Origin: a virus
IMG/VR virus record: IMGVR_UViG_3300009157_000016
Span: 32,001 to 96,000 of that record
Length of the DNA: 64,000 nt
Direction: 5' to 3' (one strand)
Shown: piece after piece, positions 1-64,000 of the stretch
Layout: every line of letters starts with the position of its first letter
Position numbering within the stretch: position 1 is the stretch's first letter
The notes under the pieces: generated by a model
What the model saw: only the letters and a program-made list of their open reading frames with translations
What the model was told of the DNA's origin: nothing
Database searches by the model: none
Program-made: the position numbers and the translations under genes

Positions 1-7
1 CAGCGAA

Positions 8-1855
8 ATGATCACGGCCAACGACCTCAAGAACGGTCGCTATGACTACGCGGAAGTGGAAGTGTTCGCAGTCAACTACCGCGACCTTACGATGGGCGTG
101 ATCCGGCTGCGCTACGGCTACTTCGGTGAGAGCGTCCGCTATCCCAGCGGTCTGTTCAGCATTGAACTTCGCGGCCTCACGCAACTGCTCCAGCAGAAGG
201 TGGGAAGGACCATCGTGCCTGAGTGTGATGCTGACCTTGGCGATGATCGCTGCAAGGTCGTCCTCCAGCCGGAGGAAGTCCATCGCAATCACCAGTACAG
301 CGTAGGCGATCGCGTACTCGTTCCTGTTGACGGCGTAGGCGTTGCGCGCCGGTTACCCTTGCTCAACCCGTCCTTTGAGGATGCATCTTCAAGCGCTGTC
401 TTTGGCTGGAGCCTGACCGACTGCTTGGCGCAGAACTTGCCGCCCTACATTGCCAAAGAAGGTCGCGTCTACATCCTGCCTGAGGATGAGGAAGGCAAGG
501 TTGAGCAGCTTGTGGATGAGAACGCCATTGGCGACACGACCACGCTGGCTACGTTCGTGTTCAACCAGTTCCAGCTTAATGCCGACTGGCAGGCGCGCGG
601 CGTGGTAGAGATCCTGGACGCAGGCGGCCTTGTGGCGGTTACGAAGACCACCACGTGGGCGGCCACCACGCTCAATACGTGGGTTACAAGAACGCTGGAC
701 TGCGACGACGAGGACATCACGCCCGGAGGCTTCCGCGTGCGGATCGAGTGGCGGCCTGATCCGGTGGAGCTTCCCACCGGGGCGGCGCAAATCCTGTTCG
801 ATGATTGCAGCATCACGCACAACGGGACTGCGGAAGCCGGCGCAGCGCTCCAGTCACCGGGGTTCGAGCTGACCTATCAGGCTGACCTTGGCATCATATC
901 TTGGGGCGGCGGCTTCGGTCCCGTCAGGCGTCTTGCCAACATCAACTTCCAGCCGTATGAGGGGGAAGCCTATCTCCTCATTAGCACGTTCGATGCCACC
1001 ACGCAGGTCGTGGTTTTCACTGACGCTGACGGCGTTGAGGAAGTGGACATTGACGCCGGCGAGTTCGAGGTCCAAGTCAAGGGCCGCGTGGGCGCTGAGG
1101 AGTGGGGATACGTCTATGAGGTACGGCTTGACTTCCTGACCGCCGCTGACGGCCTTATCTCAACGCTGACCACGGGTGAGATCGAAGTGCGCCCGGAGCG
1201 GGTGTGGCGGGACTTCACCTTGCGCGGCCCTGTGCCGGCCACGGCGCGCAAGGTCAGGGTGGAGCTGGATGGTGGACCGGGGCCGCGCAACACAAGCACG
1301 CGGCAGAAGGTGGTCTATGACGCGGTCTATCTTGACCTCTACGATTCCAACTATCAGGCGAACCGCTTTGACGCTTATGGCGGGATTGAGTTCGTGGCTC
1401 TCACAAACGGCTACACCGCCGGTACCCAGCCCACGTTCGACACGGACCTCGGGGATGAGACGATTGATGGAACGGTCGTGTGGGACGCCGTGGTGCCGAC
1501 ATTCACCTTCCTGGGAACAGTGGTGACCGTCACCGACCACACTCACTTTACCATCTCTGGCGCTGAGAGCGCCGTGGACCAGTGGTTCCAGTTTGGCATC
1601 ATTGAGTTCCTTGACGGTGAGAATGCCGGCCGCATGGTTGAGATCGTGTCGTGGGTCCAGTCCACGGGCGCGCTGGAGATTCTGCTTCCCATGCTGTGGG
1701 AGCCTGAGGTCGGCGACCTCTGCAAGGTCGTGGTAGGATGCGACAAGTCAACGGATATGTGCTTCACGCGGTTCAACAACATCCTCAACTTCCGCGGCTT
1801 CCCGGCAGTGCCGGGGACAGATGAGTACTTCAAGGTAGGAGGCGTTTCAACATGA
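8..1855 (+). CDS. DUF2163/BR0599-type tail hub protein (probably 5'-truncated by the window) with inserted beta-sandwich domains
   Basis: N-part ELRGLTQLLQQKVGR..CDADLGDDRC and C-terminal GCDKSTDMCFTRFNNILNFRGFPAVPG are typical of GTA/alphaproteobacterial phage BR0599 proteins; followed by an NlpC/P60 gene. Confidence 0.85.
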   Translation: MITANDLKNGRYDYAEVEVFAVNYRDLTMGVIRLRYGYFGESVRYPSGLFSIELRGLTQLLQQKVGRTIVPECDADLGDDRCKVVLQPEEVHRNHQYSVGDRVLVPVDGVGVARRLPLLNPSFEDASSSAVFGWSLTDCLAQNLPPYIAKEGRVYILPEDEEGKVEQLVDENAIGDTTTLATFVFNQFQLNADWQARGVVEILDAGGLVAVTKTTTWAATTLNTWVTRTLDCDDEDITPGGFRVRIEWRPDPVELPTGAAQILFDDCSITHNGTAEAGAALQSPGFELTYQADLGIISWGGGFGPVRRLANINFQPYEGEAYLLISTFDATTQVVVFTDADGVEEVDIDAGEFEVQVKGRVGAEEWGYVYEVRLDFLTAADGLISTLTTGEIEVRPERVWRDFTLRGPVPATARKVRVELDGGPGPRNTSTRQKVVYDAVYLDLYDSNYQANRFDAYGGIEFVALTNGYTAGTQPTFDTDLGDETIDGTVVWDAVVPTFTFLGTVVTVTDHTHFTISGAESAVDQWFQFGIIEFLDGENAGRMVEIVSWVQSTGALEILLPMLWEPEVGDLCKVVVGCDKSTDMCFTRFNNILNFRGFPAVPGTDEYFKVGGVST

Positions 1856-2268
1856 CACGCGATGAGATTGTCGCCGAAGCGCGCAGCTACCTGGAGGTCC
1901 ATTTCAAGCTGCACGGCCGCAGTCGTGTCGGCATTGACTGCATTGGCCTTCTCATCGCGGTGGCCAAGTCCTTCGGCCAGACGATTGAGGACCGGGTCGA
2001 CTACTCGCTTCGCAGCCCGTTCGAGGTAATGCTGAACAAGCATCTGCGGGCACACTGCAATCCTGCCCCCATCACGCCTATCCGGCATGGGCAGATCCTC
2101 AAGTTCCGGCAGTCGCAGATTCCCATGCACGTAGGCATCCTGACGATGGACGGCAGGGTGCCTACGGTCATCAACGCCAATCTGCGTAAGCGCAAGGTCG
2201 TGGAAGAGCCGCTGACCGAGTGGAAGAACTTGCTGATGGAAATTCGCGAGTTCAAGGGAGTCGTCTGA
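1852..2268 (+). CDS. NlpC/P60 family tail-associated peptidase
   Basis: IVAEARSYL..HGRSRVGIDCIGL catalytic Cys and HVGI His motif; position between DUF2163 and tail tip genes. Confidence 0.9.
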   Translation: MTRDEIVAEARSYLEVHFKLHGRSRVGIDCIGLLIAVAKSFGQTIEDRVDYSLRSPFEVMLNKHLRAHCNPAPITPIRHGQILKFRQSQIPMHVGILTMDGRVPTVINANLRKRKVVEEPLTEWKNLLMEIREFKGVV

Positions 2269-5200
2269 TGCAACTAGCTGTAGCCTTCGGCGCGCAAGGG
2301 CTTCTCAGCTCGGCCGGGTTGCTGCGGATTGGCCTTGGGGTCGGTTCCGCAGTTGCCATGTACATGCTTGGCAGCCGGGACAGTGAGAGCAACCGGCTCA
2401 ACGACCTCAAGGTGTCTTGCAGCACCTACGGGAAGGGTCTGCCCATTGTGTTCGGCACGATGCGCACGACCGGGAATATGATTTGGGCCACCGACTTTGA
2501 GGAGGAAAAATCCTACTTCGACTCCAAGGGCAAGGACATCACCGACAAGAAAAAGGCGGAGAAGAAGGGAACTGAGTTCTACGAATACTTCGCCAATTTC
2601 GCAATGGCCTTGTGTGAAGGTCCGGTTGATGAACTCCTGCGCGTATGGGCAGATGGGAACCTTATCTACGACAAGTACAACCCTGACAACGAGGACCTGG
2701 TCGGCCCCGGCTTCTCAACTGACGAAGAGGACGGCGGCAAGAGCGGCAAGACCGCCGGCAAGGGCAAGGGCAGTGAAGGCGGCGACTCAGGCCGCTTCGC
2801 TTTCCGCTTCTATGACGGCAGTGAGGAGCAGCTACAGGACCCGTTCATGGTGTCCAAGGAGGGCGTTGAGAAGGTCCCCGGCTACCGTGGTTGCTGCTAC
2901 ATCTTCTTTGAGCACTTCGCCCTGATGGACTTCGGCAACCGCTGCCCCACCATCACGGCCGAGGTCTCGGTCTTGAAGAAGCGGGCGGTCAGCTATGTCT
3001 ACGCCAAGCCCATCATGGATGAGGATGCGCCGCAGCCGGTTGACAACAATCTGGAAGACGCGGTGTACGTTGATCCCAATCGCTACCGCTGCTACGTGAT
3101 CAAGGACTCGGTGGAAGGCGGCCGGCTGGTTCAGGTCTACGACATCAGCACGCTGGAGGAAGTGACACGCGCCCGCATCACCGGCGAAGTGGACAGCATC
3201 CCGCAGTACAACGGCTTGGGCCAGTTCATAGGCTACGCGTCGCTCGACCTGGAGGCCCTGCATATCATTGGCGTCTCGGCCGAGGGTGATCTGGTAGGCG
3301 TGCCGGGCGGCGGCAACAGTCAGCCCATCGTCTTCCTTGATCCCAACACGTTCACTGCAAAGTTCGTGTTTGGTGCTTCGTCGGCCGACCTCAGCAACAC
3401 CGACTTAAGCATCCAGCACGCGGAATGGGCGGTGCCGCTTATGACGATGAGCGTGGACCCGGTGAGCGGGGAAACCACGCCTTACTTCGTGACCGGTATC
3501 ATCAGCCAGTTCGGTGACTTGGCGTTCTTCCAGAACGTCGGCGGGGTGTACAACTACACCTACCAGAACACTGCCATTCCCGGCAGCAGCCATTTTATCT
3601 TCCCCGGCCTGCCTGACGTGGACAGCTCGTTCATGTATGTGCAGACAGAAGGTAAGATCTATCGCTGCAACACGGTCGGCGCTCCCGTTGAAGGGACAAT
3701 GTTCGGTCAGGCTGACACAAGCGTCCTGATCTATGAGCCTACGCTGCTCCCGGCTGACATAAGCATCAGCGCGACGACTGTCCCGTCGGTGTTCGTGGGG
3801 GCTGAGTGCATTGGCTTCTTGGAGCAGATCAGCTCCAACGATCCGGCACGCGACGGCCTGTGGGCGGTCAAGCTGGACCCGTTTGACGGGACGGAACTGT
3901 GGCGCGGCAAGATCACCGACTCCAGCGGGTGGTACTACAGCGGCAGGATGCAGCAGACGCCTATCATCACCGGCAACAAGATCATGTGGCTGGGGCAGAC
4001 GGTGTCCTCAACCTACACCGTGTTCGAGGTGGACTACCGCACGCTGGAAATCAACAGCTTCATCCTACCCGAGGAGGGTTCCCCCAACGACGGCTTCGCC
4101 GGTCAGTTTCAGGCGTACTGGGCACCGGGCGGCTACATCCTGATTGGCGGCCTCATTGAGGATGGCTCTGAGTTTGACGGCGAGTGGTCAATCTTCCTTG
4201 CCAAGGTTGACAAGCTGTCTCAAGTGGCCGTGGGGGTGCGGGACATCTGCTCCGGCTTGTGTGAGCGCGTGGGCCTGCCGCCTGAGCGCTTCAATCTGTC
4301 GTCGCTGACGGACGACGAGATCATCGGCTACATCATTGAGGAACCGACCGGGGCGCGCAACGTCATTGAGGATCTGACGAAGATCTTCATGTTTGACGTG
4401 GTTGAGAGCGACTACGCGCTGAAATTCGTCACGCGCGGCGGTCCGTCCATCTTGACCATCCCGCAGGAGGACTTGGGCATCATCATTGAGGATACCCATG
4501 AGCCCTACAAGGAGACGACCGTCCAAGCCATTGACTGTCCCATGACGGTCAACATTGGATACGTCAACCCGGAGGAAGACTACAAGAACGGGATGCAGCA
4601 CTACAAGCGCCCGCGCAGCCCCATGCCGGTCATGCATTCCCGTGACGTGCTTGAGATCTCGTATCCTATGGCCATGACACCTGACTTCGCCAAGCAGACG
4701 GCGCAGAAGGTGTGCGTCAGCATTTGGGCAGAGCGCACGAACTACGACACGCTCCTGCCTTGGGAATACCTTGCCTACGACCCGGCTGACGTGGTGACGT
4801 TCGTGATGGATGATGGCTTCTCATTCGTCACGCGCTTGCTCAAGATGGACTTGGGCGGTGACTTCTCAATTGAGTCTGAGGCGTGCGGCTACCAGCCGGG
4901 CTCCTACAGCAGCGACATCCTTGCGGTGAAGCCCGGCCATACCTTCCCCATTCCCAGCCGGCCAGCGCCGGTTGTCTTCCCCATCGTGCTTGACGTGCCG
5001 TTCCTTAGTGACGGCGACGCCTCGGCGGGTGGTGGTGGCTTCTCATACTATTGGGGAGCGGGTGCCTACAGCCCCGGCCTCAAGTACGCTGCCCTAGAAC
5101 GGCGCGTGACACCGGGCGACTGGGAGCTTATGGACGCGACCAGCCATGAGGCTATCTACGGAACGGTTTTTGACACCGTGCCGCCGCCTCCCAACGGGCC

Positions 5201-5999
5201 GTTCGCAACGGATGATCAGACAGTGCTCACCCTAGCGCAGGCCCACAGTTTCCAGTTCGGCACGCAACAGTTCGAGTGGGTAAGCATTCCTGCTGCCAAC
5301 TGGCCGTCAGAGGACAACATGGTCATCATCGGAGACGAGGTGATCTTGTTCCGTGACGTGAACGAACTAGGCGACGGGCGGGTTGAGATCAGTCACCTGA
5401 TCCGTGGCTGGCGCGGCACTGAGAACGCCGCCTATGCTCACGTCGGGAAGTTCAATGAGACGTGGATCGTGGTGACGACCAACGGCGTGCGGGACGTGGC
5501 TGAGGACATCAATCTGATCAACACGCAGTTCCAGTTCAAGGCGGCCTCACCGGGTCTCATGATTAGCATCCCGCAAGTCTATCCCAAGGTGCTGACCGGT
5601 GCGTCCTTGAAGCCCTATGCGCCCGGCTATTTCAACCGGCTGGAGGACACGCCGGGGGCGGGTGACATCCGCATCACGTGGCAGCGTCGCACGCGCTACG
5701 GCGGCGGTCTCAAGAACGGGACGGCGGTGGTGCCGCTGAATGAGGAAGCGGAGGTCTATGACGCCTACATCCTTGCCGCACCATTTGACGCGACAACCTT
5801 CGACCCGGCCGACCCTGAAACCTTCGTGCGTGAGTTCCCCGGCCTGACCAGTCCGCAGTTGGACTACCTAGCGGCTGACTTGGCTACGGACGGCTTCACG
5901 CTGGCGAGCCCGCTGCACGTTGTAGTCTTCCAAATCAGTGCTACGGTAGGGCGTGGATTCCCCGGTAGCACTACCCTGTATCATTCCGTCGTGACGTGA
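2268..5999 (+). CDS. Tail tip / host-specificity (Phage-tail_3-like megatron) protein
   Basis: STYGKGLPIVFGTMRTTGNMIW, ALCEGPVDELLRVWADG, PGYRG..FGNRCP, LSHLIRGWRGTE-type and ITWQRRTRYGG motifs; start taken at the ATG overlapping the upstream TGA. Confidence 0.85.
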   Translation: MQLAVAFGAQGLLSSAGLLRIGLGVGSAVAMYMLGSRDSESNRLNDLKVSCSTYGKGLPIVFGTMRTTGNMIWATDFEEEKSYFDSKGKDITDKKKAEKKGTEFYEYFANFAMALCEGPVDELLRVWADGNLIYDKYNPDNEDLVGPGFSTDEEDGGKSGKTAGKGKGSEGGDSGRFAFRFYDGSEEQLQDPFMVSKEGVEKVPGYRGCCYIFFEHFALMDFGNRCPTITAEVSVLKKRAVSYVYAKPIMDEDAPQPVDNNLEDAVYVDPNRYRCYVIKDSVEGGRLVQVYDISTLEEVTRARITGEVDSIPQYNGLGQFIGYASLDLEALHIIGVSAEGDLVGVPGGGNSQPIVFLDPNTFTAKFVFGASSADLSNTDLSIQHAEWAVPLMTMSVDPVSGETTPYFVTGIISQFGDLAFFQNVGGVYNYTYQNTAIPGSSHFIFPGLPDVDSSFMYVQTEGKIYRCNTVGAPVEGTMFGQADTSVLIYEPTLLPADISISATTVPSVFVGAECIGFLEQISSNDPARDGLWAVKLDPFDGTELWRGKITDSSGWYYSGRMQQTPIITGNKIMWLGQTVSSTYTVFEVDYRTLEINSFILPEEGSPNDGFAGQFQAYWAPGGYILIGGLIEDGSEFDGEWSIFLAKVDKLSQVAVGVRDICSGLCERVGLPPERFNLSSLTDDEIIGYIIEEPTGARNVIEDLTKIFMFDVVESDYALKFVTRGGPSILTIPQEDLGIIIEDTHEPYKETTVQAIDCPMTVNIGYVNPEEDYKNGMQHYKRPRSPMPVMHSRDVLEISYPMAMTPDFAKQTAQKVCVSIWAERTNYDTLLPWEYLAYDPADVVTFVMDDGFSFVTRLLKMDLGGDFSIESEACGYQPGSYSSDILAVKPGHTFPIPSRPAPVVFPIVLDVPFLSDGDASAGGGGFSYYWGAGAYSPGLKYAALERRVTPGDWELMDATSHEAIYGTVFDTVPPPPNGPFATDDQTVLTLAQAHSFQFGTQQFEWVSIPAANWPSEDNMVIIGDEVILFRDVNELGDGRVEISHLIRGWRGTENAAYAHVGKFNETWIVVTTNGVRDVAEDINLINTQFQFKAASPGLMISIPQVYPKVLTGASLKPYAPGYFNRLEDTPGAGDIRITWQRRTRYGGGLKNGTAVVPLNEEAEVYDAYILAAPFDATTFDPADPETFVREFPGLTSPQLDYLAADLATDGFTLASPLHVVVFQISATVGRGFPGSTTLYHSVVT

Positions 6000-6008
6000 G
6001 GACCTGAC

Positions 6009-6809
6009 ATGGCTGACAGCCCCATCCTTGGTATCCCTGAGGTCCTGCCGAACCAAGCGGCAAAAGAAGTAACGATAAACGATGGCTTTTCCATCTCTGA
6101 GCGCGCGGCCAACGCGACCGGTGTGGTGGATATGACTGCCGGCAACGTGGACCTGACAGCATCTCCCAACGACTTCAAGCATCACATGGTGCTGCGGTGC
6201 GAAGGCCACACTGTTCCGCGCACGCTTACCATTCCAGCACAGGAGCGGTGGTTCGCTGTCCACAACGCTGGAACGGGGGTGGTGACCGTGGACCCCGGCG
6301 CTGGCGCTTCTGTGAACGTAGCTGTTGGTTCTAAGTGCCTCCTTGCTTGCGACGGCGTAGACGTGGAACTGATTGCCGACAGCGCGGCGGTGACAATTCC
6401 CGGATTGGATGGCCTTACCGACGTTACCATCACGACGCCGGTAGCTGGTCAGATTCTGGAATACAATGGTTCTGCGTGGGTGAATGGCAGTCGCTATCCC
6501 GCGCCGGTCAACATCACGGCGACTGGGGAAATCAACGCCGCTTCGCACGCCGGAAAGTTCCTGCACGTCAGCAGTGCGACGGACGTTACTTTGACCATTG
6601 ACGCGGAAGCTGACGGCGCATGGCCGGCTGATACTGAGATGAGCGGTGTCCAGTACAATACTGGAAAGGTTATTTTCGCTGTGCAGACGGGCAGCCTGCG
6701 AGTTCCTACAGGCTGCGAACCGAACACACGCGATCAGTATTCCAGCTTTGCGCTCAAGCGGCTTGCTTCCAATGAATGGCTTCTTACGGGGGATTTGGAA
6801 CTGACATGA
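6009..6809 (+). CDS. Tail fibre-associated protein, DUF2793-like N-terminus
   Basis: SPILGIPEVLPNQAAKEVTINDG N-terminus; LDGLTDVTITTPVAGQILEYNGSAWVN fibre linker; C-terminal WLLTGDL. Confidence 0.65.
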   Translation: MADSPILGIPEVLPNQAAKEVTINDGFSISERAANATGVVDMTAGNVDLTASPNDFKHHMVLRCEGHTVPRTLTIPAQERWFAVHNAGTGVVTVDPGAGASVNVAVGSKCLLACDGVDVELIADSAAVTIPGLDGLTDVTITTPVAGQILEYNGSAWVNGSRYPAPVNITATGEINAASHAGKFLHVSSATDVTLTIDAEADGAWPADTEMSGVQYNTGKVIFAVQTGSLRVPTGCEPNTRDQYSSFALKRLASNEWLLTGDLELT

Positions 6810-7582
6810 GCATACATCCCTTTCCTCTGGGAATTGTTTCCAGTCCTCTCATCGGGAGCGCGGGTGGCGGCGGCGGGCCGGCAACGGACCCGTTCTTCGC
6901 CAACGTCCTTGCGTTGCTCAACTTCCAGACGTCGGTTATCACGAATAGCGGACCTTCCGGGTTCACCTTCACGTCCTCCCTTGTCGCACTGACGACAGGA
7001 TCAGGCGGTAAGTTTGGGGAAGGTGTGCATCAGCCTACCGGAGCGGTCGGCAGCCACACCTTCCAGGGTGTGAACACCGACAATTGGGATTTCACCACGG
7101 TAGACTTCACGGTCGAAGCTTGGGTTTATCGTGAGAACGCTGTGACCAAAGCTTTGCTCTCTCATTGGCGCAATGCCAGCTCGCAGCAAGCGTGGTGGAT
7201 GGGCATTGATGGCACTGGCCATCTTCGCGTTGATTTCAACGCGCCGGTCTCGACGCCGCTTAATATCGTGGATACCGGCGTGATGTCGAACTCTGCTTGG
7301 GATCACGTGGTCTTTGAGCGCGCCAGCACTACGTTCCGCCTCTACAGGAACGGGGCTATGGTCGGTACCAAGATCACTGGCAATTCCAGCTCCCTAGCGG
7401 CCGTGACAAACGCCGCTGACGACTTCCTGCGGATCGGCATTCTCGCAGGTGCGGCTCAGAATTTCTTCGACGACGACTTTCCGAACCAACGCATGGACGA
7501 GATTCGCATCACGCGCGGCACGGCGCGCTACGCTAGCGATGCCGGCTATACGGTGCCCAGCGCTCCCTTCCCGACCTCATAG
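6806..7582 (+). CDS. LamG/ConA-like lectin domain protein (putative receptor binding)
   Basis: DPFFANVLALLNF, DFTVEAWVY, WDHVVFER, MDEIRITRGTARY..PSAPFP. Confidence 0.85.
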   Translation: MSIHPFPLGIVSSPLIGSAGGGGGPATDPFFANVLALLNFQTSVITNSGPSGFTFTSSLVALTTGSGGKFGEGVHQPTGAVGSHTFQGVNTDNWDFTTVDFTVEAWVYRENAVTKALLSHWRNASSQQAWWMGIDGTGHLRVDFNAPVSTPLNIVDTGVMSNSAWDHVVFERASTTFRLYRNGAMVGTKITGNSSSLAAVTNAADDFLRIGILAGAAQNFFDDDFPNQRMDEIRITRGTARYASDAGYTVPSAPFPTS

Positions 7583-7588
7583 GTGACG

Positions 7589-7611
7589 GCATACGGCTTC
7601 ATGCCGTATGC
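7589..7611. terminator. Stem-loop after the tail genes (terminator or processing hairpin)
   Basis: gcatacggc-ttcat-gccgtatgc perfect 9-bp stem; no strong U tract. Confidence 0.45.
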
Positions 7612-7633
7612 TACTCCGATAGGTTAGAAGGAG

Positions 7634-8281
7634 ATGACGATGCACAGGAACTACATCATCACAATCATCGCCGTGCTGGTCTTGGCGGCAATGCCGGTCG
7701 GCATGGTCAAAATGGGCCGCGCCGTGGCTCAGACAGCCCCGACAGCAGCCGAAGCGCCTAGCGCCGGCCCTGTGCCGCTGGTCGGCCTTGACAGCGCTGC
7801 GACGCCCGCCTCACAGGCCACCGAAGCTGTTCCCGTTGTGAGCGTGCCAAGCGGCGAACCGATGAGCGTCACCGGCGATGCCCTGATTGACAAAATCGTG
7901 GGGTATCTCATCGCGCTCACGTCAGCGCTGGTACCGGTACTCATCACGATGATCACCTTGTCGTTCCAGAAGCGAACGGGCATCAAGGTCGACGAGGACC
8001 TGCGTGCGAGCTTCCAGTCAGCGCTCAATAACGGTGCCGGCCTGCTCATCCAGCGGTTGGGCAAGGAAGCGGCGGCCATGACGAACTTGGACACCGCCAA
8101 TCCGAACGTGAAGGACGCAATTGCGCTCGTGAAAGCGGGTGCCGGCGAGGCTATTGACCACTGGAAGATTCCTCCCAACGAAGTCATCAAGCGGCTGGAA
8201 GCCAAGATTGGTATCCAGACCGGCATGACCGACGACCTCGGCATCCCACTGACTGCAAAGTTCCCTGCGCCGATTGCGTAG
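7634..8281 (+). CDS. Membrane protein, holin-like
   Basis: N-terminal hydrophobic helix, a second TM (IVGYLIALTSALVPVLITMITL) and a helical C-domain; follows the tail genes. Confidence 0.4.
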   Translation: MTMHRNYIITIIAVLVLAAMPVGMVKMGRAVAQTAPTAAEAPSAGPVPLVGLDSAATPASQATEAVPVVSVPSGEPMSVTGDALIDKIVGYLIALTSALVPVLITMITLSFQKRTGIKVDEDLRASFQSALNNGAGLLIQRLGKEAAAMTNLDTANPNVKDAIALVKAGAGEAIDHWKIPPNEVIKRLEAKIGIQTGMTDDLGIPLTAKFPAPIA

Positions 8282-8294
8282 GTAGGAGTGGTCG

Positions 8295-8768
8295 ATGGCC
8301 GAAGTGGTTTCTGGGACGGGCTTCGACACGTTGATCCTTGAGCTCGTCAAGTACGGCGTTTTCGGTGTTCTATTCGGGTTGTTGATCATCGCCTATCGCG
8401 AAAAGCTTAAGGAGTTGAATACGCTTTGGAAGGAGCGTATTGAGGACAACAAGCAGGTTGCGCAGGTCGCCACCACCACGAACAAAATGTATGAGGAGCT
8501 GGCACGCTCCATGAACTCTCGTGGTCAGACGATGGAACATATGGGTGAGGCCCAATCCATTGCCGCCAAGGCTTTGGAGAAGCAAGCCGAGCTCCTTGAT
8601 CTTATCCGTCGCATTGCAGAAGCTAACGGCAATGAGATGCGACGGATAACTGAGACACAAGAACGCACACGGCGGGATTTGGAAGCACTTACAGTAAGAA
8701 CAGAAGAACTTCTTCGTCAAGTGACTATCTTGCTTGAGAATCCGCCAAAGCGCGTGACTGTTAGATGA
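8295..8768 (+). CDS. Single-TM coiled-coil membrane protein
   Basis: TM YGVFGVLFGLLIIAY followed by heptad-rich helix; AGGAG RBS. Confidence 0.6.
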   Translation: MAEVVSGTGFDTLILELVKYGVFGVLFGLLIIAYREKLKELNTLWKERIEDNKQVAQVATTTNKMYEELARSMNSRGQTMEHMGEAQSIAAKALEKQAELLDLIRRIAEANGNEMRRITETQERTRRDLEALTVRTEELLRQVTILLENPPKRVTVR

Positions 8769-9085
8769 GCTTCGTCCAAAGAATCTTGGACCGTTGGCTA
8801 GGCGAGCCCGGTACCGCCGATCTGCCGGCTGAGGCTGCGGCTTCGTCTGAGGAGGCCAAGCAAAAGGTAAAGGAGCTTCGAGGGAGCACTGCCGGCATAC
8901 TCAAGCAAGTGCGCAGCGAACGCCGTGAGGCGGATAAGGTGCTTGACGTGGTGCATGAAACAACTGACATTCTTAAGGGAGTTGAGGAGCGCGCGGAATC
9001 TCGAGATCAGGAAACAATGACCAAGCTTTTGGAAGACACACTCGACCTTCTGAGAAGGAGGAAAGACAACAATGAGCACCGTTAA
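8765..9085 (+). CDS. Hypothetical coiled-coil protein
   Basis: Translationally coupled to both neighbours; charged helical sequence. Confidence 0.6.
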   Translation: MSFVQRILDRWLGEPGTADLPAEAAASSEEAKQKVKELRGSTAGILKQVRSERREADKVLDVVHETTDILKGVEERAESRDQETMTKLLEDTLDLLRRRKDNNEHR

Positions 9086-9563
9086 GAAGCATTGGCGCTG
9101 GATAGCGTTCGTAACGGTCCTCGTGTCGAGCTATCTTGGCTTAGTTGCGCTGCTCGGATTCGAGAACATTGCGATCCCGAATCACTTCGCGCGGGTTGCT
9201 CTTGTTACGGCCGGCTTCATTCTTTTCGTGCGTGAGATTGCTGGAGTGTTCCATGAAATACCCGCTCCTCGTCGAGACTACCTGCTAGCAGGGATCATTT
9301 GCAATTCCGCATCTGGTCTCGGGTTTTCTCTTTGGAACGAAACGAGCCGATTGTTTGATGTCGACTCTAATGTTTTCACCAGTCCGGTTGCTGGTTTTTT
9401 CAGCCTCCTCTTGACGCTTAGCTATGTGTTCTTCATTCTTGCTGTACCGGGTTATGAAGGCGAAGACGGTAATTGGTTTTCACGGCACTGGAAGACAATT
9501 TCCATTGTAATCGGCTGTTTAGTTGGGTTAGCAATCGCTCTTGTCGCACCGATGTTTCGGTAG
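9072..9563 (+). CDS. Multi-TM membrane protein
   Basis: About 5 hydrophobic segments. Confidence 0.65.
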   Translation: MSTVKKHWRWIAFVTVLVSSYLGLVALLGFENIAIPNHFARVALVTAGFILFVREIAGVFHEIPAPRRDYLLAGIICNSASGLGFSLWNETSRLFDVDSNVFTSPVAGFFSLLLTLSYVFFILAVPGYEGEDGNWFSRHWKTISIVIGCLVGLAIALVAPMFR

Positions 9564-9585
9564 GTGAAAAACGAAGGAGACTGAC

Positions 9586-9744
9586 ATGACACTTGGAACG
9601 ATCTTACTTATCATTCTCATCCTGTTGCTGATTGGCGCTATCCCCCGTTGGGGATACAACAGCAGTTGGGGTTACGGTCCCGGTGGCATCGTGGGCGTGC
9701 TCTTGATCATCGTCCTCATTTTGTTCCTCACCGGGCATATCTGA
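9586..9744 (+). CDS. DUF3309 family small membrane protein (52 aa, absent from ORF track)
   Basis: My translation: MTLGTILLIILILLLIGAIPRWGYNSSWGYGPGGIVGVLLIIVLILFLTGHI; AAGGAGA RBS. Confidence 0.85.
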   Translation: MTLGTILLIILILLLIGAIPRWGYNSSWGYGPGGIVGVLLIIVLILFLTGHI

Positions 9745-9803
9745 CCCTCTGGACGTCCTAGGTCTGTGAGGCTAAGCTTGGTTGCTCGTAAGGAGAGTTA
9801 ACC

Positions 9804-10061
9804 ATGCATCGTATTCTTGTCTTGGCGTTCGCCCTGCCGCTTGCTGGCTGCACCACATTCGCCGCAAATCAAGGTCCGGGCTGTGCCGCTGGAACCATTG
9901 TCGGTGCCACTGCCGGCGGTCTTGCGGGGAGTGCCATCGGGGCCGGGTCCGGTCAGCTCGCGGCAATAGGTGCCGGCGTAGCGCTTGGAGGCGCTGCCGG
10001 CTATGCGGTCACACCCGCCTGCCGACGGAACGAAGTGGTGCTCATCGAATCTCTGAAATAG
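9804..10061 (+). CDS. Glycine-zipper 2TM lipoprotein
   Basis: Lipobox LAGC; GTIVGATAGGLAGSAIGAGSGQLAAIGAGVALGGAAG glycine zipper; AAGGAG RBS. Confidence 0.85.
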   Translation: MHRILVLAFALPLAGCTTFAANQGPGCAAGTIVGATAGGLAGSAIGAGSGQLAAIGAGVALGGAAGYAVTPACRRNEVVLIESLK

Positions 10062-10089
10062 CTTTAGCCTCAACTGAGGCAGGAAGGAG

Positions 10090-10323
10090 GTGAAAGGAAT
10101 GATCAACATTGGACAGGCTGTTACGTATGTTGATCCGCGCGGGCAGGATCGCCCGGCGGTCGTCACGAACGTTTTCGGGAAGGACGACACGCCGAGCATC
10201 AACGTCGTTTTCGTGAACGACGATGAAAGCCAGTCGGACAACTACGGAAGGAAGATCGAGCGTGCGACTTCAGTGCCGCACGGCGATCAGCAGAAGGCTC
10301 ACGGGAACTACTGGACCCCGTGA
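10090..10323 (+). CDS. Hypothetical protein
   Basis: GGAGG RBS; IGQAVTYVD..RPAVVTNV..INVVF pattern seen in small phage proteins. Confidence 0.6.
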   Translation: MKGMINIGQAVTYVDPRGQDRPAVVTNVFGKDDTPSINVVFVNDDESQSDNYGRKIERATSVPHGDQQKAHGNYWTP

Positions 10324-10832
10324 GCCTAAAGCTGCCAAAGCCCGACCCGCGAGCGACGGTGGAAGCAGCCGATCAGGAGTTTAACATGGTTGAATTAGAT
10401 CTGAAGTCTGAGAAGATCAGTCTGACGGTCTTGATTGGTTTTCTCACCATGTTCGCATCCTTGATATTGGCTTATGCCGATCTAAGGAATGGTCTTGGTG
10501 ACGCAGATGCTTTTATTGAGAACCAACGAAGTGAAAACACGCGAATGTTTCGCAAGATAGATGATCACATTGAGCTATTGACTGCCACTATCGCACGGGT
10601 CGACAGGTTGGAGTTTCAGATCGAGCAGATGCAGCAAAATGCCACGAATACGACTGAGCGCATTGGTGTCGTTACCGAGAGCTTCTCCAATCAGATGAGC
10701 AGCGCGAACACTTTGATCAGTCGCATCAATATCGAGCTGGCTATTGTCAATCAGATGCTTAGGCAGCTAGGATATAGGAACGACGATGATCGAGGACTGA
10801 GTGGTCTGGCTCCGGATGAAGTTGGTCGCTAA
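10320..10832 (+). CDS. Single-TM coiled-coil protein
   Basis: TM ISLTVLIGFLTMFASLILAY followed by coiled coil; last gene of the + operon. Confidence 0.55.
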   Translation: MSLKLPKPDPRATVEAADQEFNMVELDLKSEKISLTVLIGFLTMFASLILAYADLRNGLGDADAFIENQRSENTRMFRKIDDHIELLTATIARVDRLEFQIEQMQQNATNTTERIGVVTESFSNQMSSANTLISRINIELAIVNQMLRQLGYRNDDDRGLSGLAPDEVGR

Positions 10833-11560
10833 GGAATGACTGTGATGGGGCGGTCCACGCCCTTGCCAGTCAGAAGTTCTTCATCACGCTCTTGCAGCAC
10901 TTTCTGCAAGCGCCGCGTTCCTTCCACAATCAGATCATTCTCAACGAACTCAGAGGCGGTAGGCGCTAGGCCCATCTGCATGAGTTCCTTGGCGCGCTCA
11001 GACGGCTCGTAGATGGGACCCTGTGGCTTCTTGCGCTGATGCTGATACTTCCCGTCGTAGGGCTTGTTGGTAGGATGGTCCAGCCAGTCAAAGATCATCT
11101 GGCAGACCGGATCACCCTTCTTGTAGGTCACGTTGGCGGTTCCAAGGTTGACCAGCTCCAACGTGCCGTTGCCCCAAAAGCCGGGATCAAAGAACGTGTT
11201 GAAGGCGGACACGAAGACCCGCGCGTAGGTGCTTTTGTCGCACACGCCGCCTGACACTTGGTCGGGCATGTAGAAGTCTTCCAGTGTGTAGGCCAGCGCC
11301 GCCATAGGCGGGTTGTTGCTCAGCTTGTCCTTGAGCAGCTCCACGTTTGCGAAGCCGTGCTCCAGGATGTGGTCGGAGATGATATGGGCGGGATTGATCC
11401 CAAGGATCAGATCGTGGTCAATGTGGCAGTCGTAGGAAGCCGAGCTGAGCCCGCCTGACTTGCCGTTGATCACGACCTTCTCTCGCCGGAACGGAGAGAT
11501 CATCGGCTGGTTTGTGTCTGCGCACAACGCTAGAATGCTTTGATGGGACAGCCGAGCCAT
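10829..11560 (-). CDS. dcd: dCTP deaminase / trimeric dUTPase-family protein
   Basis: SGGLSSASYD, VCDKSTYAR, FDPGFWGNGTLELVN, GDPVCQMIF, YDGKYQHQ motifs. Confidence 0.9.
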   Translation of the reverse strand: MARLSHQSILALCADTNQPMISPFRREKVVINGKSGGLSSASYDCHIDHDLILGINPAHIISDHILEHGFANVELLKDKLSNNPPMAALAYTLEDFYMPDQVSGGVCDKSTYARVFVSAFNTFFDPGFWGNGTLELVNLGTANVTYKKGDPVCQMIFDWLDHPTNKPYDGKYQHQRKKPQGPIYEPSERAKELMQMGLAPTASEFVENDLIVEGTRRLQKVLQERDEELLTGKGVDRPITVIP

Positions 11561-11877
11561 TACCTTCTCCTCTTGCTCCGGTAGACCTTCTCCGGGCTTG
11601 CTAGGACCCGCGTGCAAAGCTTGTGATGCTTCTCGCACCAACTCTTACCCGGCAAAACGGGGTCTCCGCAATAGCGTGCTTTGGGGTCCCGCAGTTCACC
11701 GTAGATGTACTTGCATTCGTCAAAGTTGGGTATGTTGCCTAGACGGAACTTGGCAAGCTTCTTCGCTTTGCGTTCTTTGTAAGCTTCCAAGTTGAAATCA
11801 GGCGGCAGGCGTTCCCGGTGCTTAGGCGGCCATAGCCGCGCAATGTCCTCCTCAGTGAGGCGAACCCGGTGTTTCAC
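11560..11877 (-). CDS. GcrA-like protein, C-terminal Cys-rich domain only
   Basis: CKYIYGE..YCGDPVLPGKSWCEKH matches the GcrA C-terminal C(K/R)WPxGxP..FCG..YCxxH pattern; no GcrA HTH at the N-terminus. Confidence 0.7.
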   Translation of the reverse strand: MKHRVRLTEEDIARLWPPKHRERLPPDFNLEAYKERKAKKLAKFRLGNIPNFDECKYIYGELRDPKARYCGDPVLPGKSWCEKHHKLCTRVLASPEKVYRSKRRR

Positions 11878-13730
11878 GCAAGAATCTCCTCGTACTCAAG
11901 CGAGGAGCTTTCCTCCGCCATGACGGCCGTGAGCACGCCGGCAAATTCACCGCTGTCGAAGGCATGGTGATCTACCAGCCATACCTTCTTGTTCTCCCGG
12001 TCAGCCCGTTCGCGTAGGTTGTCAATGAGGTCGGCCATCCCCTCAGCGCTCAGGTGCTCAGAAGGCTCGTCATGCATCTCAATGCCGCTTGTGAGCCCCA
12101 CGCGCTCAAGGATCATATTCGACACGGCCAAGTCGCCGGCCAGCCTGATCCGCTGGATCTCGCCGCCGCTAAAGGCTTCGTATGGTACCGGCTCAGTGTG
12201 GCGCGGTGAGTAGATGAGAACGGTGAAACCCTTCGTGATCCCGCCTGACTTGTTCTCACGTTCAATGTCAAGCTGGATCTCCCAGCCAATGAGGCCGAGC
12301 TGCGTCAGGTTGTTGTTCGTCTCAATCTCAAGCTGCTTGAGAGTGCGCTCAATAACGAACAGGCGAATGCGCTTGAAGCCGGCGACCCAATAGAACACCG
12401 CATCATAGTGTTCCTTGAGCCGGGCAATCTCATCCTGCGACTCCTCAATGTCCTTCTCATAAGCATTGATGTCGTCACGGCGCTTATCCAGCAGCGCCTC
12501 AAAGGGGTCCTGCGCCGCCTGTAGCGTGTCGTAGTCCAGTTGCGCCTTCTTCAAGTCGCGCTCAGCTTGCGTCAGGGCGTTGTCGCAGTCCACGCGGGCA
12601 TGGTGCGTCCCGGTGACCTTGTCGCTCGCCAATCTCAGGAGGCCGTCCGACTCTTCCATCTGACGCTTCAACTTCTTGCGGCGGCCCTTGGCGCGCTCAA
12701 GCCGCTCATAGATGTCGTCAGCCTCCTGCTCATCCTTCTCGCGCAACGCTTCTATCTTGTCACCCTGCTTCTTAAGGTGATCACCGTCCACGACCTGTAG
12801 GCACGTGGGGCAGATCTTGCCGCGCAGACTGTCGAAGTGCTTGTGGTCGTCTTGCAGCGCCGCCAGCTTGGCGGTCACGCGGTCGTAGTCGCCCTGCAAG
12901 GAAGCTGCGTCCCGGCGTTCGTCGAAGTAGGTCAGCTCCAATCCCTGCCGCCCCTGTTTCAAGCTGTCCAGCGAACGCGCGGCGGCCTGCTCAGCTTTGC
13001 GCAGCGCCGGCAGCGCATCCTTAAGGTCGGTCACGCGCTCATCGTGTTTGCTGATCTGCTTCTTTAGGGCTTTCAGGCTGACCTTCCTGTCGTCTACGAA
13101 CTGGTCCGACTTGCGCCTCAGCTCTTTCAAGCCGGCAATGGCTTCCTCACGCCGCCCCTCAGCGCGGTTCAGTTCTGCTTCCTCCTTGCGCATGTCAGTT
13201 GAGATGCGCTCAGCTTTGGACGAAGCGCGCTTGCTGCGCTCAAGCCAGAAGTCAAGCTGCATGATGGACGCGAACAGTGACAGCTTGGCGGCCGGCAGCA
13301 AGTCAAAGAACGACGTGCCAAACTGCGGGATGAAGATGGCGTACTTGAACGCCTCATCGTTCATGCGCAGGAGCTTGTCAACTTGATCCTGCGTTGCCTT
13401 CTGTCCGTCAATGGTCAGGAAGTTCGGGTTTTGCCCGCGCGCTATGGTGAAGGTGCCGAGTCCAACGGTTACGTCGACTTCCACCTTGCACGACTGCGTG
13501 CCCCAATGGACGACGTTCGCCGCTTTGATCCCCCGCGTGCTAGTGCCGTAGAAGCACCAATATATGGCGTCCACAAGAGACGTCTTGCCGCAGGCGTTCG
13601 CCCCAAGGCCGGGGCTGTCCTCGTTGCGGCCGGTGAGATAGTAGAGGCCAATGCCTTCCGGGAACCAGAACTCGTGTTCGCCGTAGTAGGACTTGAACCA
13701 CCACATGCAGATGCGCAGGATGTCGAACAT
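11874..13730 (-). CDS. SbcC/Rad50/gp46-like ATPase
   Basis: Walker A GANACGKTS, coiled coil with CPTC zinc hook, signature FSGGE, Walker B HDE, H-loop DHH. Confidence 0.95.
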   Translation of the reverse strand: MFDILRICMWWFKSYYGEHEFWFPEGIGLYYLTGRNEDSPGLGANACGKTSLVDAIYWCFYGTSTRGIKAANVVHWGTQSCKVEVDVTVGLGTFTIARGQNPNFLTIDGQKATQDQVDKLLRMNDEAFKYAIFIPQFGTSFFDLLPAAKLSLFASIMQLDFWLERSKRASSKAERISTDMRKEEAELNRAEGRREEAIAGLKELRRKSDQFVDDRKVSLKALKKQISKHDERVTDLKDALPALRKAEQAAARSLDSLKQGRQGLELTYFDERRDAASLQGDYDRVTAKLAALQDDHKHFDSLRGKICPTCLQVVDGDHLKKQGDKIEALREKDEQEADDIYERLERAKGRRKKLKRQMEESDGLLRLASDKVTGTHHARVDCDNALTQAERDLKKAQLDYDTLQAAQDPFEALLDKRRDDINAYEKDIEESQDEIARLKEHYDAVFYWVAGFKRIRLFVIERTLKQLEIETNNNLTQLGLIGWEIQLDIERENKSGGITKGFTVLIYSPRHTEPVPYEAFSGGEIQRIRLAGDLAVSNMILERVGLTSGIEMHDEPSEHLSAEGMADLIDNLRERADRENKKVWLVDHHAFDSGEFAGVLTAVMAEESSSLEYEEILA

Positions 13731-14056
13731 TAGCCGAAGGGCTCCGGATCGTGGTCGCCGTCACGCCATTGCTGGAAGGCTGCCTTGTCGCGCTCGTTGA
13801 GCTTCCCGTGGCCCATCATGCCCACGCTGTCGGTGATCTCGAAGCGGCCGTCAAGGAGCTGACGGATAGCGCGGGTGAACGGTACCGGCGACTCGCTGGA
13901 TGTGTAGAAGCCATCCCATTCGTCCGTCTTGGCGTTCCACACGTAGTCGCTCAGCACGTAGTAGGTGTCACGTTCCTTGTGGTGGAGGACGTGGTAAAGC
14001 AAACTCATGTCCGGCACGTCACCGTTCTTGTCCGGCGTGTCGTAGTTGATCGGCAT
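13730..14056 (-). CDS. Hypothetical protein (DUF1653-like pattern)
   Basis: HHK..YYVL..Y..FTR..DGRF pattern; GGAGG RBS. Confidence 0.45.
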   Translation of the reverse strand: MPINYDTPDKNGDVPDMSLLYHVLHHKERDTYYVLSDYVWNAKTDEWDGFYTSSESPVPFTRAIRQLLDGRFEITDSVGMMGHGKLNERDKAAFQQWRDGDHDPEPFG

Positions 14057-15047
14057 TTCCTTCCTCCAGCAGTAAGGCCCCCTCACGCTTGAAAGGGGCG
14101 GATACCTTCTCGACGACAGTGAACTCTTCAAACACGACCTTGGGATCTTTTGAGGCGATCTCCTTGGCGCTGGCTCTGCGCCGCTCCTTGGCCTTTTGGA
14201 CCTTCATCTCAACACCATACACTTCCAGGTCCAATCTGCGGCATTCGTCAAGAACTGCTTTCTTGACACGCTGCCATTCAAAGGCTTCCTCGCGTGTGAG
14301 ATCCACGGTGATCTTGACGTGGTCGCCTTGCTTCACCTGACCGTCAATCTCCCCCACTTCCCTGATTGTGAGGCTGCGCTTGGCGGGCGCTTCAAAGTGG
14401 ATGTCGTCAAGCAGGTCGTGCTTCGTATCCAGCAAGACGCAGCGCGGCTGAAAATCGTCGCCAAAGCGCACATGATAGGGCGCGCCAACGTAGGCGACAG
14501 CGCCGACGTCCTGCGGGCGGTGTATGTCACCGGCCAATATGCGTTTGGCGCGTAGGCGCTCAATTGTCGCGGTCTCTAGGCCGTTCAGACGTGCCCCGGA
14601 CTCAGCTATGGCCCCTTCAATGCATTGGTGAATGAGGATGTAGTCCGGTCGACCCTCCAGCCAGTTAAAATCAGGCCATCCGTCCCATTGGTGCGGCACG
14701 CACAGAAAGTGGATGCCAGCGATTTTGAGCAGCATTGGCGTGGTGATGAAGCTGATCCCTTCCAGCCCGCTGAGGAACTTGAAGAAGGGATTCGCAGGGT
14801 CAACGTAGTCGTGGTTCCCTTGCAGCACGTAAACCGGTGGAATTAGGTGCTGCAATCCTTCCACGATCGCGTTGACAAGCTTCGCGCTATGCTTGTCTTT
14901 CTTGTCAGTGAGGTCGCCAAGGATGAACGTGAAGTCGACATCGTGTTGCCGCTGTTGCTTGCGCAGCCACGGCCATAAATCGAAACGATACTTATCCTTC
15001 GGCCGGTCAGTCATGTGCAAGTCACTCGCGAAAAGACCTATGCTCAT
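14019..15047 (-). CDS. SbcD/Mre11/gp47-like metallophosphoesterase nuclease
   Basis: SDLH, LGDL, GNHD, HQ, GDIH motifs; near the SbcC-like gene. Confidence 0.95.
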   Translation of the reverse strand: MSIGLFASDLHMTDRPKDKYRFDLWPWLRKQQRQHDVDFTFILGDLTDKKDKHSAKLVNAIVEGLQHLIPPVYVLQGNHDYVDPANPFFKFLSGLEGISFITTPMLLKIAGIHFLCVPHQWDGWPDFNWLEGRPDYILIHQCIEGAIAESGARLNGLETATIERLRAKRILAGDIHRPQDVGAVAYVGAPYHVRFGDDFQPRCVLLDTKHDLLDDIHFEAPAKRSLTIREVGEIDGQVKQGDHVKITVDLTREEAFEWQRVKKAVLDECRRLDLEVYGVEMKVQKAKERRRASAKEIASKDPKVVFEEFTVVEKVSAPFKREGALLLEEGNADQLRHAGQER

Positions 15048-15610
15048 ATGTTGGGGATCCATTTTTGGAGGGGGGTGGAGCCATCCACGTATAGCGGGTG
15101 GCGGGGATGGCGGTCCTTGGTCGTGCCAAGGCAGTACACGTCCTTGCCTGAGTGTTCCAGGATGCCGGCTACCGCGTCAGCGTAGTGCTGGAGCTTATTT
15201 GGAACCTTCCCCCACGCCGCTATGATGAAGCTTGCCTTGGCCGCATACTTCTTGATCAGGAAGTGATTGTCGGCCGAGCAGGGTTCCTTGCCTATCAGGT
15301 CCTCCGGGTGCGTGAACCGCAGATCCATGACGTTCATCTTCATGTAGGAAGTCATGATCAGCTTGTCGGTGAACAGGCACTCCCGCGCAATGGTGGGGTC
15401 GTTCATGGTGGCAATGGCGGTGCTTGGATTCATGCCTATCCACAAGGCAAAGCGGTCGTCCTCAAACCGCCTTTGTCTGTTCCACCAACGGCGCAGTGTC
15501 AGTCGGTATTCCTGATTGCGGCCGGCGAACGAGGCGTCGCCGCCCATGCCGGCCGGCATCCTTAGGAGCTTCTTTCCGCCGGGGTCGTGCTTTGGAGCGA
15601 AGAACGTCAT
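15044..15610 (-). CDS. DUF1643 family protein
   Basis: YRLTLRRWW, WIGMNPSTA..DPTI, IAAWG, PRHPLY. Confidence 0.9.
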   Translation of the reverse strand: MTFFAPKHDPGGKKLLRMPAGMGGDASFAGRNQEYRLTLRRWWNRQRRFEDDRFALWIGMNPSTAIATMNDPTIARECLFTDKLIMTSYMKMNVMDLRFTHPEDLIGKEPCSADNHFLIKKYAAKASFIIAAWGKVPNKLQHYADAVAGILEHSGKDVYCLGTTKDRHPRHPLYVDGSTPLQKWIPNI

Positions 15611-15830
15611 GACGCACCTTTCCACGTTCTTTTAGTTTCACTTTCCTTCCCAACGACCAGTAGACGACCAAGACCCTCTTCGATTGTCGCCACTTGACTA
15701 TGTGGCAGGGAGCGAGGACACGTCTCATCTGCCAGACTTGTTCGAGAAGCTCCTTCAACGTGCAGCCGGGCTCACGGCGGAACTTCCCTTTTATGGGAAT
15801 GCGGAAGAGGGTCGGGTCGTCATCCTTCAT
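15462..15830 (-). CDS. Hypothetical protein
   Basis: ATGA-coupled to the resolvase; long 3' overlap with DUF1643 makes the tail doubtful. Confidence 0.4.
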   Translation of the reverse strand: MKDDDPTLFRIPIKGKFRREPGCTLKELLEQVWQMRRVLAPCHIVKWRQSKRVLVVYWSLGRKVKLKERGKVRHDVLRSKARPRRKEAPKDAGRHGRRRLVRRPQSGIPTDTAPLVEQTKAV

Positions 15831-16345
15831 AGGCGCACGCGATCACGCAGCGGCCGGCACTTGAGAAAATCATCCCAAAAGATGACTTGCAGATTGAGTT
15901 GTGGGTAGATGGCTTCAATGCGGAAGATGCCCAGCAAATGGAAGCCCTTCTTGGTGCTGAGGACCAGTATGGGGAAATTGTTCTGGCGGGCAATGAGGAA
16001 CGGTATCTTGTCGAACTTCTCAGCATCCCGGCACAAGGCAAGCCAGAAGTTGACAAGGTTCCCCCTGCGCTTAATCAGCGCATCAATGTCCAAGTTCTTG
16101 AAATGCTTTGAGTCGACGAGGAAGTTGTCGACGAATTTCATGCCGGCTGGATCAATGGCGCTTATGTCACCGGCTTGCGCAGAGAGGATTGTGCCGGACT
16201 TGAAGGCAATGCTGGCCCGGCCTCCTGACATGGCGGTGCGCCAGAATATGTCCTCACGCTTGCCGCGCGTGACCCATTTGGATAGCTCACGGCAACAGTA
16301 GCGTTCGAACGTAGCGCCCTTTTTCTGACTACCGCCCTTCCTCAT
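15827..16345 (-). CDS. Holliday junction resolvase (PD-(D/E)xK type)
   Basis: GSQKKGATFER, RTAMSGG, GDI, VDSK motifs; near RecA. Confidence 0.75.
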   Translation of the reverse strand: MRKGGSQKKGATFERYCCRELSKWVTRGKREDIFWRTAMSGGRASIAFKSGTILSAQAGDISAIDPAGMKFVDNFLVDSKHFKNLDIDALIKRRGNLVNFWLALCRDAEKFDKIPFLIARQNNFPILVLSTKKGFHLLGIFRIEAIYPQLNLQVIFWDDFLKCRPLRDRVRL

Positions 16346-16679
16346 CTACCCGCTCCCCTTTATCGTTGATAGGCCACTTCTCACCGCTGATAAGACGGAT
16401 AGTGACCATTTCCTGATGACGGTTCATCATGTCGACTTCGTATTCCGCCTTGCCGTTGGCGACCTCAATGGTGAACCGCATTCCCCTTAGCTTCTCGGGG
16501 TCGCTGATGTCCAAGCCGAACTCACGAAGCATTGCGAACGTCGTCGTGGTGGAGTGCATCCACGGAGTGTCTATTGTGGTGTAGCGCTGGCCGTAGATGG
16601 GCTCCACATCTTTGCCGAATGCGGTATCAGGAACCTCGCCGGTGTGCAGCGAGAATTGCATCCTGCGTAGCTCAACCAT
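16329..16679 (-). CDS. Hypothetical protein
   Basis: GAGGAGG RBS; coupled to RecA. Confidence 0.55.
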   Translation of the reverse strand: MVELRRMQFSLHTGEVPDTAFGKDVEPIYGQRYTTIDTPWMHSTTTTFAMLREFGLDISDPEKLRGMRFTIEVANGKAEYEVDMMNRHQEMVTIRLISGEKWPINDKGERVDEEGR

Positions 16680-17724
16680 ACTTCCTCCTCTTGGGTATGA
16701 ACTCGTCCTCGATCTCATTCCAGAGACGACGGACGACCTTGTTGACGCGACGTGTCTCGCGGTCAAACTCCTTGTCGCTCATGTCGTTCAGCGCGTCGCG
16801 GTACTGAGTGAACTCCTTCTTCTCCGCCGGTATGTCAGCCGCCTTGAGACGCTTGATGGACTTGAGCCAGTCCAGCGAAGCCCCAAGGTCATCAATCCCG
16901 TAGCCAAAGATGAAGTCCATGTCGCACGACCTGAACGGGAAGCCGACCTTGTTCTTCTTGCATAGGGCTTTGATGCCGATCCCGTAGACGCGCTCAACGC
17001 CGCGAATGGTGCGCTTAAGCTGCTCCTTGTGGGACAGCCAGAGGATGTGCGTGGCGTAGAAGTCAAGCGCTTTGCCGCCAGCGCGGCGGTGCTTCTCCCC
17101 AAAGCTGACGTTGATGTTGTCCCGCACCTGTGAGACGATAACAAGGCAGACGCGGGCCTTGCCGATCTTCTTGGTCAGCTTGCGGAACAATTCAGACGCC
17201 ATCTTGGCCTTTGCCATGCCGTAGGTGGCGTCACCAATCTCACGCTCCAGTTCCTTCTCGTCGCTGAGGCCGTCATAGCTGTCCAGCACGTACATGCCGG
17301 GCACGTCGTCTTTGATGCAGTCGTCGCAGAAGCGTTCCAAGTCCCGTGCAAACGCTTCAATGGTGGTGATGGGGGCGTCCGGATCGCCGAAGTCTATGTC
17401 GTCAACCGGCGCGCCCATAGCCTGCGCATAGTCCATGTCGTAGGCTTCTTCTGTCTCCCGGTAGGCTGCCTTTCCCTTCGGGTAGTCCATGCAGAAGTTT
17501 GTCAGCCCCTCAGTGGCAAGCGCCGTCTTGGCCGTGCTCTTGTCGCCCACGATGTTGATCATACGTCCTAGGACGTAGCCGCCGCTGAGAACGTTATCAA
17601 GCAGCCCGCAGCCGCTTGACGTGAATTCCAGCTTCTCCTTTTCGGAGGTGAAATAGAGGTTGTCCTCTTTTCTCAGCTTGTCATAAGCCGTTTCATCCTC
17701 AAGCTTTACGCGCCGCTTTGCCAT
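16672..17724 (-). CDS. RecA/UvsX-like recombinase
   Basis: SSGCGLLDNVLSGG, GDKSTAKT Walker A, VLDS, SQVRDNI, GGKALDFYA, KNKVGFPFR; start MAKRRVKL after GGAGG. Confidence 0.95.
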   Translation of the reverse strand: MAKRRVKLEDETAYDKLRKEDNLYFTSEKEKLEFTSSGCGLLDNVLSGGYVLGRMINIVGDKSTAKTALATEGLTNFCMDYPKGKAAYRETEEAYDMDYAQAMGAPVDDIDFGDPDAPITTIEAFARDLERFCDDCIKDDVPGMYVLDSYDGLSDEKELEREIGDATYGMAKAKMASELFRKLTKKIGKARVCLVIVSQVRDNINVSFGEKHRRAGGKALDFYATHILWLSHKEQLKRTIRGVERVYGIGIKALCKKNKVGFPFRSCDMDFIFGYGIDDLGASLDWLKSIKRLKAADIPAEKKEFTQYRDALNDMSDKEFDRETRRVNKVVRRLWNEIEDEFIPKRRKYG

Positions 17725-17931
17725 CTGGCCTCCAGTTGTAGACACGGCGCTGCTTGGGAAGGGGGTTGACCGCCAGATAATCCTGCCAGCCCTCGTATCC
17801 CATCGCCCGTATCTGACTTTGATCTCTGTCCAACCTTGCCCAAGGGATTTCGTCATCCATCTGCTCTGCAAGAGGGCGGTTATCTAGCTGGTGGGCGTAG
17901 ATGACGCCCTCTTGCAGGAGGTAGGCAGCCC

Positions 17932-19503
17932 TTAGTCCCGGTCGCGCCTCCGGCGGTCCCGGTCGTCGTCCGGGTCGTCATAGCGGGTGCGCTTCTTGTC
18001 ACCGCGATCGTCGTCACGGTCGCGCTTGCGGTCACGGTCGTCGTCATCATCCCGACCGCCGCGCTTCTCGCCGACGTCACGTTTGCGGTCGTCGTCCTTG
18101 TCCCGGTCCTTGCTGCGCTCACGCATCTCAGCAAGACGGTCCTTCACGTTGCGGCGCTCACCCTTGTCGTCGTCATCGCGCTTCCGGTCCCGGTCCCGGT
18201 CATCGTCATCACGGTCGCGACTGCGGCTGCCACGGTCAACGTCATCCCGGTCACGGCTGCGGCGGTCGTCCTTGTCGTCGTCACGGTCACGCCCGCGCCG
18301 GTCATCACGGTCGTCATCCCGGTCACGGCTGGCACGACGATCATCCCGGTCATCATCACGGTCACGCCGGCCACGACGATCGTCGTCGTCTTCGCTCCTC
18401 TTCCGTGACGACCCACGGTCATCATCACGATCGTCGTCCCGGCCACGGCCGCGCACCGAACCACGATCATCATCATCCCGGTCACGCCGGCCACGGCCTG
18501 AGCCGCGTTCGTCATCATCCCGGTCACGGCTGCGCCCGCCGCGCCGGTCGTCATCCCGGTCACGGTCACGGCTACGGCCACCACGACGATCGTCTTTGTC
18601 GTCGTCGTCCGTTTCAACGCGGACGTGGCCGCCGAAGGCCGCTTCAATGTGGTCGTAGTCGTGGTATTGCAGGACATCAGGGATGGGATTTTCCTTGATG
18701 TAGTCCAGCACGTCCTGCATGTCACGCTTGTTGTCCAAGATGGGACCGCTGGGGAGGATCTTCATCTTGGACGCCGGGTACTTGGTATTGCGGCCGGTGC
18801 CTTCACGGTAGAAGCGGATGTCGTTCCCGTCGTAAGGGTCATCAATGTAGATGAGCGCCTTGGTGTCCTCGTCAACCGTCAGGTTGGCGATGTCCTTGTC
18901 GAACGTCCACGCCATTGCCCAAAACTGAGCGCCTTCGTCAGGAGCGTTCTTGTCAAGGACCCACACGCCCTTCCGCTTCTTGGGCGTCAGGGCTTTGGCC
19001 AGCTTCTCGTCGCCGTCCTTTTCAGCATCACGGCGGGCCTCATCCAGCGGGTCCCTCTTGCCCAGCATCTTGCTGAGGCTGAGGTACGTCTGCGAGTCGA
19101 CGCCAATGCCGTAGTTGCAGTAGATGTCGTAGCAGTAGTACTTCGCATCGTCCCACGTGGGCGGCAGGATGCGGATCGTGTTCTTGCCTTCCTTTGGCTT
19201 GAACACCTTGATCCCATCCTTTACGATGGAGTCGAAGTTCCCTCCGCTTTGGTTGGCGGCTTCCCGCACGGCTTCACGCGACGTGCGCTTGTAGACAAAG
19301 CTACCACCACGACTGGAGCCGCGATCATCATCACGGTCACGATCACGCGAACGACCACGGTCACGATCCCGGTCATCGTCGTCCCTCCCACGGCTTGAGC
19401 GCCTGTCGTCATCATCCCGGCCACGGCGACGATCGTCGTCCCGGTCACGGTCGCGATCCCGGTCATCATCCCGGTCACGGCGTCTATCGTCATCACGTGC
19501 CAT
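17932..19503 (-). CDS. gp32-like ssDNA-binding protein with long Arg/Asp-rich N- and C-terminal tails
   Basis: Core FKPKEGKNTIRILPP..DPYDGNDIRFYREGTGRNTKY is typical of gp32-like SSBs; lies between RecA and UvsY-like genes. Confidence 0.75.
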   Translation of the reverse strand: MARDDDRRRDRDDDRDRDRDRDDDRRRGRDDDDRRSSRGRDDDDRDRDRGRSRDRDRDDDRGSSRGGSFVYKRTSREAVREAANQSGGNFDSIVKDGIKVFKPKEGKNTIRILPPTWDDAKYYCYDIYCNYGIGVDSQTYLSLSKMLGKRDPLDEARRDAEKDGDEKLAKALTPKKRKGVWVLDKNAPDEGAQFWAMAWTFDKDIANLTVDEDTKALIYIDDPYDGNDIRFYREGTGRNTKYPASKMKILPSGPILDNKRDMQDVLDYIKENPIPDVLQYHDYDHIEAAFGGHVRVETDDDDKDDRRGGRSRDRDRDDDRRGGRSRDRDDDERGSGRGRRDRDDDDRGSVRGRGRDDDRDDDRGSSRKRSEDDDDRRGRRDRDDDRDDRRASRDRDDDRDDRRGRDRDDDKDDRRSRDRDDVDRGSRSRDRDDDDRDRDRKRDDDDKGERRNVKDRLAEMRERSKDRDKDDDRKRDVGEKRGGRDDDDDRDRKRDRDDDRGDKKRTRYDDPDDDRDRRRRDRD

Positions 19504-19518
19504 ACACTTCTCTCCTCG

Positions 19519-19689
19519 TCAGGCGCTCTCGGCGCGGGTTTCTTTCTGCCCATGCTGGATAAGGCTCAGGAGTCCCTGAACGTATGCCAGCTTGGCGCGG
19601 TAGTATGCGATGAACACGAAGTTCAAGAAGCAATACAGCAGCGCCAGAACAAGGATCAGGACTGCTACGCCCAGTACGTCCTCAGTCAT
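19519..19689 (-). CDS. Small membrane protein (56 aa, absent from ORF track)
   Basis: MTEDVLGVAVLILVLALLYCFLNFVFIAYY...; fills the gap between UvsY-like and SSB genes. Confidence 0.5.
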   Translation of the reverse strand: MTEDVLGVAVLILVLALLYCFLNFVFIAYYRAKLAYVQGLLSLIQHGQKETRAESA

Positions 19690-20182
19690 CGTACCTCACC
19701 CTTCGTTTGGAACGGCCTTCAATGATCCGCTCCATGTTGCGCTTGGAACGATACTCGTCAGCCCGGCCGCCTTTGGTGGCGTCCGTCTGATAGTAGTTCG
19801 CTACGTACAGCCCTGCCAGATCCTTGAGCATGTAGGACCGCATTGAGAAGGACTCCTTCAACGTCTGGCACCTGTCCGCCCATTCCTTGGCGTCAAGGTA
19901 GCTCTTGGTGGCCTCAATGTGGTCGTCATGTATCTCAATGGCGTTCTTGATAGCCGCCTCACTGGCCTTGCCGTCCGACCGTTCCAGTTCCCTCCTGCAC
20001 TCAAAGTATAGGCGCGCGTCGATTTGGGACAGTTCCTCTTTGGCTGTGTCCCGGTCAGCGTTTGCCGCTGCCAATAGATCGCCGGCTTCATAGAACAATT
20101 CTGGTTGCCTGACCAATTCCATGTCTAGGTCAAGGCGGTCAATTTGCAGCGCACGGCGCAGTTCGCTAGGTTTTGCGGGCAT
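19682..20182 (-). CDS. UvsY-like recombination mediator
   Basis: LQIDRLDLDMELVRQP..KASEAAIKNAI..SFSMRSYML helical pattern; context with RecA and SSB. Confidence 0.6.
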   Translation of the reverse strand: MPAKPSELRRALQIDRLDLDMELVRQPELFYEAGDLLAAANADRDTAKEELSQIDARLYFECRRELERSDGKASEAAIKNAIEIHDDHIEATKSYLDAKEWADRCQTLKESFSMRSYMLKDLAGLYVANYYQTDATKGGRADEYRSKRNMERIIEGRSKRRVRYDD

Positions 20183-20214
20183 GGTTCACCCCTCCGTTTT
20201 CACATATACCTTTC

Positions 20215-21192
20215 CTAGGCCCGGTGGAGTTCCAGAACCAAGCCAATGGAAACGTAGAGGGGAGCGTACTTGGCGGAATTGTCATAGGGCGTTGAGAAGC
20301 ATTCGATGATCCTCAGCAGGCTCGCAGCGCGGCGGTGATCAGTCGTCTTGGCCGCCACCTTCGCCATGTAGTGGCACGTAACGATGCGAATGCTTTCAGC
20401 GTCCTGATTGGCTTCCTCCATGTCCTTGCAGATGCGCATGGCGTCCTTCCATGTGCCCTTGGGCTTCATGAGGAACTGGCAGAAGTCATTGATTTCCTTC
20501 GTCTCACCGGCCAGCCTTAGCGCCTCACGCGCGTCGGTCACCGTTTCGCAGTACTCAACCTTCTCAAGGTAGGTCAAAGCCTGCCGTGGTGAGCCGCCGC
20601 TGTTCTCAGCAATCAGCTCTAGTATCTCATCCTCCACCTTGAGGTCCGCCTTGTCCATGACCTCGGCAAGGATGAGCAGAATTTCATCCTCACTGAGCGG
20701 CTTGAGATGGTAGTCAATGCACCGCGTCTTGATGGTGGCAGGAACCTTGCCGGGCAGCGTGGTGCAGAAGAACCAGTACACGTGCTTGGGCGGTTCCTCC
20801 GTGGCCTTGAGAATGCTGTCCCATGCGTTGCTGGACAGCTTGTGGCACTCATCCACGATGATTCCTTTGACCGGACTGTCGCCAATTGCCCGGTAGTTGG
20901 CCTTCTGGACAATGCTGCGCATGGCGTCCACACCGGTATGCGTGGCAGCGTCCACGTCGAGGATGTTCGCCAGCGTGATAGTGGCATCGTCGCTCTTGGC
21001 CCCAAGCAGGGCAAACTCGTTCGCCACAATGCGGGCAAGCGTCGTCTTGCCAAGGCCGGAGCCGCCCGTGAACAGGAAGGTGTGGGCACGCCCCTCCTTC
21101 ACGACCTTGCGCAAGGACTTCACGACGGCGTCGTGTCCAATGACGTCCTTGAATACGTTCGGCCGATAGGCGGTGTGTAGTGACGTGCTCAT
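20215..21192 (-). CDS. Clamp loader, DNA pol III gamma/tau-like AAA+
   Basis: YRPNVFKDVIGH, GGSGLGKTTLARI, DAATHTGVD, IVDECHKL, LKATEEPP, TIKTRC. Confidence 0.95.
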   Translation of the reverse strand: MSTSLHTAYRPNVFKDVIGHDAVVKSLRKVVKEGRAHTFLFTGGSGLGKTTLARIVANEFALLGAKSDDATITLANILDVDAATHTGVDAMRSIVQKANYRAIGDSPVKGIIVDECHKLSSNAWDSILKATEEPPKHVYWFFCTTLPGKVPATIKTRCIDYHLKPLSEDEILLILAEVMDKADLKVEDEILELIAENSGGSPRQALTYLEKVEYCETVTDAREALRLAGETKEINDFCQFLMKPKGTWKDAMRICKDMEEANQDAESIRIVTCHYMAKVAAKTTDHRRAASLLRIIECFSTPYDNSAKYAPLYVSIGLVLELHRA

Positions 21193-21512
21193 CTTCGTTT
21201 ATCCTTTCGCTTCCCCTGTTGGCTCATGTGAAATATACCGTTCGCACAGTCAGGGCGCTCCCCATTGCACGGCCTCCAGTAGATGTGTCCGCACAACGTA
21301 CACTCAGTTGGCTTGTCACCGGGGAACGCTGGATACATCGTTCGGTGGTCACCGGCTTTGTACTCGGTCATGACCTCTATGGGTCCGTCGTCCAGCCTCA
21401 CCCGCTGACGGTGCGGCGGCGGGGCGGGCTCAGGCAGTATCAGGTCATCTTCGTCAAGCCTGACCCGTTTGCGGGGCACGACGGGCTCATCTAAACGCAC
21501 TCGCTTTTTCAT
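21189..21512 (-). CDS. Small protein with three RVRLD repeats and a C-terminal Cys cluster
   Basis: KKRVRLDE/RKRVRLDE/RQRVRLDD then CTLCGH..PC..DC; GGAGG RBS; ATGA-coupled to the clamp loader. Confidence 0.7.
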   Translation of the reverse strand: MKKRVRLDEPVVPRKRVRLDEDDLILPEPAPPPHRQRVRLDDGPIEVMTEYKAGDHRTMYPAFPGDKPTECTLCGHIYWRPCNGERPDCANGIFHMSQQGKRKDKRR

Positions 21513-21548
21513 CTGTTACCTCCATACGCCCCCGCAGGGCGCGGAGGC

Positions 21549-24266
21549 TTAGATACCCTGAGAATCGAATGACTTGTAGTTCTCGCTCCAGTACTTGCCC
21601 ACGGGCTCAAGCTTGTTCCACTTCTTGCCAATGGACACTTCCACGCTCATAGGCACGTTGATGAAATCATACGGGAGCAGAAGCAGTTCGCGTGCCAAGT
21701 AGCTGATCTCATCTGCCAGTATGCTGTCCTTGTCAGGCATCATGAACGTCAGGTCGTCATGGATTTGCATGATGGGATGACGGTAGCGGATCTTATGCTT
21801 GAGAGAGCTGCGGCTGATCCTCACCATGCCGTCGTTCACAATGTCAGCCGCCAAGGACTGGATGGGGCTGTTGTACAGTTCGTGTCGGCTCATGGGATAG
21901 TAGCGGCGGCGGCCGGTGAACGTTTCCACGTAACCCACGTCGTAGTAGGTCCGCATGGTCTCGTCCTGCCACTCCTTGAGGCCGGAGAACGTTTCCCAAA
22001 ACTCCTCAAAGATGTCCTGCGCCACGTTGTCAGGCATGGCCTCGCCAAGGAAGGGTAGGAAGTAGCTGGCAACCGACGGCTCAGCCGCACCAAAGATAAC
22101 AGGGAACACCATCTTGTTCTTGACCAGTGAGCGCGCACCCTTCAATGCGTCCTCGTCATTCTTCCCCTGCTTCTCCTTAAAGTAGTCGAACAGCCACGGC
22201 CAGCGCTTGCCAATTTTGAGCGCCCATTCCTTGTGAACGTCGTATTCCTTCCACGTAGCACCGACCATGTTCTTGTCATTGCAGAACATGCAGGCGGTAC
22301 ACCACTCCAACTGCCCAAAGTCCACGCTAACGAAGACGTGGCCTTCCAGCGCTTCAACTTGCTCCCTGATCCAAGCGTCCTTGTGCTTGGGCCAGTTCTG
22401 CATGTTGGGGTCGTCCGAACTGAGTCGGGCGGTGGTGGTGAAGGTCGTGTTGAAGGAAGTGTGGAGCTTGCCGTCGGGAAAGATGAGCGTGCCGTCAGGC
22501 AGGATCATCTGGTCGACGTACGTGCTCTTCATCTTCACTTTGTTGCGCAGCTTGATAATCAGCGGCGCAAGCGGATGGTCTATCTTCTCAAGGACGGCTT
22601 TGTCAACCTTCTCAGTGACTTTATCTGAGTCCTTTTTGTCCTTGACGAAGACCTCAGGCCGCTTTAGGTAGTCACGGAATATGGTAAGGACCTGCGGCTG
22701 CGACTCAGGATTGAATTCCCCTTTATGCTCACTGACATACTTCTTGACCACTTTGAGGCCAAGGATGTCATTTACGATACCCTTGACTTCGTCTTCCAGC
22801 TTGCCTTGCAGGCGCTTGGCGGTCTTCTGGTTGATGGGGACGCCGTAGTGCTGCATGAGAGCCACCGCGCCCTGACGCGGCATGGCCATCTCATAGACAT
22901 GCTCCTGCCTGATGTCCCTGATAAGCTTGTCCTGATGGAACCAGAGTTGCAGCGTGGCGCGCGTGTCAGCGCCATTGTAGATGAGGACCTGATCGTAGGG
23001 GCTTTTGCGCAGGTCCTTCTTGTCCAGCTTGAACTGGCTCTTGATGTCTATGCCGAAGTGCTGGCGTGTGAGGAAGCCTAGCTTTTGGTATTGCGAAGCG
23101 TGATCGTCCTGACCCTTCTCGTTTGGCCCTTTGCGGCCGTCAAGGATGTAGGCTTGGACCATTGTGTCTTCCCACGAGTTGTGGTGAACAATGTCTTCGC
23201 CAAAGTAGAAGATGTACCACTCCATCTCAAATGGAGAGTTGTGCGCAATCTTGGGGATGTCACGGCGGCGTATCAACGCCTCAAGCCGGTCAAGGATCTT
23301 CTGCCGCTGCGCTTTGGACCAGTTGGCCTTGGGATGGTCGACTCCGAACGAAAACGTTCTTAGTTTTAGGTGCCTGTCATAGTAGGAAAAGGCGGCCGTC
23401 AGAATGATAGCGCCGGTGCGGTAGGGTCTGAGAGGCCACGTCTCAAGGTCGGTGGCGTAGCAGGCAACTCCTCTCTCAATGTCGTCGAACTCCCGCATCA
23501 GGGAGTCAAAGTCATCCTCGGGGCGCTCACCGCTGTAGGTGTTGACGTCCTTCTTGACAGTCTGCTGAGTCCATACTTCCGGCCACGGCGGATCGTCGTC
23601 CATGAACCGCCATATCTGCTCAAAGTCCAGCTTCCACGCGCCACCTACTCGGCCGTTCAGCGGGCGTCTGTCATCCTTGGCCGACCGCAGGACGTAGGCA
23701 GGGTGATTGGTGGGGAAGAACCAGCACTCATGCTTTCCAATGGTGACCGCAAAGAAGCGGCCCCGCATACCTTGCATGTCTTTCGTGCCAAGCATCCACT
23801 GCAAGGCTGGGATGCCAAGGCCCACGATCAGCTTGGGGGCAGCTTCCTCAATGGCGGCGGTGACGTAGCCGCGACAGCACTCCTGCTCAATCCACTCCGG
23901 CGGCCGTATCTTACCCTCAGCGTTTTTGGGGAAGTGCCTGACTGTGTTCCCGTAACCGCAGTTGTCATAGTATTCGTTGGGGATCATGGACTTGAGAAGC
24001 TTGCCTGACTTCCCAATGAACGGTACGCCCTCCTGTTCCTCCTGCGGACCCGGTGCCTCACCTAGGAAGAAAATGTCGCATCTGCGTGGTACGTCTTCAC
24101 GGACCTCATTGCCGGCACGTGAGAGGGGGCAAGCGCGACAGCCTAGGCGTTGCAGCGTTTCCGAGCTTTGCTTCGTTTGCTGGCCTACCGAAGACCGGCG
24201 GGGGCCGGTTTTGTCGGCGCCCTTTTTCGCGTTCGCCTTATCTGCTTTCTGGTAGAAGAAGCCCAT
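21549..24266 (-). CDS. Family A DNA polymerase with N-terminal family-4 uracil-DNA glycosylase domain and 3'-5' exonuclease
   Basis: UDG: CRACPL, GEAPG, CC, HPAY; exonuclease: DLET, HNSPFE, YNGAD; Pol: TTARLSSDDPNMQN, DFGQLE, RSLVK..F..IFG, NSPIQ, QIHDD. Confidence 0.95.
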   Translation of the reverse strand: MGFFYQKADKANAKKGADKTGPRRSSVGQQTKQSSETLQRLGCRACPLSRAGNEVREDVPRRCDIFFLGEAPGPQEEQEGVPFIGKSGKLLKSMIPNEYYDNCGYGNTVRHFPKNAEGKIRPPEWIEQECCRGYVTAAIEEAAPKLIVGLGIPALQWMLGTKDMQGMRGRFFAVTIGKHECWFFPTNHPAYVLRSAKDDRRPLNGRVGGAWKLDFEQIWRFMDDDPPWPEVWTQQTVKKDVNTYSGERPEDDFDSLMREFDDIERGVACYATDLETWPLRPYRTGAIILTAAFSYYDRHLKLRTFSFGVDHPKANWSKAQRQKILDRLEALIRRRDIPKIAHNSPFEMEWYIFYFGEDIVHHNSWEDTMVQAYILDGRKGPNEKGQDDHASQYQKLGFLTRQHFGIDIKSQFKLDKKDLRKSPYDQVLIYNGADTRATLQLWFHQDKLIRDIRQEHVYEMAMPRQGAVALMQHYGVPINQKTAKRLQGKLEDEVKGIVNDILGLKVVKKYVSEHKGEFNPESQPQVLTIFRDYLKRPEVFVKDKKDSDKVTEKVDKAVLEKIDHPLAPLIIKLRNKVKMKSTYVDQMILPDGTLIFPDGKLHTSFNTTFTTTARLSSDDPNMQNWPKHKDAWIREQVEALEGHVFVSVDFGQLEWCTACMFCNDKNMVGATWKEYDVHKEWALKIGKRWPWLFDYFKEKQGKNDEDALKGARSLVKNKMVFPVIFGAAEPSVASYFLPFLGEAMPDNVAQDIFEEFWETFSGLKEWQDETMRTYYDVGYVETFTGRRRYYPMSRHELYNSPIQSLAADIVNDGMVRISRSSLKHKIRYRHPIMQIHDDLTFMMPDKDSILADEISYLARELLLLPYDFINVPMSVEVSIGKKWNKLEPVGKYWSENYKSFDSQGI

Positions 24267-24421
24267 CACTTTTCCGCTTTGAGTTGGTCGAGTCGCTTGC
24301 GGCATGTGGCAAGCAAGTCACGGTTCGCGAAGTCACCGTGACGCTTGAGTTCTGCCTCCTGCACCGCCAGCATGACGTCGACGATTTCGATCAGGGCGTT
24401 AACCTTCTGCACATCCGGCAT
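24266..24421 (-). CDS. Small hypothetical protein
   Basis: MPDVQKV..., GGAG RBS, coupled to PolA. Confidence 0.45.
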   Translation of the reverse strand: MPDVQKVNALIEIVDVMLAVQEAELKRHGDFANRDLLATCRKRLDQLKAEK

Positions 24422-24422
24422 G

Positions 24423-25478
24423 TCAGTCTCCGAAGTTGGACAAGATTTGGAAGAGGTCCGCCCCCTTCCGGTAGACCGTGAAGCCTTCCAGCACGGCCAT
24501 CTCTGAGCATACGTCAATGCTGCGCGCCATCAAAGCCGCGTTGACCTTGATCTCGACGTCTGGATGATCCCCTTGAAGGTTGACCAGATCGCGCACCTCG
24601 CCCATGTCGGTGTTCGTGTATAGGCGCATCCGGCCTTCCTTGATGCTGATCTCAGTGGGCTGCGATTTGGGCTCAGCCACGACACGCGCCCGGCTCAGAG
24701 CGTGCTCAAGTCCTTTGGGGACCTTCATCCACGGGATCTCATCCCGCGTGGTCTTTTCGACCCACATGGCGTGGTCCACCGGGTCTTCTGGTTTGATGAC
24801 GCGGCCGTAGACCTTGTAGTCCTTCTCAAGCTCGGCCAACACCCATTCGTCAGAAGCGTGCAGCCGGCCGTTCATGGACTTGTCGCTCTTGCAAATGCGC
24901 AGGACCGACTCGCAGAAGGAGTTGGGCATGACGAAGCTGTGCGGGTCGTTGTAGTTGGCTCCGTCGATCAGGTAGTGCGTGAGGCTGTCTGAGTCGCAGG
25001 AGTAGAAGCTGATCCCGTCACCGGTATCCAACGTGATGCCCATGAGCGCCTGTTGGCTGCTGTCCTTGCTGGTCGTGGTGAGGCAAATTTCCATCGCCTC
25101 AATCAGGCTGTCATCCAGGTCCAGCACCACGTCCCACGACTCGTCAGACGGTTCTTTGAACAGGAACTCTGACTCTGGCAAGTAGGGCAGGCGCATCTTG
25201 GACCGGCCGGCAATGAACACGACTTCGTGTTGCTGGTCGTCGAACTCAATCTCCACTTCCTCGGTGCGGCAGTTGCGCAGCAAGCCGAGCATGGTGTCGC
25301 CGTGGCAGGCGAAGGGCGCTACGCCGGACGTGCATTTGGCCACGATGCCTAGGTGGTCGTCCGTCGCGTACAGGGTGTCCCCTGTGAACACGAAGTTCTG
25401 GTAGACGGGAACCAAGTCCTGATCGGCCAAGGCGGGCTTGATCAGTTCCAACATCGTGACCAGTGCTTTGCGTCTCAT
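24423..25478 (-). CDS. Sliding clamp (DNA pol III beta-like)
   Basis: About 350 aa; PVYQNF..LYATD, QALMGI..YSCDS, ALSRARVV patterns parallel DnaN; next to Pol and clamp loader. Confidence 0.8.
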   Translation of the reverse strand: MRRKALVTMLELIKPALADQDLVPVYQNFVFTGDTLYATDDHLGIVAKCTSGVAPFACHGDTMLGLLRNCRTEEVEIEFDDQQHEVVFIAGRSKMRLPYLPESEFLFKEPSDESWDVVLDLDDSLIEAMEICLTTTSKDSSQQALMGITLDTGDGISFYSCDSDSLTHYLIDGANYNDPHSFVMPNSFCESVLRICKSDKSMNGRLHASDEWVLAELEKDYKVYGRVIKPEDPVDHAMWVEKTTRDEIPWMKVPKGLEHALSRARVVAEPKSQPTEISIKEGRMRLYTNTDMGEVRDLVNLQGDHPDVEIKVNAALMARSIDVCSEMAVLEGFTVYRKGADLFQILSNFGD

Positions 25479-25918
25479 AGCCTCACCCTTCTTGCTAGTT
25501 TCCAACGGCGCTTGGCCGATTGCTGCATCTTTGCGATAGATTCGGATGTGTGCCGCGTACCATACCTTATGTGACCTATACCTTTCTGCGTGACGCCGGA
25601 GTGACCCTTCTGAGATTTATGTTTGGCGTGACAAGAAGGATAGAGTTGATTCTGACTGTTGGTTCCATCAAGTAAGTGCGCGGCGTTGCAGCACGGATGA
25701 AATTCGCAGTCATGGAGAACCATTCTTGGCCATGCTGGCACGTAACCGTTCTCTAAGAAGAACGCCACGCGATGGGCAGTGTACTGTATGCTGTGACGAA
25801 CTGAGAATACTCCATGCCCACTGGTTTGCGTTCCGCCTAACCAAGGCCAGCATTCGTCGGGGCCGCGTCGGTCAACTTTGGACCAGAAGCGCGCTATGTC
25901 TTTAGCGCTGAGGATCAT
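25475..25918 (-). CDS. HNH homing endonuclease with NUMOD3-like tail
   Basis: RFWSKVD..CWPW, AHRVA, LHDCE..CCNAAHL..GTNSQN; HTSESIAKM. Confidence 0.9.
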   Translation of the reverse strand: MILSAKDIARFWSKVDRRGPDECWPWLGGTQTSGHGVFSVRHSIQYTAHRVAFFLENGYVPAWPRMVLHDCEFHPCCNAAHLLDGTNSQNQLYPSCHAKHKSQKGHSGVTQKGIGHIRYGTRHTSESIAKMQQSAKRRWKLARRVRL

Positions 25919-26799
25919 TCTGGCTTCCTGAAAATCAAAAGGTGCTCGTGTCTCGGCACGAGCTTCTTACCGCGCCATGCGTTGCCTGCTCTCTTGGCGG
26001 CGCTGGCGAAGTTTTTGGACAGGATAATGTCCTGCCAAAACAGGAAGCCTGCTTCACGGAAGTTCTCAACGGTATGGCTGCGGAAGTCGACCAGCTCCCC
26101 GGTCTTGTCACGGAAGTTGCCGACCACAATGCAGACGAACGCTCCCGGCTTCATGAGCGGCCAATGCGCGTAGGCGCACAGCATCATGGAAGCGTTGAAT
26201 TCTGCGTAAGAGATGGAGTTTGAGACATCGTCCCGCTGTTCGCTATACACCTCGAGATCAAAATAAGGGGGACAGGTGACAGCACAGTCAAAATCAGACT
26301 CGTCGATATCAAGATAGCGAGCGTCATCAAGGTGGTAATGCACGCGGTCAAGATTAAGGTCGGCGATAACCTTTTCGTTCTCATCTAACTGCTCCTGCCT
26401 GACGTCTACCCCGTGGTAGATGTGGCCCATGAGGGAAGCGGCTATGGCACGGGGCGGCCCGCCGCAGAAGGCGTCAAGGACCTTCGCCCTGCGCTCCTTG
26501 CCAGCGTAGCGTAGGTAAATCCATTCAGCCAAGGGAAGGGGGAACACGCTGTACGTGCCGGTGTAGACGCTGTCATGGTCAGCCCGGAACTTCTCAGCGC
26601 GTTCCCCGGTGTGGCCGTCCTCGTCAGTGACGCGACGCCAATCCCGCACGCGGCGCTTGATAGCCTCATCCACGTGCCAGATAGTCATGCTGGTCGAGAA
26701 GTCGAGCGTGGGGCGGACATACCCTTGCTTGAAGTCGGTCAGGGTCGGCCGAGTGATTTCCCGCACGCGGCCGTCAGGGAGAGTCTTCTTAAATAACAT
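25915..26799 (-). CDS. Amino (N4-C/N6-A) DNA methyltransferase-like protein
   Basis: VLDAFCGG SAM motif; TCPPYFDLEVYS catalytic motif; HEHLLIFRK. Confidence 0.85.
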   Translation of the reverse strand: MLFKKTLPDGRVREITRPTLTDFKQGYVRPTLDFSTSMTIWHVDEAIKRRVRDWRRVTDEDGHTGERAEKFRADHDSVYTGTYSVFPLPLAEWIYLRYAGKERRAKVLDAFCGGPPRAIAASLMGHIYHGVDVRQEQLDENEKVIADLNLDRVHYHLDDARYLDIDESDFDCAVTCPPYFDLEVYSEQRDDVSNSISYAEFNASMMLCAYAHWPLMKPGAFVCIVVGNFRDKTGELVDFRSHTVENFREAGFLFWQDIILSKNFASAAKRAGNAWRGKKLVPRHEHLLIFRKPE

Positions 26800-27178
26800 T
26801 CTGGCTACTCCTGTAACCCATGCGGCGGTTCAGCACGTGGTAGGCGTGTTCGATGTTCTTGCCGTGAGTTCCCCATTCAAGGTTATCCTCACAGTTATTC
26901 GACCGGTCGCCGTCGTCGCTCTTATGATTGACTTCGTGATCTGGACTCGGAGGGGGACCGTGAAAGGCTGTGCAGACGAGAACGTGAACAAGGAATTGCT
27001 TCGTCACTCCGTTCTTGCTGAGCACGACAGGTACATACCCACCCTTGCGTGGACGCAGACTTAGCAATTTGCCAGCCTGCGTCCCGATAGCTTGGCGGTC
27101 GCGCCGCACGCGCCCAAGACTGGAAACGCTGTACCAGCCTTCGTAGCCGACCACTGGCTTCCAGACTTCACGGCGCAT
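26789..27178 (-). CDS. NUMOD4-HNH homing endonuclease
   Basis: EVWKPVVGYEGWYSVSSLGRVR; VHVLVCTAFHG..VNH..NN..NLEW. Confidence 0.9.
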   Translation of the reverse strand: MRREVWKPVVGYEGWYSVSSLGRVRRDRQAIGTQAGKLLSLRPRKGGYVPVVLSKNGVTKQFLVHVLVCTAFHGPPPSPDHEVNHKSDDGDRSNNCEDNLEWGTHGKNIEHAYHVLNRRMGYRSSQNVI

Positions 27179-27189
27179 GACTGGCTCGC

Positions 27190-27447
27190 TTATGTAAGAG
27201 CGATGGGGGCGACGGCGGTAGTGCGGAGTTCGTGCTCCCGCGTGTAGGCCACCGCCTGTGCAAAGATGTCGGCTGCCCAAGCGTCAACCGTCTCCGCGTC
27301 CGTGAGCGGCTGGCCGTCCACCCCCGGTCCATACTTGATGCGGTGCGCGGCTACGAACCGTCCAAGGTCGGTAGCGTTGACAGTCTTGGTGACCGTCCTT
27401 CTGGTTGCCGGCGTCCCGCCGTTCACGTCAATGCTAATCGTCGCCAT
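27190..27447 (-). CDS. Hypothetical protein
   Basis: AAGGAGG RBS, intact ORF. Confidence 0.6.
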   Translation of the reverse strand: MATISIDVNGGTPATRRTVTKTVNATDLGRFVAAHRIKYGPGVDGQPLTDAETVDAWAADIFAQAVAYTREHELRTTAVAPIALT

Positions 27448-27448
27448 G

Positions 27449-28024
27449 TCAGCCTCCTTTCAGGCTATCCTCACGCCGCATCATCTGGTCGTAGATGCGG
27501 GTGTCCATGTTCATCCAGCGGTCACCGCCACCCCGATCAAGATGATTGGATAGGACGGCAGTGTCGTTGGAACCAAACAAGGCTTCAAGGCTGCCTGCGA
27601 ACACCACATACGCCGGCTCACCACGTTCCTTGTCGTAGCATGGTAGCAGCTTGTAGCGGTTCCGGACAACCAGTGTTCCGGAACGGTTTAGCATGAACGG
27701 GCTGACGATGCATCCGAGGGGGCGTTCGGGCAACCGCCAGAGGCCGCATAGGTGCCCCGCTGTCTTGGCCGGACAAAGGCGACAACCGGGCTCTGGCTGT
27801 ATGAAGCCGCCACGAGCTTTGATGCCTATGCGGTGCAGCCTGCGGGCCTCAGACGGGCTCACGTGAACGCGGATGCCAGTGGGGCTCGTAGGGGCGTCGC
27901 AGCATTTGGCCGTGCAGCCCTTCTTGGCGATGCACTCTGGGCCGCATTGGATGAAACGCAACCGACAAGAAGGGGCGGACACCCTTACAGGAGTCCGCCC
28001 CGGTTGCGCGAAGAGTCCGCGCAA
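27449..28024 (-). CDS. YkgJ/CxxCxxCC-like Cys-cluster protein
   Basis: C..C....C..KCC, then CP..C..ERPLGC..SPF. Confidence 0.65.
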   Translation of the reverse strand: MRGLFAQPGRTPVRVSAPSCRLRFIQCGPECIAKKGCTAKCCDAPTSPTGIRVHVSPSEARRLHRIGIKARGGFIQPEPGCRLCPAKTAGHLCGLWRLPERPLGCIVSPFMLNRSGTLVVRNRYKLLPCYDKERGEPAYVVFAGSLEALFGSNDTAVLSNHLDRGGGDRWMNMDTRIYDQMMRREDSLKGG

Positions 28025-28025
28025 C

Positions 28026-28256
28026 TCAGTCCCGTTCGCGGTCGCGGTCGTTGTCGTTGTCGCCGGCGTCCTCGTCCTCGGTGATGGCGTCTTCGTCCCA
28101 CCAGTTCTCGCAGGGCGTGCCGGTGCCGTCGGCGTAGCGGATCAGGTACTTGTTGTCGGCGCTGAGATACTCGGCGCGGCCAATGACGACGCCTTTGATC
28201 TCGATGTTGTCCTCGAAGATCACTTTGGCTTCGAGGTCGTACTTGAACTTCGCCAT
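28026..28256 (-). CDS. Hypothetical protein
   Basis: KFKYDL..GVVIGRAEYL..YLIRY..WWDE; AGGAG RBS. Confidence 0.65.
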   Translation of the reverse strand: MAKFKYDLEAKVIFEDNIEIKGVVIGRAEYLSADNKYLIRYADGTGTPCENWWDEDAITEDEDAGDNDNDRDRERD

Positions 28257-28298
28257 TTCAACTCCTGTTGGTTGTGGCTGCATGATGACTATACGCAA

Positions 28299-28324
28299 AC
28301 GGCCAGCCTTCGCAGGCTGGCCGT
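28299..28324 (-). terminator. Intrinsic terminator-like hairpin
   Basis: acggccagcct-tcgc-aggctggccgt 11-bp stem downstream of the 28344-29285 gene. Confidence 0.6.
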
Positions 28325-28343
28325 CAGTTTCCTGGAAGGTCGA

Positions 28344-29285
28344 TCAGTCGTCGCGGCGGCGGCGGCTGCCCTTCCGGTCGTCATCGTCATCCTTGCGGCT
28401 GGACCGCTTGGAGTCCTTGGCATCGTCGTCGTCACGGCTGCGGCGCTTGGACGAGGAAGCCTCCTTGTCGTCGTCGCGGCTGCGGCGCTTGCCCTTGTCG
28501 TCATCGTCGTCACGGGAGCGGCGCTTGCTGCTGCCCTTGTCGTCGTCATCACGGGACCGCTTCCGGTCGCCGTCGTCGGAGTCACGCTCCTTGTTCGAAG
28601 CGGTGGTCATTTTCCGCTTCTGCGCCGAGGACAGGTCATCCTTGTGCGTGACCTTGATCAGACCGTCGTAGCGCTCGACAAGGTGCCCATCCTTGGTCAG
28701 CTTCTTGAGCACGTTGTTCTGCGGGCCGCCGGTCTTGTCCTTGATGGTCTTCATGGACGCGCCGCCCTCGAAGAGCTTCACGGCGTCGGAGACCTTGGTG
28801 CCGACGACGAGCCCGTAGCGGTCGCGCTTCGCACCCTCGTAGTCACGGGGCGACTTCTTTTTGGAGCCCTTGTCGTCGTCCTTGTCACGGCCGCGGATGG
28901 ATTTGCGGTCGTCCTTGTCGTCGTCCTTGGAGGAACGACGGCCGCGCCGGTCATCCTTGTCCTCGTCCTTGTCCTTCGACTTGGCCGACTTGCGGTCATC
29001 GTCGTCGTCCTTGGACGAACGCTTGCCGCCCTTGCGGTCGTCGTCCTTGCCGCCCTTCTCCTCCTCGAAGTCCTCGATATCCTGGTCGGTCTTCAAGGCG
29101 TCCAGCGCGTTGTTCGCCCAGTCGGTCGCCGGGTCTGAGACCGCGTTGAACTCGTCGTCGGGAAGCTTGTTGACTTCCTTGGCGAGCGCGGCAAGGTAGT
29201 CCTGCCGGGTCTTGTAGTCGTCCTCGTCCTTCTTGAAGCCGGTCGCCTTGATCAGCTCCTTCTCGATTGCATGGAGTTTGGCCAT
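28344..29285 (-). CDS. D/K/R-rich low-complexity protein with central winged-helix-like segment
   Basis: Two mixed-charge tracts around GTKVSDAVKLFEGGASMKTIKDKTGGPQNNVLKKLTKDGHLVE; AGGAA RBS. Confidence 0.7.
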   Translation of the reverse strand: MAKLHAIEKELIKATGFKKDEDDYKTRQDYLAALAKEVNKLPDDEFNAVSDPATDWANNALDALKTDQDIEDFEEEKGGKDDDRKGGKRSSKDDDDDRKSAKSKDKDEDKDDRRGRRSSKDDDKDDRKSIRGRDKDDDKGSKKKSPRDYEGAKRDRYGLVVGTKVSDAVKLFEGGASMKTIKDKTGGPQNNVLKKLTKDGHLVERYDGLIKVTHKDDLSSAQKRKMTTASNKERDSDDGDRKRSRDDDDKGSSKRRSRDDDDDKGKRRSRDDDKEASSSKRRSRDDDDAKDSKRSSRKDDDDDRKGSRRRRDD

Positions 29286-29302
29286 TTCCTACTGCCTTCC
29301 TT

Positions 29303-29875
29303 TCAAGCTGTTAACCACTCACGAAACGCGGCCACCAAGTCAGCGTCGCTATCCAGACCAAGAATGCGCTTGATCCTTGTGTTGAAGCTGGGGCGTGGAA
29401 GCCCACGGTGTCTCCTACTTGGTTTCCTAAGCTCTTGCAAGTGGCGGTCACTGGCGAACACGCTGAGAAGCAAAAGCACTTCCGGAGGCGCGTTCGCCAA
29501 GACAATAGACACTGACCCTTCGTCGGCAAGATTGCAAGCTAATTCGCTCACATCTTCTACGCCGTCAACGAAGGCGGACTTGCGTTCAATGTTCTTGTTT
29601 GCTAGGTCAATCAGCTCGTTCAGGAGAGCCGTCTTGTAGAGCGCCATGAAATGGGGCGCGTGCATGACGCGCGGATACTTGACTGTGCAGCGCTCGAATA
29701 CAATGTAGGCGTCTTGCAGGAGGTCGTCCATGCCACATAGGACTGGATCATAGCGCCATAGGTTTTCACGTAAGAACTTGATCGTGTAGGCTTTTATCAC
29801 CCCGTCCCATTCAGGATACCATTCAAGACGGACACGACTGGACAACTTTTCAAGCCGCACACGGCGCTTCGGCAT
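29303..29875 (-). CDS. Sigma-70 region-2-like factor
   Basis: MDDLLQDAYIVFERCTVKY..FMALYKTALLNELIDLA resembles the region-2 pattern EDLxQExxxxxxxxxxxF..FxxY...xxNxxxD; GGGAGAGG RBS before MPKRRVRL. Confidence 0.6.
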   Translation of the reverse strand: MPKRRVRLEKLSSRVRLEWYPEWDGVIKAYTIKFLRENLWRYDPVLCGMDDLLQDAYIVFERCTVKYPRVMHAPHFMALYKTALLNELIDLANKNIERKSAFVDGVEDVSELACNLADEGSVSIVLANAPPEVLLLLSVFASDRHLQELRKPSRRHRGLPRPSFNTRIKRILGLDSDADLVAAFREWLTA

Positions 29876-30010
29876 GGCCCTCTCCCCGACATAGAGCAGC
29901 GCCCCATTGCCCGGCTGCACTTCGATGTGGGTAATGGGAGCTCTAGCTGCGAAAAGTGAGCCAAGCACTTTCACGTTTCAGAGGCAAATGGAATCTTGTC
30001 ATCCACACAG

Positions 30011-30577
30011 CTAGTCATCAAGCAGCCGGCGCAGCCTCATTTGTCCGGTCTCCATGAACTGGACTTCGAAGCCCTTTTCGTCCCCATACGCCTCATAGAT
30101 GATAGGACCCTCGTGCGGAAGCTCGCCCCGAATGTAAACACCGTGGCGCTTGCAAAGCTTCTCAAGGTCCTCAGTGAACTTGCGAATGCGGTCGCGGGTT
30201 TGCGACTCGCGTTTGTTCAGGCAATGAGCGGGATACATAAGCTCCAATTCAAATTCAGCTTTGCGAATTAACTCTTCGGTGATCTTGGGATCACACCTGA
30301 GAAGCTCCTCCTCAGTGGTCAGTCTGACGTCGCATCCAGACCAACCATCCGTGAATTCGACACTGCGCATGAACCCACGCACGTCAAAGAACATCCCGTT
30401 GGAACGGTTGCCCGCGTGCATGAGTTCGTCGCCACGAAATATCCCGTAAAGTTCGCCGTATCGAAGCTTGCGTTGGATGGCAATTGCGAAGGCCACGCAA
30501 AGCCCCATCATGTACTTTCCGGAGAAGATCCGGCGCGCCAGCTTTTGCCCGGTGTCATCCAGTTCCTTGAATCTCAT
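30011..30577 (-). CDS. Hypothetical protein
   Basis: GLCVAFAIAI..HA pattern; AGGAG RBS. Confidence 0.6.
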   Translation of the reverse strand: MRFKELDDTGQKLARRIFSGKYMMGLCVAFAIAIQRKLRYGELYGIFRGDELMHAGNRSNGMFFDVRGFMRSVEFTDGWSGCDVRLTTEEELLRCDPKITEELIRKAEFELELMYPAHCLNKRESQTRDRIRKFTEDLEKLCKRHGVYIRGELPHEGPIIYEAYGDEKGFEVQFMETGQMRLRRLLDD

Positions 30578-30872
30578 ACCGCTCTCCTGTCAACCAATCA
30601 CGCTCCCCGGCCTTGATTTCCCGGTAAGTCATGACAGCCTCACGAATTTCGAAGTCGAAGTCGAGTATCCTGTCCACTGTCAACGGCTCAACTTGTTCTG
30701 TGAACGCTTTGTGGATGCTCGCAATGGCATAGCACTCTCGCGCGTCGCGCGGCTGTGACTTGATAGGGGAATCAACCATGATCTGCCGCTCCATGAGAAC
30801 GCCATACCAAAGGACGCCGCCATAAGGAAGGTTGTACTTGCGCGCGATGTCAAGATAGACTGCTTTCGCCAT
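30555..30872 (-). CDS. Hypothetical protein
   Basis: Coupled to the primase stop. Confidence 0.55.
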   Translation of the reverse strand: MAKAVYLDIARKYNLPYGGVLWYGVLMERQIMVDSPIKSQPRDARECYAIASIHKAFTEQVEPLTVDRILDFDFEIREAVMTYREIKAGERDWLTGERYEIQGTG

Positions 30873-31873
30873 TACAAGAAGCTCCTGACTAAGCGTTGCG
30901 TCAGCGTAGGCGTGAGCGCCCCCACGTCCTCAGTCACGAAGGACGGGTACTCACCTACTTCGAAGCCAGCCCCCATCAACAGGTCGCTGGCAAGAAAGAC
31001 GGTCTCGACCTCAGTGGGGTCGTAAAGCAGGATGCGCCGCCTGTAGCGGCGTCCAATCCTGCCAATGATGTACGCCTGATCCGTGCTCATCCTTGTTCCC
31101 AACGGGCAACACGCATTGACGTTGTAGTTGACTCCATAGAAGTCCAGCTTGAGCACGTCAATGGGGCCTTCAACTACGAACAGGATGTCACCGCCGCGAC
31201 ACTCATCCGCGTTGTAGACAAGCTGATTGCGGTCCACCGTAGCTGACGGCCCCACTTCCTCTTCCATACCGAGGATCTTGTAGCGGGGTGCGTCCACCAC
31301 GTGCATGATGGCGCGGCCGGTCCAGCTTACCAATTCCCCATCCTGATAGATGGGGAATATGATCCGGTCCTTGTGCGGTCCAGTGGTCGCGTATTTGAGG
31401 TTGTACTCGCTGACAATGCCACGGACGTCGTCAAAGCCACGGCGCTCGAGGTAGTGCCAGAATCGCTTGGCTGTCCCGGTGCGGACAATGCGGTTGAAGT
31501 TGTCGGGCATGTGCAGGCGGCTGCGCCGCCTAGGGCCGCTTGTCGGGGCGCTGTCGTGGCCCTGTAGCAGCGCCACGGCGTCCTCAAAGGTCTCAGGATC
31601 CGCTTGGCTGTATTGAGCCGCTATCAGCTTGCTCTGTCCGAAGCTGCAACCCAACAAAGCACGGATGAGATTGTGTGGTTTCTTGCCTGCGTGAGCCGCT
31701 GAGCGCCAGCACCCATACAGCTCTTGCGACAGGTGGATACCCATGTGCTCAGATGGATCGTCTGAGCCGCAGAAGGGGCACTTGACGTTTATGTGTCCCT
31801 TCTTGACGTTGCGCCCCTTGCTGACATAGGGGATGTTGTGGTCCTCAAGGAACCTAATCCAGTCGATTTGCAT
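30872..31873 (-). CDS. DNA primase (Zn finger + TOPRIM)
   Basis: CPFC..H..C zinc domain, YLERRG, RIIFPI..SWTGR..RYK, VVEGPID. Confidence 0.9.
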   Translation of the reverse strand: MQIDWIRFLEDHNIPYVSKGRNVKKGHINVKCPFCGSDDPSEHMGIHLSQELYGCWRSAAHAGKKPHNLIRALLGCSFGQSKLIAAQYSQADPETFEDAVALLQGHDSAPTSGPRRRSRLHMPDNFNRIVRTGTAKRFWHYLERRGFDDVRGIVSEYNLKYATTGPHKDRIIFPIYQDGELVSWTGRAIMHVVDAPRYKILGMEEEVGPSATVDRNQLVYNADECRGGDILFVVEGPIDVLKLDFYGVNYNVNACCPLGTRMSTDQAYIIGRIGRRYRRRILLYDPTEVETVFLASDLLMGAGFEVGEYPSFVTEDVGALTPTLTQRLVRSFL

Positions 31874-32144
31874 AGAGCGTCTGCACCGTTTCGTCGTTAG
31901 TGCAATTTTTCCCGCACCTGTCCATCCACATAGTGTGTTGGTGCTGCGCGCATTTGACGAAGTAGAACGTTTTGCGAAGGCCGTCCCTGACACGCCAGAT
32001 TCGACAATCGTCGACGCTGCCGATCATAACTGCCGTCACGTCAGAATTACCTGTCTCGCCACGTTCAATAGGGTCAGCGCCGCAGGCGGCCAAGAGCAGG
32101 CTAATTGAGAGGCTTGCCCATCTCCCTTTCCATGAGGCTTTCAT
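31854..32144 (-). CDS. Small lipoprotein (DUF4884-like)
   Basis: Lipobox LLAAC; VDDCRIWRVRDG..YFVKC. Confidence 0.5.
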   Translation of the reverse strand: MKASWKGRWASLSISLLLAACGADPIERGETGNSDVTAVMIGSVDDCRIWRVRDGLRKTFYFVKCAQHQHTMWMDRCGKNCTNDETVQTLYANRLD

Positions 32145-32349
32145 AGTATGCCTGTAGCTCCTCTGTCTTTTCCACGACCTGGTACGCCACTGAATGGTCC
32201 ATCTGGTTGAACAAGACGAACAGGTCACTGGCGTTCTTGAATTTGGCCTTGATGTCCTCCCGCAGGTTCGTGATGCCGGGCGGTTCACCCTCAATGGGCG
32301 GGATCTTCACGACGTCCATCACCAACTCACAGAAGTCACGAAACTCCAT
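32101..32349 (-). CDS. Hypothetical protein
   Basis: GAGG RBS, operon packing. Confidence 0.5.
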   Translation of the reverse strand: MEFRDFCELVMDVVKIPPIEGEPPGITNLREDIKAKFKNASDLFVLFNQMDHSVAYQVVEKTEELQAYYESLMEREMGKPLN

Positions 32350-32842
32350 CCTCGGGCTTCTGCGCTTGCTGTGCAGCGACGCGATCTTTTTCATAGGCTT
32401 CTTCCCTCACTGATCTCTGATCACTCCATTTGCCCGGCGCGCCTTCGTAGACGCAGGGGTCGGCTAGCTTCCCCCAACCGCCCGGCACGATGTCGGTGCA
32501 TCCGCAGTTGATGCAGATCTCGTCAAACGTGGAAGCGTCCATGCTGACGCGGGTGACGTGGGACGGGTGCTTCGTTTTCCTAAATATATCCTCACCGGGC
32601 TGAATGACCGGCTTCGGTTCATGGACTTCCACAACCGCCGTGTCCTCAGGATAGTTGACAAGTGCTTCCTGCGCCACGGCAATGCCATGCATGTTGATGA
32701 CGGTGCCAAATTCCTCACTATCATCGAGCGCATGGTCGTAGCCGGCTTCCTCCATCTTGCGACGGATCTCGCGGTAGGCTGCTTCGCTAAGCGGCATAAC
32801 GACGTAGGTGTGTGTCTGCCTCAAGTCACGTGGCGCTATCAT
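32336..32842 (-). CDS. Hypothetical protein with C-terminal CxxC
   Basis: THTYVVMPLS..YREI..GYDHA; CINCG; GGAGG RBS. Confidence 0.55.
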   Translation of the reverse strand: MIAPRDLRQTHTYVVMPLSEAAYREIRRKMEEAGYDHALDDSEEFGTVINMHGIAVAQEALVNYPEDTAVVEVHEPKPVIQPGEDIFRKTKHPSHVTRVSMDASTFDEICINCGCTDIVPGGWGKLADPCVYEGAPGKWSDQRSVREEAYEKDRVAAQQAQKPEDGVS

Positions 32843-33032
32843 TGTCTTCCTCCCGTTGGATAGAAACGGACCTGACCGTGACGCTGGCACGGTCAAGGTC
32901 GAAGAGAGGGTGGCCCATGTCGTATTGACCCTTCCATCCTCTCACCGCGTCCACAATGTACTGCCGCATCTGCGGCATGGTGACTTTCCCCGGTAAATCC
33001 ACCTCGACGGTGAATGTTCCTGTTCGCTTCAT
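32826..33032 (-). CDS. Hypothetical protein
   Basis: ATGA-coupled to the SNF2 helicase. Confidence 0.5.
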   Translation of the reverse strand: MKRTGTFTVEVDLPGKVTMPQMRQYIVDAVRGWKGQYDMGHPLFDLDRASVTVRSVSIQREEDNDSAT

Positions 33033-34663
33033 GCTGCTATTTTCATCCTCTCAATCTTGGTACGGCCGTCAATGACCGCACGCAGGAGGTTGTGGCCGTC
33101 AATGTTCGACTGCCGTTGGTCTTCGTCTTTGGTGCCGCGCATCATCAAGTCAAAGATGAACACGGGCCAAAGGAGTCCTGGTCTCCATACCCTTCGCTCA
33201 GCCTGCTCGCGGTCAATGGCGTTGGTCGGCTGCTCAAAGAACACAATGTATTCGGCGCATTGCAGATTGAGGCTGCTAGAACCGGACGCCGTGTTGATGA
33301 CAAGGAAGTTGACGTCGGTGCTCTGCTTAAAGCGCCGCAACTCTCCAATGGGGTCCTTCTGTCCGCCCCATATGCGCGCGTGCTTCAATTTCAGACGCTT
33401 GAGCTCGTCGCTGATTAGTTTGTTCGTGAACACGTAGTCATGGAAGATGATCATCTTCCTACCTTCCGGCATCGTGTCAATCAGCTCCTTGAGCGCCTCC
33501 ATCTTGGGGTTTTCATCCAAGGCGACGAAGTGCTTCTCGCTCTTGCTGCCGGGGTCGGCGTCCTTGAGCGTCATGAAGCCACTGGAGAGCTGGCGTATGC
33601 GGTGCCAGTTCGACTCTATCTCACCGTAATTCTCCTTGCTACGGTTCTTGCGCAGGTCCTCAATGCGCTGGACGCTGGCATTGTAGTAGGCTTGGATGCC
33701 TTCTGTCGGCTGCACGTATTTGGGAACGTAGTTGCGCGGCGGCAGGTCGGCGCACTCAGTGATCTCATACCGGATGGACCGGTTCTTGATGATACGGTGC
33801 AGCTCCTTCTTGAGCCGGCGCTTGAAGACCCACTTGAAGCCGCCCCAAAAGTTGTCCTTGCGCGTGTAGAACACTTCGCGGAAGAACCCCATGTTTTCGT
33901 GCAGCGTGTCACCGAGGTCAATTACGTGGAATTGCGCCCAGAGGTCCAACGGCTCTTTGCCGAAGGGTGTCCCGGTCAGGCCAAAGGCCCATTTGCATTG
34001 CGGCGAAGTGGATATGGCCCAACACAGGCGGTAGTAGAGACTCGTCTTGTTCTTGATCTTGTGGATCTCGTCCATGACCAGCGTGTCGAATTCCTTGAAG
34101 ATCTTGCGCACGCCGGCAGCGGCAAAGTTCCACTCAATTTTCTTGCGACCGGTCTTCGTCTTAACGCGCTTGCCGCCCTTGTCGAAGACCTCAAGCCGCT
34201 TGGAGCACATGGCCGCAGCGGTCTGGTAGGTCATGACGTAGATGTCACCCGGTTCGTTCTTGATCCAGTCAAGGTTCTCCTTGCTGCTACCCATCAAGGG
34301 AACGATGGTCAGATTGGGGGCGTGCGTCTCAACCTCGTCCAGCCACGTCTCAATGGCGGTCAGGTAGGGCACGAAGACAATGGCCCGGACCGTCTCCCCA
34401 CGCTGCTTGCGGTAGCTCAGAATCATGAGCGTCAGGCGTGTCTTGCCGCCGCCCATGTCCAGGAAGCACATGAAGCGTTCGAGGGTTATGATCAACAGGA
34501 AGCAGACAAGCTGATGCAGCCACGGCTTGGGCCGGCTGAACACAGGGATGGGGTCTAGGTCCTCCAGCGCGTCAAGGATTTCATCACGCGGAGCCTTCTT
34601 CATCCAATCAAAATTGTCACGCTTCTCGTTGAGGAAGCGTTCCTTGACCTTCTCTGAAATCAT
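33029..34663 (-). CDS. SNF2-family (SF2) helicase
   Basis: LDMGGGKT, MDEIH, LTGTP, SLNLQ, QAERRVWRPG. Confidence 0.93.
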   Translation of the reverse strand: MISEKVKERFLNEKRDNFDWMKKAPRDEILDALEDLDPIPVFSRPKPWLHQLVCFLLIITLERFMCFLDMGGGKTRLTLMILSYRKQRGETVRAIVFVPYLTAIETWLDEVETHAPNLTIVPLMGSSKENLDWIKNEPGDIYVMTYQTAAAMCSKRLEVFDKGGKRVKTKTGRKKIEWNFAAAGVRKIFKEFDTLVMDEIHKIKNKTSLYYRLCWAISTSPQCKWAFGLTGTPFGKEPLDLWAQFHVIDLGDTLHENMGFFREVFYTRKDNFWGGFKWVFKRRLKKELHRIIKNRSIRYEITECADLPPRNYVPKYVQPTEGIQAYYNASVQRIEDLRKNRSKENYGEIESNWHRIRQLSSGFMTLKDADPGSKSEKHFVALDENPKMEALKELIDTMPEGRKMIIFHDYVFTNKLISDELKRLKLKHARIWGGQKDPIGELRRFKQSTDVNFLVINTASGSSSLNLQCAEYIVFFEQPTNAIDREQAERRVWRPGLLWPVFIFDLMMRGTKDEDQRQSNIDGHNLLRAVIDGRTKIERMKIAA

Positions 34664-34938
34664 GCTCGCGCACCGGTAGCTGCCACCTTGCCTTTCTCAG
34701 TTATACAGTAGGTGATGGTGATCCCACTGGAATTAGGACTGAATTTGCGAATCCAGTCGTGAGCGCGAAGCCCGTCAATCACGACGACGCTGCACCCCAC
34801 GGCCGGTATGCCAGCCTTTGTCTTGCCAATCTTGAGAGTCTTGTGGCCGCTGGAGAGAAGCCCTTTGCCGCCCTGCTCTACCAGCCATGCCAGAACCTTA
34901 CGCTGTACCTCAGTCGGACGAGTCCCCATAGTCGTCAT
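34660..34938 (-). CDS. Hypothetical protein
   Basis: Coupled to neighbours; ends ITEKG (winged-helix-like). Confidence 0.5.
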   Translation of the reverse strand: MTTMGTRPTEVQRKVLAWLVEQGGKGLLSSGHKTLKIGKTKAGIPAVGCSVVVIDGLRAHDWIRKFSPNSSGITITYCITEKGKVAATGARA

Positions 34939-36391
34939 CTCGCTCTCCCTTGATGCCTACGTTCTTCTCGATCAACCGCCAGTAGTCGCCCGTGGTCCGG
35001 GCGCTGTCAATGGCAAACTGTCCTAGGGCATACTGTTGGGAGATGACAATAACTATCCTGTCCTCGTCGTTGCGGCCGGCAGTCACCGCCAGCCGGGCAA
35101 GGCCCATCGCATACTCGCTCTCAGTCTGGCTGTAGGTGATGACGATGTCTGCGTGGGCAATCTTGCTGTAGGCCTCCGCAACGTTGGCACTCTTGACTTG
35201 CTTAGCGCCCGCTGCGGCGCGGTGGGACTGGCTGACAACGGCCATAGCGGCGTTCCGCTTCACGGCCACGCCCCGCAGGCCCTTGAACGCCTCATCCAAG
35301 CTGGCGCGTATGTTGCTGGCGTCCAGTTGCATCAGGTCGGGGTAGTCGAACACAATCAGGTCAGGAGTGAAATGCTCAGTGACTTCTAGGTTCTGCAAGT
35401 AGGCTTCGAACTGTCCTATGGTCAGTGAGCCTGTAGGGAACCCTTTGATGATGATGTTGTCCAGGATGCGGTGCTGCCACTTCCGCATTAGGCGCTCAAG
35501 CTTGGCCTCAATGTCAGGGCTGTCAAAGGACAGCTCCGGCCGGACCTCATCCTCTTCAAAGTCAACGATAGGCTGCTGACGTGGGTCGTGTCCCCGTTTG
35601 ATGCCCTTCTCAGTCAGCTTGCGTCGCTTGATGCGCGTGATCTTTATCTTCTCGTCGCGCTTGGCAATGCTGAACAGCGACATGAGATAGCGCTGGCTGG
35701 CCCGCTCCTCAGACATTTCCAAGGTCACGTGGAGCACCTTGAGTCGGTGCAGCACGGCCAGCTTTGCCAGCATGATCAGGAACCAAGTCTTACCCTTCTT
35801 GGTATCGCTGATGTAGAGCAGGAGCTCCTTACGGGTAGGCCCGAAGTTGCGCTTGTCAAGTTCGGGTATGCCGGTAGGGAACGCTTCCTCAAGGGTGCGC
35901 AGCCCTGCTAGGACACGTTTCCAGTTGGACAGCCGCAGGCCGGGGTCGAAGACCTTTAGGCTGGCAGTGTTCGCGGCAGCCATGAGCTTCCGCGCTTCCT
36001 CAAGGGACTCCTCAGTGTCGCGCTGTAGGGCCTTCGTGAGGTCCACCGCCACGCTGCGCAGGCTTTGCCGTATCACGAACGTCTCGACCTGAGACATCAC
36101 GTATTCGGCATTGATCCCGTCGTTGGCGTCGTGGATCGCTTCCACAATGTCGGCATAAGCGTTCGCTTCACGCTTGTTGACCGACGTTATCTTGTCCTCA
36201 AGGATGTCCGGTAGGTGGTCACCGGGAGGCTTCTTATATTTGTCAATGAAGTCGTAGAGGCGGGTAGCTACCTCGCGGTACTGCCCGCCAAAGTTCTCAA
36301 TGCCCACGGTTCCGCGTATGATAGGAGCCCGCTCCTTGTCATACGACAGCAACGTGAGGAGGTTTTCGGTAAGGAAGGTGCCTAGTGCCAT
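34910..36391 (-). CDS. DnaB-like replicative helicase
   Basis: PTGIPELD, SDTKKGKT, VTLEMS, VFDYPDLM, VVSQ, AEAYSK..AD. Confidence 0.92.
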   Translation of the reverse strand: MALGTFLTENLLTLLSYDKERAPIIRGTVGIENFGGQYREVATRLYDFIDKYKKPPGDHLPDILEDKITSVNKREANAYADIVEAIHDANDGINAEYVMSQVETFVIRQSLRSVAVDLTKALQRDTEESLEEARKLMAAANTASLKVFDPGLRLSNWKRVLAGLRTLEEAFPTGIPELDKRNFGPTRKELLLYISDTKKGKTWFLIMLAKLAVLHRLKVLHVTLEMSEERASQRYLMSLFSIAKRDEKIKITRIKRRKLTEKGIKRGHDPRQQPIVDFEEDEVRPELSFDSPDIEAKLERLMRKWQHRILDNIIIKGFPTGSLTIGQFEAYLQNLEVTEHFTPDLIVFDYPDLMQLDASNIRASLDEAFKGLRGVAVKRNAAMAVVSQSHRAAAGAKQVKSANVAEAYSKIAHADIVITYSQTESEYAMGLARLAVTAGRNDEDRIVIVISQQYALGQFAIDSARTTGDYWRLIEKNVGIKGERDDDYGDSSD

Positions 36392-36563
36392 GAGACCCTA
36401 TACGGCGCAGGGCCTCATCCGAACAGCAACAGGCCCGCAACAAGAAGGATGAGGAACAGAACGCCTGCCGCCGTGTCACGGGAAACCCGCCTGCGCTGCG
36501 GCAGGCGGGCACGTAACCTATCTTGACTGCGGCGTAGGAGTTCTTCTAGGTCCGGCTCAGCCA

Positions 36564-37085
36564 CTAACGGCGGCGCTTGCGGAGCATGGTCACGACGATA
36601 TGTGCCATGCCGCACTGGAGGTAGCCGGGGAAGCCGTTGTCAAAGACCTCGCTCAGCCGGCCTATGTTGGCGGCGACCGTGCCGTAGCTGCACGGGAGGT
36701 CACGTTCACGTAGTTCGTCGATCAGCATGGAGATCAGAAGGCGGCACAGGCTCATCTGTTCTCGTTGGCCCTTTACCTGCCCGTTGAACTCCTTGTTGAG
36801 GAAGTCCTCCAGTGCGGGCAAGCTGTCCCGCCAGTGGCGGTAATGGGCTGTCTTCCTGAACGCCACGAAGGGCATGTTGCGGCGGATACCGCGTGCCTCG
36901 AACTCAGCCGTCATGGCGTCGAACAAGACTGCCTCAAACCCTTCCGGGTGTATGGCTGGGGAACCGACTGCACCGTCCCCCAACAGCATGTCCAGTGCTT
37001 GTCGCACCTTGAGAAGTCCGTCATGACCGATTGACGGAAGATTAGAGACTACCATTTCAGCGCTTAGCCTAGTCATCGTTGCCAT
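36564..37085 (-). CDS. Hypothetical protein
   Basis: GGGAGA RBS; upstream of the helicase. Confidence 0.6.
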   Translation of the reverse strand: MATMTRLSAEMVVSNLPSIGHDGLLKVRQALDMLLGDGAVGSPAIHPEGFEAVLFDAMTAEFEARGIRRNMPFVAFRKTAHYRHWRDSLPALEDFLNKEFNGQVKGQREQMSLCRLLISMLIDELRERDLPCSYGTVAANIGRLSEVFDNGFPGYLQCGMAHIVVTMLRKRRR

Positions 37086-37140
37086 TCTCCCAATGGAGTT
37101 TGCAGCTTACGGCAGGCTATACGCTGGAGGCAACAGAGTT

Positions 37141-37467
37141 TTACAGTCTAACGCGCTTCTTGCCACCGCCTTTGTCGAGGCTCTCCCTCAACTTCCTCAT
37201 CGGATCACGTTCGCGCGCTTTTTCTGAGCGACTCATACCTTCGAATTCCCTCAGTTTAACTTTCCCTTTCCTGTAGGCGTCAAGTAAAGCCTCCTCGAGA
37301 TCCTCACCTTGACCGTGAAAGTAGTCCCAAACGGAATGAGTGTGAACGAGAACGACGTCAAAGTACCAGTGTCTCCTTCCCTCCTTTCCGATGGGGTGGC
37401 GCTGATAGCATTGATGCAACATGAAGCCGGCATCGTTGGCCCGCTCAAGGACGTCTTCTACTGACAT
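37141..37467 (-). CDS. Hypothetical protein ending in KKRVRL
   Basis: GAGGAG RBS; first gene of the leftward replication block. Confidence 0.6.
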   Translation of the reverse strand: MSVEDVLERANDAGFMLHQCYQRHPIGKEGRRHWYFDVVLVHTHSVWDYFHGQGEDLEEALLDAYRKGKVKLREFEGMSRSEKARERDPMRKLRESLDKGGGKKRVRL

Positions 37468-37547
37468 GATACGATCTCCTCTGCTAGTTGCTCAGACATA
37501 CGGTTCGCTTTACAGTCCGGCCTCACGCCGCGCAGTGGGGAGCAGCA

Positions 37548-37925
37548 ATGTTCCGGTTCATCTTCAACATCAGAGACAATGCTGACTATACCTTCCGGTT
37601 CGTGTGGACCGACATCAACGGTCAACCCGTTGACCTTGAAGGGTCTGAATTCCTCATGCAGGGCAAGGTGACTCCCGGCGCACCGGGAGACCCGATCTTC
37701 GAATTGAGCAGCGCTGATGGCGAGATTGTGGTGGACCCGGACATCACGCCGACCAAGAACCAGTTCACCATAACCTTCGCACGTGGCATTGTTCCAATTG
37801 CTAACGGCTTCACCCAAAGTTCCTACTACTCTGACATCTTGCGCAAGGTAGACGACGCCGTCACCACGGTAGGATACGGCGTCGTTGTTTGCTCGAAAGG
37901 TCCCACGCAATGGCCGCCTCCGTGA
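37548..37925 (+). CDS. Putative virion Ig-like/adaptor protein
   Basis: F.F.W.D..GQPVDLEG..MQ..YYSDI..G pattern seen upstream of fibre genes. Confidence 0.5.
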   Translation: MFRFIFNIRDNADYTFRFVWTDINGQPVDLEGSEFLMQGKVTPGAPGDPIFELSSADGEIVVDPDITPTKNQFTITFARGIVPIANGFTQSSYYSDILRKVDDAVTTVGYGVVVCSKGPTQWPPP

Positions 37926-38500
37926 TCCAGGTCTTCGGACTCCCGCTATACACCATTGAGCCAATTCCCAATGACCTGATTAGCGCTGTCTTTGGCGGCG
38001 ATACAGGCACGATCCAAGACGTGCCTGAGAACATCATTACTATCTCAAATGAAGATGTCCAACAAATCCAAGAAATGCCGCAAGTTGACTACATCATCAC
38101 GAACCCGGCAGGGCCGCCCGGTGCGCCCGGTCAGGACGGGGCGGCGGGAGAGGCAGTGGTTGTCCGCGAAGCTGCACAAGCTTTGGGCGGGCATCGTGTG
38201 GTCAAGCCGGTGGCGAGTGACGAAGTAGATTATGCCAGTTCTGACATAGCTGGTGACGGCGACCTCATCCTTGGGATCACGAAGGGCGCTGCTGCGGCTG
38301 GCGACGACGTGCAAGTGCAGGTCGGTGGCACCATGACAGAGGGTTCCTGGAATTGGATCCTCGGTCCCGTTTACTGCGGCCTCAATGGTGTGCTCACGCA
38401 GGTCGTCCCCACGTCTGGTTTCGTGTGCCGCGTGGCAAAGGCGCTGTCGCCTACCACAATCCTCGTCAACGTTGAGGAAGCATTTCTGCTCGCATCATAG
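37910..38500 (+). CDS. Collagen-linker + capsid-cement (DUF2190-like) protein
   Basis: GPPGAPGQDGAAG; AAQALGGHRVV..LGIT..AAAGDDV.V..G..W..GPVY..GVLTQ. Confidence 0.55.
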   Translation: MAASVIQVFGLPLYTIEPIPNDLISAVFGGDTGTIQDVPENIITISNEDVQQIQEMPQVDYIITNPAGPPGAPGQDGAAGEAVVVREAAQALGGHRVVKPVASDEVDYASSDIAGDGDLILGITKGAAAAGDDVQVQVGGTMTEGSWNWILGPVYCGLNGVLTQVVPTSGFVCRVAKALSPTTILVNVEEAFLLAS

Positions 38501-38511
38501 GAGGAAGGTTC

Positions 38512-39021
38512 ATGGCTGGATTGTCGTTTCTTAGACTGGTTGGCGGTGCTATTCAGGAAGTCCTTGGACTCCAGACAAGTGCCGGCGCTGGTGATGCGGG
38601 GAAGATTCCGGCGCTGGATGCGGGTGGACGTATCGACAACAGCATGATGCCGGTTGGCATTGGTGCGGATACGGCGTCCGTCGTCACAAGCGAGAGCCTT
38701 GCGGCCGGCGACTGGGTTAACATCCACGCGTCGACCGGTTCCAAGGCGCGCAAGGCTGATGCTACGACAGCCGGCAAGGAAGTGGATGGGTTCGTGCTGG
38801 CGGCGGTCACCGCGCCGGCTGCCGCCACGGTCTACTTCGAAGGGACGAACAATCAGGTGAGCGGCATGACGCCGGGATCACCTGTGTTCCTGTCGACCAC
38901 GCCCGGTGTCGGTGCTCATACTGTTCCTAGCGCGTCAGGGAACATTGTGCAGCGGATTGGCGTCGCGGTCAGTGCCACCGAAGTCAACTTTGAGCGCGGT
39001 GCCCCGGTAACCCTCGCATAG
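38512..39021 (+). CDS. Capsid-cement/decoration-like protein
   Basis: SESLAAGDWVNI..ARKADA..GFV..VYFEG..GMTPG..FLS..G..VQRIGVA. Confidence 0.55.
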   Translation: MAGLSFLRLVGGAIQEVLGLQTSAGAGDAGKIPALDAGGRIDNSMMPVGIGADTASVVTSESLAAGDWVNIHASTGSKARKADATTAGKEVDGFVLAAVTAPAAATVYFEGTNNQVSGMTPGSPVFLSTTPGVGAHTVPSASGNIVQRIGVAVSATEVNFERGAPVTLA

Positions 39022-39033
39022 GGAAGTTTCTTC

Positions 39034-42000
39034 ATGGCGACCCGTAGACCCCTCGTCGTCGTCAGCGGGTTTTTCAGAGAGCTTCCGACTGGCGATATAC
39101 TTCCCGTAGCGTTTGCTGATCTGACCAGCAAGCCGACGACGCTTGCTGGTTATGGTATCGTAGACGCCCAGCCGCTTGACGGGACGCTCACCGCTCTCGC
39201 TGGTCTGAACGCCACCGCAGGCTTGGTGGAGCAGACCGGTGCGGATGCGTTCACGAAGCGCGCCATTGGCGTCGCCGCCGGTACCTCTATTCCCACGCGC
39301 GCAGACGGGGACGCGCGGTGGCTTATCTCTACCGTGGCGGCGGCAGCCCTAGCAGCCCTGACGCCTGCGGCCGACAGGCTCCCATACTTCGATAGCACCA
39401 CGACCGCAGCGCTGGCGACCTACACCGCCTATGCAAGAACGCTCGCCGACGATGCTGATGCTGCGACATCACGCGGCACGCTTGGCCTAGGAACGGCGGC
39501 CACACAGAACACCGGTACGTCGGGTGCTAACCTTCCCTTCCTGAATGGCACCAATCAGTGGTCCGGTCAGCAAGTCATTTCGCTGTCTACGGCTTCGGCT
39601 GTACCGCTGGTCATCATTTCGTCTGAGGCTGGTTCCGGGCAAGGCCCCTTCCTTGACATTAGAAGGGACAGCGCTACTCCGGCCATCAACGACGACATTG
39701 GTGCGCTGCGTTTCCACGGACGCGATAGCGGCGGCACCAATACGAACTACGGTCAGATCGACGCACGCATTCTAGACCCGGCTGATACTCTTGAGAGCAG
39801 CCGGATGCGGCTGCTTACCTACACTCTAGGCACCCTGTCCGCCGTTCTTACTCTCAACGTTGGCGCAACCATCGGTACGGCCACCGATCAAGGTGCGAAC
39901 ACGCTCAATGCCGGAGCGCTTTACGAAGCTGGCACGGCGATCTCCACGAAGTATTTCTTGGCGTCAGGCATCTCAGCCTATGGCGCAACGCTTGTGGACG
40001 ACGCGGACGCCGCCACGGCGCGCGGCACACTAGGCCTCGGAACTGCGGCGGTTCAGAACACCGGTACTTCCGGCGCTACGGTTCCGCTGCTCAATACCGA
40101 TCCTACTTGGTCAGGAAGCGTCCACGCACATATCCGCCCAAGCACGACCATCGGCACGGCGGTTATGGGCAACCAAGCCAATACGACGAACGCCGACATC
40201 TATCAGATTGCGTTCCGTGCGTTGGATGATGGCGGCAACGTGCATGACTACGCGCTCATGCGGGCTATTATCCTTGATCCCGCAAATGGAGCGGAGTCAG
40301 GTGGCCTAGAATGGCGAACATCGGTCGCAGGAACGAGCGCAAGGCGCTTGAACCTTCGGCAGGGCTTGTACACGGAAGGCGTGACCGGCACCGATAAGGG
40401 CCTCAATACGATCAATGCCGGGACGTACTATGAGAACAACGTCCTTCTAAGCACGAAGTATCTGACGTCCGCAAGTGTGTCAGCTTACATCCTGACCCTT
40501 CTTGATGACACCGACGCAGCTACCGCTCGCGGCACGTTGGGGTTGGGCACTTCCGCTACCGTCAACACCGGCACGACCGGTGCAACCATCCCGTTGCTCA
40601 ATGGTTCTTGGACTGCTTCACCGGGACCGTTTGTCTTTCAGTCACCTTCTACTGACCAAGGTGGCTTTGCTGTCAATTCGGCTTCCTCTGCCGGTCCTCC
40701 GAACCGCGTCTTTGCGGTTTACCGTGATGGCCCGCTGGACGACACGCGGCGCGTGTTCGAAGTTCTGCGCGCATCCTCCAATGCTGTGCTTGCTCACGGC
40801 TCAGTCGTGTGGACGGCTGCTACCTTGCCGGCCAGCGCATACTTCCTGACGTTGGCAGACGATGCGGATGCCGCTACCGCACGCGGCACTCTAGGGCTTG
40901 GCACGGCGGCAGTTGAGAATATTGGCACGACCGGTGCTACGGTTCCGCTTCTCAACACTTCTGTTGTTTTCAGCGGTGCCACCTTTGGCGTCACCCTTGG
41001 AACGACGACTGCTTCTCAGATCAGTTTTGGATCGACGCTTGCTACGGGCGGTACGATCTCAACGATTTTCTTCAACGCACTGGACAGCGCGGCGGCGGGA
41101 GTCAACTACGCTGGCGTCCGCGCAACGATTATCAGCGCCACGGCGGGCGCGGCGACAGGCCGTTTGGAGCTGCGGACGGCAAGCGCCAGCAATCTCACGA
41201 CGCGTGTCAACATTGATTTGGGAATGTACACGCCGGCCGTGACTGGCGGTGACAAGGGAGTCAGCACTCTCAACTTCGGGACAGTTTACGAATCCAACAG
41301 CCGCGTCTGGACAGCGGCTACGCTTCCTGCAAGTGCCTTCTTCCTTACGTTGGCTGATGATGCAGACGCAGCGACGGCTCGTGGCACGCTCGGCCTTGGT
41401 ACTGCCGCAACTCAGAATACCGGCTCTTCTGGCGCTAACCTTCCGTTCCTGAGTGGCACCAATACCTGGAGCAATCCGAACACGTTCGCTTCTACGTCGG
41501 CGAGCGCTATGGTGGTGCGCGTCCAAACAAGCGAGGATGGCGCGGCTGTTGGTCCTATTCTTGACCTTCACCGCATCTCTGCTTCGCCGACAGTGAACGA
41601 TCTGCTTGGGCAGATTCGCTTCGCTGGTTTGGATAGCGGTGGTACATTTACTTCTTACGCTACCATCTTCACGCAAATTCTTGTGGCCACTGACACGGCC
41701 GAATCTGGAATACTTAGCATCCAGACAGCGGTTGCCGGGACCACGGCTACCCGCATCCAGATTGCAGGAGGGCTGTACACTGCCAGCGTCACGGGTGGTG
41801 ATCAAGGAATTGGATCCATCAATGCGGCGACGCTTTACGAAGCCGCCGTGCGGGTCCTCACGGCCTCAGACGTCACGACCTATACCCGCACGCTTCTGAA
41901 TGATCCTGACGCCGCCACGGCGCGCGGCACGCTTGGCCTAGGCACCGTGGCGGTTCTGAACGTTGGCACGTCTGGTTCCAACGTGGTTCCTGTTCTCAGC

Positions 42001-42747
42001 GGTTCCAACGTGTGGAGCGCGGACCAGGAAATCACACGCGCTTCGACGACCATCACTTCGTTGACGTTGGGCAACCAGCAAAATGCGAACGCTCAAATCG
42101 TAGCGCAGATTGTGTTCCGCGGATGGGACTCCGGCAGCGTGGTCCATTCGTACGGTTCAATCCAAGCCCACATCGTTGACAACACCGACGGCAGTGAGGA
42201 CGGCCGTCTTGCACTGCGGGCCTCCATCAATACGAATATGACGACAGCGGTGTTTGTTGGCGCTGGTCTCTACACTTCCAGTGTCTCTGGCGGTGATCAA
42301 GGTGCGAATACGATCAACGCAACCACGTTATACGAAGCTGGCGTTTCCTTGGTGGCGAAGTATGCGCGGCTGGGAGTGGCAAACATCTTCACTGCCGGGC
42401 AGACCATGCCGGCTGCGGTTCATACGCAGCTTGTCTTGGCGGATGACACTGCCGGTTCAATTACCCTCCTAGCGCCGGGTGGTTCTATTGTCGTGGTGAG
42501 CACGCGCGGCAACGCCGCTGCGACAGGATCACCTCGAGGAATGTGGTATGTAGCGACCAATGCGGCCACGCTCACGTCCATCTCATTCATCGCTGACGCG
42601 AACTTGAATTTCACGACCGGGGCGCTTACAGGTACAACCGGCACCGACGGAAAATTCACCATGTCTGTCCACAGCACCGGCCTCTTCTTTGAGAACCGGA
42701 TGGGGGCATCCCGCAGCGTGGACGTGTTTGTGATCGGTGGCTTCTAG
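39034..42747 (+). CDS. Long modular fibre protein
   Basis: KPTTLAGYGIVDA fibre motif; six DDADAATARGTLGLG repeats; Ala/Thr/Gly-rich. Confidence 0.8.
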   Translation: MATRRPLVVVSGFFRELPTGDILPVAFADLTSKPTTLAGYGIVDAQPLDGTLTALAGLNATAGLVEQTGADAFTKRAIGVAAGTSIPTRADGDARWLISTVAAAALAALTPAADRLPYFDSTTTAALATYTAYARTLADDADAATSRGTLGLGTAATQNTGTSGANLPFLNGTNQWSGQQVISLSTASAVPLVIISSEAGSGQGPFLDIRRDSATPAINDDIGALRFHGRDSGGTNTNYGQIDARILDPADTLESSRMRLLTYTLGTLSAVLTLNVGATIGTATDQGANTLNAGALYEAGTAISTKYFLASGISAYGATLVDDADAATARGTLGLGTAAVQNTGTSGATVPLLNTDPTWSGSVHAHIRPSTTIGTAVMGNQANTTNADIYQIAFRALDDGGNVHDYALMRAIILDPANGAESGGLEWRTSVAGTSARRLNLRQGLYTEGVTGTDKGLNTINAGTYYENNVLLSTKYLTSASVSAYILTLLDDTDAATARGTLGLGTSATVNTGTTGATIPLLNGSWTASPGPFVFQSPSTDQGGFAVNSASSAGPPNRVFAVYRDGPLDDTRRVFEVLRASSNAVLAHGSVVWTAATLPASAYFLTLADDADAATARGTLGLGTAAVENIGTTGATVPLLNTSVVFSGATFGVTLGTTTASQISFGSTLATGGTISTIFFNALDSAAAGVNYAGVRATIISATAGAATGRLELRTASASNLTTRVNIDLGMYTPAVTGGDKGVSTLNFGTVYESNSRVWTAATLPASAFFLTLADDADAATARGTLGLGTAATQNTGSSGANLPFLSGTNTWSNPNTFASTSASAMVVRVQTSEDGAAVGPILDLHRISASPTVNDLLGQIRFAGLDSGGTFTSYATIFTQILVATDTAESGILSIQTAVAGTTATRIQIAGGLYTASVTGGDQGIGSINAATLYEAAVRVLTASDVTTYTRTLLNDPDAATARGTLGLGTVAVLNVGTSGSNVVPVLSGSNVWSADQEITRASTTITSLTLGNQQNANAQIVAQIVFRGWDSGSVVHSYGSIQAHIVDNTDGSEDGRLALRASINTNMTTAVFVGAGLYTSSVSGGDQGANTINATTLYEAGVSLVAKYARLGVANIFTAGQTMPAAVHTQLVLADDTAGSITLLAPGGSIVVVSTRGNAAATGSPRGMWYVATNAATLTSISFIADANLNFTTGALTGTTGTDGKFTMSVHSTGLFFENRMGASRSVDVFVIGGF
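39440..42020 (+). repeat. Six degenerate coding repeats (LxDDxDAATARGTLGLGT..NTG..P.L) in the fibre gene
   Basis: Copies near 39440, 39990, 40495, 40850, 41350, 41890; GCCGCCACGGCGCGCGGCAC shared by copies 2 and 6. Confidence 0.85.
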
Positions 42748-42760
42748 GTAGGAGGTAGGT

Positions 42761-43126
42761 ATGACAAAAGTGAACAAGGAAGTAGACAAGCCGCAACCGC
42801 GCAAGATCAACTTCGACGTCGTGCCCGTCATGATTGGCGGGCAGAACGTTACCCTGCGCACGGGCGCGGATGGGAAGCCAATTGACGCCACGTTGGGGGA
42901 GATCTGCATCTTCTGCCTGAACTTCTCAGACCAGATGGAGGACAGGTCCATTACCGGCGAGCAGAAATACAGCTTCTACAAGCTGGGAAGGAAGCTCGAG
43001 CCGGGCGGTGAGATAGCTTTGCAGGCACAGGAGATTGTCTTGATAAAGCAGCGCGCAGCGAAGGCGCTTACGGCCTATGGATACGGGGCGGTGTGCGACC
43101 TGATAGACCCGGCACCGTCAGAATGA
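42761..43126 (+). CDS. Hypothetical protein (possible fibre chaperone)
   Basis: Directly after the fibre gene; TL..L..GEQKY..YKL..K pattern; AGGAGG RBS. Confidence 0.5.
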   Translation: MTKVNKEVDKPQPRKINFDVVPVMIGGQNVTLRTGADGKPIDATLGEICIFCLNFSDQMEDRSITGEQKYSFYKLGRKLEPGGEIALQAQEIVLIKQRAAKALTAYGYGAVCDLIDPAPSE

Positions 43127-43682
43127 CGCCCTGCATCTTTGCGCCAAAGGGCTGCCGCTCGCCGGCAGCCTTCTTGGTCCTTGTCCCGGAGGGGTGCATC
43201 TGCTTCGAAGACACTGTGCAAGCGGTCTGTCATCAACACTTTGAGACGCTGGAGACGACAGGCTCGCTTGACGTGATCGGATACTTGAACGGCGTGGTGC
43301 TGGACCCGGAACTGAACTAGTCGCCCCCGCCGCCGCCACCTCCCCCGCCGTCGCCGCACGCTGGGCCGCTGTCGGCCACGCTGGGGCCGCAGTCCGCCCC
43401 GTGGCCGGCTGAGCCGCCTCCAAAGGTGTCGCCCCCTATGACGGGCTGGACATAGGCGCGGTCCTCATGACGTGATCTTGGGTACGTAGAGCGGCCTCCG
43501 CCACTCGATACGCCTAGTTCCATCTGCTGGCCCTGCTTGAGTCCTTTCCGTTGGCGCTTGCGGCCCAAGTATGGGAACTTCATTGCACTGTTCTCCTTCG
43601 CAACAATGTTGATACCCCCCGTGGCAGTCAGGACAAGGGTGGCCACGTGGCAGCCATCTTGTCCCGTGGCAGGTTCGACAGA

Positions 43683-44048
43683 TCATACCCCGAACATGGC
43701 TCCGTTCAACTGCGTGTAGCCGCAGTCGCGGCAGTGCATCTCGATCCGGTTCTTCTCCACGTTGAAGAAGGGATAGAGCGGCGTGTGGTTGCTGTTGGTC
43801 CCGCACGTCAGAGGATGCACGTTGTGCGGGATGGCCGGCTCAGGGTCGCCGGTAGGATGGTTATCGCCGAACCGCACACGGTTCGTCTGATGCATGGTGA
43901 TGTTGTTCATCGCCGTGATCACTTCCTGCGACCGCCTGATATGGCCGAACAGGTGCATGACCTGATCCGGCGTCAAGAAGGATGCCTCAGCCTCCTTCTT
44001 GAGATGCTCTAGTTCGTGCTGCTTGAGCAGCGCCAAAGCTCTAGGCAT
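43683..44048 (-). CDS. Hypothetical Zn-ribbon protein
   Basis: HPLTCG..H..CRDCGYTQ. Confidence 0.55.
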   Translation of the reverse strand: MPRALALLKQHELEHLKKEAEASFLTPDQVMHLFGHIRRSQEVITAMNNITMHQTNRVRFGDNHPTGDPEPAIPHNVHPLTCGTNSNHTPLYPFFNVEKNRIEMHCRDCGYTQLNGAMFGV

Positions 44049-44715
44049 TGGGAAACTCCTTGTTGAGACTGTCCCGCAGTTCGACCAAGTCTTCCTTGGT
44101 GAGGAAGCCAACAATGGACGCGCCGTGGTTTGAGCCGTCCATTGCGTGCATGAGATACTCCGACCCACCGCCTTTGTAGAGGCGCAGGAGCGTCAGGTGC
44201 TTGTTCAAGGCAGGCATGGCGAAGATAGACGTCAGGGTGACGGTGCCTTCGTTATCCTTGACTTCCTTGTTGCCGAGCTGGGCGAACTGATGAATGGCGG
44301 TGATGGGCATCCCCTCATCGGGGTTGGCTTCCTTCCACTCACGCATTTTGCCGGCGGTCTCGGTGGCGCGGTTGATCTTCTCCTTTTCATGGGGCTCGTA
44401 CATGTTCCGATCGGTGACCCACCGTTCTACCAAGCCGGGCGCTTGCGGGTCGCGGGCCAGCAAGATGAACGTTGGCTCATCCTCGAACGGGATGTAGACG
44501 ACCCGCTCCACCAAGCGTGTGACGACTTCGTCCATCACCTGCTGGACTTGGGTTGTGATGAAGTTCGCGAGCGACTTCTGTGCCGTCTCGGGAACCGCTT
44601 CGAAGGCGGCGGGGTACATCTCTTTGAGATGCCGCACCGACGCCAAGGCAGCACCACGAATTTGTGCGTGGTTGCTGTTGACGAACTCCTTTATTTCGTG
44701 ATTACGATCTTCCAT
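44041..44715 (-). CDS. Hypothetical protein
   Basis: DEPTFILLARDPQAPGLVERW pattern; GAGGAGG RBS. Confidence 0.6.
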   Translation of the reverse strand: MEDRNHEIKEFVNSNHAQIRGAALASVRHLKEMYPAAFEAVPETAQKSLANFITTQVQQVMDEVVTRLVERVVYIPFEDEPTFILLARDPQAPGLVERWVTDRNMYEPHEKEKINRATETAGKMREWKEANPDEGMPITAIHQFAQLGNKEVKDNEGTVTLTSIFAMPALNKHLTLLRLYKGGGSEYLMHAMDGSNHGASIVGFLTKEDLVELRDSLNKEFPNA

Positions 44716-44725
44716 AGACACCTCC

Positions 44726-45703
44726 TCATTCAACGCATTCGTTGGGCAGATACTTCCGGTACTGGCACCAGCCTTTGAGGTTCCCATGCTTCTCAGGGTG
44801 CTGCCAGTAGCCGCCTTCGAAGCCTATGCCATCGGCGCGCAGGTCTTCTGGAACCCACACGTCAGGAGTGGCAACCGACTCGGACGGGCTGGCGTGGACC
44901 GGCATTGAGCCCACAAGAAGCTTGAAGCGTGCGAACTCCGCTTCATAGGCAGCGTTGCCGTCGAAGGGGGCAATGCTGACGCGGGCGATACGAGCCGTGC
45001 TGATCCTTCTCAAGTCATTGAGGCAGGCTTTGTTATCGTCACCGTGCATCAGCTTCACTTCGTCTCTATCTTCTTCGCTGATGTAGGGCATGTGCCATTC
45101 GCCGGGCTGGAGCAGCTTCGGCGTGCTCATGTTAAGCTCGGTCTGGATGCAGAACGCAAGGTCCTGCATTTCCTGTTGGGCGGCGGAGTGGTCCCTCAAC
45201 GCTAGGAAGTTCTTCCAGTTGGTTGTCGACAGGACCAGGTCGATGTAACCAAAGAACTCCAGCGGTCTATTCGCCCACTGCTTGTGGACGTCCATCTCAT
45301 TGAACCAAGCCACCTCGTCCGCCACATGCGCGCACAGCTTGAGCCAGCGCGTCGTGATGGCGTCGAGCGTCTCAGGATCAAACTCTTCACCGGGCGTCAT
45401 GCCCTTGGCGTTGTGGCGAAAGGCTGGCACGTAAGGGTTCTCACGTGCTTCCTTTAGCAGCCGGTTGACCGGCACTGCCCGTGACGAACGTCCATTGCGG
45501 GACATGTCACGGTCGATGAGGATGGAGATGTCAGTCATGACGTCCAAGACCTCACCTTCATAGCCGGAGTGAATCCTGTGTGTTTTGCAGTCAGCGTGAA
45601 CCATGCGCGGGAAGCGCACTTGCAGTGACGCAAAGCGGGGAGCGTATTGTCCAATGCTGTCAAGGATCATTGTGGCGCTAGCGCCGTGTCTCACAGTAGC
45701 CAT
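44726..45703 (-). CDS. thyX: Flavin-dependent thymidylate synthase (ThyX/Thy1-like)
   Basis: FPRMVHA..THR..SRNGRSSRAVP, HKQWANRPLE, NFLALRDH..AQQEM, STARIARVS, HASPSE. Confidence 0.8.
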   Translation of the reverse strand: MATVRHGASATMILDSIGQYAPRFASLQVRFPRMVHADCKTHRIHSGYEGEVLDVMTDISILIDRDMSRNGRSSRAVPVNRLLKEARENPYVPAFRHNAKGMTPGEEFDPETLDAITTRWLKLCAHVADEVAWFNEMDVHKQWANRPLEFFGYIDLVLSTTNWKNFLALRDHSAAQQEMQDLAFCIQTELNMSTPKLLQPGEWHMPYISEEDRDEVKLMHGDDNKACLNDLRRISTARIARVSIAPFDGNAAYEAEFARFKLLVGSMPVHASPSESVATPDVWVPEDLRADGIGFEGGYWQHPEKHGNLKGWCQYRKYLPNECVE

Positions 45704-45718
45704 CGTTTGCCTCGCTAG

Positions 45719-45748
45719 GAAAACCTGCGGGGCTCGCCACCCCGCAGG
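45719..45748 (-). terminator. Intrinsic terminator after endolysin
   Basis: cctgcgggg-loop-ccccgcagg followed by TTTT on the minus strand. Confidence 0.65.
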
Positions 45749-45763
45749 AAGGTGGAAAGGAAA

Positions 45764-46447
45764 CTACAGTTTGTCGGCGGTCTCCTTGCGGAGCTTGTCG
45801 CCGCAAGCCTTCGCGCCGACGACGCTTGGGTCGAACGACAGCCGGGTGTAATCCCATTTGCCGTCCTGCGCAATGCCAAGGTTGGCTTGCACCTCGCCGT
45901 GAGACAGGAGCTCCTTTGGTGTGGGGTCGATGTCGTAGAACTCACAAAGCTGAGCGCAGACGCTTGTGAGAACGTCCCATTGCGTCTTCGTCATGGGGTA
46001 CTTGCCCGAGCTGAACGGGTTTTCCTGCGCGTCAGCCATGCAGCAGAGCGACACGCCGATGCTCTCGGTGTTCGAGTTCTTGGTGTGTGCGGCGTAGTCG
46101 TTGTCGCCAGTGCTGATGTTGTCCGCGATGGTGTGCGTGCCGCGAACGAGCGAGCCGTCACCTTCGATCAGGATGTGGTAGTGCTCCCGGTCGTTCTCAC
46201 TGGCCTTGTGGGAGCCCGCCGTCCAATGGACGATGATCCTCGCCATGTGACAGTCGGACAACCAGTCATCCGGAATGATGTCCATGTCGGCGCTTGGCGG
46301 TGGTGGTTCAGGCACTTCCACAGGCGGGGCATATTTGTCCAGCGCGTCGAAGACGGCTTCCTCAGTGAGGGTGCCGTATATGCCGTCGATCTGACCGGGT
46401 TTGAATCCCAATGCCGTCAATCGCTGTTGCAGTTCGTCGGTTCTCAT
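45764..46447 (-). CDS. Endolysin: PG-binding domain + N-acetylmuramoyl-L-alanine amidase (Amidase_2)
   Basis: LQQRLTALGF.PGQIDGIYG..T; IIVHWTAG, YHILI.GDG, AAHT..N..SIGVS, SHGE. Confidence 0.9.
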   Translation of the reverse strand: MRTDELQQRLTALGFKPGQIDGIYGTLTEEAVFDALDKYAPPVEVPEPPPPSADMDIIPDDWLSDCHMARIIVHWTAGSHKASENDREHYHILIEGDGSLVRGTHTIADNISTGDNDYAAHTKNSNTESIGVSLCCMADAQENPFSSGKYPMTKTQWDVLTSVCAQLCEFYDIDPTPKELLSHGEVQANLGIAQDGKWDYTRLSFDPSVVGAKACGDKLRKETADKL

Positions 46448-46579
46448 AAGTGTCTCCTCAATGGGCCTCAAGGCAAGGCCGGTGCAAGCTTACCATGCCG
46501 CGCCGTGGCGCTAGGGCAGGGCGTACAGCGCCGCGCCGCCTAGGGCAGGGCCGCAGGGCCGGCGCAAGGTTAACGCGCC

Positions 46580-46993
46580 CTAGGGGGCGGCGTCGTAGGC
46601 AACGATCAAATCGTTGAGCGCCCCCCTGAGAATGTTGACGGCGTTCTCCTCGGTCTCCTTGTACAGCACCCAAACTTCCAAGGCGCGTAGCGCCCGTAGC
46701 TGATGCTGATTTGAGAAACCGTTCTCCCGTATGTAATGCTCCATCGGGATAGGCTTTTGCCCGGCAAGGACTGGGAAGCACTGCGGGCCGTTCAGGTTGA
46801 TCCTGATTTCGACCTCGTGCAGGGCCTTCTGGACGTCCTGCTTTTGATCCTTCCTGTCGTAGCGGCTAAGCCGCTTCAAGATGGTGAACGCCACCGCATC
46901 CCAGTCGTTGTGCATGGCGAACGTGAACGGTTCAATGCGGAGACCCTTGTAGTGGGTTCCACCGACTTGTTCGTCTGACGGCTTGTAACTCAT
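46580..46993 (-). CDS. DUF3310 (SaV/gp1.7-like) protein
   Basis: QVGGTHYK..IEP..K..R..K..DVQKALH. Confidence 0.8.
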   Translation of the reverse strand: MSYKPSDEQVGGTHYKGLRIEPFTFAMHNDWDAVAFTILKRLSRYDRKDQKQDVQKALHEVEIRINLNGPQCFPVLAGQKPIPMEHYIRENGFSNQHQLRALRALEVWVLYKETEENAVNILRGALNDLIVAYDAAP

Positions 46994-47045
46994 GACGGGT
47001 TCCTTCTTAATGCCCATCATGCATATACTGTTCCCAAAATGAATA

Positions 47046-47069
47046 GGGGCCGGAAGTAATTCCGGCCCC
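47046..47069 (-). terminator. Intrinsic terminator after TerB-like gene
   Basis: ggggccggaa-gtaa-ttccggcccc followed by TATTCATTTT on the minus strand. Confidence 0.7.
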
Positions 47070-47092
47070 CCGTAGTGTGGCGCGAAGCTGTC

Positions 47093-47554
47093 CTACGCCG
47101 AGAGCATCTCGATCAGGCCGAGCTTCTTGAGGTCCACGTTGAGTGTTGTCGCGATCTTGTTGAGCACCGCGACCTCCGTGGCTTCCAGCTCGCCGTCGGC
47201 GTAGGCCACGTCAAGGCCGACCAGATAGACGTCTTCACCAATGGTCTCACCCTTGCCCTTGACGTCGGCAATCTCACGCATCAAGCCGATGCGGCCCGAA
47301 TGGGAGTCCGCCTTCTTGAGCATGGTGTCCATCGTCCGCTCAATGTCGTCTGACTTGTAAATTGTGGACAGACTGGCGTGGCTGCCGACGATCTTCATCG
47401 CCTTCGCACGCTCCTCCGGTTCCAGCGTCCCGTCGGCGTAGGCCACCAAGGCGACGGCCGCGCAGCACGCTTCCAGAAAGTCTTTGTTCTGGCCGTACTC
47501 CGCCTTCACTTCCTTGGTGGCGGCACCGACGATCTTCCGCAAAGATCCAAACAT
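47093..47554 (-). CDS. TerB family protein
   Basis: NKDFLEACCAAVALVAYADG..EE..DVAYADGELEATEVAVLNKIA. Confidence 0.9.
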   Translation of the reverse strand: MFGSLRKIVGAATKEVKAEYGQNKDFLEACCAAVALVAYADGTLEPEERAKAMKIVGSHASLSTIYKSDDIERTMDTMLKKADSHSGRIGLMREIADVKGKGETIGEDVYLVGLDVAYADGELEATEVAVLNKIATTLNVDLKKLGLIEMLSA

Positions 47555-47601
47555 ATAGGTAGTCTCCTCTTGCCTGCGTAGCGGACCCGGCTACGCGCGG
47601 G

Positions 47602-50600
47602 TTACCGGAGCCTATCCAACTCTCGTTGGAGCTCCAATCTGATTTCGCTGTCCAAGGTCCCGCGTCGCCGCCACAGGCGGACCAGCTCTCCCAAGTCAGC
47701 GCCGAACCCCTCAAGCCCTTGCGGACCTTCCGTCCTAAGGATTGAGTTCTTGACGACCTGGTCCACGCCTTTCAGCGCTGCGCTGGACAGCATAGCGACA
47801 ACGTGCGTAAGACCGATGACGTTCAAGGCACGATGGAACCGGTTCACGCCCGGCTAGCCTTGTAGCGCTTGGGGTCGGACAGGTAGGACTGCCACTCGCC
47901 CGAACCGATCTTGCGCATATAGCGCCGCTCAAGCCGGCGACCCACTGACAGGAAGATCCAGCTTGAGACGATCAGTATGCAGACGAAGCCTACGATCTCC
48001 CCCAAATTGTTCGCAATGACCATACCAAAGAAACTCATCCGCTTAGCCTCCTAGTTGGCGCGTTGTCAGGACATACCTTTCCTAGGTATTGTTCCTACTT
48101 CCTCAACCGTGATGGACGTAAGCTTCGTCACTTCCTCAGGTGACAAAGCGTTGAGGATGGTGAGGCCGCGCTCGACACAGCCTAGCGCGACGCCGGTGTT
48201 GAACAGCAAGTCGTCCTTGGTGACGTCTACACCCTTGCTGGTTCTGTCGTGGATGCTTTTCAAGGTGAGGAAGCACTCCTTGAAAGCTTTGATTGCTTCC
48301 TGATCCAAATTCGAAACCCTTTCTATGTTCGCCGGCCTGCTTTGCCGGCGTGCTTGGCGTTGAAATCTTCATCAGGCAATAGGCCGTCATCACCTTCATC
48401 CCCGACCCCGGAAAGGAAGAAGTCAGCCTCAGTAGGCTCACGCACCTTTACTTCGGGAAAGCCGATTTCCACGACGCCAACGACTTGCACGATCAACATG
48501 CGGCCGGGCTTGGCACTCCGTAGGTACTGCTTCTCAAGAAGCTGCCTGCCGTGGTTGGCTGCGTCTTCTTTGGTGTTGGCGAAGGTCCGTTGAATAGCGG
48601 ACACGCAGCAGAACTTCTCCATATCAATCTACCTCCTCACTTCTTCGCATGACGTCTATGACGTCGGCTAGGGCGGCCTTGACCGCCCGGTCTTCTACTT
48701 CCTTTTCCCATGTGGACGGATCATCCAGGTCGACAAGGTTGAGGCAGTAGTAGTTCGGCTTGTATTCTTCGATCCACGTGATGCCCCTGTTCGGGAAGGT
48801 AAACCCGAAGGCAGTGGCCACGGCCTTGAAGATCAGGTCAGGGGGCAGCGCGTCAGGTGCTTCAATGGAAACGCTGATATGCTTGCACAGCCCCACCGGT
48901 TGTTCTTCGAACGCAATGCTCGCTCGGTATATGGCGTCCAGTATGACGTATTCTGACTGCGGCCGGTGGTGATCCGGCTTGCGGTCAATGAGGCGGACCA
49001 AGGGCCGCGCTTCAATCTTGGTTGGGTTGAGTACGTCTTCGCCTAGCGGCTTCGCACGTGCTTTCGCAATGGCCTCAGCAATGCGGGCCTTGGTGTCGGG
49101 ATCATCGAGGTCCATTCTATCAATTTCCTCCTTCTTCAATCACGCCCGAAGCCGAGCGGGAGCTCTATGGTTTCGACCTCCTCGACGAACGTCTGAAATT
49201 CGTCAAGGTCAGGTGTGATGTCGATCTCACACGCAATAGAGTCAAGGTCTGTCGTGGTGTTGATCTCAATGGTGACTTCCAGGTCGATGTTCTGGACAGC
49301 CTCCAGCTTTTCACGGGTGGCCTCAGCCTTGGGCTCCTCCCATGAGTCGTATTCGGACTTGACGTCCTTCAACGACGACAGGGCGTCTTCAATCCGGCCG
49401 GTGTGAACGCCGGCCTTCTCTTGGAACTCGTCGTAGAGCGCTTGCAGGTCTTCGGTCAGCCGTTCCTTGAACGTGTTGACACGATCTTCGACCATGCTGC
49501 GGTATTCCTCAACCAGCGTCTTGAACGGCTCAAACGCATCGGCTAGTTCCGTGTGGGCCGCACTCCACCTGTCCTGTCTGCTCTTCTTTGCCATGTCATT
49601 CTCCTCTCGATAGAAAGTGCCACACGACCGTTCCTGTGTATAGGAACGTAGTCAGTATCCAGAAGTTCATGATCAAGCGGCTGATCTTAACTATGCGCAA
49701 CCAGTCATTGTATGTTGGAATGTTTCCAAGCTGGAGGAATAGACCAGCGTAGTTCTTGGACATATTCATCAAGCCGCGCCCCTGTAGGATGAGCGCCAGA
49801 AGTAGGGTGTAGGTGAATCCTACGGTGTACCAGTCCATCAGCGCCTCCTTTGACGGGGCGGCTCCTCACGGACTATCTCCACCCCGTGGATCATTAGACG
49901 TTCGTTGTGGACCATGTCCATAGGGTCGAAGCCTACCTTGTTGGCATCTTCCCACTTTACCCACTTGAACCGTTTTATCAGTTCGTAGAAGTGAGTATCG
50001 GACATGACTACGGTGAATTGCTTCAAGGACTGGTTCGTGTCACAGACGGACCTTATGTTCGCGCGTATGACCGCAGCAGCCAAGTCCTCAGGAGTGATGA
50101 AACCATCCTTGGGCTCTATTCTAGTCGGCACGTCCTGCGCAGTTGTCTCCTTGGGCATTGATTGATTCCTCCCCGGCTATACCCATCTGCGTCCGCCACA
50201 CGCGACGGTCAAGAGTCAGGTGGTGATAGGCGAACTTCTGGCAAGACCAGCTTTGCGCTCCCATCGTCAGGTAGCGGCAGCACTCAGCGCCCTGTCCCAT
50301 CTTGCACACCGCCTTGGCGTATTCGAAGTCGATCCGCGTGTCCAACTCAGGCTTCTCTTCCGTGAAATGAAAGAGGCCCGTCTGATGGTTGTGGACGACC
50401 CACCGGGCAAGTCGGTTCCCTATGTGGGCACCGGGGGTATTGTTCCAGCCAACGCGCTCGGCGTTGGCTGTAGTGTTTTCGTATATGGTTTGGAACTCAG
50501 CCATTACCCTCTCCCGTTGGTGCTAGGCCGGCAGTTGCTCTGTCGTCTCAGGCGGCGGTGGCGGCACGTATTCCTTGAACGTGACGTCCATTTCGAAGTC

Positions 50601-50873
50601 GTCCTCGGGATTCTCCACGGCCATGTTCCTGATGGACACGAAGGCGTGGGAGCCGTTGTAGGTCACCGCATAGATGGTCGGGTCAACCACGACGCCGTCC
50701 TTGGTGACTGTGTCCACGACGTTGTTCGGCGGCCGTGGCGCTTTGAGATTGACGTTGGCGACCGACTCCATCGTCTCGGTCATCGCGTACTCAACGTTGA
50801 GGACTTCAAGTTCCTCCTCTTCGACTTCAGTCTCTACGGTTTCAACCGGATCGTCTGCCAATTTAACCTCCAT
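47602..50873 (-). other. Array of about 10 small co-oriented hypothetical genes (47602-47847, 47844-48038, 48066-48308, 48323-48622, 48624-49139, 49136-49594, 49596-49838, 49838-50158, 50121-50504, 50523-50873)
   Basis: Tightly packed, coupled ORFs, most with RBSs; no recognisable family. Confidence 0.55.
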
Positions 50874-51540
50874 ACTTCCGCGCCAAACGTTGAGCCCAAC
50901 AGAGCTGTGAGGCGCTGACGTGTCGTCTATACCGGGTCCGCAGTATTCCAAAGTCCTTCATGATCTGTTCGTCGATGATGTCCCATATGTCGTGCCACGC
51001 CCAGTCCCATCTTGAGCCGGGTGGTGGTTCCCAGTCGAAGGCGTCAGCGTGAATGATCTCAACCTGATCCCCGTGCAAGTCCTTGAGATGAGGACCCACA
51101 AGGCGAATGATCCGCTTGTTGATCTCCACGACTGTCACATGGCTCACAGTTAGCTTCCGCAGAGCGGCGTCAACTGCCATGCCCAAGCCTAGGCCGGTAA
51201 TCAGGACGCGTCCCTTCACTGCGTTGAGCATGGGAACCAAGTCCGCGCATTCGTCCAGTGTGTCTGACATGACCACGCCGCGTTCGGCATGGATGAGGCG
51301 GGTGTATGTTCCGTGAGGGGTCCATCCGCGTTCCCCTTTGACCAGTCCGCGAGCCGCTACCATGTCGGGCGGCTCAACGAGCGTCCTGTCAATGGTCCAA
51401 GGACCTAAGCTCCCTTCCGGGACGCTGCATTCTGGAATGCGCTTGCGCAAGTCCGCAAGTTCCCTCTCCTTTTGCTTCTTGTAGCGCTCGATTTGTAGTG
51501 CGATGAAGTCCGCCGGGCTTGTCACGTGTCCTCCCTTCAC
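50863..51540 (-). CDS. Class I SAM-dependent transferase (spermidine-synthase-like fold)
   Basis: VMSDT..E, GRVLITGLGLG, VTVVEI, IIHADAF, WHDIW. Confidence 0.8.
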   Translation of the reverse strand: MKGGHVTSPADFIALQIERYKKQKERELADLRKRIPECSVPEGSLGPWTIDRTLVEPPDMVAARGLVKGERGWTPHGTYTRLIHAERGVVMSDTLDECADLVPMLNAVKGRVLITGLGLGMAVDAALRKLTVSHVTVVEINKRIIRLVGPHLKDLHGDQVEIIHADAFDWEPPPGSRWDWAWHDIWDIIDEQIMKDFGILRTRYRRHVSASQLCWAQRLARKYGG

Positions 51541-51600
51541 AGCAGCCGCAGCACTCCTTCGTGATACGGCAGCACATCCACTTGCAATCAGAAAACCTAG

Positions 51601-52830
51601 TCATGTCTCCCTCACCTGTCCTTTGACGTATCGCACCACGTCAACGGCGCGCACAACGAAGACGCTCTCAACGCCGTCGATGAGACTCATGGTATTGGCG
51701 GCCTCTAGGGCCGCCTTCTCCTCGTAGTGGATGAGACCAAGCGGCGAGCACGCCGCCTGTATCTCGGCCAAGTGACGCTTGCCGCGTACATGAAACGTAG
51801 GCTTGAGCAGGAACGTATCCTGTCCCATTTATCTCTCCTTCCAGTTCTTGGGGTAGTTGACCGAGCGACCTTCAACGAAGCGGGCCGACATCAACGAGTG
51901 GTAGACGTCAACCCGCGCGCAGCCGGTCAGCTTGGATAGTTCAAGGGCGGCCATCTCAGCCGCATGGCTGGCGTTGTGGCGCAGACCCACCTTCCTGATC
52001 TTGGCCATCTGCTTGCGATCAGGCTTGTGGTCTGCCTTCCACACCACCGCGATGTGATAGAACGTTTCTCCCATTCTCAGGTGCCTCCCTGTTACCGGTG
52101 TCATTTCAGGTCCCGTGCCGCAGGCGGGATCCCCACGTCAACGACGTAGTACGGGTCCGTGAGGCTTGTGAGCACCATTTCCACCTTCTCGACAAAGCCG
52201 GCAGCTATGCCCATGCAGAACAGGAGCTCCATCGAGTCACGATAGTACGTCCATTGCGTGCCGTTGCGCTTGCAATGGCCCATTGAGAACGCCCAACCGC
52301 CTCCCAGCTCCTTGTGGAACTGGTCGGGCAAGAAGCTCAGCATGAGACGTATGTGCTCCTTGTGGGCTTCTATGGCCTGCTTGTTGAAGGAGTATTCTTT
52401 CGTGACGCCGCGCACTTGAACAACGTTCTCAGGTGCGCAAGATGCGGAGTAACGACAGTACGCGTACGTCCGTTCCACATTGGTTGCAGTCAGGTCCATT
52501 ACTTCCTCCTGAACGGTGTGACGTTGTCGTGATTGGTGGTGGCCCCACGGCCAACCAGACCTTCATCTCCATACCGGTCATGACGGCAAGGAACTGAGGG
52601 TAGTCCGGGTCGTCAGTGCGAATGATGAAGGCGAGTGCCATAGCCGGCTGGAGACCGTCCTTGGCTTCAATCTCAATTACTTCGTACTCAGTGGAGTGAG
52701 GCTGCGGGAGCTTGTCTGCTTCTGTCCTTGCCACATTGACGAACTCAGAGGCCGCCTTGTGTGGGTCGTCAGTCAGGAAGACAAGTGTCCCGGTGTTGCG
52801 TTTGTAGATGCGAAACCGCATAAGCTGCAT
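51601..52830 (-). other. Four small hypothetical genes (51601-51828, 51829-52104, 52101-52499, ~52429-52830)
   Basis: Coupled ORFs with AGGAG RBSs. Confidence 0.5.
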
Positions 52831-53226
52831 CCTCCTCTCTTAAGCTGTTTTATCCTTCTTGCGCGTGTACGTGTTCCACGTCCAAGTCCAATTCTCTATC
52901 AAGAGAGTTCGACCTGTATCCACGGAAACCCCCCTACCCCCCTTAAGGGATAGAGGTGCTTCCCGTGGAACTCTATCAAGATGAGACAGACCTTGCAGAG
53001 CCACGGAGTGTCCTTGCGGATACACTATCCTAAGGTTTATCTAGGATGCGCCAACTAGGAGAGGCTTCGCCCTACCCTGCGCTTCGCCACCCGCCTAGAA
53101 CTGGGACGGTGGACTTCGGAACAGCGCTTGCTGGATGCTACCGGTCGTGGAACGACAAAACGCTCATGCAACGGCTGTTGATGAGCACATACCCTTCCGG
53201 TGATGATCTTGGGGGGCTAGGATGAA

Positions 53227-53261
53227 GGAAGGCCGGAACCGTGCAGGGGTTCCGGCCTCCC
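53227..53261. other. Strong stem-loop in the large intergenic region
   Basis: ggaaggccggaacc-gtgcagg-ggttccggcctccc. Confidence 0.6.
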
Positions 53262-53367
53262 AACTCTCGGTCAGCCATCGGGAGAGGGCATGAGAGTGTC
53301 GCGAGCCAAGCGACAGGGCCTACCTAGCAAAAGCCGGCTAAGGACGCAACATGATTTGGGAATCGCA

Positions 53368-54357
53368 CTACGCTCTCAGGTGTGCTTCTGTCACCTTGGG
53401 CTTCTGGTTCGGGTTCTCAGGGTCCCAATTGACAAAGTAGGATTCAACCAGCTTGGCTTTCTTCACCTGCGGTCGCTCCGGATCGTTCCGTGGCCCATGC
53501 CAGTAGTAGTTGATGTACGCCGGACGGATGTGAAACTGCTGCTTCCAGCCGGGAGACTCACGCTTAGTCCCGTCCCGGCTGTAGGTGTGGGCGACGCGTA
53601 TCACTGTATGCCGTGGTATGGGATGCTTTCGCGCCTTGTGTCTCGCCTTATTGAGACGGGTTGGCTCTATGACTTCCTTATGAACGCCGCGTGTATTCAG
53701 CAAGACGATCATTGCCTCAAAGGCGTCCTTGCATGGCAGGAAGTCCTGAAAGCCGATGTCAGTTATGATTCGTGCCGCTTCCGGCCCCGGTTCAACGTAG
53801 GGCGCTGGCCCGGTCATGTAGTGGACGCCGAAGCCAGTCTCACCTCCCGGTACGCCTTCAATGTCTGCTTCGGTATCGAAGGCCAACCAATAGGTGCCCG
53901 GCGAAAAGATCAAAGTATCCTTTCCTTCCCAATTCACTAGCCTGAAAAGAATTGCCCTGAACGGATGATATACCTCCTCAATGGACATCTTTTCTTTGGT
54001 CTGCCGCTCGTGCAGCACGACGAAGTTATGCACGGTGCCCAAGCCCTGCTTGGTCCGGCCGTCAACCTCGCACATGACGTCGTGGAACGGAAGGCGAGCG
54101 ATGCCGGCCGCGTGCATGGCCTCAAGGCTCTTGGTAACGTCAGGACGACCGCATATCTCCATGAGGCTCGGTTCCACGTAATACTTGGGAGTGTCCTCAA
54201 GTATGTCGAAGAGCGACTCCATCTCGTCGTAGGCGCGCGTGTTCTTATAAACTTCCAGCAAAGGCCGTGATCCCGGCCCCTGCTTGATGCCTACGCGGCC
54301 CGATGCGAGCGTCTCCCGGCAGCGGTGCCACCGCGTTCGGATGTTATCCCCTTTCAC
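53368..54357 (-). CDS. Hypothetical protein
   Basis: AAGGAGG RBS before GTG; C-terminal FHIRPAY..WHGP..FV pattern. Confidence 0.6.
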   Translation of the reverse strand: MKGDNIRTRWHRCRETLASGRVGIKQGPGSRPLLEVYKNTRAYDEMESLFDILEDTPKYYVEPSLMEICGRPDVTKSLEAMHAAGIARLPFHDVMCEVDGRTKQGLGTVHNFVVLHERQTKEKMSIEEVYHPFRAILFRLVNWEGKDTLIFSPGTYWLAFDTEADIEGVPGGETGFGVHYMTGPAPYVEPGPEAARIITDIGFQDFLPCKDAFEAMIVLLNTRGVHKEVIEPTRLNKARHKARKHPIPRHTVIRVAHTYSRDGTKRESPGWKQQFHIRPAYINYYWHGPRNDPERPQVKKAKLVESYFVNWDPENPNQKPKVTEAHLRA

Positions 54358-54531
54358 TTTCGCCTCCTTGTTGCAGTGCCCAAGGTGTACCCAAGCCAAA
54401 GGGAGAAGCCGGCCATGAGGCCGTCTATAATGAAAACCCACGAAGGGTATCCAGCCCGCAAGCTTGAGAACATATTGACGCTGGCTCCTATGATCCAGAT
54501 GACAGTGAGTTGCGCAGTGGTGCGACTCATG

Positions 54532-55008
54532 TCACCCCTCCCTAGCTGGAAGCTGCATCAGCTCCTTTGCCATGTTGGCGGGCAAGTCAGCCTTGCCGCC
54601 GAGGAACGTCCGCTGGTTCCGCCACACGATGATGACGTGGTAGCGTTCGCGTAGCTTCTCAATGGCCGCTTTGACACGGCCTTCGTTCCATGCGTTAGGA
54701 TAGTCCTTGTGGACGTGAGCAACGATGATGGTCTTCTCATGCGTCCCTATGAACATGACCTTGGCCCTGTCCGGACGCAAGGACTCATCCGGCCAGTCAG
54801 TTTGCAGCCAAAGGCATTCGAAGTCCTGACAGGACTGGGGCCGGCTGGGATAGATCCCGCAGCCGACACCTTTCTTGGCGTGGGGACACCACCGGTCCTT
54901 CGGCTTATCCAGTTCTGTGACTGCCATTGCTAGGCAGCAGAACGTGCATCCCCCACAGGTGTTCTTACCCAAATAGATACCTCCATAGCTTGAACTCCCA
55001 AGGGTCAC
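54532..55008 (-). CDS. YkgJ/CxxCxxCC Cys-cluster protein
   Basis: CGGCTFCC..WCPH..GCGIYPSRPQSCQDFECLWL..RPD. Confidence 0.85.
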   Translation of the reverse strand: MTLGSSSYGGIYLGKNTCGGCTFCCLAMAVTELDKPKDRWCPHAKKGVGCGIYPSRPQSCQDFECLWLQTDWPDESLRPDRAKVMFIGTHEKTIIVAHVHKDYPNAWNEGRVKAAIEKLRERYHVIIVWRNQRTFLGGKADLPANMAKELMQLPAREG

Positions 55009-55126
55009 CCCCGTTGTAGAGTTCTATCAACATGCCAGTCATGATGCCTATGATAAGGCCCATGACGCAAGGAAGGAGGATGGACCAGCCATCCTCCTTC
55101 CACGTTAGCCTCCTAAAGGCCACTCG

Positions 55127-55447
55127 TCAGGGCCTTGTGCCGAACGGCAGCTTGCCGCCTTCCAACTGGAGGGCGAGCGTCCGGAGCTTGGTGCTCACGA
55201 GCCTGCGGTTTTGGCCGAGGTCGGTGGCGTTGTAGATGCTGGTTGCCTCTTCGAGCGAGATACCGAGCATGTTGGCTAGGTGCTGCTCGTTGTCCAGAAC
55301 CGTGTCGTGCCACACGCCGAACCTGCGCTTGCAAAAAGCGTAAGCGCAAGTGTCAGGATTATCCATGCTGAAATCGTGCTTGGTATCCTGCTCAATGTCG
55401 TCGGCCAAAGCGCGCAGCTTGGCCGAAGGCGAAAGTGGTGCAAGCAT
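55127..55447 (-). CDS. Hypothetical protein
   Basis: AGGA RBS. Confidence 0.5.
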   Translation of the reverse strand: MLAPLSPSAKLRALADDIEQDTKHDFSMDNPDTCAYAFCKRRFGVWHDTVLDNEQHLANMLGISLEEATSIYNATDLGQNRRLVSTKLRTLALQLEGGKLPFGTRP

Positions 55448-55637
55448 TTCCTACTCCCTAGTCGGCAGACTCATTCAGCCCCGGAATGCCAATCCGGAAG
55501 ACGGCGGGCTTGCCGCCGTTTCGTCAGGTCAACGTCGTTTTCCTTTCCCGCCCGATCTAATCTCCCAGCCACGAAGCCTGCGGGCTATTTCGGTTTCGTG
55601 ACCGGCTTTCAGTTGCGCGAGCTGCTTGCGGCAGCTC

Positions 55638-56420
55638 TCAACCGACGCCAGAGCCGCCTTGAGGTTCTTGGCGTTCAGAGACAGGTCCAGCAGGCTGAAC
55701 GTCGTCTCCGTGATCTGGTGATGCTGCTCTAGGTAATCCTGGTAGTTGAATTCCACGCTCCCTCCTTACCTTGAACTTGACGGGCGGAACCACGATGTCG
55801 CGGTAGGCTTCGTCAATGTCAGGTGATTTCAGATACTCCATGACCTTTGCACGGCCTTCCTCGTCGTCAAGCTGGCGACCGTGTATCCAGTATTCGACCA
55901 CGCGGTAGGGCTGCTTGGGCTTGAACAAAGGAGCAACCGTTCCCTTGGTGAAGTCCTGTCCGACTGCCATGACGGCTACGAAGACCAGCGGCCGGTTTGC
56001 CATCTGAGACTCGTCGATCAACACCTGACCAGTTTCAAGAGCGATCTTGCCGTCAGCTATCTTGCCTATGATGGCCTTCTCAGTGGTGGCGCTGCGCTTG
56101 TATTTGGACAGCGCCAGCCACGGGCAGACCAAGAGCGCATAGTGGGCGCACTCAAAGTGCATGGGCGCGTCAGAAAAGAAGCCGTGGGGATGGAAGGCGG
56201 ACATAGGACCGCCAATGAACCACCGTCCACGGAAGAGCTTCCCGCCGCATATGCTGCACAGGTCGAACTTGGCGCACATGATACGCCTGTTCGTGTCGTT
56301 GATTGCCAGATGAGGGTTCCCGTTCTTATCTATCATCGCGACATAAAAGATCGGGTACCCCCGCGCGTCGAGCTTGAGATGCTGCATACGCGCGGGGATG
56401 GCTATGTCGGTGTGTGCCAT
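55638..56420 (-). CDS. Conserved Cys/His hypothetical phage protein
   Basis: RGYPI..CSICG..FIGGP..PMHFECAHYA..CPWL. Confidence 0.65.
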   Translation of the reverse strand: MAHTDIAIPARMQHLKLDARGYPIFYVAMIDKNGNPHLAINDTNRRIMCAKFDLCSICGGKLFRGRWFIGGPMSAFHPHGFFSDAPMHFECAHYALLVCPWLALSKYKRSATTEKAIIGKIADGKIALETGQVLIDESQMANRPLVFVAVMAVGQDFTKGTVAPLFKPKQPYRVVEYWIHGRQLDDEEGRAKVMEYLKSPDIDEAYRDIVVPPVKFKVRRERGIQLPGLPRAASPDHGDDVQPAGPVSERQEPQGGSGVG

Positions 56421-56421
56421 A

Positions 56422-56838
56422 CTACTCCTTTTGTCTACCAGACAGGACGGCGACCAGATGGATCAGGGCCTTCTGGCACGGCCTTGAGCAGGCGTTGAAG
56501 TCTGCCACAAGCCTTCCCACGACGGTCGCCGTGTTCAGCATGTCGTCGACCTCAGCGCTAGGTGCCGTCCCTCTATACTGCGGAGGCACCAAGTCGTTGA
56601 TGGACACTTCCAGCGCATGGGCCATCGTAACCATGCGGGAGAAGCTGAGCCGGTTGGTTCCCTTCTCATACTTCTGGATCTGCTGGAAGGTGATGCCGCA
56701 CTTGTCGCCGAGCTGTTCTTGGCTGAGCTCGCGCATCTTGCGCAGTTGCCGAATGCGGCTGCCCATCACGATGTCCTCCTGGCGAGGCTCTTTGACGGAC
56801 GTCGTTCCCTCAATGGCACGTTCCTTTGACTTGACCAT
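56422..56838 (-). CDS. XRE-family HTH regulator
   Basis: GSRIRQLR..LSQEQLG..GITFQQIQKYEKGTNR (alphaproteobacterial type). Confidence 0.92.
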   Translation of the reverse strand: MVKSKERAIEGTTSVKEPRQEDIVMGSRIRQLRKMRELSQEQLGDKCGITFQQIQKYEKGTNRLSFSRMVTMAHALEVSINDLVPPQYRGTAPSAEVDDMLNTATVVGRLVADFNACSRPCQKALIHLVAVLSGRQKE

Positions 56839-56906
56839 GTTCTCACTCCTACACGAACGGTATAGACCTGCGTAACCCTCACGCCGTTCACATGAGGCAG
56901 GATGCG

Positions 56907-57374
56907 ATGTCAGAGTTTGTCAAGCTAGTTGTCGACGGTTCATGCATACGTCAACAGGACTGCGGAGGCTGGGCCTACCGCTTCGAATGGCATGACCGTG
57001 TATTCAAGGACAGTGGCGGTGAGTTCCCCGCTACAAACAACACAATGGAATTGGAGGCTGCGCGCCAAGGATTGATAGCTGTCAAGCGCCACACAAGGCG
57101 TGACATCCATCTCCTTGTCATCAGCGACAGCCGCTACGTCACACGTGGTGCTTCGGAATGGCTTCCCCTCTGGCGTGAGCGTAGGTGGATCACACAAGAG
57201 GGCAAGCCAGTCTCAAATCGCTCCCAATGGGAGGAAATAGACCGGCTTGCTACGTGGTTTGATCGAGTTGTATGGAAGTGGGTGAAAGGACATCAAGGCC
57301 ACGAACTCAATGAGATCGTGGACGAGATGGCGCGGGACGCTGCGCGGCTTATGCAGCGTCAGCGTCCCGTTTAG
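56907..57374 (+). CDS. rnhA: Ribonuclease HI
   Basis: DGSC, GGWA, TNNTMEL, SDSRYV, W..KPVSN, WVKGHQGH..NEIVD. Confidence 0.95.
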   Translation: MSEFVKLVVDGSCIRQQDCGGWAYRFEWHDRVFKDSGGEFPATNNTMELEAARQGLIAVKRHTRRDIHLLVISDSRYVTRGASEWLPLWRERRWITQEGKPVSNRSQWEEIDRLATWFDRVVWKWVKGHQGHELNEIVDEMARDAARLMQRQRPV

Positions 57375-57639
57375 CGGACCTCACTCTCCAGAGGTCCAGT
57401 CCCGGTGTCTTGTAGCCGTTCCTTGCGGCCCACCTGAGCACCGCCTTTTCCTGAAAGCGGATCAGGTCACGCGGGTTAGGTCCCTCGCTTCGCGGGTTGT
57501 TGGGAATGCGGATCTCAAGTTCGCTGAGACCCTTCTGACGCCAGCGGAATAGAGCCTGACGGCTGACCTGAAAAATCTCCAGCAGGTCCTCCATCGTGAT
57601 CAGCTCTTCGATGGCGCTCTCCAGATCTTCTTGACGCAT
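57349..57639 (-). CDS. AlpA/excisionase-like HTH protein
   Basis: LITMEDLLEIFQVSRQALFRWRQKG..IRF..VLRW. Confidence 0.7.
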   Translation of the reverse strand: MRQEDLESAIEELITMEDLLEIFQVSRQALFRWRQKGLSELEIRIPNNPRSEGPNPRDLIRFQEKAVLRWAARNGYKTPGLDLWRVRSAKRDADAA

Positions 57640-57742
57640 GTCTACTCTCCTGTCGAATTTACCTGTCCAATACAGGGTTTGAGTTTCGTTTCCGACCGTG
57701 TATATCTGTCCCTCCGATGTGCTTTTCTTATCGGGTGTCCAC

Positions 57743-58429
57743 ATGCAGGGTAAAAATAAACGACGGGTTCGGCTAGACGACGAGCCGCGACCGAAGCGCG
57801 TGCGGGACATGGAGCCCGCCAACCGCGCCCGTGACCGGGCTTATCGAGATGCACCGCGCGACACGGAAGGTCGCATGATTCCCGGCTTTAGATACAAGCA
57901 ACTCGTCGATGCATACGAGTCCGCCGGGCTGGAGCCGCATGTTCAGCGGGTAGACGACGTCAGCTTGACGAAGCGCCCCATGTTCATCTCAAACCCTGAG
58001 AAGGGTAAGAGGCTGATCAAGCTGCTCCGCAAGGGGTTGCCTTACACCACGTGCTGTCGGTTGATCGGGATCAGTCGCTCCACATTCATTGAGTGGATGG
58101 TGAAGGGCCGTGAAGGGCATCCCCATTACGTTGACTTCTACGAGAAGATCTGCAAGGCGGAAGGCCAAGCAGAACTCAGCAGGCTCAAGGAGCTGCGGCA
58201 GGATGGTAAGGGCGACTGGAAGTCGTCTGCTTGGCAGCTCGAGCGCCGTTGGCCTGAGCATTGGGGACGCCGCGACGCAGTGCGTGCGGAAGTTGTCGCC
58301 AACGTAGAAATCAGCGTAAAGGGGAAAGAAAAGCTGGCGCAGCAGGTCGCCACCGACGAAGTGTCGCGCGAGCTTGCGCGCCGCATGATTGACGGAACGG
58401 AATACGGCTACGAGGACCTCAGCAAATGA
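57743..58429 (+). CDS. Terminase small subunit
   Basis: HTH LRKGLPYTTCC..GISRSTFIEW, WKSSAWQLERRWPEHWG; directly upstream of TerL. Confidence 0.75.
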   Translation: MQGKNKRRVRLDDEPRPKRVRDMEPANRARDRAYRDAPRDTEGRMIPGFRYKQLVDAYESAGLEPHVQRVDDVSLTKRPMFISNPEKGKRLIKLLRKGLPYTTCCRLIGISRSTFIEWMVKGREGHPHYVDFYEKICKAEGQAELSRLKELRQDGKGDWKSSAWQLERRWPEHWGRRDAVRAEVVANVEISVKGKEKLAQQVATDEVSRELARRMIDGTEYGYEDLSK

Positions 58430-60042
58430 CCGGTCTGATTGAGAGCACTGGCCGGTTCCGCGTACGATTGGACGCTGAGGACCTGGAAGAGATTGAGGCC
58501 CGCCCCAAGCGCCGCGTGCGCTTGGGGACAGACGTAGCAGAGCTGTCGCAGGCGGCGTATGCCAAGCCGCTTGTCGACACTGCCGGGAAGCCGCTGATAG
58601 TTCCCAACAGGGACTTGATGGGCAGGATCACACCGGAGGAACTGGCGTACGCGCTGCCCGGCGGTCTTGCCAAGCTGGCCTACCCCAAGTGGATGTATGC
58701 CCCCTACATCCGCTACGTTGAGAACCGCATCCTGCCCATCATTCAGGGCAACAAGTCCATCTACCTGATGTTCTCAGCGCCGCCTCGGCACGGCAAGACA
58801 CAATTCATTTCCAAGGTGCTGCCGGCTTGGTATCTTGGGCGCAACCCTGACAAGCGTGTCCTGCTCGTCACCTACAACACTGAGTTCTCCAAGCAGCAAG
58901 GTCGCGCTGCCCGGAACATCTTTGAGCAGTTCGGTCCCACGGTCTTCAACTTGAAGGTCGCGATGGACAGTTCGTCCGCTTCCCATTGGGACATTGAAGG
59001 ACACCAAGGCGGTATGGAAGCCGTAGGTGCCGAAGGTTCCATCATGGGTAAGGGCGCGGACCTTCTGATCATTGACGATCCGCTCAAGGGCTTTGAGGCT
59101 GCGATGAGCGAGACCATCCTACAGCGTGTGTGGGAATGGTTCCTGACCGACGTTTACTCCCGTCTGGAGCCCGGCGCTTCGGTCATCATTGTCATGACGC
59201 GCTGGACGCTTCTTGACTTGATTGGTCGCATTGAAGCGCGGCGCATTGAGACGCAGGAGGAGGTTGACGCCGGCGAGGAAGAGATTGTCGCGTTCGACGA
59301 GTTTGAGCGCATCAACTTCCCTGCCTTGGCGACCGACGACAACGACGTGCTTGGCCGCCTCACCGGTCAGGCGTTGTTCCCGCAGCGGTACCCCGCAGAG
59401 CGCTTGCTCAAGATCAGGCGCAACATGGACACGTACTGGTGGGAGGCCCTGTATCAGGGGAACCCCGTGCCGCTCAGCGGCACGATGATCGATATCAAGT
59501 GGCTGACCGGCACCGGCCGCCAGTACGTGGAGGAGATGGTCCGCAATCAGTTCGAGATGATCGTCATCTCAACTGACACGGCCAACAAGGACACCGAGCT
59601 GGCCGACTTCAGTGTGTTCGGCGTGTGGGGTATCCGTGAGGACCGTTACTACCTTTTGGACCTCATCCGTGATAAGATGGAGTTCCCTGAGCTACTAGGC
59701 ACCGCGAAGGCGTTGCTGGAGCAATGGGATCCGACCTTCTTCCTCATTGAGGACAAGGGCTCAGGAACCAACCTGATCCAAATGCTCCGCAACGAGGGTG
59801 TGGACTGCGTGCGGCCCATAGACCCCGGTAGCGAGAGCAAGATCATCAGGATGAGCTCTGAGACCCCCGCGATGAGAGTTGGCAAGGTGAAGACTCCGAA
59901 GGACGCCTCATGGCTCGAGCCCTACCTGCTTGAGGCAAGAAGCTTCCCCCGTGGCAAAAAGGACCAAATGGACATGACCTCGCAGTTCCTACGCTTCATG
60001 CGTGAGAACTCAAGCGGGATCAAAATGTGGACATTCCAATGA
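58426..60042 (+). CDS. Terminase large subunit
   Basis: PPRHGKT Walker A, GKGADLLIIDDP Walker B, MTRW, ALYQGNP, DTA..DFS, IEDKGSG, FPRG..DQMD. Confidence 0.95.
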   Translation: MTGLIESTGRFRVRLDAEDLEEIEARPKRRVRLGTDVAELSQAAYAKPLVDTAGKPLIVPNRDLMGRITPEELAYALPGGLAKLAYPKWMYAPYIRYVENRILPIIQGNKSIYLMFSAPPRHGKTQFISKVLPAWYLGRNPDKRVLLVTYNTEFSKQQGRAARNIFEQFGPTVFNLKVAMDSSSASHWDIEGHQGGMEAVGAEGSIMGKGADLLIIDDPLKGFEAAMSETILQRVWEWFLTDVYSRLEPGASVIIVMTRWTLLDLIGRIEARRIETQEEVDAGEEEIVAFDEFERINFPALATDDNDVLGRLTGQALFPQRYPAERLLKIRRNMDTYWWEALYQGNPVPLSGTMIDIKWLTGTGRQYVEEMVRNQFEMIVISTDTANKDTELADFSVFGVWGIREDRYYLLDLIRDKMEFPELLGTAKALLEQWDPTFFLIEDKGSGTNLIQMLRNEGVDCVRPIDPGSESKIIRMSSETPAMRVGKVKTPKDASWLEPYLLEARSFPRGKKDQMDMTSQFLRFMRENSSGIKMWTFQ

Positions 60043-60311
60043 CGGATCAACAGCAACCACCGCAGACGATTGTACAGGCGGGAGGCAGGGTAGCTGAGGG
60101 GTTGGTCTCCTCGTTTACCGGAGCCCCAACGCTGCTTCTCATCGTGATCCTGAATATCACGATGATCATCATGGGTGGTTTCTTTTTGCTCAAGCAGGAC
60201 GAGTTGCAAGCCAAGAACGTAGCCGAAGTTATTTCACTGGTCCGTGCGTGCATTTTGGAGACTGTTCCAACCACGCATCTCAACAGGGAGTTAGACAACA
60301 ATGGCCCGTAG
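60039..60311 (+). CDS. Small membrane protein
   Basis: Single TM; lies between TerL and portal. Confidence 0.55.
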   Translation: MTDQQQPPQTIVQAGGRVAEGLVSSFTGAPTLLLIVILNITMIIMGGFFLLKQDELQAKNVAEVISLVRACILETVPTTHLNRELDNNGP

Positions 60312-61935
60312 AGGAGCAACCGCCAAGGCGGCAAGGTCCGCAGCGCAGGCGCAGGGCGGACAACTGACGGCGTTGTCCAGCGTGGCCGCTGAGAAGGCGA
60401 CGGTACCTGCCGTCGCCCCGCAGTTCGTCGGCCTTGGTTCGCAGTTCACTTCCCCACGGCGTGGCGTCAGGGAGCTTCTCAAGCTCTACAAGGACGCCCC
60501 GTGGCTGCGCGCCATCGTCGGAAAGATTGCTCGCCACGTTGCGGACACCGACTGGTTCATGGTGGCCGCCAAGGATGAGAACGGCAAGTACCGCATTGAC
60601 AGCGAAGTTCGCAAAGCGGTTCGCACCGGTACCATCAACAAGCTGATTAGCGTGGGCAGAGCAGACAGGATTGAGAACCATCCGCTGCTCACCATGCTGC
60701 GTGACGGCACCGGGAACCCGCGTCTCAATGGGCACGGCTGTCTTGCGGTGACGATGCAGCACCTTGACCTTGCCGGCGAATCCTTTTGGCTTTGGGAGCG
60801 CAACCAGCTCGGCGTTCCTTACGCCTTCTGGCCGCTGCCGCCGAATTGGGTCACGGACATGCCGTCAAGGGAGAAGCCCTTCTACCATGTGGCAGCGCCC
60901 GGCGGGTTGCAGATTGACATCCCGGTCACGGAGATCTGTCCGTTCATCGACCCGGACCCGGAGAACCCGTACACCCGTGGTGTCGGCACCGCGCAGTCCT
61001 TGGACGACGAAATCCAGATCGACGAGTTTGCGGCCAAGCATCAGAAGTCTTTCTTTCTGAACCGCGCCCGCCCGGACATCATCATCAGCGGTCAGTTCCT
61101 TTCGCAGAAGGACTCTGAGCGGCTTGAGAAGCAGTGGATGAGCGACCACCAAGGGTTTTGGAAGGCGTTCAAGCCGCTGTTCTTCTCGCAGAAGATCGAC
61201 GTCAAGGAACTCACGCAGACCTTCGAGCAGATGCAGATGGTGCAAATGCGCAAGGCTGAGCGGGACACTTTCATCTCAGTGTTCGGCGCACCGCCTGAGA
61301 AGTTCGGCATCATTGGTGAGTCCAAGCGTTCGACCATTCAGGCGGCGGACTACTTCTGGACCAAGGACATCATTCAGCCGCGCGTGGAGATGCTGCGGCG
61401 TGTCCTGCAACAGGTCGCCGTGCCTATGTTCGACACGCGCTTGGTGCTGGCGTATGAGACGCCGGTCATCCAAGACGACGAACTCAAGCTGGAGACCATG
61501 AAGGCCGCTCCTTGGGCCTACACGATCAACCAGTGGCAGGAAGCCGCCGGCAACACGTCAATGGGAGAGCGCGGTGAATTCTTTGCTATTCCGCTGAACA
61601 TGGTGCTCATCCCCGCCAAGGACCTCAAGGACTTTGTTCCGCACACGACGGAAGAGAACGATGAGGCCGCCCAAGCCATTGCGGATCAGGCAGCGGAGGA
61701 CGAGGCTGAGACTCCTCAGGAGGAGATGATGCGCATCCAGCGCATGGCGCTGCGGGCGCGCGGCAAGGCGCAGGGCGACGAACTGGACGTTACGTCCCTT
61801 GCGCAGGCTATTGCCTCGGCCGTCACGTCTGCCATGTCTCAACCGCTGGCCGACATCAAACGACGGATCACGTTCAGGGATGCGTCGGTCGATGCGTTCA
61901 GGGATGGATCACCGGGGAATGGAAATGGACCGTGA
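60301..61935 (+). CDS. Portal protein (HK97-type)
   Basis: HPLL..L..NP..HLDLAGESFW, WPLPP, DPENPYTRG, FFLNRARP, FGAPPEKFG. Confidence 0.85.
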   Translation: MARRGATAKAARSAAQAQGGQLTALSSVAAEKATVPAVAPQFVGLGSQFTSPRRGVRELLKLYKDAPWLRAIVGKIARHVADTDWFMVAAKDENGKYRIDSEVRKAVRTGTINKLISVGRADRIENHPLLTMLRDGTGNPRLNGHGCLAVTMQHLDLAGESFWLWERNQLGVPYAFWPLPPNWVTDMPSREKPFYHVAAPGGLQIDIPVTEICPFIDPDPENPYTRGVGTAQSLDDEIQIDEFAAKHQKSFFLNRARPDIIISGQFLSQKDSERLEKQWMSDHQGFWKAFKPLFFSQKIDVKELTQTFEQMQMVQMRKAERDTFISVFGAPPEKFGIIGESKRSTIQAADYFWTKDIIQPRVEMLRRVLQQVAVPMFDTRLVLAYETPVIQDDELKLETMKAAPWAYTINQWQEAAGNTSMGERGEFFAIPLNMVLIPAKDLKDFVPHTTEENDEAAQAIADQAAEDEAETPQEEMMRIQRMALRARGKAQGDELDVTSLAQAIASAVTSAMSQPLADIKRRITFRDASVDAFRDGSPGNGNGP

Positions 61936-62085
61936 ACTGGACATGCTTCGCCAGTTGCTATCCGACCTGCTCATTCTGGTTGAGAGGTTCGATGGTATTG
62001 TGAAGGGTGCCGCGCTCAGCTCCAAGCCGGGCAGAGCGTGGCACGAGCTAGGCGGCGCGTGGCCGCCTAGGCGCTAGCGGGCAGC

Positions 62086-62427
62086 CTACAGCCTGACGCG
62101 CTCACGTCGCGGCCTGTCGGCCTTGTCTGGCGGCGTGCGGTCAGCCTCAAAAGCCTGCCCCGCCTGCCGCTTACGAAGCATTGCTGTGATCTGCCGTTCC
62201 TGGTCGGCGAGGGCCTGCTTCATCAAGTAGAACTTCGCCGCCTCCAGCGCAGACCGAGCGAGGCCGTTAAGACCCCGCACATACTCGCCGTACATGTCGG
62301 GACCTACATCCTCCACGTAGTTGCCTTCCTGGAAGCGCGTAAGGTCATGCAGCTCGGCCATGAGGTCCTCGCACTTGACAAGGAGCTCCTTCTGAGACTG
62401 TAGCGGAACGATTGACAGCCTCGGCAT
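62086..62427 (-). CDS. Hypothetical protein ending in RRERVRL
   Basis: Coupled to the upstream gene (TGATG). Confidence 0.55.
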   Translation of the reverse strand: MPRLSIVPLQSQKELLVKCEDLMAELHDLTRFQEGNYVEDVGPDMYGEYVRGLNGLARSALEAAKFYLMKQALADQERQITAMLRKRQAGQAFEADRTPPDKADRPRRERVRL

Positions 62428-62717
62428 CAGCGTGCTGCCTCGACGAATATGTGGGTCACGAAGTGCCCATGATCCATGAGCACTGTGCCGACGTAGTTGA
62501 GGATGTTCTTGGCAGGGCCTTGGGCTATGCCTCCCGTGACCAGACGCTCGACAGTCAGGTCACGTGAGAACAGGTCGGTGTCGTCGATGTAGCACCATAG
62601 GCAAACCTTCCCGTGCTGCTCGTGGACGCTCAGCGTCTTGACGAAGCCGGGCACCGAGAGATTGGTGACGCTCGGAAGCCCGGCCGGCAGAGGGAACTTG
62701 TGAACCGTAAAGGACAT
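62427..62717 (-). CDS. Hypothetical protein
   Basis: VHKFPL..LSV..Q..LW..TG..YVGTV..VTHIF pattern common in phages. Confidence 0.6.
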   Translation of the reverse strand: MSFTVHKFPLPAGLPSVTNLSVPGFVKTLSVHEQHGKVCLWCYIDDTDLFSRDLTVERLVTGGIAQGPAKNILNYVGTVLMDHGHFVTHIFVEAAR

Positions 62718-62751
62718 GCTGGTCTCCTGTTACCACAAGGACCATATACCT

Positions 62752-63276
62752 TCACCACGCCAACTCTATTCCCGTGTCTTGCTTGTACGCAATCTTGGCG
62801 TCGAACATTGTTGGGAAGCACTTGCCCCGGAGCCAGTCAAGGAACACTCGATAGCCGGGGTGGTTCTTCTCGTAGGCTTCCAGCCCTTTGACCCACGCTT
62901 CCATGTTAGGCATCTCATACAGGACGTTGCCACAATGCGGACAGCATGGGAGGCGTATGCCATCCCCCCTGTTGGGGGTTCGGTCAATCTTGTCAATGGT
63001 GTCCCACCATAGGCAGCGCGCACCGTAGACGATGCGTGGGTCCTTCTCGCTCATGGACAATTTCTCCCCCCTTCTGTTCGTGTGCCGCACGTTGTGCAGC
63101 TTGAGACCGAAATTGGATATAGCACTCTTGATCTTGGACACGGTGAAATTCCGGCCGTGGAATTCGGCCTGCAATTGTGCCGTGATCAGCTCGCAGTCCG
63201 TCAGTTCCACTCGCACCAGCTCCCGTAGGCGCTGGCGCAGTTCAGGAGTCCACGTGATGTTCCCGTAGTCGGTCAT
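62752..63276 (-). CDS. GcrA-like N-terminal HTH fused to a Cys-rich domain
   Basis: WTPELRQRLREL..ITAQL..FT..I..FGL resembles the GcrA N-terminus WTDER..LW..IA.L..TR.AV..LGL; C-part C..W..CCPHCG. Confidence 0.5.
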   Translation of the reverse strand: MTDYGNITWTPELRQRLRELVRVELTDCELITAQLQAEFHGRNFTVSKIKSAISNFGLKLHNVRHTNRRGEKLSMSEKDPRIVYGARCLWWDTIDKIDRTPNRGDGIRLPCCPHCGNVLYEMPNMEAWVKGLEAYEKNHPGYRVFLDWLRGKCFPTMFDAKIAYKQDTGIELAW

Positions 63277-63994
63277 CGCCGTTTCCTTTGATGCTTTGGC
63301 AAGCCCATGACGGCTTGGTAGCTTTCGACGAAGGTGTCCAGAGCTAATTCAAGCTCTAGGCGGTCACGCTCCAGCGCTGCCTTGGCTAGCTGCAAGCCTT
63401 CGTTGGTTTCTTCTCCTACGACAGCCAGCCACATCTTGGTATGGTTGATCTGGTTCTGACCTATTGCGATCAGAAGGTGCTCCATCTCGCGACGATACCT
63501 CGTCATCGCCATGTAGTGGGCATACTGCACAATCACGACCATCATGGTGACAACCGTGAAGATGAGTAGGAACATGAGCAGCCTAACTTCCATCGGTCAA
63601 GTCCTTGAGAACGTAGACGTTGACGATGGGTCGTGGCCACCGGACAGACATGGACTGAACGTGGTCCACTTCCGCCTCAATCCTCAGCCCAAGTTGTTCC
63701 GCCTCAGTGATCGCAGCGTTCAAGGCGTCCTTGAGTCCGGCGACCTTTGTGGCGGCTTGTGTGTAGACGTCGCTCTCAGCCATGTGTTGTCCTTTCCACT
63801 TTCACATCTTGTTCAAGGAAGGTCGCGAAGTCACGCAGCTCTTTGGCGCGTGCTTCGACAATCTCTTCCCGGTGCTTGCCCCGTACGATCCCTTTCGTTC
63901 CTCCGATCGCGTTGGCGCGCAAACGTAGAAGCTCGCACACCCGCTGGATAGTTTGTTCGGGCGTGTCTGCTGGTAAGGTCCAATGCATTTTCAT
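63273..63994 (-). other. Three small hypothetical genes (63273-63593 membrane, 63583-63783, 63776-63994)
   Basis: Coupled ORFs with RBSs. Confidence 0.5.
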
Positions 63995-64000
63995 CCTCCT

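Follow-up and report, generated by a model that had tools for sequence, protein, structure and literature searches.

A terminal RVRL peptide on DNA-handling proteins of an uncultured phage clade looks like a docking or address label

What does the same short peptide do at the ends of nucleases, recombination proteins and both terminase subunits of one phage? The question is raised by a 64,000-nt stretch of DNA (the window), which belongs to a 108,377-bp virus record. A reading made from the sequence alone had noticed the residues R-V-R-L 13 times in nine unrelated proteins, each time near a terminus. We find the same in a six-frame scan, down to the coordinates: 13 of the 16 exact matches in the window lie in nine credible genes, and the other three, at 11202 (minus strand), 24228 (plus strand) and 35785 (minus strand), are all in non-coding frames. 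The terminal variants that it listed for RecA, SSB, the 166-residue protein and TerS are also present. A literature search on RVRL in phages gave nothing relevant, and the peptide looks like an undescribed docking or address label.

Carriers and consensus of the peptide

The carriers within the window are listed below. The coordinates of each copy are given in brackets.

11560–11877, minus strand: 105-residue GcrA-like protein, N-terminal M-K-H-RVRL-TEE (11857–11868)
15827–16345, minus strand: PDDEXK/RusA-like junction-resolvase-type nuclease, C-terminal RD-RVRL-stop (15830–15841)
16672–17724, minus strand: RecA-type recombinase, N-terminal MAKR-RVKL-ED (17701–17712)
17932–19503, minus strand: gp32-type SSB with Arg/Asp-rich tails, variant KK-RTRY-DD (17980–17991)
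19682–20182, minus strand: 166-residue protein in the UvsY position, C-terminal variant KR-RVRY-DD-stop (19691–19702)
21189–21512, minus strand: 107-residue protein with three tags (21492–21503, 21456–21467, 21393–21404)
25475–25918, minus strand: HNH endonuclease, C-terminal AR-RVRL-stop (25478–25489)
29303–29875, minus strand: 190-residue conserved protein, putatively sigma-like, two N-terminal tags (29852–29863, 29825–29836)
37141–37467, minus strand: 108-residue protein with no assigned function, C-terminal KK-RVRL-stop (37144–37155)
57743–58429, plus strand: small terminase TerS, N-terminal KR-RVRL-DD (57764–57775), then PKRVRD
58426–60042, plus strand: large terminase TerL, two tags (58459–58470, 58513–58524)
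62086–62427, minus strand: 113-residue protein with no assigned function, C-terminal RE-RVRL-stop (62089–62100)

The N-terminal RVRL copies lie 4–37 residues past the start codon, and the four C-terminal copies within the window end exactly with Leu followed by the stop. A Shine-Dalgarno-like sequence precedes five of the six starts examined, TerS being the weak one; the GcrA-like gene has a GTG start with GAGGAG upstream, and its protein has a Pfam match below threshold. The nuclease had been called a resolvase; its tag stands where it was placed, and the identity is corrected to a PDDEXK/RusA-like nuclease. The 190-residue protein has no significant PDB match by fold or sequence profile, and its model is poor (pLDDT 61); the earlier names sigma and UvsY are both only putative. 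In the 107-residue protein, encoded between polymerase and clamp loader, the three tags are followed by a Cys-rich zinc-ribbon-like domain. Outside the window, RVRL occurs at the N-terminus of a DNA methyltransferase and in three small ORFs.

In all, about 17 unrelated proteins carry the tag, about a tenth of the phage proteins. Most carriers recombine, modify, regulate or package DNA, and about one third are small proteins without known function. Lysis, metabolic and most virion proteins are untagged. The earlier statement that neither virion nor lysis proteins are tagged holds for lysis but is not strict for the virion, because one ORF of the structural module has variants. The tag is also absent from the core replisome of this 108-kb genome (G0), that is from PolA, clamp, clamp loader, DnaB, primase and SNF2 helicase, and from its SbcCD. 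SbcC has one conserved internal match, GFKR[VI]RLF, a coincidence in its folded core.

The consensus is [KR]-x-R-[VI]-[RK]-L, present in 1–3 copies per protein; after it comes a small or acidic residue, x-x-P or the free C-terminus. In an anchor-based count over TerL homologues, R is at −3 in 62 of 76 cases, V or I at −2 in 55, K or R at −5 in 52 and P at +3 in 32. The residue preceding R-V-R-L varies (K, P, Q, R, T, N), unlike the conserved R, V, R and L. In 19 of 21 cases in G0, the residue after Leu is D/E or Leu itself bears the C-terminal carboxylate, as would suit a binding pocket with a basic group next to this position; outside G0, S, G, A or T often comes after Leu. R-x-[RK]-L-COOH ends seven G0 proteins, the variant KTRTRL-stop among them, in a crude gene set (151 genes, 31,581 residues) that leaves out two further RVRL-stop ORFs, the HNH gene and the GcrA-like gene.

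Enrichment, conservation and clade boundary

The predicted G0 proteome, taken as this crude gene set, contains 15 RVRL copies, compared with 0.85 ± 0.93 expected from 300 within-protein shuffles (maximum 4), and 11 copies of [KR]RV[RK]L with 0.23 expected from such shuffles. The terminal zone, 34% of the residues, contains 14 of the 15 (binomial p = 3e-6). Both the excess over shuffled proteomes and the terminal bias anticipated by the sequence-only reading are thus borne out. In about 920,000 residues of unrelated phage and prophage loci, R[VI][RK]L occurs 0.8–1.3 times per 10,000 residues, and terminally 0.14–0.36 times; the clade loci have 7.1 per 10,000 residues, terminal without exception. 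Across the RVRL sites, every one of the six Arg, four Val and six Leu codons occurs. These diverse codons, and a motif kept in orthologues at 40–77% identity while its flanks drift, show that selection acts on the peptide rather than on a DNA repeat, as had been proposed. Although the genome is GC-rich and Arg-rich and coincidental matches such as that in SbcC do occur, chance, composition or a DNA-level repeat is refuted as the source of RVRL and has a negligible probability, given the shuffled counts, the roughly 20-fold excess over the other phage loci, the codons and the conservation in about 40 TerL homologues.

Both TerL tags lie in an N-terminal extension ahead of the conserved fold, in agreement with the earlier reading. 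About 40 TerL homologues at 48–77% identity have 1–3 copies in this otherwise unconserved extension, a strict copy being present in 34 of 40; RVRL occurs 47 times in 1,795 residues of the extensions. Homologues at 46% identity or less have neither extension nor tag. Conservation of the tag in related genomes extends to RecA, TerS, the PDDEXK nuclease and the sigma-like protein, whose tagged orthologues in G001, G004, G005 and L398–L400 are 36–61% identical; those of TerS are in G001, G005, L398 and L399. The nuclease ends in RNRVKL-stop in G001 and MRVRL-stop in G004, and its orthologues in nine tagless relatives end without the tag. The G001 orthologue of the sigma-like protein begins MPRTRVRL. 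RecA carries MAKRRIKL in G001 and KRQRVRLEDE in G004, and 120 RecA homologues begin with a looser MAKR-x-[KR]-[LIV]. Since RecA, SSB, the UvsY-position protein and SbcD have looser basic-Leu motifs at these termini throughout the wider family, part of the signal may be an older recombination-protein feature with a different meaning.

The tag also moves between protein families. The methyltransferase and SbcD of G004 are tagged and their G0 orthologues are not, and the PDDEXK nuclease, gene 136 and the methyltransferase have it as an extra tail that tagless orthologues lack. Strict-motif counts in G0, G001 and G004 are 21, 14 and 6, against 1.3–2.6 expected, while 11 relatives with a different or divergent head/terminase module have 0–5 against 1.2–1.9 expected. 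Those 11 share the replication module with G0, and their orthologues have no added tail. The boundary tracks TerL identity, with tags at 48% or above and none at 46% or below. Tags occur only in genomes having TerL, portal, MCP and protease of the G0 type, a co-distribution that shared ancestry confounds. The motif is thus shown to be genuine: it is enriched, it sits at termini, it can pass between protein families, and it does not extend beyond one phage clade. With enrichment and added tail both missing from these 11 relatives, RVRL is a short linear motif specific to the clade, and selection on it acts on the peptide.

The clade is uncultured. A complete relative is IMGVR_UViG_3300017540_000001. 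No protein tried is more than 50% identical to that of a cultured phage, and the distant relatives in culture include Edwardsiella phage vB_EpM_ZHS and Vibrio MAR10-like phages. No close prophage relative is found among 185,579 species genomes, where the best TerL match is 35%. Single-protein IMG/VR scans with TerL and the VWA protein gave no match; alignment-based queries did. No tRNA genes were found. The host is evidently bacterial, judged by Shine-Dalgarno-led genes and tailed-phage modules.

A proposed common reader and its alternatives

The sequence-only reading had proposed a docking or addressing signal. The peptide does behave as a portable terminal signal, since it is added to conserved cores, varies in copy number and moves between families. 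Of the readers that were named for it, the clamp is unlikely; the acidic patches of the RD-rich proteins, a compartment import factor and a protease adaptor are candidates. We give a slightly better than even chance to a docking tag that is read by a common partner. The short linear motif would form a disordered tail or leader on proteins that are not otherwise related. One common partner would bind it, probably in an extended form in which V and L point to one side and the two Arg to the opposite side, and would gather RecA, SSB, the UvsY-position protein, the junction and HNH nucleases, DNA methyltransferases, small regulators and both terminase subunits. We infer a single reader, whose most likely place of action is the site at which branched, replicated phage DNA undergoes processing and packaging. 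The presence of 1–3 copies per protein suits avidity for an oligomeric reader. That the core replisome and SbcCD of G0 are untagged is surprising for a signal meant to bring proteins to phage DNA in general.

Our first choice for the reader is a protein of the clade-specific terminase/portal/head module, although this is some way from probable; neither TerS nor TerL is an obvious choice, because both are carriers. A conserved host hub is somewhat less likely, and a protein of the phage replication module is quite unlikely. Shared ancestry, and possibly a common host, confound the link to the head and packaging module. In a complex prediction, the leader of the three-tag protein (residues 1–48) with clamp, SSB core and the N-domain of a 313-residue protein scored 0.02 against a mark of 0.32, which speaks neither for nor against binding, the four chains and disordered partner being unlike the calibration.

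The tag may instead be an address signal, a bacterial-virus counterpart of the NLS that sorts DNA-handling and packaging proteins into a phage-built compartment or condensate; this could be a replication factory made of abundant mixed-charge or polyacidic phage proteins, with the mixed-charge SSB and a polyacidic DNA-binding protein as its scaffold. We consider this rather unlikely. The core K-R-V-[KR]-L-D equals that of the c-Myc NLS PAAKRVKLD (PMC2817886), and the tag is terminal and multi-copy as NLSs are. The selective tagging of DNA-handling proteins fits an address as well. The R/D tails of the G0 SSB comprise about 290 residues, and the protein with the top codon score, of 313 residues (28344–29285), has a mixed-charge linker, and its G001 orthologue contains about 130 consecutive D/E. 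However, replisome proteins needing the same address are untagged, and both the mixed-charge SSB and the acidic-linker protein are also found in tagless relatives and in Edwardsiella phage vB_EpM_ZHS. In importin-type NLSs, Lys at P2 is the key residue. The invariant R, V, R and L differ from these positions, and despite the KRVKLD-like letters the peptide lacks the classical core K-[KR]-x-[KR] with its critical P2 Lys. The tailed-phage gene set and the Shine-Dalgarno-like starts speak against a eukaryotic host with importin-alpha and a nucleus. A shell or importer gene was not recognised among the proteins scanned, and the known phage nucleus relies on surface patches, not linear signals (PMC11087766).

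A generic basic arm that tethers its carrier to DNA or RNA, with no protein reader, is unlikely to a slightly greater degree. Such an arm agrees with the Arg-rich motif, its disordered termini and carriers that are mostly nucleic-acid enzymes, and there is a precedent: basic N-terminal regions of phage terminal proteins reportedly target the nucleoid and accidentally act as NLSs. But the strict V at −2, L at 0 and P at +3, and in G0 the acidic residue or carboxylate directly after Leu, are not expected for an electrostatic DNA tail. Moreover, tagless orthologues work without the tag, and proteins that already have strong DNA-binding domains are also tagged.

Improbable, too, is a loading or turnover tag, which either would bring its carriers into the procapsid for co-injection or would be recognised by an unfoldase or protease, of the ClpX type or the phage MoxR-VWA pair. 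Loading of unrelated cargo through terminal peptides is known for T4 internal proteins, for the HK97 protease and for encapsulins, and ClpX recognises tags at either terminus, for example MuA RRKKAI-COOH. The tag clade has one capsid/protease module in common, and RVRL is indeed a terminal peptide that unrelated proteins share and whose occurrence follows one capsid lineage, with ancestry as a confounder; yet TerS and TerL act outside the capsid. As for turnover, a MoxR-like AAA+ protein and a VWA/DUF2201 protein with intact DxSxS are encoded in G0, G001 and G006. Against this, the VWA gene is present in nine of 10 tagless relatives, and 78 other phage loci with VWA/DUF2201 have no enrichment (0.36 terminal motifs per 10,000 residues, equal to background). 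Seven G0 proteins do end in R-x-[RK]-L with a free C-terminus, but N-terminal copies lying up to 37 residues in, or present two or three times in one protein, would suit a terminal degron poorly. ClpX and Lon genes were not seen among the proteins scanned.

As a separate candidate reader, the MIDAS of VWA/DUF2201 recognizing the acidic or carboxylate position was rejected; it is not specific, since other VWA phages and tagless relatives have no enrichment, and it is also disfavoured by the S, G, A or T after Leu outside G0.

The phage's own sliding clamp (24423–25478), one of the readers named earlier, is a shade less probable than the loading or turnover tag. It would act as T4 gp45 does with the tails of gp43, gp55 and gp33. 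The phage encodes a beta-type clamp (phrog_947) and a clamp loader, whose gene adjoins that of the three-tag protein, and clamps are tool-belts for short terminal motifs of many DNA enzymes (PMC2988020, PMC9690074). The clamp is unlikely, however, because the polymerase, an obligatory client, has no RVRL and because clamp orthologues occur in tagless relatives (G002 and eight of 10 other tagless genomes). PolA and its orthologues have instead their own conserved N-terminal M-[GS]-F-[FL]-[FY], seen in G0, G001 and G004 and kept in several tagless relatives too (G002, G010–G012). Known clamp ligands are hydrophobic or, in T4, hydrophobic-acidic, and are common to and interchangeable between the polymerase and other clients (PMC2988020). 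In [KR]-x-R-V-R-L only V and L are hydrophobic, and the consensus of the clamp motifs (QL[SD]LF; T4 tails) is not found.

Significance and comparison with known systems

Short linear motifs that organise whole protein sets are central in eukaryotic cell biology. To our knowledge, phages offer few small cases, among them capsid-targeting peptides and the clamp ligands of T4. The present peptide is found on about a tenth of the proteins of a phage, including both terminase subunits and the recombination machinery, and it is kept over a whole uncultured clade and clearly copied onto new carriers. Its reader, if found, would reveal the spatial coupling of recombination, DNA modification, regulation and packaging in a phage of medium size, and would provide a portable tag for directing proteins there. 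Because the clade boundary is sharp and tagless relatives have the same replication module, a natural comparison is at hand.

Several known systems are similar in part. NLSs of the c-Myc type, read by importin-alpha, have a near-identical core (KR-V-[KR]-L-D) and are likewise terminal, disordered, often repeated and on DNA-handling proteins; they depend on the P2 lysine, not on an invariant R-V-R-L, and the host here is evidently bacterial. The PicA import pathway of the chimallivirus phage nucleus selectively gathers DNA-handling phage proteins, including RecA. That pathway recognises folded surfaces instead of a conserved linear signal (PMC11087766), and the present phage has 108 kb with no shell protein recognised among the proteins scanned. 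The C-termini of T4 gp43, gp55 and gp33 and the bacterial beta-clamp motif QL[SD]LF are also short, extreme-terminal and present on several unrelated DNA-transaction proteins. These epitopes sit on flexible linkers, are interchangeable between carriers, and link replication, late transcription and, in T4, packaging. In contrast, RVRL is basic, absent from the polymerase, placed at either terminus in 1–3 copies and found on about 17 proteins including TerS, TerL and RecA.

The T4 capsid-targeting sequence, the C-terminal tail of the HK97 protease and the encapsulin peptides are short terminal peptides that unrelated proteins have in common and that a single HK97-fold shell or scaffold recognises, and the distribution of RVRL similarly follows a capsid lineage. 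The motif itself is unrelated to them, and its carriers include terminase subunits and abundant recombination proteins. With the C-terminal tip of SSB (DDDIPF) and the acidic tails of T7 gp2.5 and gp4 it shares the principle that one short peptide at a terminus brings together many partners in DNA metabolism. There, the peptide belongs to one hub and the pockets to many partners, whereas RVRL has many carriers of the peptide and, presumably, one pocket.

Placement of the RVRL motif in the genome

The sequence-only reading had claimed 13 copies of RVRL in nine genes of the window. A six-frame scan bears this out: all 13 lie in credible genes with their coordinates intact, and the other three of the 16 exact matches fall in non-coding frames. 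The looser variants it listed are also present, RVKL on RecA, RVRY on the UvsY-position protein and RTRY on SSB. N-terminal copies lie 4–37 residues downstream of start codons, and a Shine-Dalgarno-like sequence precedes five of the six starts examined in these genes. C-terminal copies either have the stop codon directly after Leu or run on for two or three acidic residues. The window spans bases 32,001–96,000 of a single 108,377-bp virus record (G0), with 58% G+C and no tRNA genes found. Pfam and PHROG scans show a tailed-phage layout:

Head, packaging and tail: S78 protease-scaffold, HK97-type capsid protein, portal, TerS, TerL; tail genes
Replication/recombination, part 1: SbcC/SbcD, DUF1643, PDDEXK/RusA-like nuclease, RecA, gp32-type SSB, 166-aa UvsY-position protein
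Replication/recombination, part 2: clamp loader, PolA polymerase fused to a UDG domain, beta-type clamp (phrog_947), HNH nuclease
Replication/recombination, part 3: two DNA methyltransferases, primase-like protein, SNF2 helicase, DnaB helicase
Other genes: RNase H, dCTP-deaminase-like protein, amidase endolysin, J-domain protein, MoxR-like AAA+ protein with a VWA/DUF2201 partner

The names 'sigma-like', 'UvsY' and 'GcrA-like' come from the sequence-only reading and stand for putative identities; the Pfam match of the GcrA-like gene is under the cut-off.

The crude gene set of the whole genome (151 calls, 31,581 residues) contains 15 copies of RVRL, whereas 300 within-protein shuffles average 0.85 ± 0.93 and never exceed 4. 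For [KR]RV[RK]L the same shuffles give 0.23 expected and 11 are observed. The HNH and GcrA-like genes are absent from the crude set and add two copies. The terminal zone makes up 34% of residues and holds 14 of the 15 copies (p = 3e-6). Beyond the window, the carriers are a DNA methyltransferase (at its N-terminus), three small ORFs and one structural-module ORF (variants). In a background set of 229 phage and prophage loci unrelated to the clade (~920,000 residues), the strict motif R[VI][RK]L occurs 0.8–1.3 times per 10,000 residues (terminal 0.14–0.36); clade loci reach 7.1 per 10,000, every one terminal. Synonymous positions vary freely among the twelve coding bases, and the tag is therefore not a DNA repeat.

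Conservation and clade boundary

The clade is found in metagenomes, with a G+C range of 33–59% among its members, and cultured phages are only distant relatives. At least one strict copy is present in 34 of 40 TerL homologues (48–77% identity), and the remaining six have close variants, among them RFRL, RIHL and, in a 33% G+C member, Lys-rich KxKL. All TerL copies lie within an N-terminal extension that cannot be aligned apart from them. When 4-mers are counted in these extensions with no motif presupposed, RVRL far outnumbers every other (47 times in 1,795 residues). Anchoring on [RK]L alone gives 76 sites; of these, 62 have R at -3, 55 have V/I at -2, 52 have K/R at -5 and 32 have Pro at +3, and the +1 residue is small or acidic. 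TerL homologues at ≤46% identity have neither extension nor motif.

Other carriers behave similarly. G001, a complete relative (102.6 kb, 52% G+C), has tagged orthologues of TerS, TerL, RecA, the PDDEXK nuclease and the sigma-like protein, each with the tag on the terminus where G0 has it. The relative G004 has the tag on RecA and PDDEXK orthologues, and also on methyltransferase and SbcD orthologues whose G0 counterparts lack it. Further tagged TerS, TerL and small ORFs come from six fragments (G005, G006, G008, L398–L400). When termini are aligned, the tag stands out as a tail appended to a conserved core. The core letters are fixed while the flanks drift, copy number varies and the tag is gained or lost on different carriers, a pattern typical of a short linear motif. 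The observation is confirmed and strengthened. Free synonymous codons and retention in orthologues of several carriers show that selection acts on the motif as a peptide.

Ten further genomes of 61–96 kb, gathered with a RecA alignment, have G0's replication module including SSB; VWA, MoxR, the clamp and the 313-aa protein with the acidic linker are present in most. Their TerL is just 27–29% identical to that of G0, and no homologue of its capsid protein is detectable in them. The strict motif is not enriched in these genomes (0–5 vs 1.2–1.9 expected); in G0, G001 and G004 it occurs 21, 14 and 6 times vs 1.3–2.6 expected. G002 (TerL 40%, portal 52%) lacks it altogether. The tag therefore tracks the G0-type terminase/portal/capsid lineage and not the replication module, though most carriers are replication-module proteins. 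The 107-kb metagenome contig LAZR01000113.1 (L402) is a near-outgroup (TerL 44%, portal 51% identical); no tags were found in the 15 kb read, over which it is a useful negative control.

The few matches in tagless genomes are internal, notably in a conserved SbcC core segment. SbcC of G0 (minus strand) has two internal RIRL matches, at 12141–12152 and 12360–12371. The second (GFKR[VI]RLF[IV][IV]E) was rejected as a tag, since this folded-core segment is kept in all relatives, tagless included.

Across the wider family, the corresponding termini have looser motifs. Nearly all of 120 RecA homologues begin with MAKR-x-[KR]-[LIV], the SSB C-terminus reads SIR[DE]RLxxRR before an acidic tip in most members, and comparable basic-Leu stretches are found at UvsY-position protein and SbcD termini. 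RVRL may be a sharpened, later widely copied form of this older recombination-protein motif. The Arg/Asp-rich tails of SSB (17932–19503, minus strand) are not peculiar to G0; the cultured Edwardsiella phage vB_EpM_ZHS has an identical module order and an SSB (L268:10540–11910) with RD/RE-rich tails.

Candidate readers of the tag

On present evidence RVRL is best read as a docking or address tag; the clamp, which had been named as a candidate reader, is unlikely. Several proteins are considered here:

21549–24305, minus strand: PolA-UDG, N-terminus at 24228–24266
28344–29285, minus strand: 313-aa protein
34910–36391, minus strand: DnaB helicase
G000 (whole genome) 12852–13511, locus L001, minus strand: J-domain protein
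G000 103962–105290 and 106084–107151 (also L003:8062–9390 and 10184–11251, minus strand): VWA/DUF2201 'metallopeptidase-like' protein and MoxR-like AAA+ pair

We rank first a candidate reader in the terminase/portal/head module, because TerL carries the tag universally and TerS frequently, and because HNH nucleases and junction resolvases reportedly assist packaging machines. Genes with homologues in G0 and G001 (G004 where covered) and in 0 of 11 tagless genomes are the capsid/protease module, tail genes, the J-domain protein, RNase H and a few ORFs without assigned function. Among tagless genomes, only G002 has homologues of TerS and portal, and all of them have a distantly related TerL. The correlation of tag and head module is confounded by shared ancestry and possibly by shared host. 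A conserved host hub is a possible reader too. The J-domain protein, with a 150-aa uncharacterised C-terminal part, is confined to G0 and G001 in a set of 14 related genomes, and is a possible adaptor to host DnaK.

The clamp is unlikely because the polymerase lacks RVRL and has its own M-[GS]-F-[FL]-[FY] start, also seen in several tagless relatives; because most tagless relatives have a clamp too; and because known clamp ligands are hydrophobic-acidic and common to the polymerase (PMC2988020). The PolA-UDG start, followed by a basic disordered stretch, is common to orthologues in seven related genomes and vB_EpM_ZHS, and is a second and older terminal motif that probably binds the clamp. The clamp start, placed from homologues at residue 10 of its ORF (25478), shares four bases (25475–25478) with the stop of the HNH gene that precedes it, which suggests translational coupling.

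The VWA protein, with its DxSxS motif intact, could in principle bind an acidic or carboxylate position next to the tag Leu, and was rejected as reader since neither VWA-bearing phages generally nor tagless relatives show enrichment. It is kept in nine of ten wider-family genomes and hundreds of IMG/VR contigs.

Two other proteins have acidic segments. The 313-aa protein has the top codon-usage score and always adjoins the sigma-like gene. It consists of a conserved ~75-aa N-domain (invariant E8, E10, L11 and W56), a mixed-charge linker, which in the G001 orthologue is ~130 consecutive Asp/Glu, and a winged-helix-like C-domain. DnaB ends in an acidic tail, GERDDDYGDSSD, that recalls the T7 gp4 tail; it is far longer in G001, occurs in many relatives and is absent from G002 and G003.

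Comparison with known systems

A literature search found no description of an RVRL motif in phages. The c-Myc NLS is similar in letters (PMC2817886), but its conserved positions differ and the genes here are bacterial in style. The phage nucleus as known so far has no linear import signal (PMC11087766). If the reader lies in the head module, T4 capsid-targeting peptides, the HK97 protease tail and encapsulin cargo peptides are closest in logic; if it is a DNA-bound hub, T4 clamp ligands are.

What the first reader, a model, noticed from the sequence alone, without database searches (positions are those of the whole stretch)
17932..19503. SSB flanked by ~290 residues of Arg/Asp polyampholyte: a candidate condensate scaffold
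Seen: a ~230-aa gp32-like core with a ~65-aa N-tail and ~225-aa C-tail made almost only of R, D, G, S and K in blocks such as RDRDDDRRG. Codons vary, so this is not a simple DNA tandem array. Established: phage and bacterial SSBs normally end in a short acidic tail, whereas RD/RE mixed-charge domains drive condensation of eukaryotic nuclear-speckle proteins. Inference: this SSB may build a phase-separated replication factory on ssDNA and concentrate the basic RVRL-tagged proteins. The tail itself has KKRTRYDD near its end.
Basis: partly seen in the sequence, partly recalled or inferred. Interest (0 to 1): 0.8.

Follow-up and report, generated by a model that had tools for sequence, protein, structure and literature searches.

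The report
Phage SSB with Arg/Asp mixed-charge tails
An uncultured 108-kb phage encodes a T4 gp32-type single-stranded-DNA-binding protein whose folded core sits between about 290 residues of disordered arginine/aspartate tails; the tails are the extreme case of a family-wide trait and carry two short docking motifs shared with the neighbouring UvsY-like recombination mediator, while any droplet-forming role remains untested.

Summary
Window 17932-19503 (-) is one 523-aa ORF with a good ribosome-binding site. Residues ~90-297 fold with high confidence as a gp32-type core.

The tails:
- Residues 1-67 and 298-523 are 81% charged, almost only Arg and Asp, near neutral and predicted disordered.
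- They meet the published definition of an arginine-rich mixed-charge domain.
- They are not unique. The family is large (1,763 clusters), nearly all members have a mixed-charge C-tail, and 26 of 150 representatives have such a domain. This protein is the most extreme.
- This scan has met the same architecture in other genomes (e1-372929, e1-372482).

New here:
- The C-tail is a linker leading to a conserved basic helix. The same motif closes the adjacent UvsY-like protein across relatives.
- In this phage both proteins also carry K[KR]R[VT]RYDD, a variant of the genome-wide RVRL tag (17 seen, 1.4 expected).

The SSB is therefore itself a tagged member of that network, not simply a sponge for tagged proteins. 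A condensate role is plausible (about 0.3) but no tool here tests it.

Verdict: a new variant of a known kind, of moderate to high interest.

The parts
19511..19517 (-). Shine-Dalgarno-like GAGGAGA, 8 nt upstream of the start codon
   Evidence: Read directly from the sequence.
19303..19503 (-). N-tail, res 1-67. It is an Arg/Asp mixed-charge disordered insertion between the family's MA[KR] start and the conserved F-x-Y-x-x-R-[ST] block.
   Evidence: Composition. pLDDT is about 44-53 with no secondary structure. The position of the insertion is seen in alignment A1. There is no alternative in-frame start.
18613..19302 (-). Conserved N-terminal basic segment (res 68-88) plus the gp32-type OB-fold ssDNA-binding core (res ~90-297)
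   Evidence: Pfam PF08804 at 30.6 bits. AF2 pLDDT is about 90-97. Foldseek matches 2a1k, 1gpc and 8gme at E 1e-7 to 1e-6, TM 0.53-0.60 by target. There are 290 homologues at 51-65% identity.
18163..18612 (-). C-linker, res 298-447. Arg/Asp mixed-charge disordered region built from decayed ~12-13-aa repeat units.
   Evidence: It meets the mixed-charge-domain criteria.
18103..18162 (-). Conserved basic helix module, res 448-467. The motif N-V-K-D-R-L-A-E-M-R-E-R is at 452-463 (nt 18115-18150). It is the local form of the family motif S-I-R-[DE]-R-L-x-x-R-R.
   Evidence: The motif occurs in 117 of 123 family proteins. AF2 predicts a helix at 453-467. The same motif closes the UvsY-like neighbour across relatives.
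17935..18102 (-). Post-helix extension, res 468-523. It is Arg/Asp-rich and the longest in the family (66 residues after the motif against a median of 13).
17962..17997 (-). Short linear motif KKRTRYDDPDDD, res 503-514. It holds the only aromatic residue in either tail and is a variant of the genome's RVRL tag.
   Evidence: Position. R[VT]RYDD occurs only in this protein and in the UvsY-like neighbour. Shuffles of the whole C-tail give [KR][KR]R.RYDD with probability 0.002. Related motifs are embedded in relatives' SSB tails, in L017 and L016.
19682..20182 (-). UvsY-like recombination mediator, 166 aa. Its extra C-terminal helix (res 141-165) carries the shared helix motif and ends in KRRVRYDD.
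   Evidence: AF2 pLDDT 89. Foldseek's top 18 hits are all T4 UvsY. VIA-align gives Z 12.1-12.7, rmsd 2.2-2.8 A over 123-126 residues, against Z 9.6 or less for unrelated chains.
16672..17724 (-). RecA/UvsX-like recombinase immediately downstream. The probable true start is at 17724, which gives an N-terminus MAKRRVKLEDE (an RVKL tag).
   Evidence: Pfam RecA 2.7e-33 and phrog_97 UvsX-like. GGAGG lies 5 nt upstream of this ATG. Tag seen.

Best explanation
This is the phage's gp32-type ssDNA-binding protein for replication and recombination.

Architecture:
- An OB-fold core is preceded by a conserved basic N-terminal segment.
- In place of T4's short acidic tail, it has the layout typical of this phage family: a long disordered mixed-charge linker, a conserved basic amphipathic helix, then an acidic end.
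- In this phage, decayed tandem duplication of ~13-residue Arg/Asp units has expanded the linker to 150 residues.
- It has also added a 56-residue post-helix extension and a 67-residue N-terminal insertion.

How it most likely works:
- The core coats ssDNA.
- The tails stay disordered and act as a long flexible tether that presents two docking peptides.
- One peptide is the basic helix. The adjacent UvsY-like mediator has the same motif at its own C-terminus.
- The other is an RxRYDD tag, shared with the UvsY-like protein and related to the RVRL tag on the RecA-like protein, a resolvase, an HNH nuclease and others.
- SSB and mediator would thus dock to the same, still unidentified partner. That gives a route for hand-off of ssDNA from SSB to the recombinase machinery.
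- The near-neutral Arg/Asp polyampholyte adds many weak, salt-sensitive contacts, tail to tail, Arg to ssDNA and Asp to the DNA-binding cleft. These contacts would tune binding and clustering of SSB-coated ssDNA.

Shown here: the ORF, the fold, predicted disorder, composition, family distribution, and the shared motifs with their co-variation.

Inferred: docking to a common partner, any autoregulation, and any clustering.
For: ORF and start site.

Fold:
- gp32 core by Pfam and PHROG.
- AF2 plus Foldseek matches to 1gpc and 2a1k.
- Tails have pLDDT below 50 and no secondary structure, apart from helix 453-467.

Synteny: the order polA, clamp loader, UvsY-like, small ORF, SSB, RecA is shared with Vibrio Mardecavirus MAR10 and Edwardsiella phage ZHS.

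Family distribution:
- All of about 120 listed homologues have charged C-tails of 61-214 aa, and each lineage has its own repeat unit.
- 26 of 150 representatives at 50% identity have a mixed-charge-domain window.
- The helix motif occurs in 117 of 123 proteins.

Shared helix motif:
- A score matrix was built from the SSB motifs with the window protein left out.
- Scanned over relatives' genes, it picks out the C-termini of the UvsY-like proteins: 26 of 44 lie above the 95th percentile of 500 other genes (Mann-Whitney p = 1.5e-22).
- The true matrix beats all 200 column-shuffled matrices.

Co-variation within genomes:
- Window: KKRTRYDD in the SSB and KRRVRYDD in the UvsY-like protein.
- L017: RARPRLDE and RTRARLED in the SSB, RSRPRLND in the UvsY-like protein.
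- ZHS: ...RRRRED and ...RRRED.

Neighbour identity: UvsY fold.

Precedent in T4: part of the gp32 C-terminal region (residues ~248-269) recruits partners and the acidic end regulates DNA binding (PMC11551737).
Against: - No binding partner is identified, and no interaction was or could be tested.
- About half of the motif-similarity signal is composition, since both C-termini are basic.
- The UvsY fold match is helical, and its Z of 12-13 lies in the range where helical matches need caution.
- Charge patterning in the tails does not differ from random shuffles (z -0.6 to -1.0), so there is no evidence of selection on pattern.
- The extreme length could be neutral repeat expansion.
- The closest relative has only 65% core identity. 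No near relative exists to test in-frame indel evolution or to rule out an assembly error in repeat number.
Confidence: 0.6

Rival explanations
1. Condensate scaffold. The Arg/Asp tails drive phase separation of SSB, alone or on ssDNA, into a replication/recombination factory. Tagged or basic proteins, and the phage's second mixed-charge protein, partition into it.
For: - The tails meet the Greig et al. mixed-charge-domain criteria over res 1-78 and 292-523, with R/(R+K) = 0.88.
- Pure RD repeats of 80 or more residues condense at 5 uM, and Arg-to-Lys substitution abolishes this. The C-tail here is 226 residues.
- E. coli SSB phase-separates through its disordered linker.
- T4 gp32 and UvsX form droplets in 5% PEG.
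- A second protein of this phage (28344-29285) has about 195 mixed-charge residues. Its homologue in phage ZHS also has charged linkers.
Against: - Net charge per residue is -0.03. In the cited work the neutral variant condensed only modestly, and -0.1 abolished condensation.
- Charges are well mixed (kappa about 0.05-0.09).
- The SSB itself carries the tag, so the simple model of 'acidic/basic sponge for RVRL proteins' is not what the sequences suggest.
- There is no experimental or computational test here.
- ssDNA dissolves E. coli SSB condensates (section heading in PMC7584906).
Confidence: 0.3
2. Tolerated repeat expansion or entropic spacer. The only selected property is a long, soluble, disordered linker between core and docking helix. 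The Arg/Asp make-up and the extreme length are by-products of slippage of a GAC/CGN-rich unit in a 58% GC genome.
For: - Degenerate 36/39-nt and 24-nt arrays and a ~13-residue periodicity.
- Tail length varies continuously from 61 to 226 aa across the family, with lineage-specific units.
- Charge pattern is no different from shuffles.
Against: - Mixed-charge character, not just disorder, recurs in nearly all lineages built from unrelated repeat units.
- Arg/Asp-rich versions arose in several sub-lineages: P0251, P0269, P0157, P0193, ZHS and L017.
- N-tails expanded independently in at least five members.
- Repeat copies are only 74-76% identical yet remain in frame and of pure composition.
Confidence: 0.25
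3. Variable tails as evasion or decoy against host defences that sense phage SSB, such as Retron-Eco8 and DRT-type systems.
For: The library holds several recent papers on defence systems triggered by phage SSBs (titles and abstracts). The tails are the fastest-evolving part of the protein.
Against: Nothing in this window links the SSB to a defence system. Rapid change is expected of any disordered region. The conserved docking motifs point to replisome and recombination partners.
Confidence: 0.05
4. Artefact: the tails are untranslated, or come from misassembly of low-complexity repeats.
For: Other frames are also open across the low-complexity DNA. It is a metagenomic assembly, so repeat copy number could be wrong.
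Against: - RBS plus ATG, with no alternative start before the conserved Phe69.
- The conserved helix and the tag are in frame downstream of the linker.
- Repeats are only 74-76% identical, so they are unlikely to collapse or expand in assembly.
- Cultured phages (ZHS, MAR10) and hundreds of contigs show the same architecture.
Confidence: 0.03

Closest known systems
T4 / RB69 gp32 (Pfam PF08804; PDB 1gpc, 2a1k, 8gme)
   Same: - Same OB-fold core.
- A monomer-type phage SSB placed next to UvsX/RecA-like and UvsY-like genes.
- A three-part plan: an N-terminal basic segment, a core, and a C-terminal partner-recruiting region that combines a docking peptide with acidic residues (PMC11551737).
   Different: - Only 13-14% identity.
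- No Cys/His zinc site at the place where the ZHS homologue has CPx7CPIC.
- The ~47-residue acidic A domain is replaced by 226 residues of near-neutral Arg/Asp polyampholyte with a basic helix.
- A 67-residue mixed-charge N-terminal insertion is added.
SSB homologues of Vibrio Mardecavirus phages (MAR10, SSP002) and Edwardsiella phage vB_EpM_ZHS, mostly annotated 'hypothetical protein'
   Same: - 38-42% identical core and the same gene order.
- ZHS has Arg/Asp/Glu-rich tails at both ends, 82 and 150 aa.
- These proteins belong to phrog_34306.
   Different: - They carry a small acidic helical module in the C-tail that the window protein lacks.
- Their tails are shorter and less pure.
- They have no RYDD tag, and no enriched RVRL-type motif stood out among ZHS proteins.
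Bacterial SSB: OB fold, intrinsically disordered linker and conserved C-terminal peptide, with linker-driven phase separation (Harami et al. 2020, PMC7584906)
   Same: - The same logic of a folded ssDNA binder, a poorly conserved disordered linker and a conserved C-terminal docking peptide.
- Some family members even end in PPFDEDE or DEDAPF, which recalls the bacterial acidic Pro-Phe tip.
   Different: - A different OB family, with no PF00436 match.
- Probably a monomer rather than a tetramer.
- The linker is a charged polyampholyte rather than Gly/Gln/Pro-rich.
- The docking element is a basic helix.
Eukaryotic arginine-rich mixed-charge domains, from nuclear-speckle proteins and fungal SPA-5 (Greig et al., bioRxiv 10.1101/771592)
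   Same: Composition and length meet that paper's operational definition. The domain is Arg- and Asp-dominated, like the synthetic RD repeats that condense.
   Different: - Viral and bacterial context, attached to an ssDNA-binding fold.
- Slightly net-negative rather than net-positive.
- No evidence of condensation.
- The similarity is convergent composition, not homology.

Membership tests
gp32-like SSB (Pfam PF08804) | Sequence match to the family profile above the curated cut-off | tested here: met
   30.6 bits against a gathering score of 26.8, E 4.4e-07, res 104-251. Also phrog_1192 'single strand DNA binding protein', 4.4e-08.
gp32-like SSB (Pfam PF08804) | gp32-type OB-fold core | tested here: met
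   The AF2 core has pLDDT above 90. Foldseek matches are 2a1k at E 9.6e-08, 1gpc at 2.4e-07 and 8gme at 5.2e-07, with TM by target 0.53-0.60. The next unrelated hits have E of 0.1 or more.
T4 gp32 in the strict sense | Zinc site in the core (His/Cys3). The ligand identities are recalled from memory. | tested here: not met
   The core has only two Cys, C124 and C129. There are none in the segment where the ZHS homologue has CPx7CPIC. This is a feature of T4 and RB69 gp32, not of the Pfam family.
T4 gp32 in the strict sense | N-terminal basic cooperativity (B) segment | tested here: inconclusive
   A conserved block F-x-Y-x-x-R-[ST]-x-E precedes the core in 90% or more of members. Its likeness to T4's N-terminal F-K-R-K-S-T rests on memory and was not aligned here.
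T4 gp32 in the strict sense | Short acidic C-terminal A domain | tested here: not met
   The C-tail is 226 aa with net charge per residue -0.035 and 38% basic residues.
Arginine-rich mixed-charge domain (Greig et al.) | A 60-residue window with charged fraction of at least 0.7 and a positive:negative ratio of 1 +/- 0.3 | tested here: met
   Residues 1-78 and 292-523 are covered by qualifying windows (criteria, test).
Arginine-rich mixed-charge domain (Greig et al.) | Arginine rather than lysine as the basic residue | tested here: met
   R/(R+K) = 0.88 in the qualifying segments.
Arginine-rich mixed-charge domain (Greig et al.) | Neutral to net-positive charge, the regime in which condensation was seen | tested here: inconclusive
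   Net charge per residue is -0.03 to -0.035. In the paper the neutral variant gave modest condensation and -0.1 gave none.
Arginine-rich mixed-charge domain (Greig et al.) | Condensation or gelation of the protein | not testable with these tools
   Needs purified protein or live imaging.
Bacterial SSB (PF00436) with C-terminal acidic Pro-Phe tip | SSB-type OB domain and a D-D-D-I-P-F-like last residues | tested here: not met
   No PF00436 match at E of 0.1 or better. The protein ends ...RRRRDRD. A minority of relatives end in PPFDEDE or DEDAPF.
UvsY recombination mediator (for the neighbour at 19682-20182) | UvsY fold, placed next to SSB and recombinase genes | tested here: met
   - Foldseek's top 18 hits are all T4 UvsY, with E 6e-3 and TM by target 0.58-0.65.
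- VIA-align gives Z 12.1-12.7 and rmsd 2.2-2.8 A over 123-126 of ~135 residues, with the next rows at Z 9.6 or less.
- No Pfam match, so membership by sequence is not shown.

The most novel reading that the evidence does not exclude
This phage lineage runs a two-layer organising system for its DNA-metabolism proteins.
- Layer 1: Arg/Asp or Lys/Asp mixed-charge domains on an ssDNA binder (this SSB) and on a winged-helix-like protein (28344-29285) form a charge-driven phase around replicating DNA.
- Layer 2: a short RVRL/RxRYDD peptide tag addresses at least a dozen proteins to a common receptor in that phase. These include the RecA-like and UvsY-like proteins, the SSB, a resolvase, an HNH nuclease and a sigma-like factor.

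If so, it would be a bacterial-virus counterpart of eukaryotic mixed-charge condensates with client-targeting motifs.
Probability: 0.15. Interest if true: 0.85.

Novelty: new variant of a known kind. Interest (0 to 1): 0.6.

Why it matters
Disordered tails of SSBs set cooperativity, partner recruitment and, in E. coli, phase separation.

- **A natural test case.** This large and apparently undescribed branch of gp32-type phage SSBs replaces the textbook acidic tail with mixed-charge linkers. The window protein is its extreme: 293 residues that meet the definition of an arginine-rich mixed-charge domain, a sequence class studied almost only in eukaryotic nuclei. That makes it a convenient natural protein for asking whether such domains condense in bacteria.
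- **A concrete hypothesis.** SSB and the UvsY-like mediator share a C-terminal helix and a co-varying tag. This predicts competitive or sequential docking to one partner, which can be tested directly and bears on how ssDNA is handed from SSB to recombinase.
- **Practical interest.** gp32, UvsX and UvsY homologues are the working parts of recombinase polymerase amplification, where droplet formation affects performance (PMC11951158).

Tried and rejected
- Megablast of 10 kb around the gene against 50,697 phage records gave no match.
- The search for related loci with the single core sequence found no relative. It worked only with alignment A1.
- A profile search of PDB sequences with A1 gave only a low-complexity match to a legumin-like protein, which I rejected.
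I therefore could not inspect the long contigs of the closest homologues, P0004 and P0005, and used IMG/VR loci instead.
- Charge-patterning test: the tails do not differ from composition-matched shuffles. I dropped the idea that well-mixed or blocky patterning is selected.
- Pfam search of 32 UvsY-like neighbours gave no consistent family.
- tblastn of the second mixed-charge protein against phages gave no match. The Atlas search gave only sub-threshold leads to winged-helix/HTH folds.
- A 4-mer enrichment scan of phage ZHS showed no RVRL-like tag there, so the tag is specific to a sub-lineage.
- I considered that the family helix motif (R-E-R-L) and the RVRL tag are the same element. I rejected this because the window's UvsY-like protein and the SSBs of the window and L017 carry both elements at separate positions.
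- I considered the sliding clamp as the tag receptor. The UDG-PolA polymerase has no such tag, which argues against it but does not exclude it.
Full report
**1. What is there**

The window is bases 32001-96000 of a 108,377-bp IMG/VR virus record that CheckV rates as complete. At 17932-19503 on the minus strand lies one 523-codon ORF.
- AGGAG sits 8 nt upstream of its ATG.
- There is no in-frame ATG, GTG or TTG between Met1 and Phe69, the first family-conserved residue. The N-tail must therefore be translated if the conserved protein is made.

Composition:
- Residues 1-67 are 42% Asp and 39% Arg.
- Residues 298-523 are 39% Asp, 33% Arg and 6% Lys.
- Both have a charged fraction of 0.81, net charge per residue of about -0.03, and low charge segregation (kappa about 0.05-0.09).
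- The core (68-297) has ordinary composition.

Repeat structure:
- The DNA is not a clean tandem array. It does contain decayed arrays: period 36/39 nt, 74-76% matches, at 18240-18381, and a 24-nt array in the N-tail.
- Charge shows a 12-14-residue periodicity.
- Synonymous codons are mixed.

**2. The folded part**

- Pfam places residues 104-251 in the gp32 family above its curated cut-off.
- PHROGs gives phrog_34306 (1.7e-55, unknown function) and the SSB family phrog_1192.
- An AlphaFold2 model built on a 46-sequence alignment has pLDDT of about 90-97 over residues ~90-297. Both tails fall below 50 with no secondary structure, except a helix at 453-467.
- Foldseek's only significant PDB matches are the RB69 and T4 gp32 cores and the gp32-Dda complex (E 1e-7 to 1e-6).
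- Viral predicted structures annotated as SSBs follow.
- The zinc site of T4 gp32 is not present here, although the ZHS homologue keeps a Cys cluster at that place.

**3. Context**

Gene order on the minus strand:
- beta-clamp-like processivity factor;
- UDG-fused family A polymerase;
- a small protein with three RVRLD tags;
- DnaX-like clamp loader;
- a 166-aa protein;
- a 56-aa membrane-like ORF;
- the SSB;
- a RecA/UvsX-like recombinase;
- a PDDEXK resolvase-like protein;
- SbcCD.

The same order, from polymerase to RecA, occurs in Vibrio phage MAR10 (Mardecavirus) and Edwardsiella phage vB_EpM_ZHS. Their SSB homologues (38-42% identical cores) are annotated as hypothetical.

The 166-aa neighbour is UvsY-like:
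- Its model has pLDDT 89.
- All top Foldseek hits are T4 UvsY.
- VIA-align gives Z 12.1-12.7 at 2.2-2.8 A over 123-126 residues. That is about 3 Z units above unrelated helical chains.
- Relative to T4 UvsY it has an extra C-terminal helix (141-165) after a short low-confidence linker.

**4. The tails are a family trait, and this is the extreme**

- The core finds 290 proteins in the 5.8-billion-protein set. The best has 65% identity, and lengths run from 299 to 455 aa.
- An exhaustive phmmer search of cluster representatives finds 1,763 clusters at E of 1e-3 or better, and 595 at 1e-30 or better.
- Every listed homologue has a charged C-tail of 61-214 residues. N-tails are usually 5-10 residues, but long ones arose several times: ZHS 82 and P0082 93, and P0251, P0269 and P0274 among the representatives.
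- Each lineage uses its own repeat unit. Examples are acid block-K-P-basic block, D-rich/K-S-S-K-R, and E-E-P-A-P-x-R-R-R. All alternate acidic and basic residues.
- I applied the operational definition of a mixed-charge domain from Greig et al.: a 60-residue window, charged fraction of at least 0.7, and charge ratio 1 +/- 0.3.
- By that definition, 21 of 123 proteins and 26 of 150 representatives qualify. The window protein ranks first, with 310 qualifying residues against 221 and 196 for the runners-up, and R/(R+K) = 0.88.
- Arg/Asp-rich versions recur in several sub-lineages. One (P0269) even starts M-A-R-D-D-D-R, like this protein.
- This scan has already reported the same architecture from other genomes (e1-372929 and e1-372482). 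I found no paper describing it.

**5. What the C-tail leads to**

- Alignment shows a conserved module near the C-terminus: S-[ILV]-R-[DE]-R-[LI]-x-x-R-R. It is followed by about 13 residues that usually end in Asp/Glu, and about one in ten ends with P-P-F-D-E-D or similar.
- The module is present in 117 of 123 proteins.
- In the window protein it reads N-V-K-D-R-L-A-E-M-R-E-R (452-463) and coincides with the only predicted helix in the tails.
- Another 56 residues follow the helix module here. The 66 residues after the motif itself are the longest such stretch in the family.
- The C-tail is thus a 150-residue linker, a docking-type helix, and an added extension.

**6. The helix motif is shared with the UvsY-like neighbour**

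- In 80 IMG/VR loci fetched with the family alignment, the UvsY-like proteins end in ...Y-x-R-Q-R-E-R-L-A-E-A-R....
- I built a position-specific score matrix from 106 distinct SSB motifs, leaving out the window protein, and scanned it over the other ORFs of those loci.
- Its best non-SSB hits were UvsY-like C-termini.
- A cleaner test used distinct last-30-residue segments of non-overlapping genes. UvsY-like proteins had a median of -7.1 against -28.3 for 500 others, and 26 of 44 lay above the others' 95th percentile (Mann-Whitney p = 1.5e-22).
- The true matrix separated the groups better than all 200 column-shuffled matrices: 21.2 against 11.9 +/- 2.5, maximum 19.7.
- So part of the likeness is shared basic composition, and part is ordered motif.

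**7. A second, co-varying motif**

- The single island of non-R/D/G/S residues in the extension is K-K-R-T-R-Y-D-D-P-D-D-D (503-514).
- The UvsY-like protein ends K-R-R-V-R-Y-D-D.
- R[VT]RYDD occurs in these two proteins only. Shuffles of the whole C-tail give the pattern [KR][KR]R.RYDD with probability 0.002.
- In relative L017, the SSB linker holds R-A-R-P-R-L-D-E and R-T-R-A-R-L-E-D-D-P, and its UvsY-like protein ends R-S-R-P-R-L-N-D.
- In L016, the SSB linker holds S-R-Y-D-D-D.
- In ZHS, the two proteins end R-R-R-R-E-D and R-R-R-E-D.
- These motifs are variants of a tag that is strikingly enriched in this genome. RVRL occurs 17 times against 1.4 expected, while permuted controls sit at expectation. 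It is mostly preceded by K/R-K/R-R, followed by Asp/Glu, and lies at protein ends.
- Tagged proteins include the resolvase-like protein, an HNH nuclease, a sigma-like protein and the tri-tag protein. The RecA-like protein is tagged at its probable true N-terminus, M-A-K-R-R-V-K-L-E-D-E.
- Homologous tags occur in L015, L016 and L017 but not in most relatives, and no such motif stood out in ZHS.
- The polymerase has none.

**8. Reading**

Shown:
- a gp32-type SSB;
- translated, predicted-disordered, near-neutral Arg/Asp tails;
- a family-wide plan of linker plus helix;
- two peptide motifs shared and co-varying with the UvsY-like mediator.

Inferred, and my best explanation (confidence 0.6):
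- The tails are a long flexible tether that presents those peptides to a partner common to SSB and mediator. This is the arrangement expected for hand-off of SSB-coated ssDNA to the recombinase.
- The polyampholyte contributes weak multivalent contacts that tune binding and clustering.
- T4 gp32 offers the nearest mechanistic precedent. Part of its C-terminal region (residues ~248-269) recruits Dda, and its acidic end acts on the DNA-binding site (PMC11551737).

- For it: length and arginine content exceed the thresholds at which pure RD repeats condensed. SSB condensates are known. This phage has a second mixed-charge protein (28344-29285) whose ZHS homologue also has charged linkers.
- Against it: net charge is slightly negative and the charges are well mixed, a regime of modest condensation in the cited experiments. 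Patterning is no different from random.
- The part of the idea that makes the SSB a sponge for 'basic RVRL-tagged proteins' needs revision, because the SSB is itself tagged.

A neutral-expansion reading (0.25) cannot be excluded for the extreme length. An artefact is unlikely (0.03).

**9. Limits**

- No close relative exists (65% core identity at most), so I could not test in-frame indel evolution or confirm repeat number.
- No multimer prediction or binding test was available.
- The tag receptor is unknown.
- The likeness of the N-terminal block to T4's cooperativity motif, and the identity of T4's zinc ligands, rest on memory.

Noticed in passing
Whole genome; in the window for example 15827-16345, 21189-21512, 25475-25918, 29303-29974, 37141-37467, 57698-58429, 58426-60042, 62086-62427: - A short peptide tag [KR][KR]-R-V-R-L-[DE][DE] is strongly enriched: 17 RVRL against 1.4 expected, with permuted 4-mers at expectation.
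- It sits mostly at the extreme C-terminus (5 proteins end in RVRL) or near the N-terminus of DNA-metabolism and regulatory proteins.
- The same tag occurs in relatives L015, L016 and L017, but not in most relatives, and no such motif stood out in ZHS.
- The receptor is unknown, and the polymerase lacks the tag.
   Followed up: partly
window 16672-17871 (-): The longest ORF of the RecA/UvsX-like gene probably over-extends. An ATG at 17724, with GGAGG 5 nt upstream, gives an N-terminus M-A-K-R-R-V-K-L-E-D-E, which is an RVKL tag. The RecA-like gene of L017 has P-K-R-Q-R-V-R-L-E at residue 12.
   Followed up: partly
window 28344-29285 (-): - A second mixed-charge protein of 313 aa. About 195 residues are Asp/Lys/Arg repeats (res 60-160 and 220-313), around an N-terminal helical domain and a possible winged-helix domain (res ~145-216; Atlas structural leads only).
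- Its N-domain is 42% identical to ZHS_68 of Edwardsiella phage ZHS, which also has charged linkers.
- There is no Pfam match.
   Followed up: partly
window 19682-20182 (-): A UvsY-like recombination mediator with no Pfam match. Beyond the T4 UvsY-equivalent region it has an extra C-terminal helix, which carries the motif shared with the SSB.
   Followed up: yes
window 19519-19689 (-): A 56-aa hydrophobic, membrane-like small ORF lies between the UvsY-like gene and the SSB. ORFs of similar size sit at the same place in MAR10 (MAR10_072) and ZHS (ZHS_55).
   Followed up: no
L017:3980-5377 (+), IMGVR_UViG_3300028831_000505: The closest SSB in tail style: 465 aa with an Arg/Glu/Asp/Gly-rich linker. 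Two embedded R-x-R-x-R-L-[DE][DE]-P tags match the C-terminus of that phage's own UvsY-like protein.
   Followed up: partly
L005:17164-18615 (-), Edwardsiella phage ZHS gene ZHS_77: The putative DNA helicase of ZHS ends in G-R-R-R-R-R-E-E-D-D-D-E-E. This resembles the R-R-R-(R)-E-D ends of that phage's SSB and UvsY-like protein, so a third protein may share the C-terminal signature.
   Followed up: no
Family members P0009, P0010, P0037, P0097, P0105, P0114: About one in ten family SSBs ends in an acidic Pro-Phe tip (PPFDEDE, DEDAPF). This recalls the C-terminal peptide of bacterial SSB and may mimic it.
   Followed up: no

Follow-up and report, generated by a model that had tools for sequence, protein, structure and literature searches.

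A putative zinc-knuckle protein with three RVRL tags encoded between the PolA and clamp-loader genes of an uncultivated phage

The small gene between the PolA and clamp-loader genes of this phage encodes a 107-residue protein in which a putative four-Cys zinc knuckle is the conserved body and three copies of a short RVRL tag are a portable addition, and the same tag is found on recombination, DNA-processing and packaging proteins of this phage and of a clade of its uncultivated relatives. The reading that we prefer, to which we give about even chances, is that this is a nucleic-acid-binding accessory protein with a knuckle body and an arm of three docking tags that bind a hub. According to this reading, the replication operon would encode here a small accessory protein whose working body, a four-Cys zinc knuckle of about 40 residues with a basic helix, most likely binds nucleic acid, and whose disordered N-terminal arm would display three copies of the docking tag of its lineage. 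It would then be one more client of the tag beside RecA, SSB, the resolvase, the HNH endonuclease, the methyltransferase, TerS and TerL. The tandem tags would raise its avidity for a reader that is probably oligomeric, and they would bring or hold the knuckle where the tagged DNA-processing proteins gather. That a protein hub reads the tag is what we infer, and an extra role of the triple tag as a competitor or a scaffold is possible. Some of the rival readings weighed below concern the tag and others the protein, and not all of them are mutually exclusive.

Short shared docking peptides organise replication and repair in cells, as clamp-binding motifs, SSB tails and nuclear localization signals (NLSs) do. 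To our knowledge few such codes are known in phages, and no phage RVRL tag was found in the open-access papers searched. Here over a dozen DNA-handling and packaging proteins that are unrelated to one another bear a four-residue core at their free ends, and this core is clade-wide in uncultivated phages and absent from relatives with homologous replication genes. If its reader were identified, it would become clear how recombination, DNA processing and packaging are co-ordinated in these phages, and a compact portable tag would be gained as well.

The 107-residue protein and its relatives

The window, that is the whole stretch of 64,000 nucleotides that was analysed, covers bases 32001-96000 of a 108,377-bp IMG/VR virus record with a completeness rating of 100% (G000). 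The open reading frame at 21189-21512 is a real gene, as its GGAGG, its ATGA overlap and its homologues show, and its reading frame is fixed by homologues with four invariant Cys residues. Because GGAGG precedes the ATG by 5 nt, its stop codon and the clamp-loader start codon overlap, and the neighbouring genes are those listed in Table 1, we place the gene in the replication operon, translationally coupled to the clamp-loader gene. For the fusion gene on its other side, the true start is probably M14 (MGFFYQK, nt 24266), because the MGFFYQK motif is N-terminal in most relatives.

Table 1. Positions of the genes and sequence elements discussed, numbered from the first letter of the window
Feature	Position	Strand	Remarks and basis
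RecA/UvsX-like recombinase	16672..17724	-	N-terminal tag MAKRRVKLED
Clamp loader (AAA+)	20215..21192	-	untagged; PF13177 7.5e-18; phrog_5846 2.5e-73; downstream of the 107-residue gene
107-residue ORF	21189..21512	-	disordered N-terminal arm with three tags, predicted C4 zinc knuckle, basic C-terminal helix; sequence, homologues, AF2 model
ATGA, stop TGA of the 107-residue ORF overlapping the clamp-loader ATG	21189..21192	-	read from sequence
Basic C-terminal segment, residues 90-107, ...QQGKRKDKRR	21192..21245	-	predicted helix
Putative zinc knuckle C71-x2-C74-x7-C82-x6-C89	21246..21302	-	alignment of 7 sequences; AF2 hairpin
Tag 3 RQRVRLDD, residues 35-42	21387..21410	-	sequence
Tag 2 RKRVRLDE, residues 14-21	21450..21473	-	sequence
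Tag 1 KKRVRLDE, residues 2-9	21486..21509	-	sequence
Shine-Dalgarno GGAGGT, 5 nt upstream of the ATG of the 107-residue ORF	21518..21523	-	read from sequence
UDG / 3'-5' exonuclease / PolA fusion	21549..24305	-	untagged; PF00476 1.8e-53; upstream of the 107-residue gene
Sliding clamp	24423..25505	-	untagged; phrog_947; net charge -25
TerL	58426..60042	+	two N-terminal tags, RFRVRLD and KRRVRLG

The original prediction of a 107-residue ORF with three RVRLD tags and a Cys knuckle between PolA and the clamp loader matches the sequence exactly, the layout of the protein being M-KKRVRLDE-PVVP-RKRVRLDE-DDLILPEPAPPPH-RQRVRLDD-...-CTLCGHIYWRPCNGERPDC-...-QQGKRKDKRR, where CTLCGHIYWRPCNGERPDC is the knuckle (residues 71-89). 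The tags are spaced by 12 and 21 residues with Pro-rich linkers, and three tags within 42 residues is the highest tag density in the genome.

When the protein was compared with databases, there was no match in Pfam or PHROGs, the NCBIfam matches were all far below threshold, PDB searches by sequence and by fold returned only insignificant C2H2-finger rows, and Foldseek and the ESM Atlas gave nothing significant for the knuckle protein. Since Pfam, PHROGs, NCBIfam, PDB sequences and Foldseek gave no significant match, the family is an undescribed one of putative C4 zinc-knuckle mini-proteins. A word-based homologue search with the protein matched only itself. That it is an orphan is nevertheless ruled out by five relatives from an exhaustive HMMER search (P0126, P0127, P0129, P0130 and P0131) together with a syntenic orthologue, found by genome search, in G001. 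The latter is a complete related phage of 102,569 bp with terminal repeats (IMGVR_UViG_3300017540_000001) that has 50 syntenic ORFs in common with G000.

The homologues vary in the number of tags, from none through one at the extreme C-terminus to two or three. In P0126 and P0127 two N-terminal tags precede the knuckle and the basic tail, and these two-tag relatives begin MAKRVRLNEP...TRVRLSAP... and MNRRVRLDDEPQPKRRVRLEAP...; P0129 and P0131 have the knuckle and no tag; and P0130, of 45 aa, has little beyond the knuckle and the basic tail. P0126, P0127 and P0129 were not found in IMG/VR. The G001 orthologue, which also sits between PolA and the clamp loader, has the knuckle CSFCDKVYIFPCNGERYDCAN and finishes with a single tag, KKRKRVRL-stop. 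A K/R-rich tail ends 5 of the 6 homologues, and the G001 orthologue ends in the tag itself. The only invariant positions in the alignment of seven sequences are M1, C71, C74, Y78, P81, C82, G84 and C89. Because the homologues bear 0, 2 or 3 tags, or one C-terminal tag, the knuckle is the conserved body and the tag a portable add-on that may be at either end or absent. Thus the protein, which had been described as made mostly of tags, has its conserved part in the knuckle and the basic tail. For experiments, the protein and its single-tag and tagless homologues make a ready comparison series.

The AF2 model built from the family alignment is of moderate confidence (mean pLDDT 63); in it residues 69-78 form a hairpin and residues 90-105 a helix, and residues 1-60 have no secondary structure. 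The model from the single sequence was poor. The two Cys pairs flank the short predicted beta-hairpin, as is expected of a C4 zinc knuckle or ribbon, and the knuckle may well bind both zinc and nucleic acid.

What lies between PolA and the clamp loader differs from relative to relative. The order PolA, knuckle gene, clamp loader is preserved in G001, the slot is empty in two relatives (L002 and L069), it is filled by an HNH gene in two others (L070 and L072, the HNH protein of L072 ending ...RPRVRL-stop), and in six more (L003, L006, L011, L015, L076 and L077) it holds unrelated small ORFs. The knuckle gene is absent from the slot of some relatives and is thus dispensable in them, so the 107-residue protein is not a core part of the replisome. 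The position had been taken to hint that the receptor of the motif is a replisome component, but since the slot is this variable it is weak evidence for a reader in the replisome.

The tag, its clients and its distribution

RVRL occurs 17 times in the 33,426-residue proteome against about 1.3 expected, with three of these in the 107-residue protein alone, and for RV[RK]L the count is 19 where 2.2 would be expected and 10 was the maximum in 2000 shuffles. The wider pattern R[VI][RK]L was observed 22 times in G000 (3.4 expected, 17 terminal) and 16 times in G001 (3.1 expected, 11 terminal). In three genomes that have only the replication module in common with this phage it was observed once in G007 (2.9 expected), four times in G006 (3.4 expected) and once in G004 (1.4 expected), and none of these was terminal. 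The treatment of RVRL as a tag motif in the original prediction is therefore borne out, as the motif is real, selected and portable.

The three tags of the 107-residue gene are written in different codons (CGA/CGG and CGT/AGG for Arg, TTA/CTT/CTG for Leu), and synonymous Arg and Leu codons vary freely across tag copies in general. This rules out a DNA-level repeat or a mobile element, and it shows that the tag is selected as a peptide and not as a DNA element. From 93 copies the consensus is P-x-[KR]-[KR]-R-[VI]-[RK]-L or, in short, [KR][KR]-R-[VI]-R-L; in the strict core R-[VI]-[RK]-L the second position is V in 76 of 93 and the third is R in 86 of 93. A tag typically holds 3-4 basic residues, and the residue preceding RVRL is variable, often Q, N, P, T or V. 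The Leu is followed by D or E in 34 of the 93 copies and otherwise by S, G or the stop codon, and a Pro is often found three residues past it. When a tag lies within 30 residues of the C-terminus, it finishes exactly at Leu-stop in 8 cases out of 15. A specific reader, and not charge alone, is suggested by the near-invariant V and L, by the carboxylate that is favoured after the Leu and by the siting of tags at free ends.

Besides the 107-residue protein, terminal tags in this genome are found on a DNA methyltransferase, a PDDEXK/RusA-like resolvase, RecA/UvsX, a gp32-type SSB, the neighbouring 166-aa protein, an HNH endonuclease, the phrog_35491 protein, TerS, TerL (two copies) and a number of small uncharacterised proteins. 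Long Arg/Asp mixed-charge tails are a feature of the SSB of this phage and are absent from that of G001. Both members of the G000/G001 orthologue pair are tagged in the case of the resolvase, RecA, the phrog_35491 protein, TerS, TerL and the knuckle protein, and in G001 the portal is tagged as well. The tag is absent in this genome from PolA, the clamp, the clamp loader, the primase and DnaB, and also from the SNF2 helicase, SbcCD, the tail proteins and the portal.

That the core replication proteins are untagged bears on the proposed replisome receptor in two ways. It counts against such a receptor, as does the finding, given below, that the tag follows the TerL/packaging module. It also allows for a piggy-back adaptor, in which the knuckle binds the untagged clamp loader, PolA or clamp and so lends three tags to the core replisome. 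The translational coupling to the clamp-loader gene and the gene order preserved in G001 would agree with such an adaptor, but the slot lacks a knuckle gene in tag-bearing relatives such as L069 and L072, and tagless knuckle homologues exist, and we regard the adaptor as quite unlikely.

The tag was followed most widely on TerL. In 35 of 41 TerL orthologues (48-77% identical) the first 70 residues hold one to three tags (two in 17 and three in 2), and there is none in the other 19,083 residues of these 41 proteins. The tandem tags are 7-20 residues apart, and within an N-terminal arm that otherwise cannot be aligned R30 and L33 are at least 90% conserved. Among more distant TerLs, only 1 of 79 has a tag. 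It is through these TerL tags that the tag is recognised as clade-wide, and taken together with the other orthologues the comparisons show that it is conserved on orthologues across one uncultivated phage clade.

Since one to three tandem tags are usual on TerL, the triple array of the 107-residue protein is the upper end of the normal format and no special decoy. Multivalency by itself thus gives no indication of a cross-linker or a decoy; the cross-linker, adaptor and competitive decoy that had been put forward are conceivable roles. If it were a decoy or a regulator, the triple tag would titrate the reader at high avidity and would time or limit the recruitment of the other clients, much as p21 competes for PCNA via its PIP box and lambda cIII competes for FtsH. 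The tag density, the small size of the protein and its co-expression with the clamp loader are what one would look for in such a regulator. Against this, it is the knuckle and not the tags that is conserved, the HMMER homologues have 0-2 tags, the G001 orthologue has one C-terminal tag, and the two to three tandem tags usual on TerL are borne by an enzyme, and so we consider a decoy rather unlikely. The protein had also been called the best bait for finding the receptor; as the densest natural display of the tag it is a reasonable bait. Its position is a poor guide to what the receptor is.

The relatives that have the replication module in common with this phage (G004, G006 and G007) are 42% identical to it in RecA, 47-49% in the resolvase and 41-44% in the clamp loader, and they lack both this type of TerL and terminal tags. 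The tag therefore travels with the TerL/packaging side of the genome, independently of the replication module. Cultured phages match at best with 30-37% identity in TerL and 33% in PolA, and none falls inside the tag-bearing TerL clade, the closest TerL being 37% identical; the tag is absent from the TerL of Ruegeria phage RpAliso and of Caulobacter phage CcrRogue. A scan of GTDB genomes gave only distant TerL matches (25-45% identical), none of which aligned over the tag-bearing N-terminal arm.

Candidate readers of the tag

The genome has bacterial-type genes for RecA, DnaB, a beta-like clamp and a gamma-like clamp loader, and siphovirus tail genes of the phiJL001 Gp84 / BR0599 / Rcc01698 type. 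The gene content points to a bacterial host, and the type of the tail genes hints that it is proteobacterial, perhaps alphaproteobacterial.

By presence and absence there are 31 reader candidates, that is genes common to G000 and G001 and absent from G004, G006 and G007, which are too many for this profiling to single out a reader. Among them are the portal and connector proteins, a J-domain protein, several proteins of unknown function, and a MoxR-type AAA+ ATPase whose partner is a DUF2201 VWA/metallopeptidase protein. No striking acidic candidate was found among the proteins of unknown function common to G000 and G001. The sliding clamps of tag-bearing phages are acidic (net charge -17 to -28), and so is one clamp from a tag-free phage; the charge of the clamp is thus suggestive as a clue to the reader and not discriminating.

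The MoxR AAA+ protein (phrog_1297) and the DUF2201 VWA/metallopeptidase protein, both common to G000 and G001, draw attention to another reading, in which the tag is a handle at the free ends of proteins for an AAA+ machine, either host ClpX or the phage MoxR with its VWA/metallopeptidase partner. Such a machine would remodel or degrade tagged DNA-bound proteins, and the triple-tag protein would be a preferred substrate or a competitor. Tags are at the extreme N- or C-terminus, many of them as the last four residues, nucleases and recombinases that could do harm are among the clients, and four tag-free relatives lack DUF2201. But DUF2201 homologues are found in many cultured phages, which may or may not bear the tag, and a host-wide ClpX would not explain why the tag is restricted to one phage clade. 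A handle of this kind does not seem likely to us.

The outcome of the profiling would also be expected if there were no protein reader at all, the tag being a molecular sled that tethers its clients to DNA and the 107-residue protein a DNA binder with three extra hooks. All the clients of recognised function act on DNA, the tag usually has 3-4 basic residues, and four interleaved basic residues bind to and slide on DNA whatever their spacing (PMC4797294). Sled activity tolerates sequence variation (PMC4797294), yet the V and the L of the tag are near-invariant; an acidic residue or a free carboxylate is favoured right after the Leu, which is odd for DNA binding, and tag-free relatives run homologous RecA and resolvase. 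We therefore hold the sled to be doubtful, and continue to favour an accessory protein that docks on a protein hub.

Comparison with known systems

The c-Myc NLS is KRVKLD. That of IRF5 is PRRVRLK (IRF5 papers). The tag, written P-[KR]-[KR]-R-V-[RK]-L-[DE], is near-identical to these signals and, like them, is portable, found at either terminus and often duplicated. The differences are that the host of this phage is bacterial by gene content and that no importin-like reader was seen among the approximately 65 proteins scanned. A classical NLS needs a Lys at the site before R-V-R-L, and the pattern K-[KR]-x-[KR] fits many of the tags, but the residue there is often Q, N, P, T or V. A classical importin-alpha NLS needs a eukaryotic host with a nuclear import machinery, and the bacterial-type genes here speak against such a host.

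A related reading is that the tag is an import signal, an address for a phage-made compartment or condensate that encloses the replicating DNA. A nucleus of the chimallivirus type goes with a chimallin shell protein and a jumbo genome with virus RNA polymerases. The clients resemble the proteins that need access to DNA in nucleus-forming phages, the tag resembles a functional NLS (IRF5), and the Arg/Asp mixed-charge tails of the SSB would suit a condensate or compartment. Among the approximately 65 proteins scanned there was no shell-, tubulin- or importin-like protein, nor, as a further chimallivirus-type feature, any protein resembling a multisubunit RNA polymerase. The 108-kb genome is of siphovirus type, with bacterial-type replication genes and the tail genes named above, the core replisome is untagged, the portal tagged in G001 is a virion protein, and the SSB of G001 lacks the Arg/Asp tails. 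We regard a compartment address as very improbable.

The capsid-targeting sequence of the T4 internal proteins is likewise one short peptide on unrelated proteins of one lineage, but it is confined to N-termini, undergoes cleavage and marks proteins that are packaged, whereas the tags are also C-terminal and are on DNA enzymes and the terminase. With 8 of the 15 near-C-terminal tags being the last residues of their proteins, and with such clients, the tag does not fit capsid targeting of the T4 type.

ClpX signals also lie at protein termini, such as the RRKKAI-type C-terminus of MuA and the SspB tail LRVVK. Like the tag, they are basic-plus-hydrophobic terminal peptides of phage DNA-transaction proteins, and they are read by an AAA+ machine. 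The tag differs from them in its consensus, in being equally common at the N-terminus and in tandem, and in its restriction to one phage clade. The adenovirus pVIc sled and NLS-like sliding peptides (PMC4797294, PMC4740752) are, like the tag, very short basic terminal peptides, and they tether cargo to DNA. Sleds accept almost any basic arrangement, unlike the tag with its near-invariant V and L and the acidic group that comes next.

Clamp-docking motifs include QL[SD]LF of the bacterial beta-clamp, the PIP box, and the C-terminal tails of T4 gp43, gp33 and gp55 that bind gp45. They too are short and terminal, are carried by many unrelated DNA-transaction proteins and can be duplicated; the RVRL tag has this terminal position on many DNA-transaction clients in common with them. 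Small competitors exist among them (p21), and the 107-residue gene adjoins the clamp, polymerase and clamp-loader genes. The tag is unlike them in its alternating Arg residues and in having no Gln and no aromatic pair, and it does not match the consensus QL[SD]LF or Qxx[LIM]xx[FY][FY]. Unlike a clamp client, PolA is untagged, and it keeps an N-terminal MGFF motif that is also present in tag-free relatives, while TerS, TerL, RecA and SSB, all tagged here, would be unusual clients for a clamp.

A bolder form of the docking idea, which we think unlikely, is that these phages build a hub on the replicated DNA, be it a protein ring, a condensate or a compartment, for which RVRL is the address code, with the triple-tagged protein as its DNA-anchored scaffold or gatekeeper. 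Such a hub would gather the recombination, nuclease, methylation, transcription and packaging proteins. If this were true, these phages would have a virus-encoded network of short linear motifs in bacteria with a reader of a kind never described, comparable to PCNA and the PIP box or to the NLS and importin.

Forms of the RVRL tag in packaging proteins

In the related complete tag-bearing phage G001 the portal protein was found to carry the RVRL tag at its N-terminus (MAKRHRTRLTEV), and the portal protein of the window phage is without it. When the TerL orthologues were compared, it was found that several tag-bearing ones (the proteins P0022, P0026, P0029 and P0037, of 787-842 aa) are longer by about 300 residues, and that one of these four contains the homing-endonuclease domain PF05204; the extra residues are probably inteins within TerL. 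RVRL was not found in the IMG/VR contigs L020 and L022, which belong to the same TerL clade (TerL 55-58% identical). Lys-rich runs (e.g. MALKKRKKLLKKRK) begin TerS, TerL and the portal protein of both contigs in place of RVRL, and these starts may be a tag variant that has diverged.

Positions of the features discussed (window coordinates unless a locus is named)
Feature	Position	Strand	Remarks
MoxR-type AAA+ ATPase and DUF2201 protein	L014:7962-9290 and L014:10084-11151	 	past window end (window 71962-75151); ATPase phrog_1297
Portal, G001	G001:C1:14914-16515 (locus L049)	 	N-terminal tag
Portal, window phage	60301-61935	 	
J-domain protein	L012:12852-13511 (genome 12852-13511)	minus	YELLGV...HPD motif
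dCTP-deaminase-like protein	10829-11641	minus	PF22769
Thymidylate-synthase-like protein	44726-45703	minus	phrog_85
TerB-domain protein	47093-47554	minus	PF05099, 1.6e-13
gp32-type SSB	17932-19503	minus	PF08804; phrog_34306
PolA N-terminal stretch under question	24266-24305	minus	compared with relatives' PolA starts

The start of PolA and the tails of SSB

When PolA N-termini were compared, MGFF was seen to open the orthologues in most of the relatives (L002, L004, L006, L011, L069 and G001), tag-bearing and tag-free alike. Since the window PolA has MGFFYQK at M14 of its longest ORF, this suggests that the true start lies 13 codons downstream of the annotated one. MGFF resembles a docking motif conserved at the N-terminus, for which the clamp may be the partner. 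In the window SSB, nearly pure Arg/Asp mixed-charge repeats make up about 65 residues at the N-terminus and 225 at the C-terminus; such repeats are missing from its 415-aa orthologue in G001.

Other genes and a candidate tag reader

The presence of dCTP-deaminase-like and thymidylate-synthase-like genes hints that the phage DNA contains modified bases. A TerB-domain gene sits mid-genome, and only the J-domain of the phage-encoded J-domain protein is conserved in G001. The DUF2201 protein, which consists of a metallopeptidase-like N-domain and a VWA domain, was not found in four tag-free relatives. Together with the MoxR-type ATPase it forms a pair, also present in G001, that we regard as a candidate, though unproven, reader or remodeller of RVRL tags.
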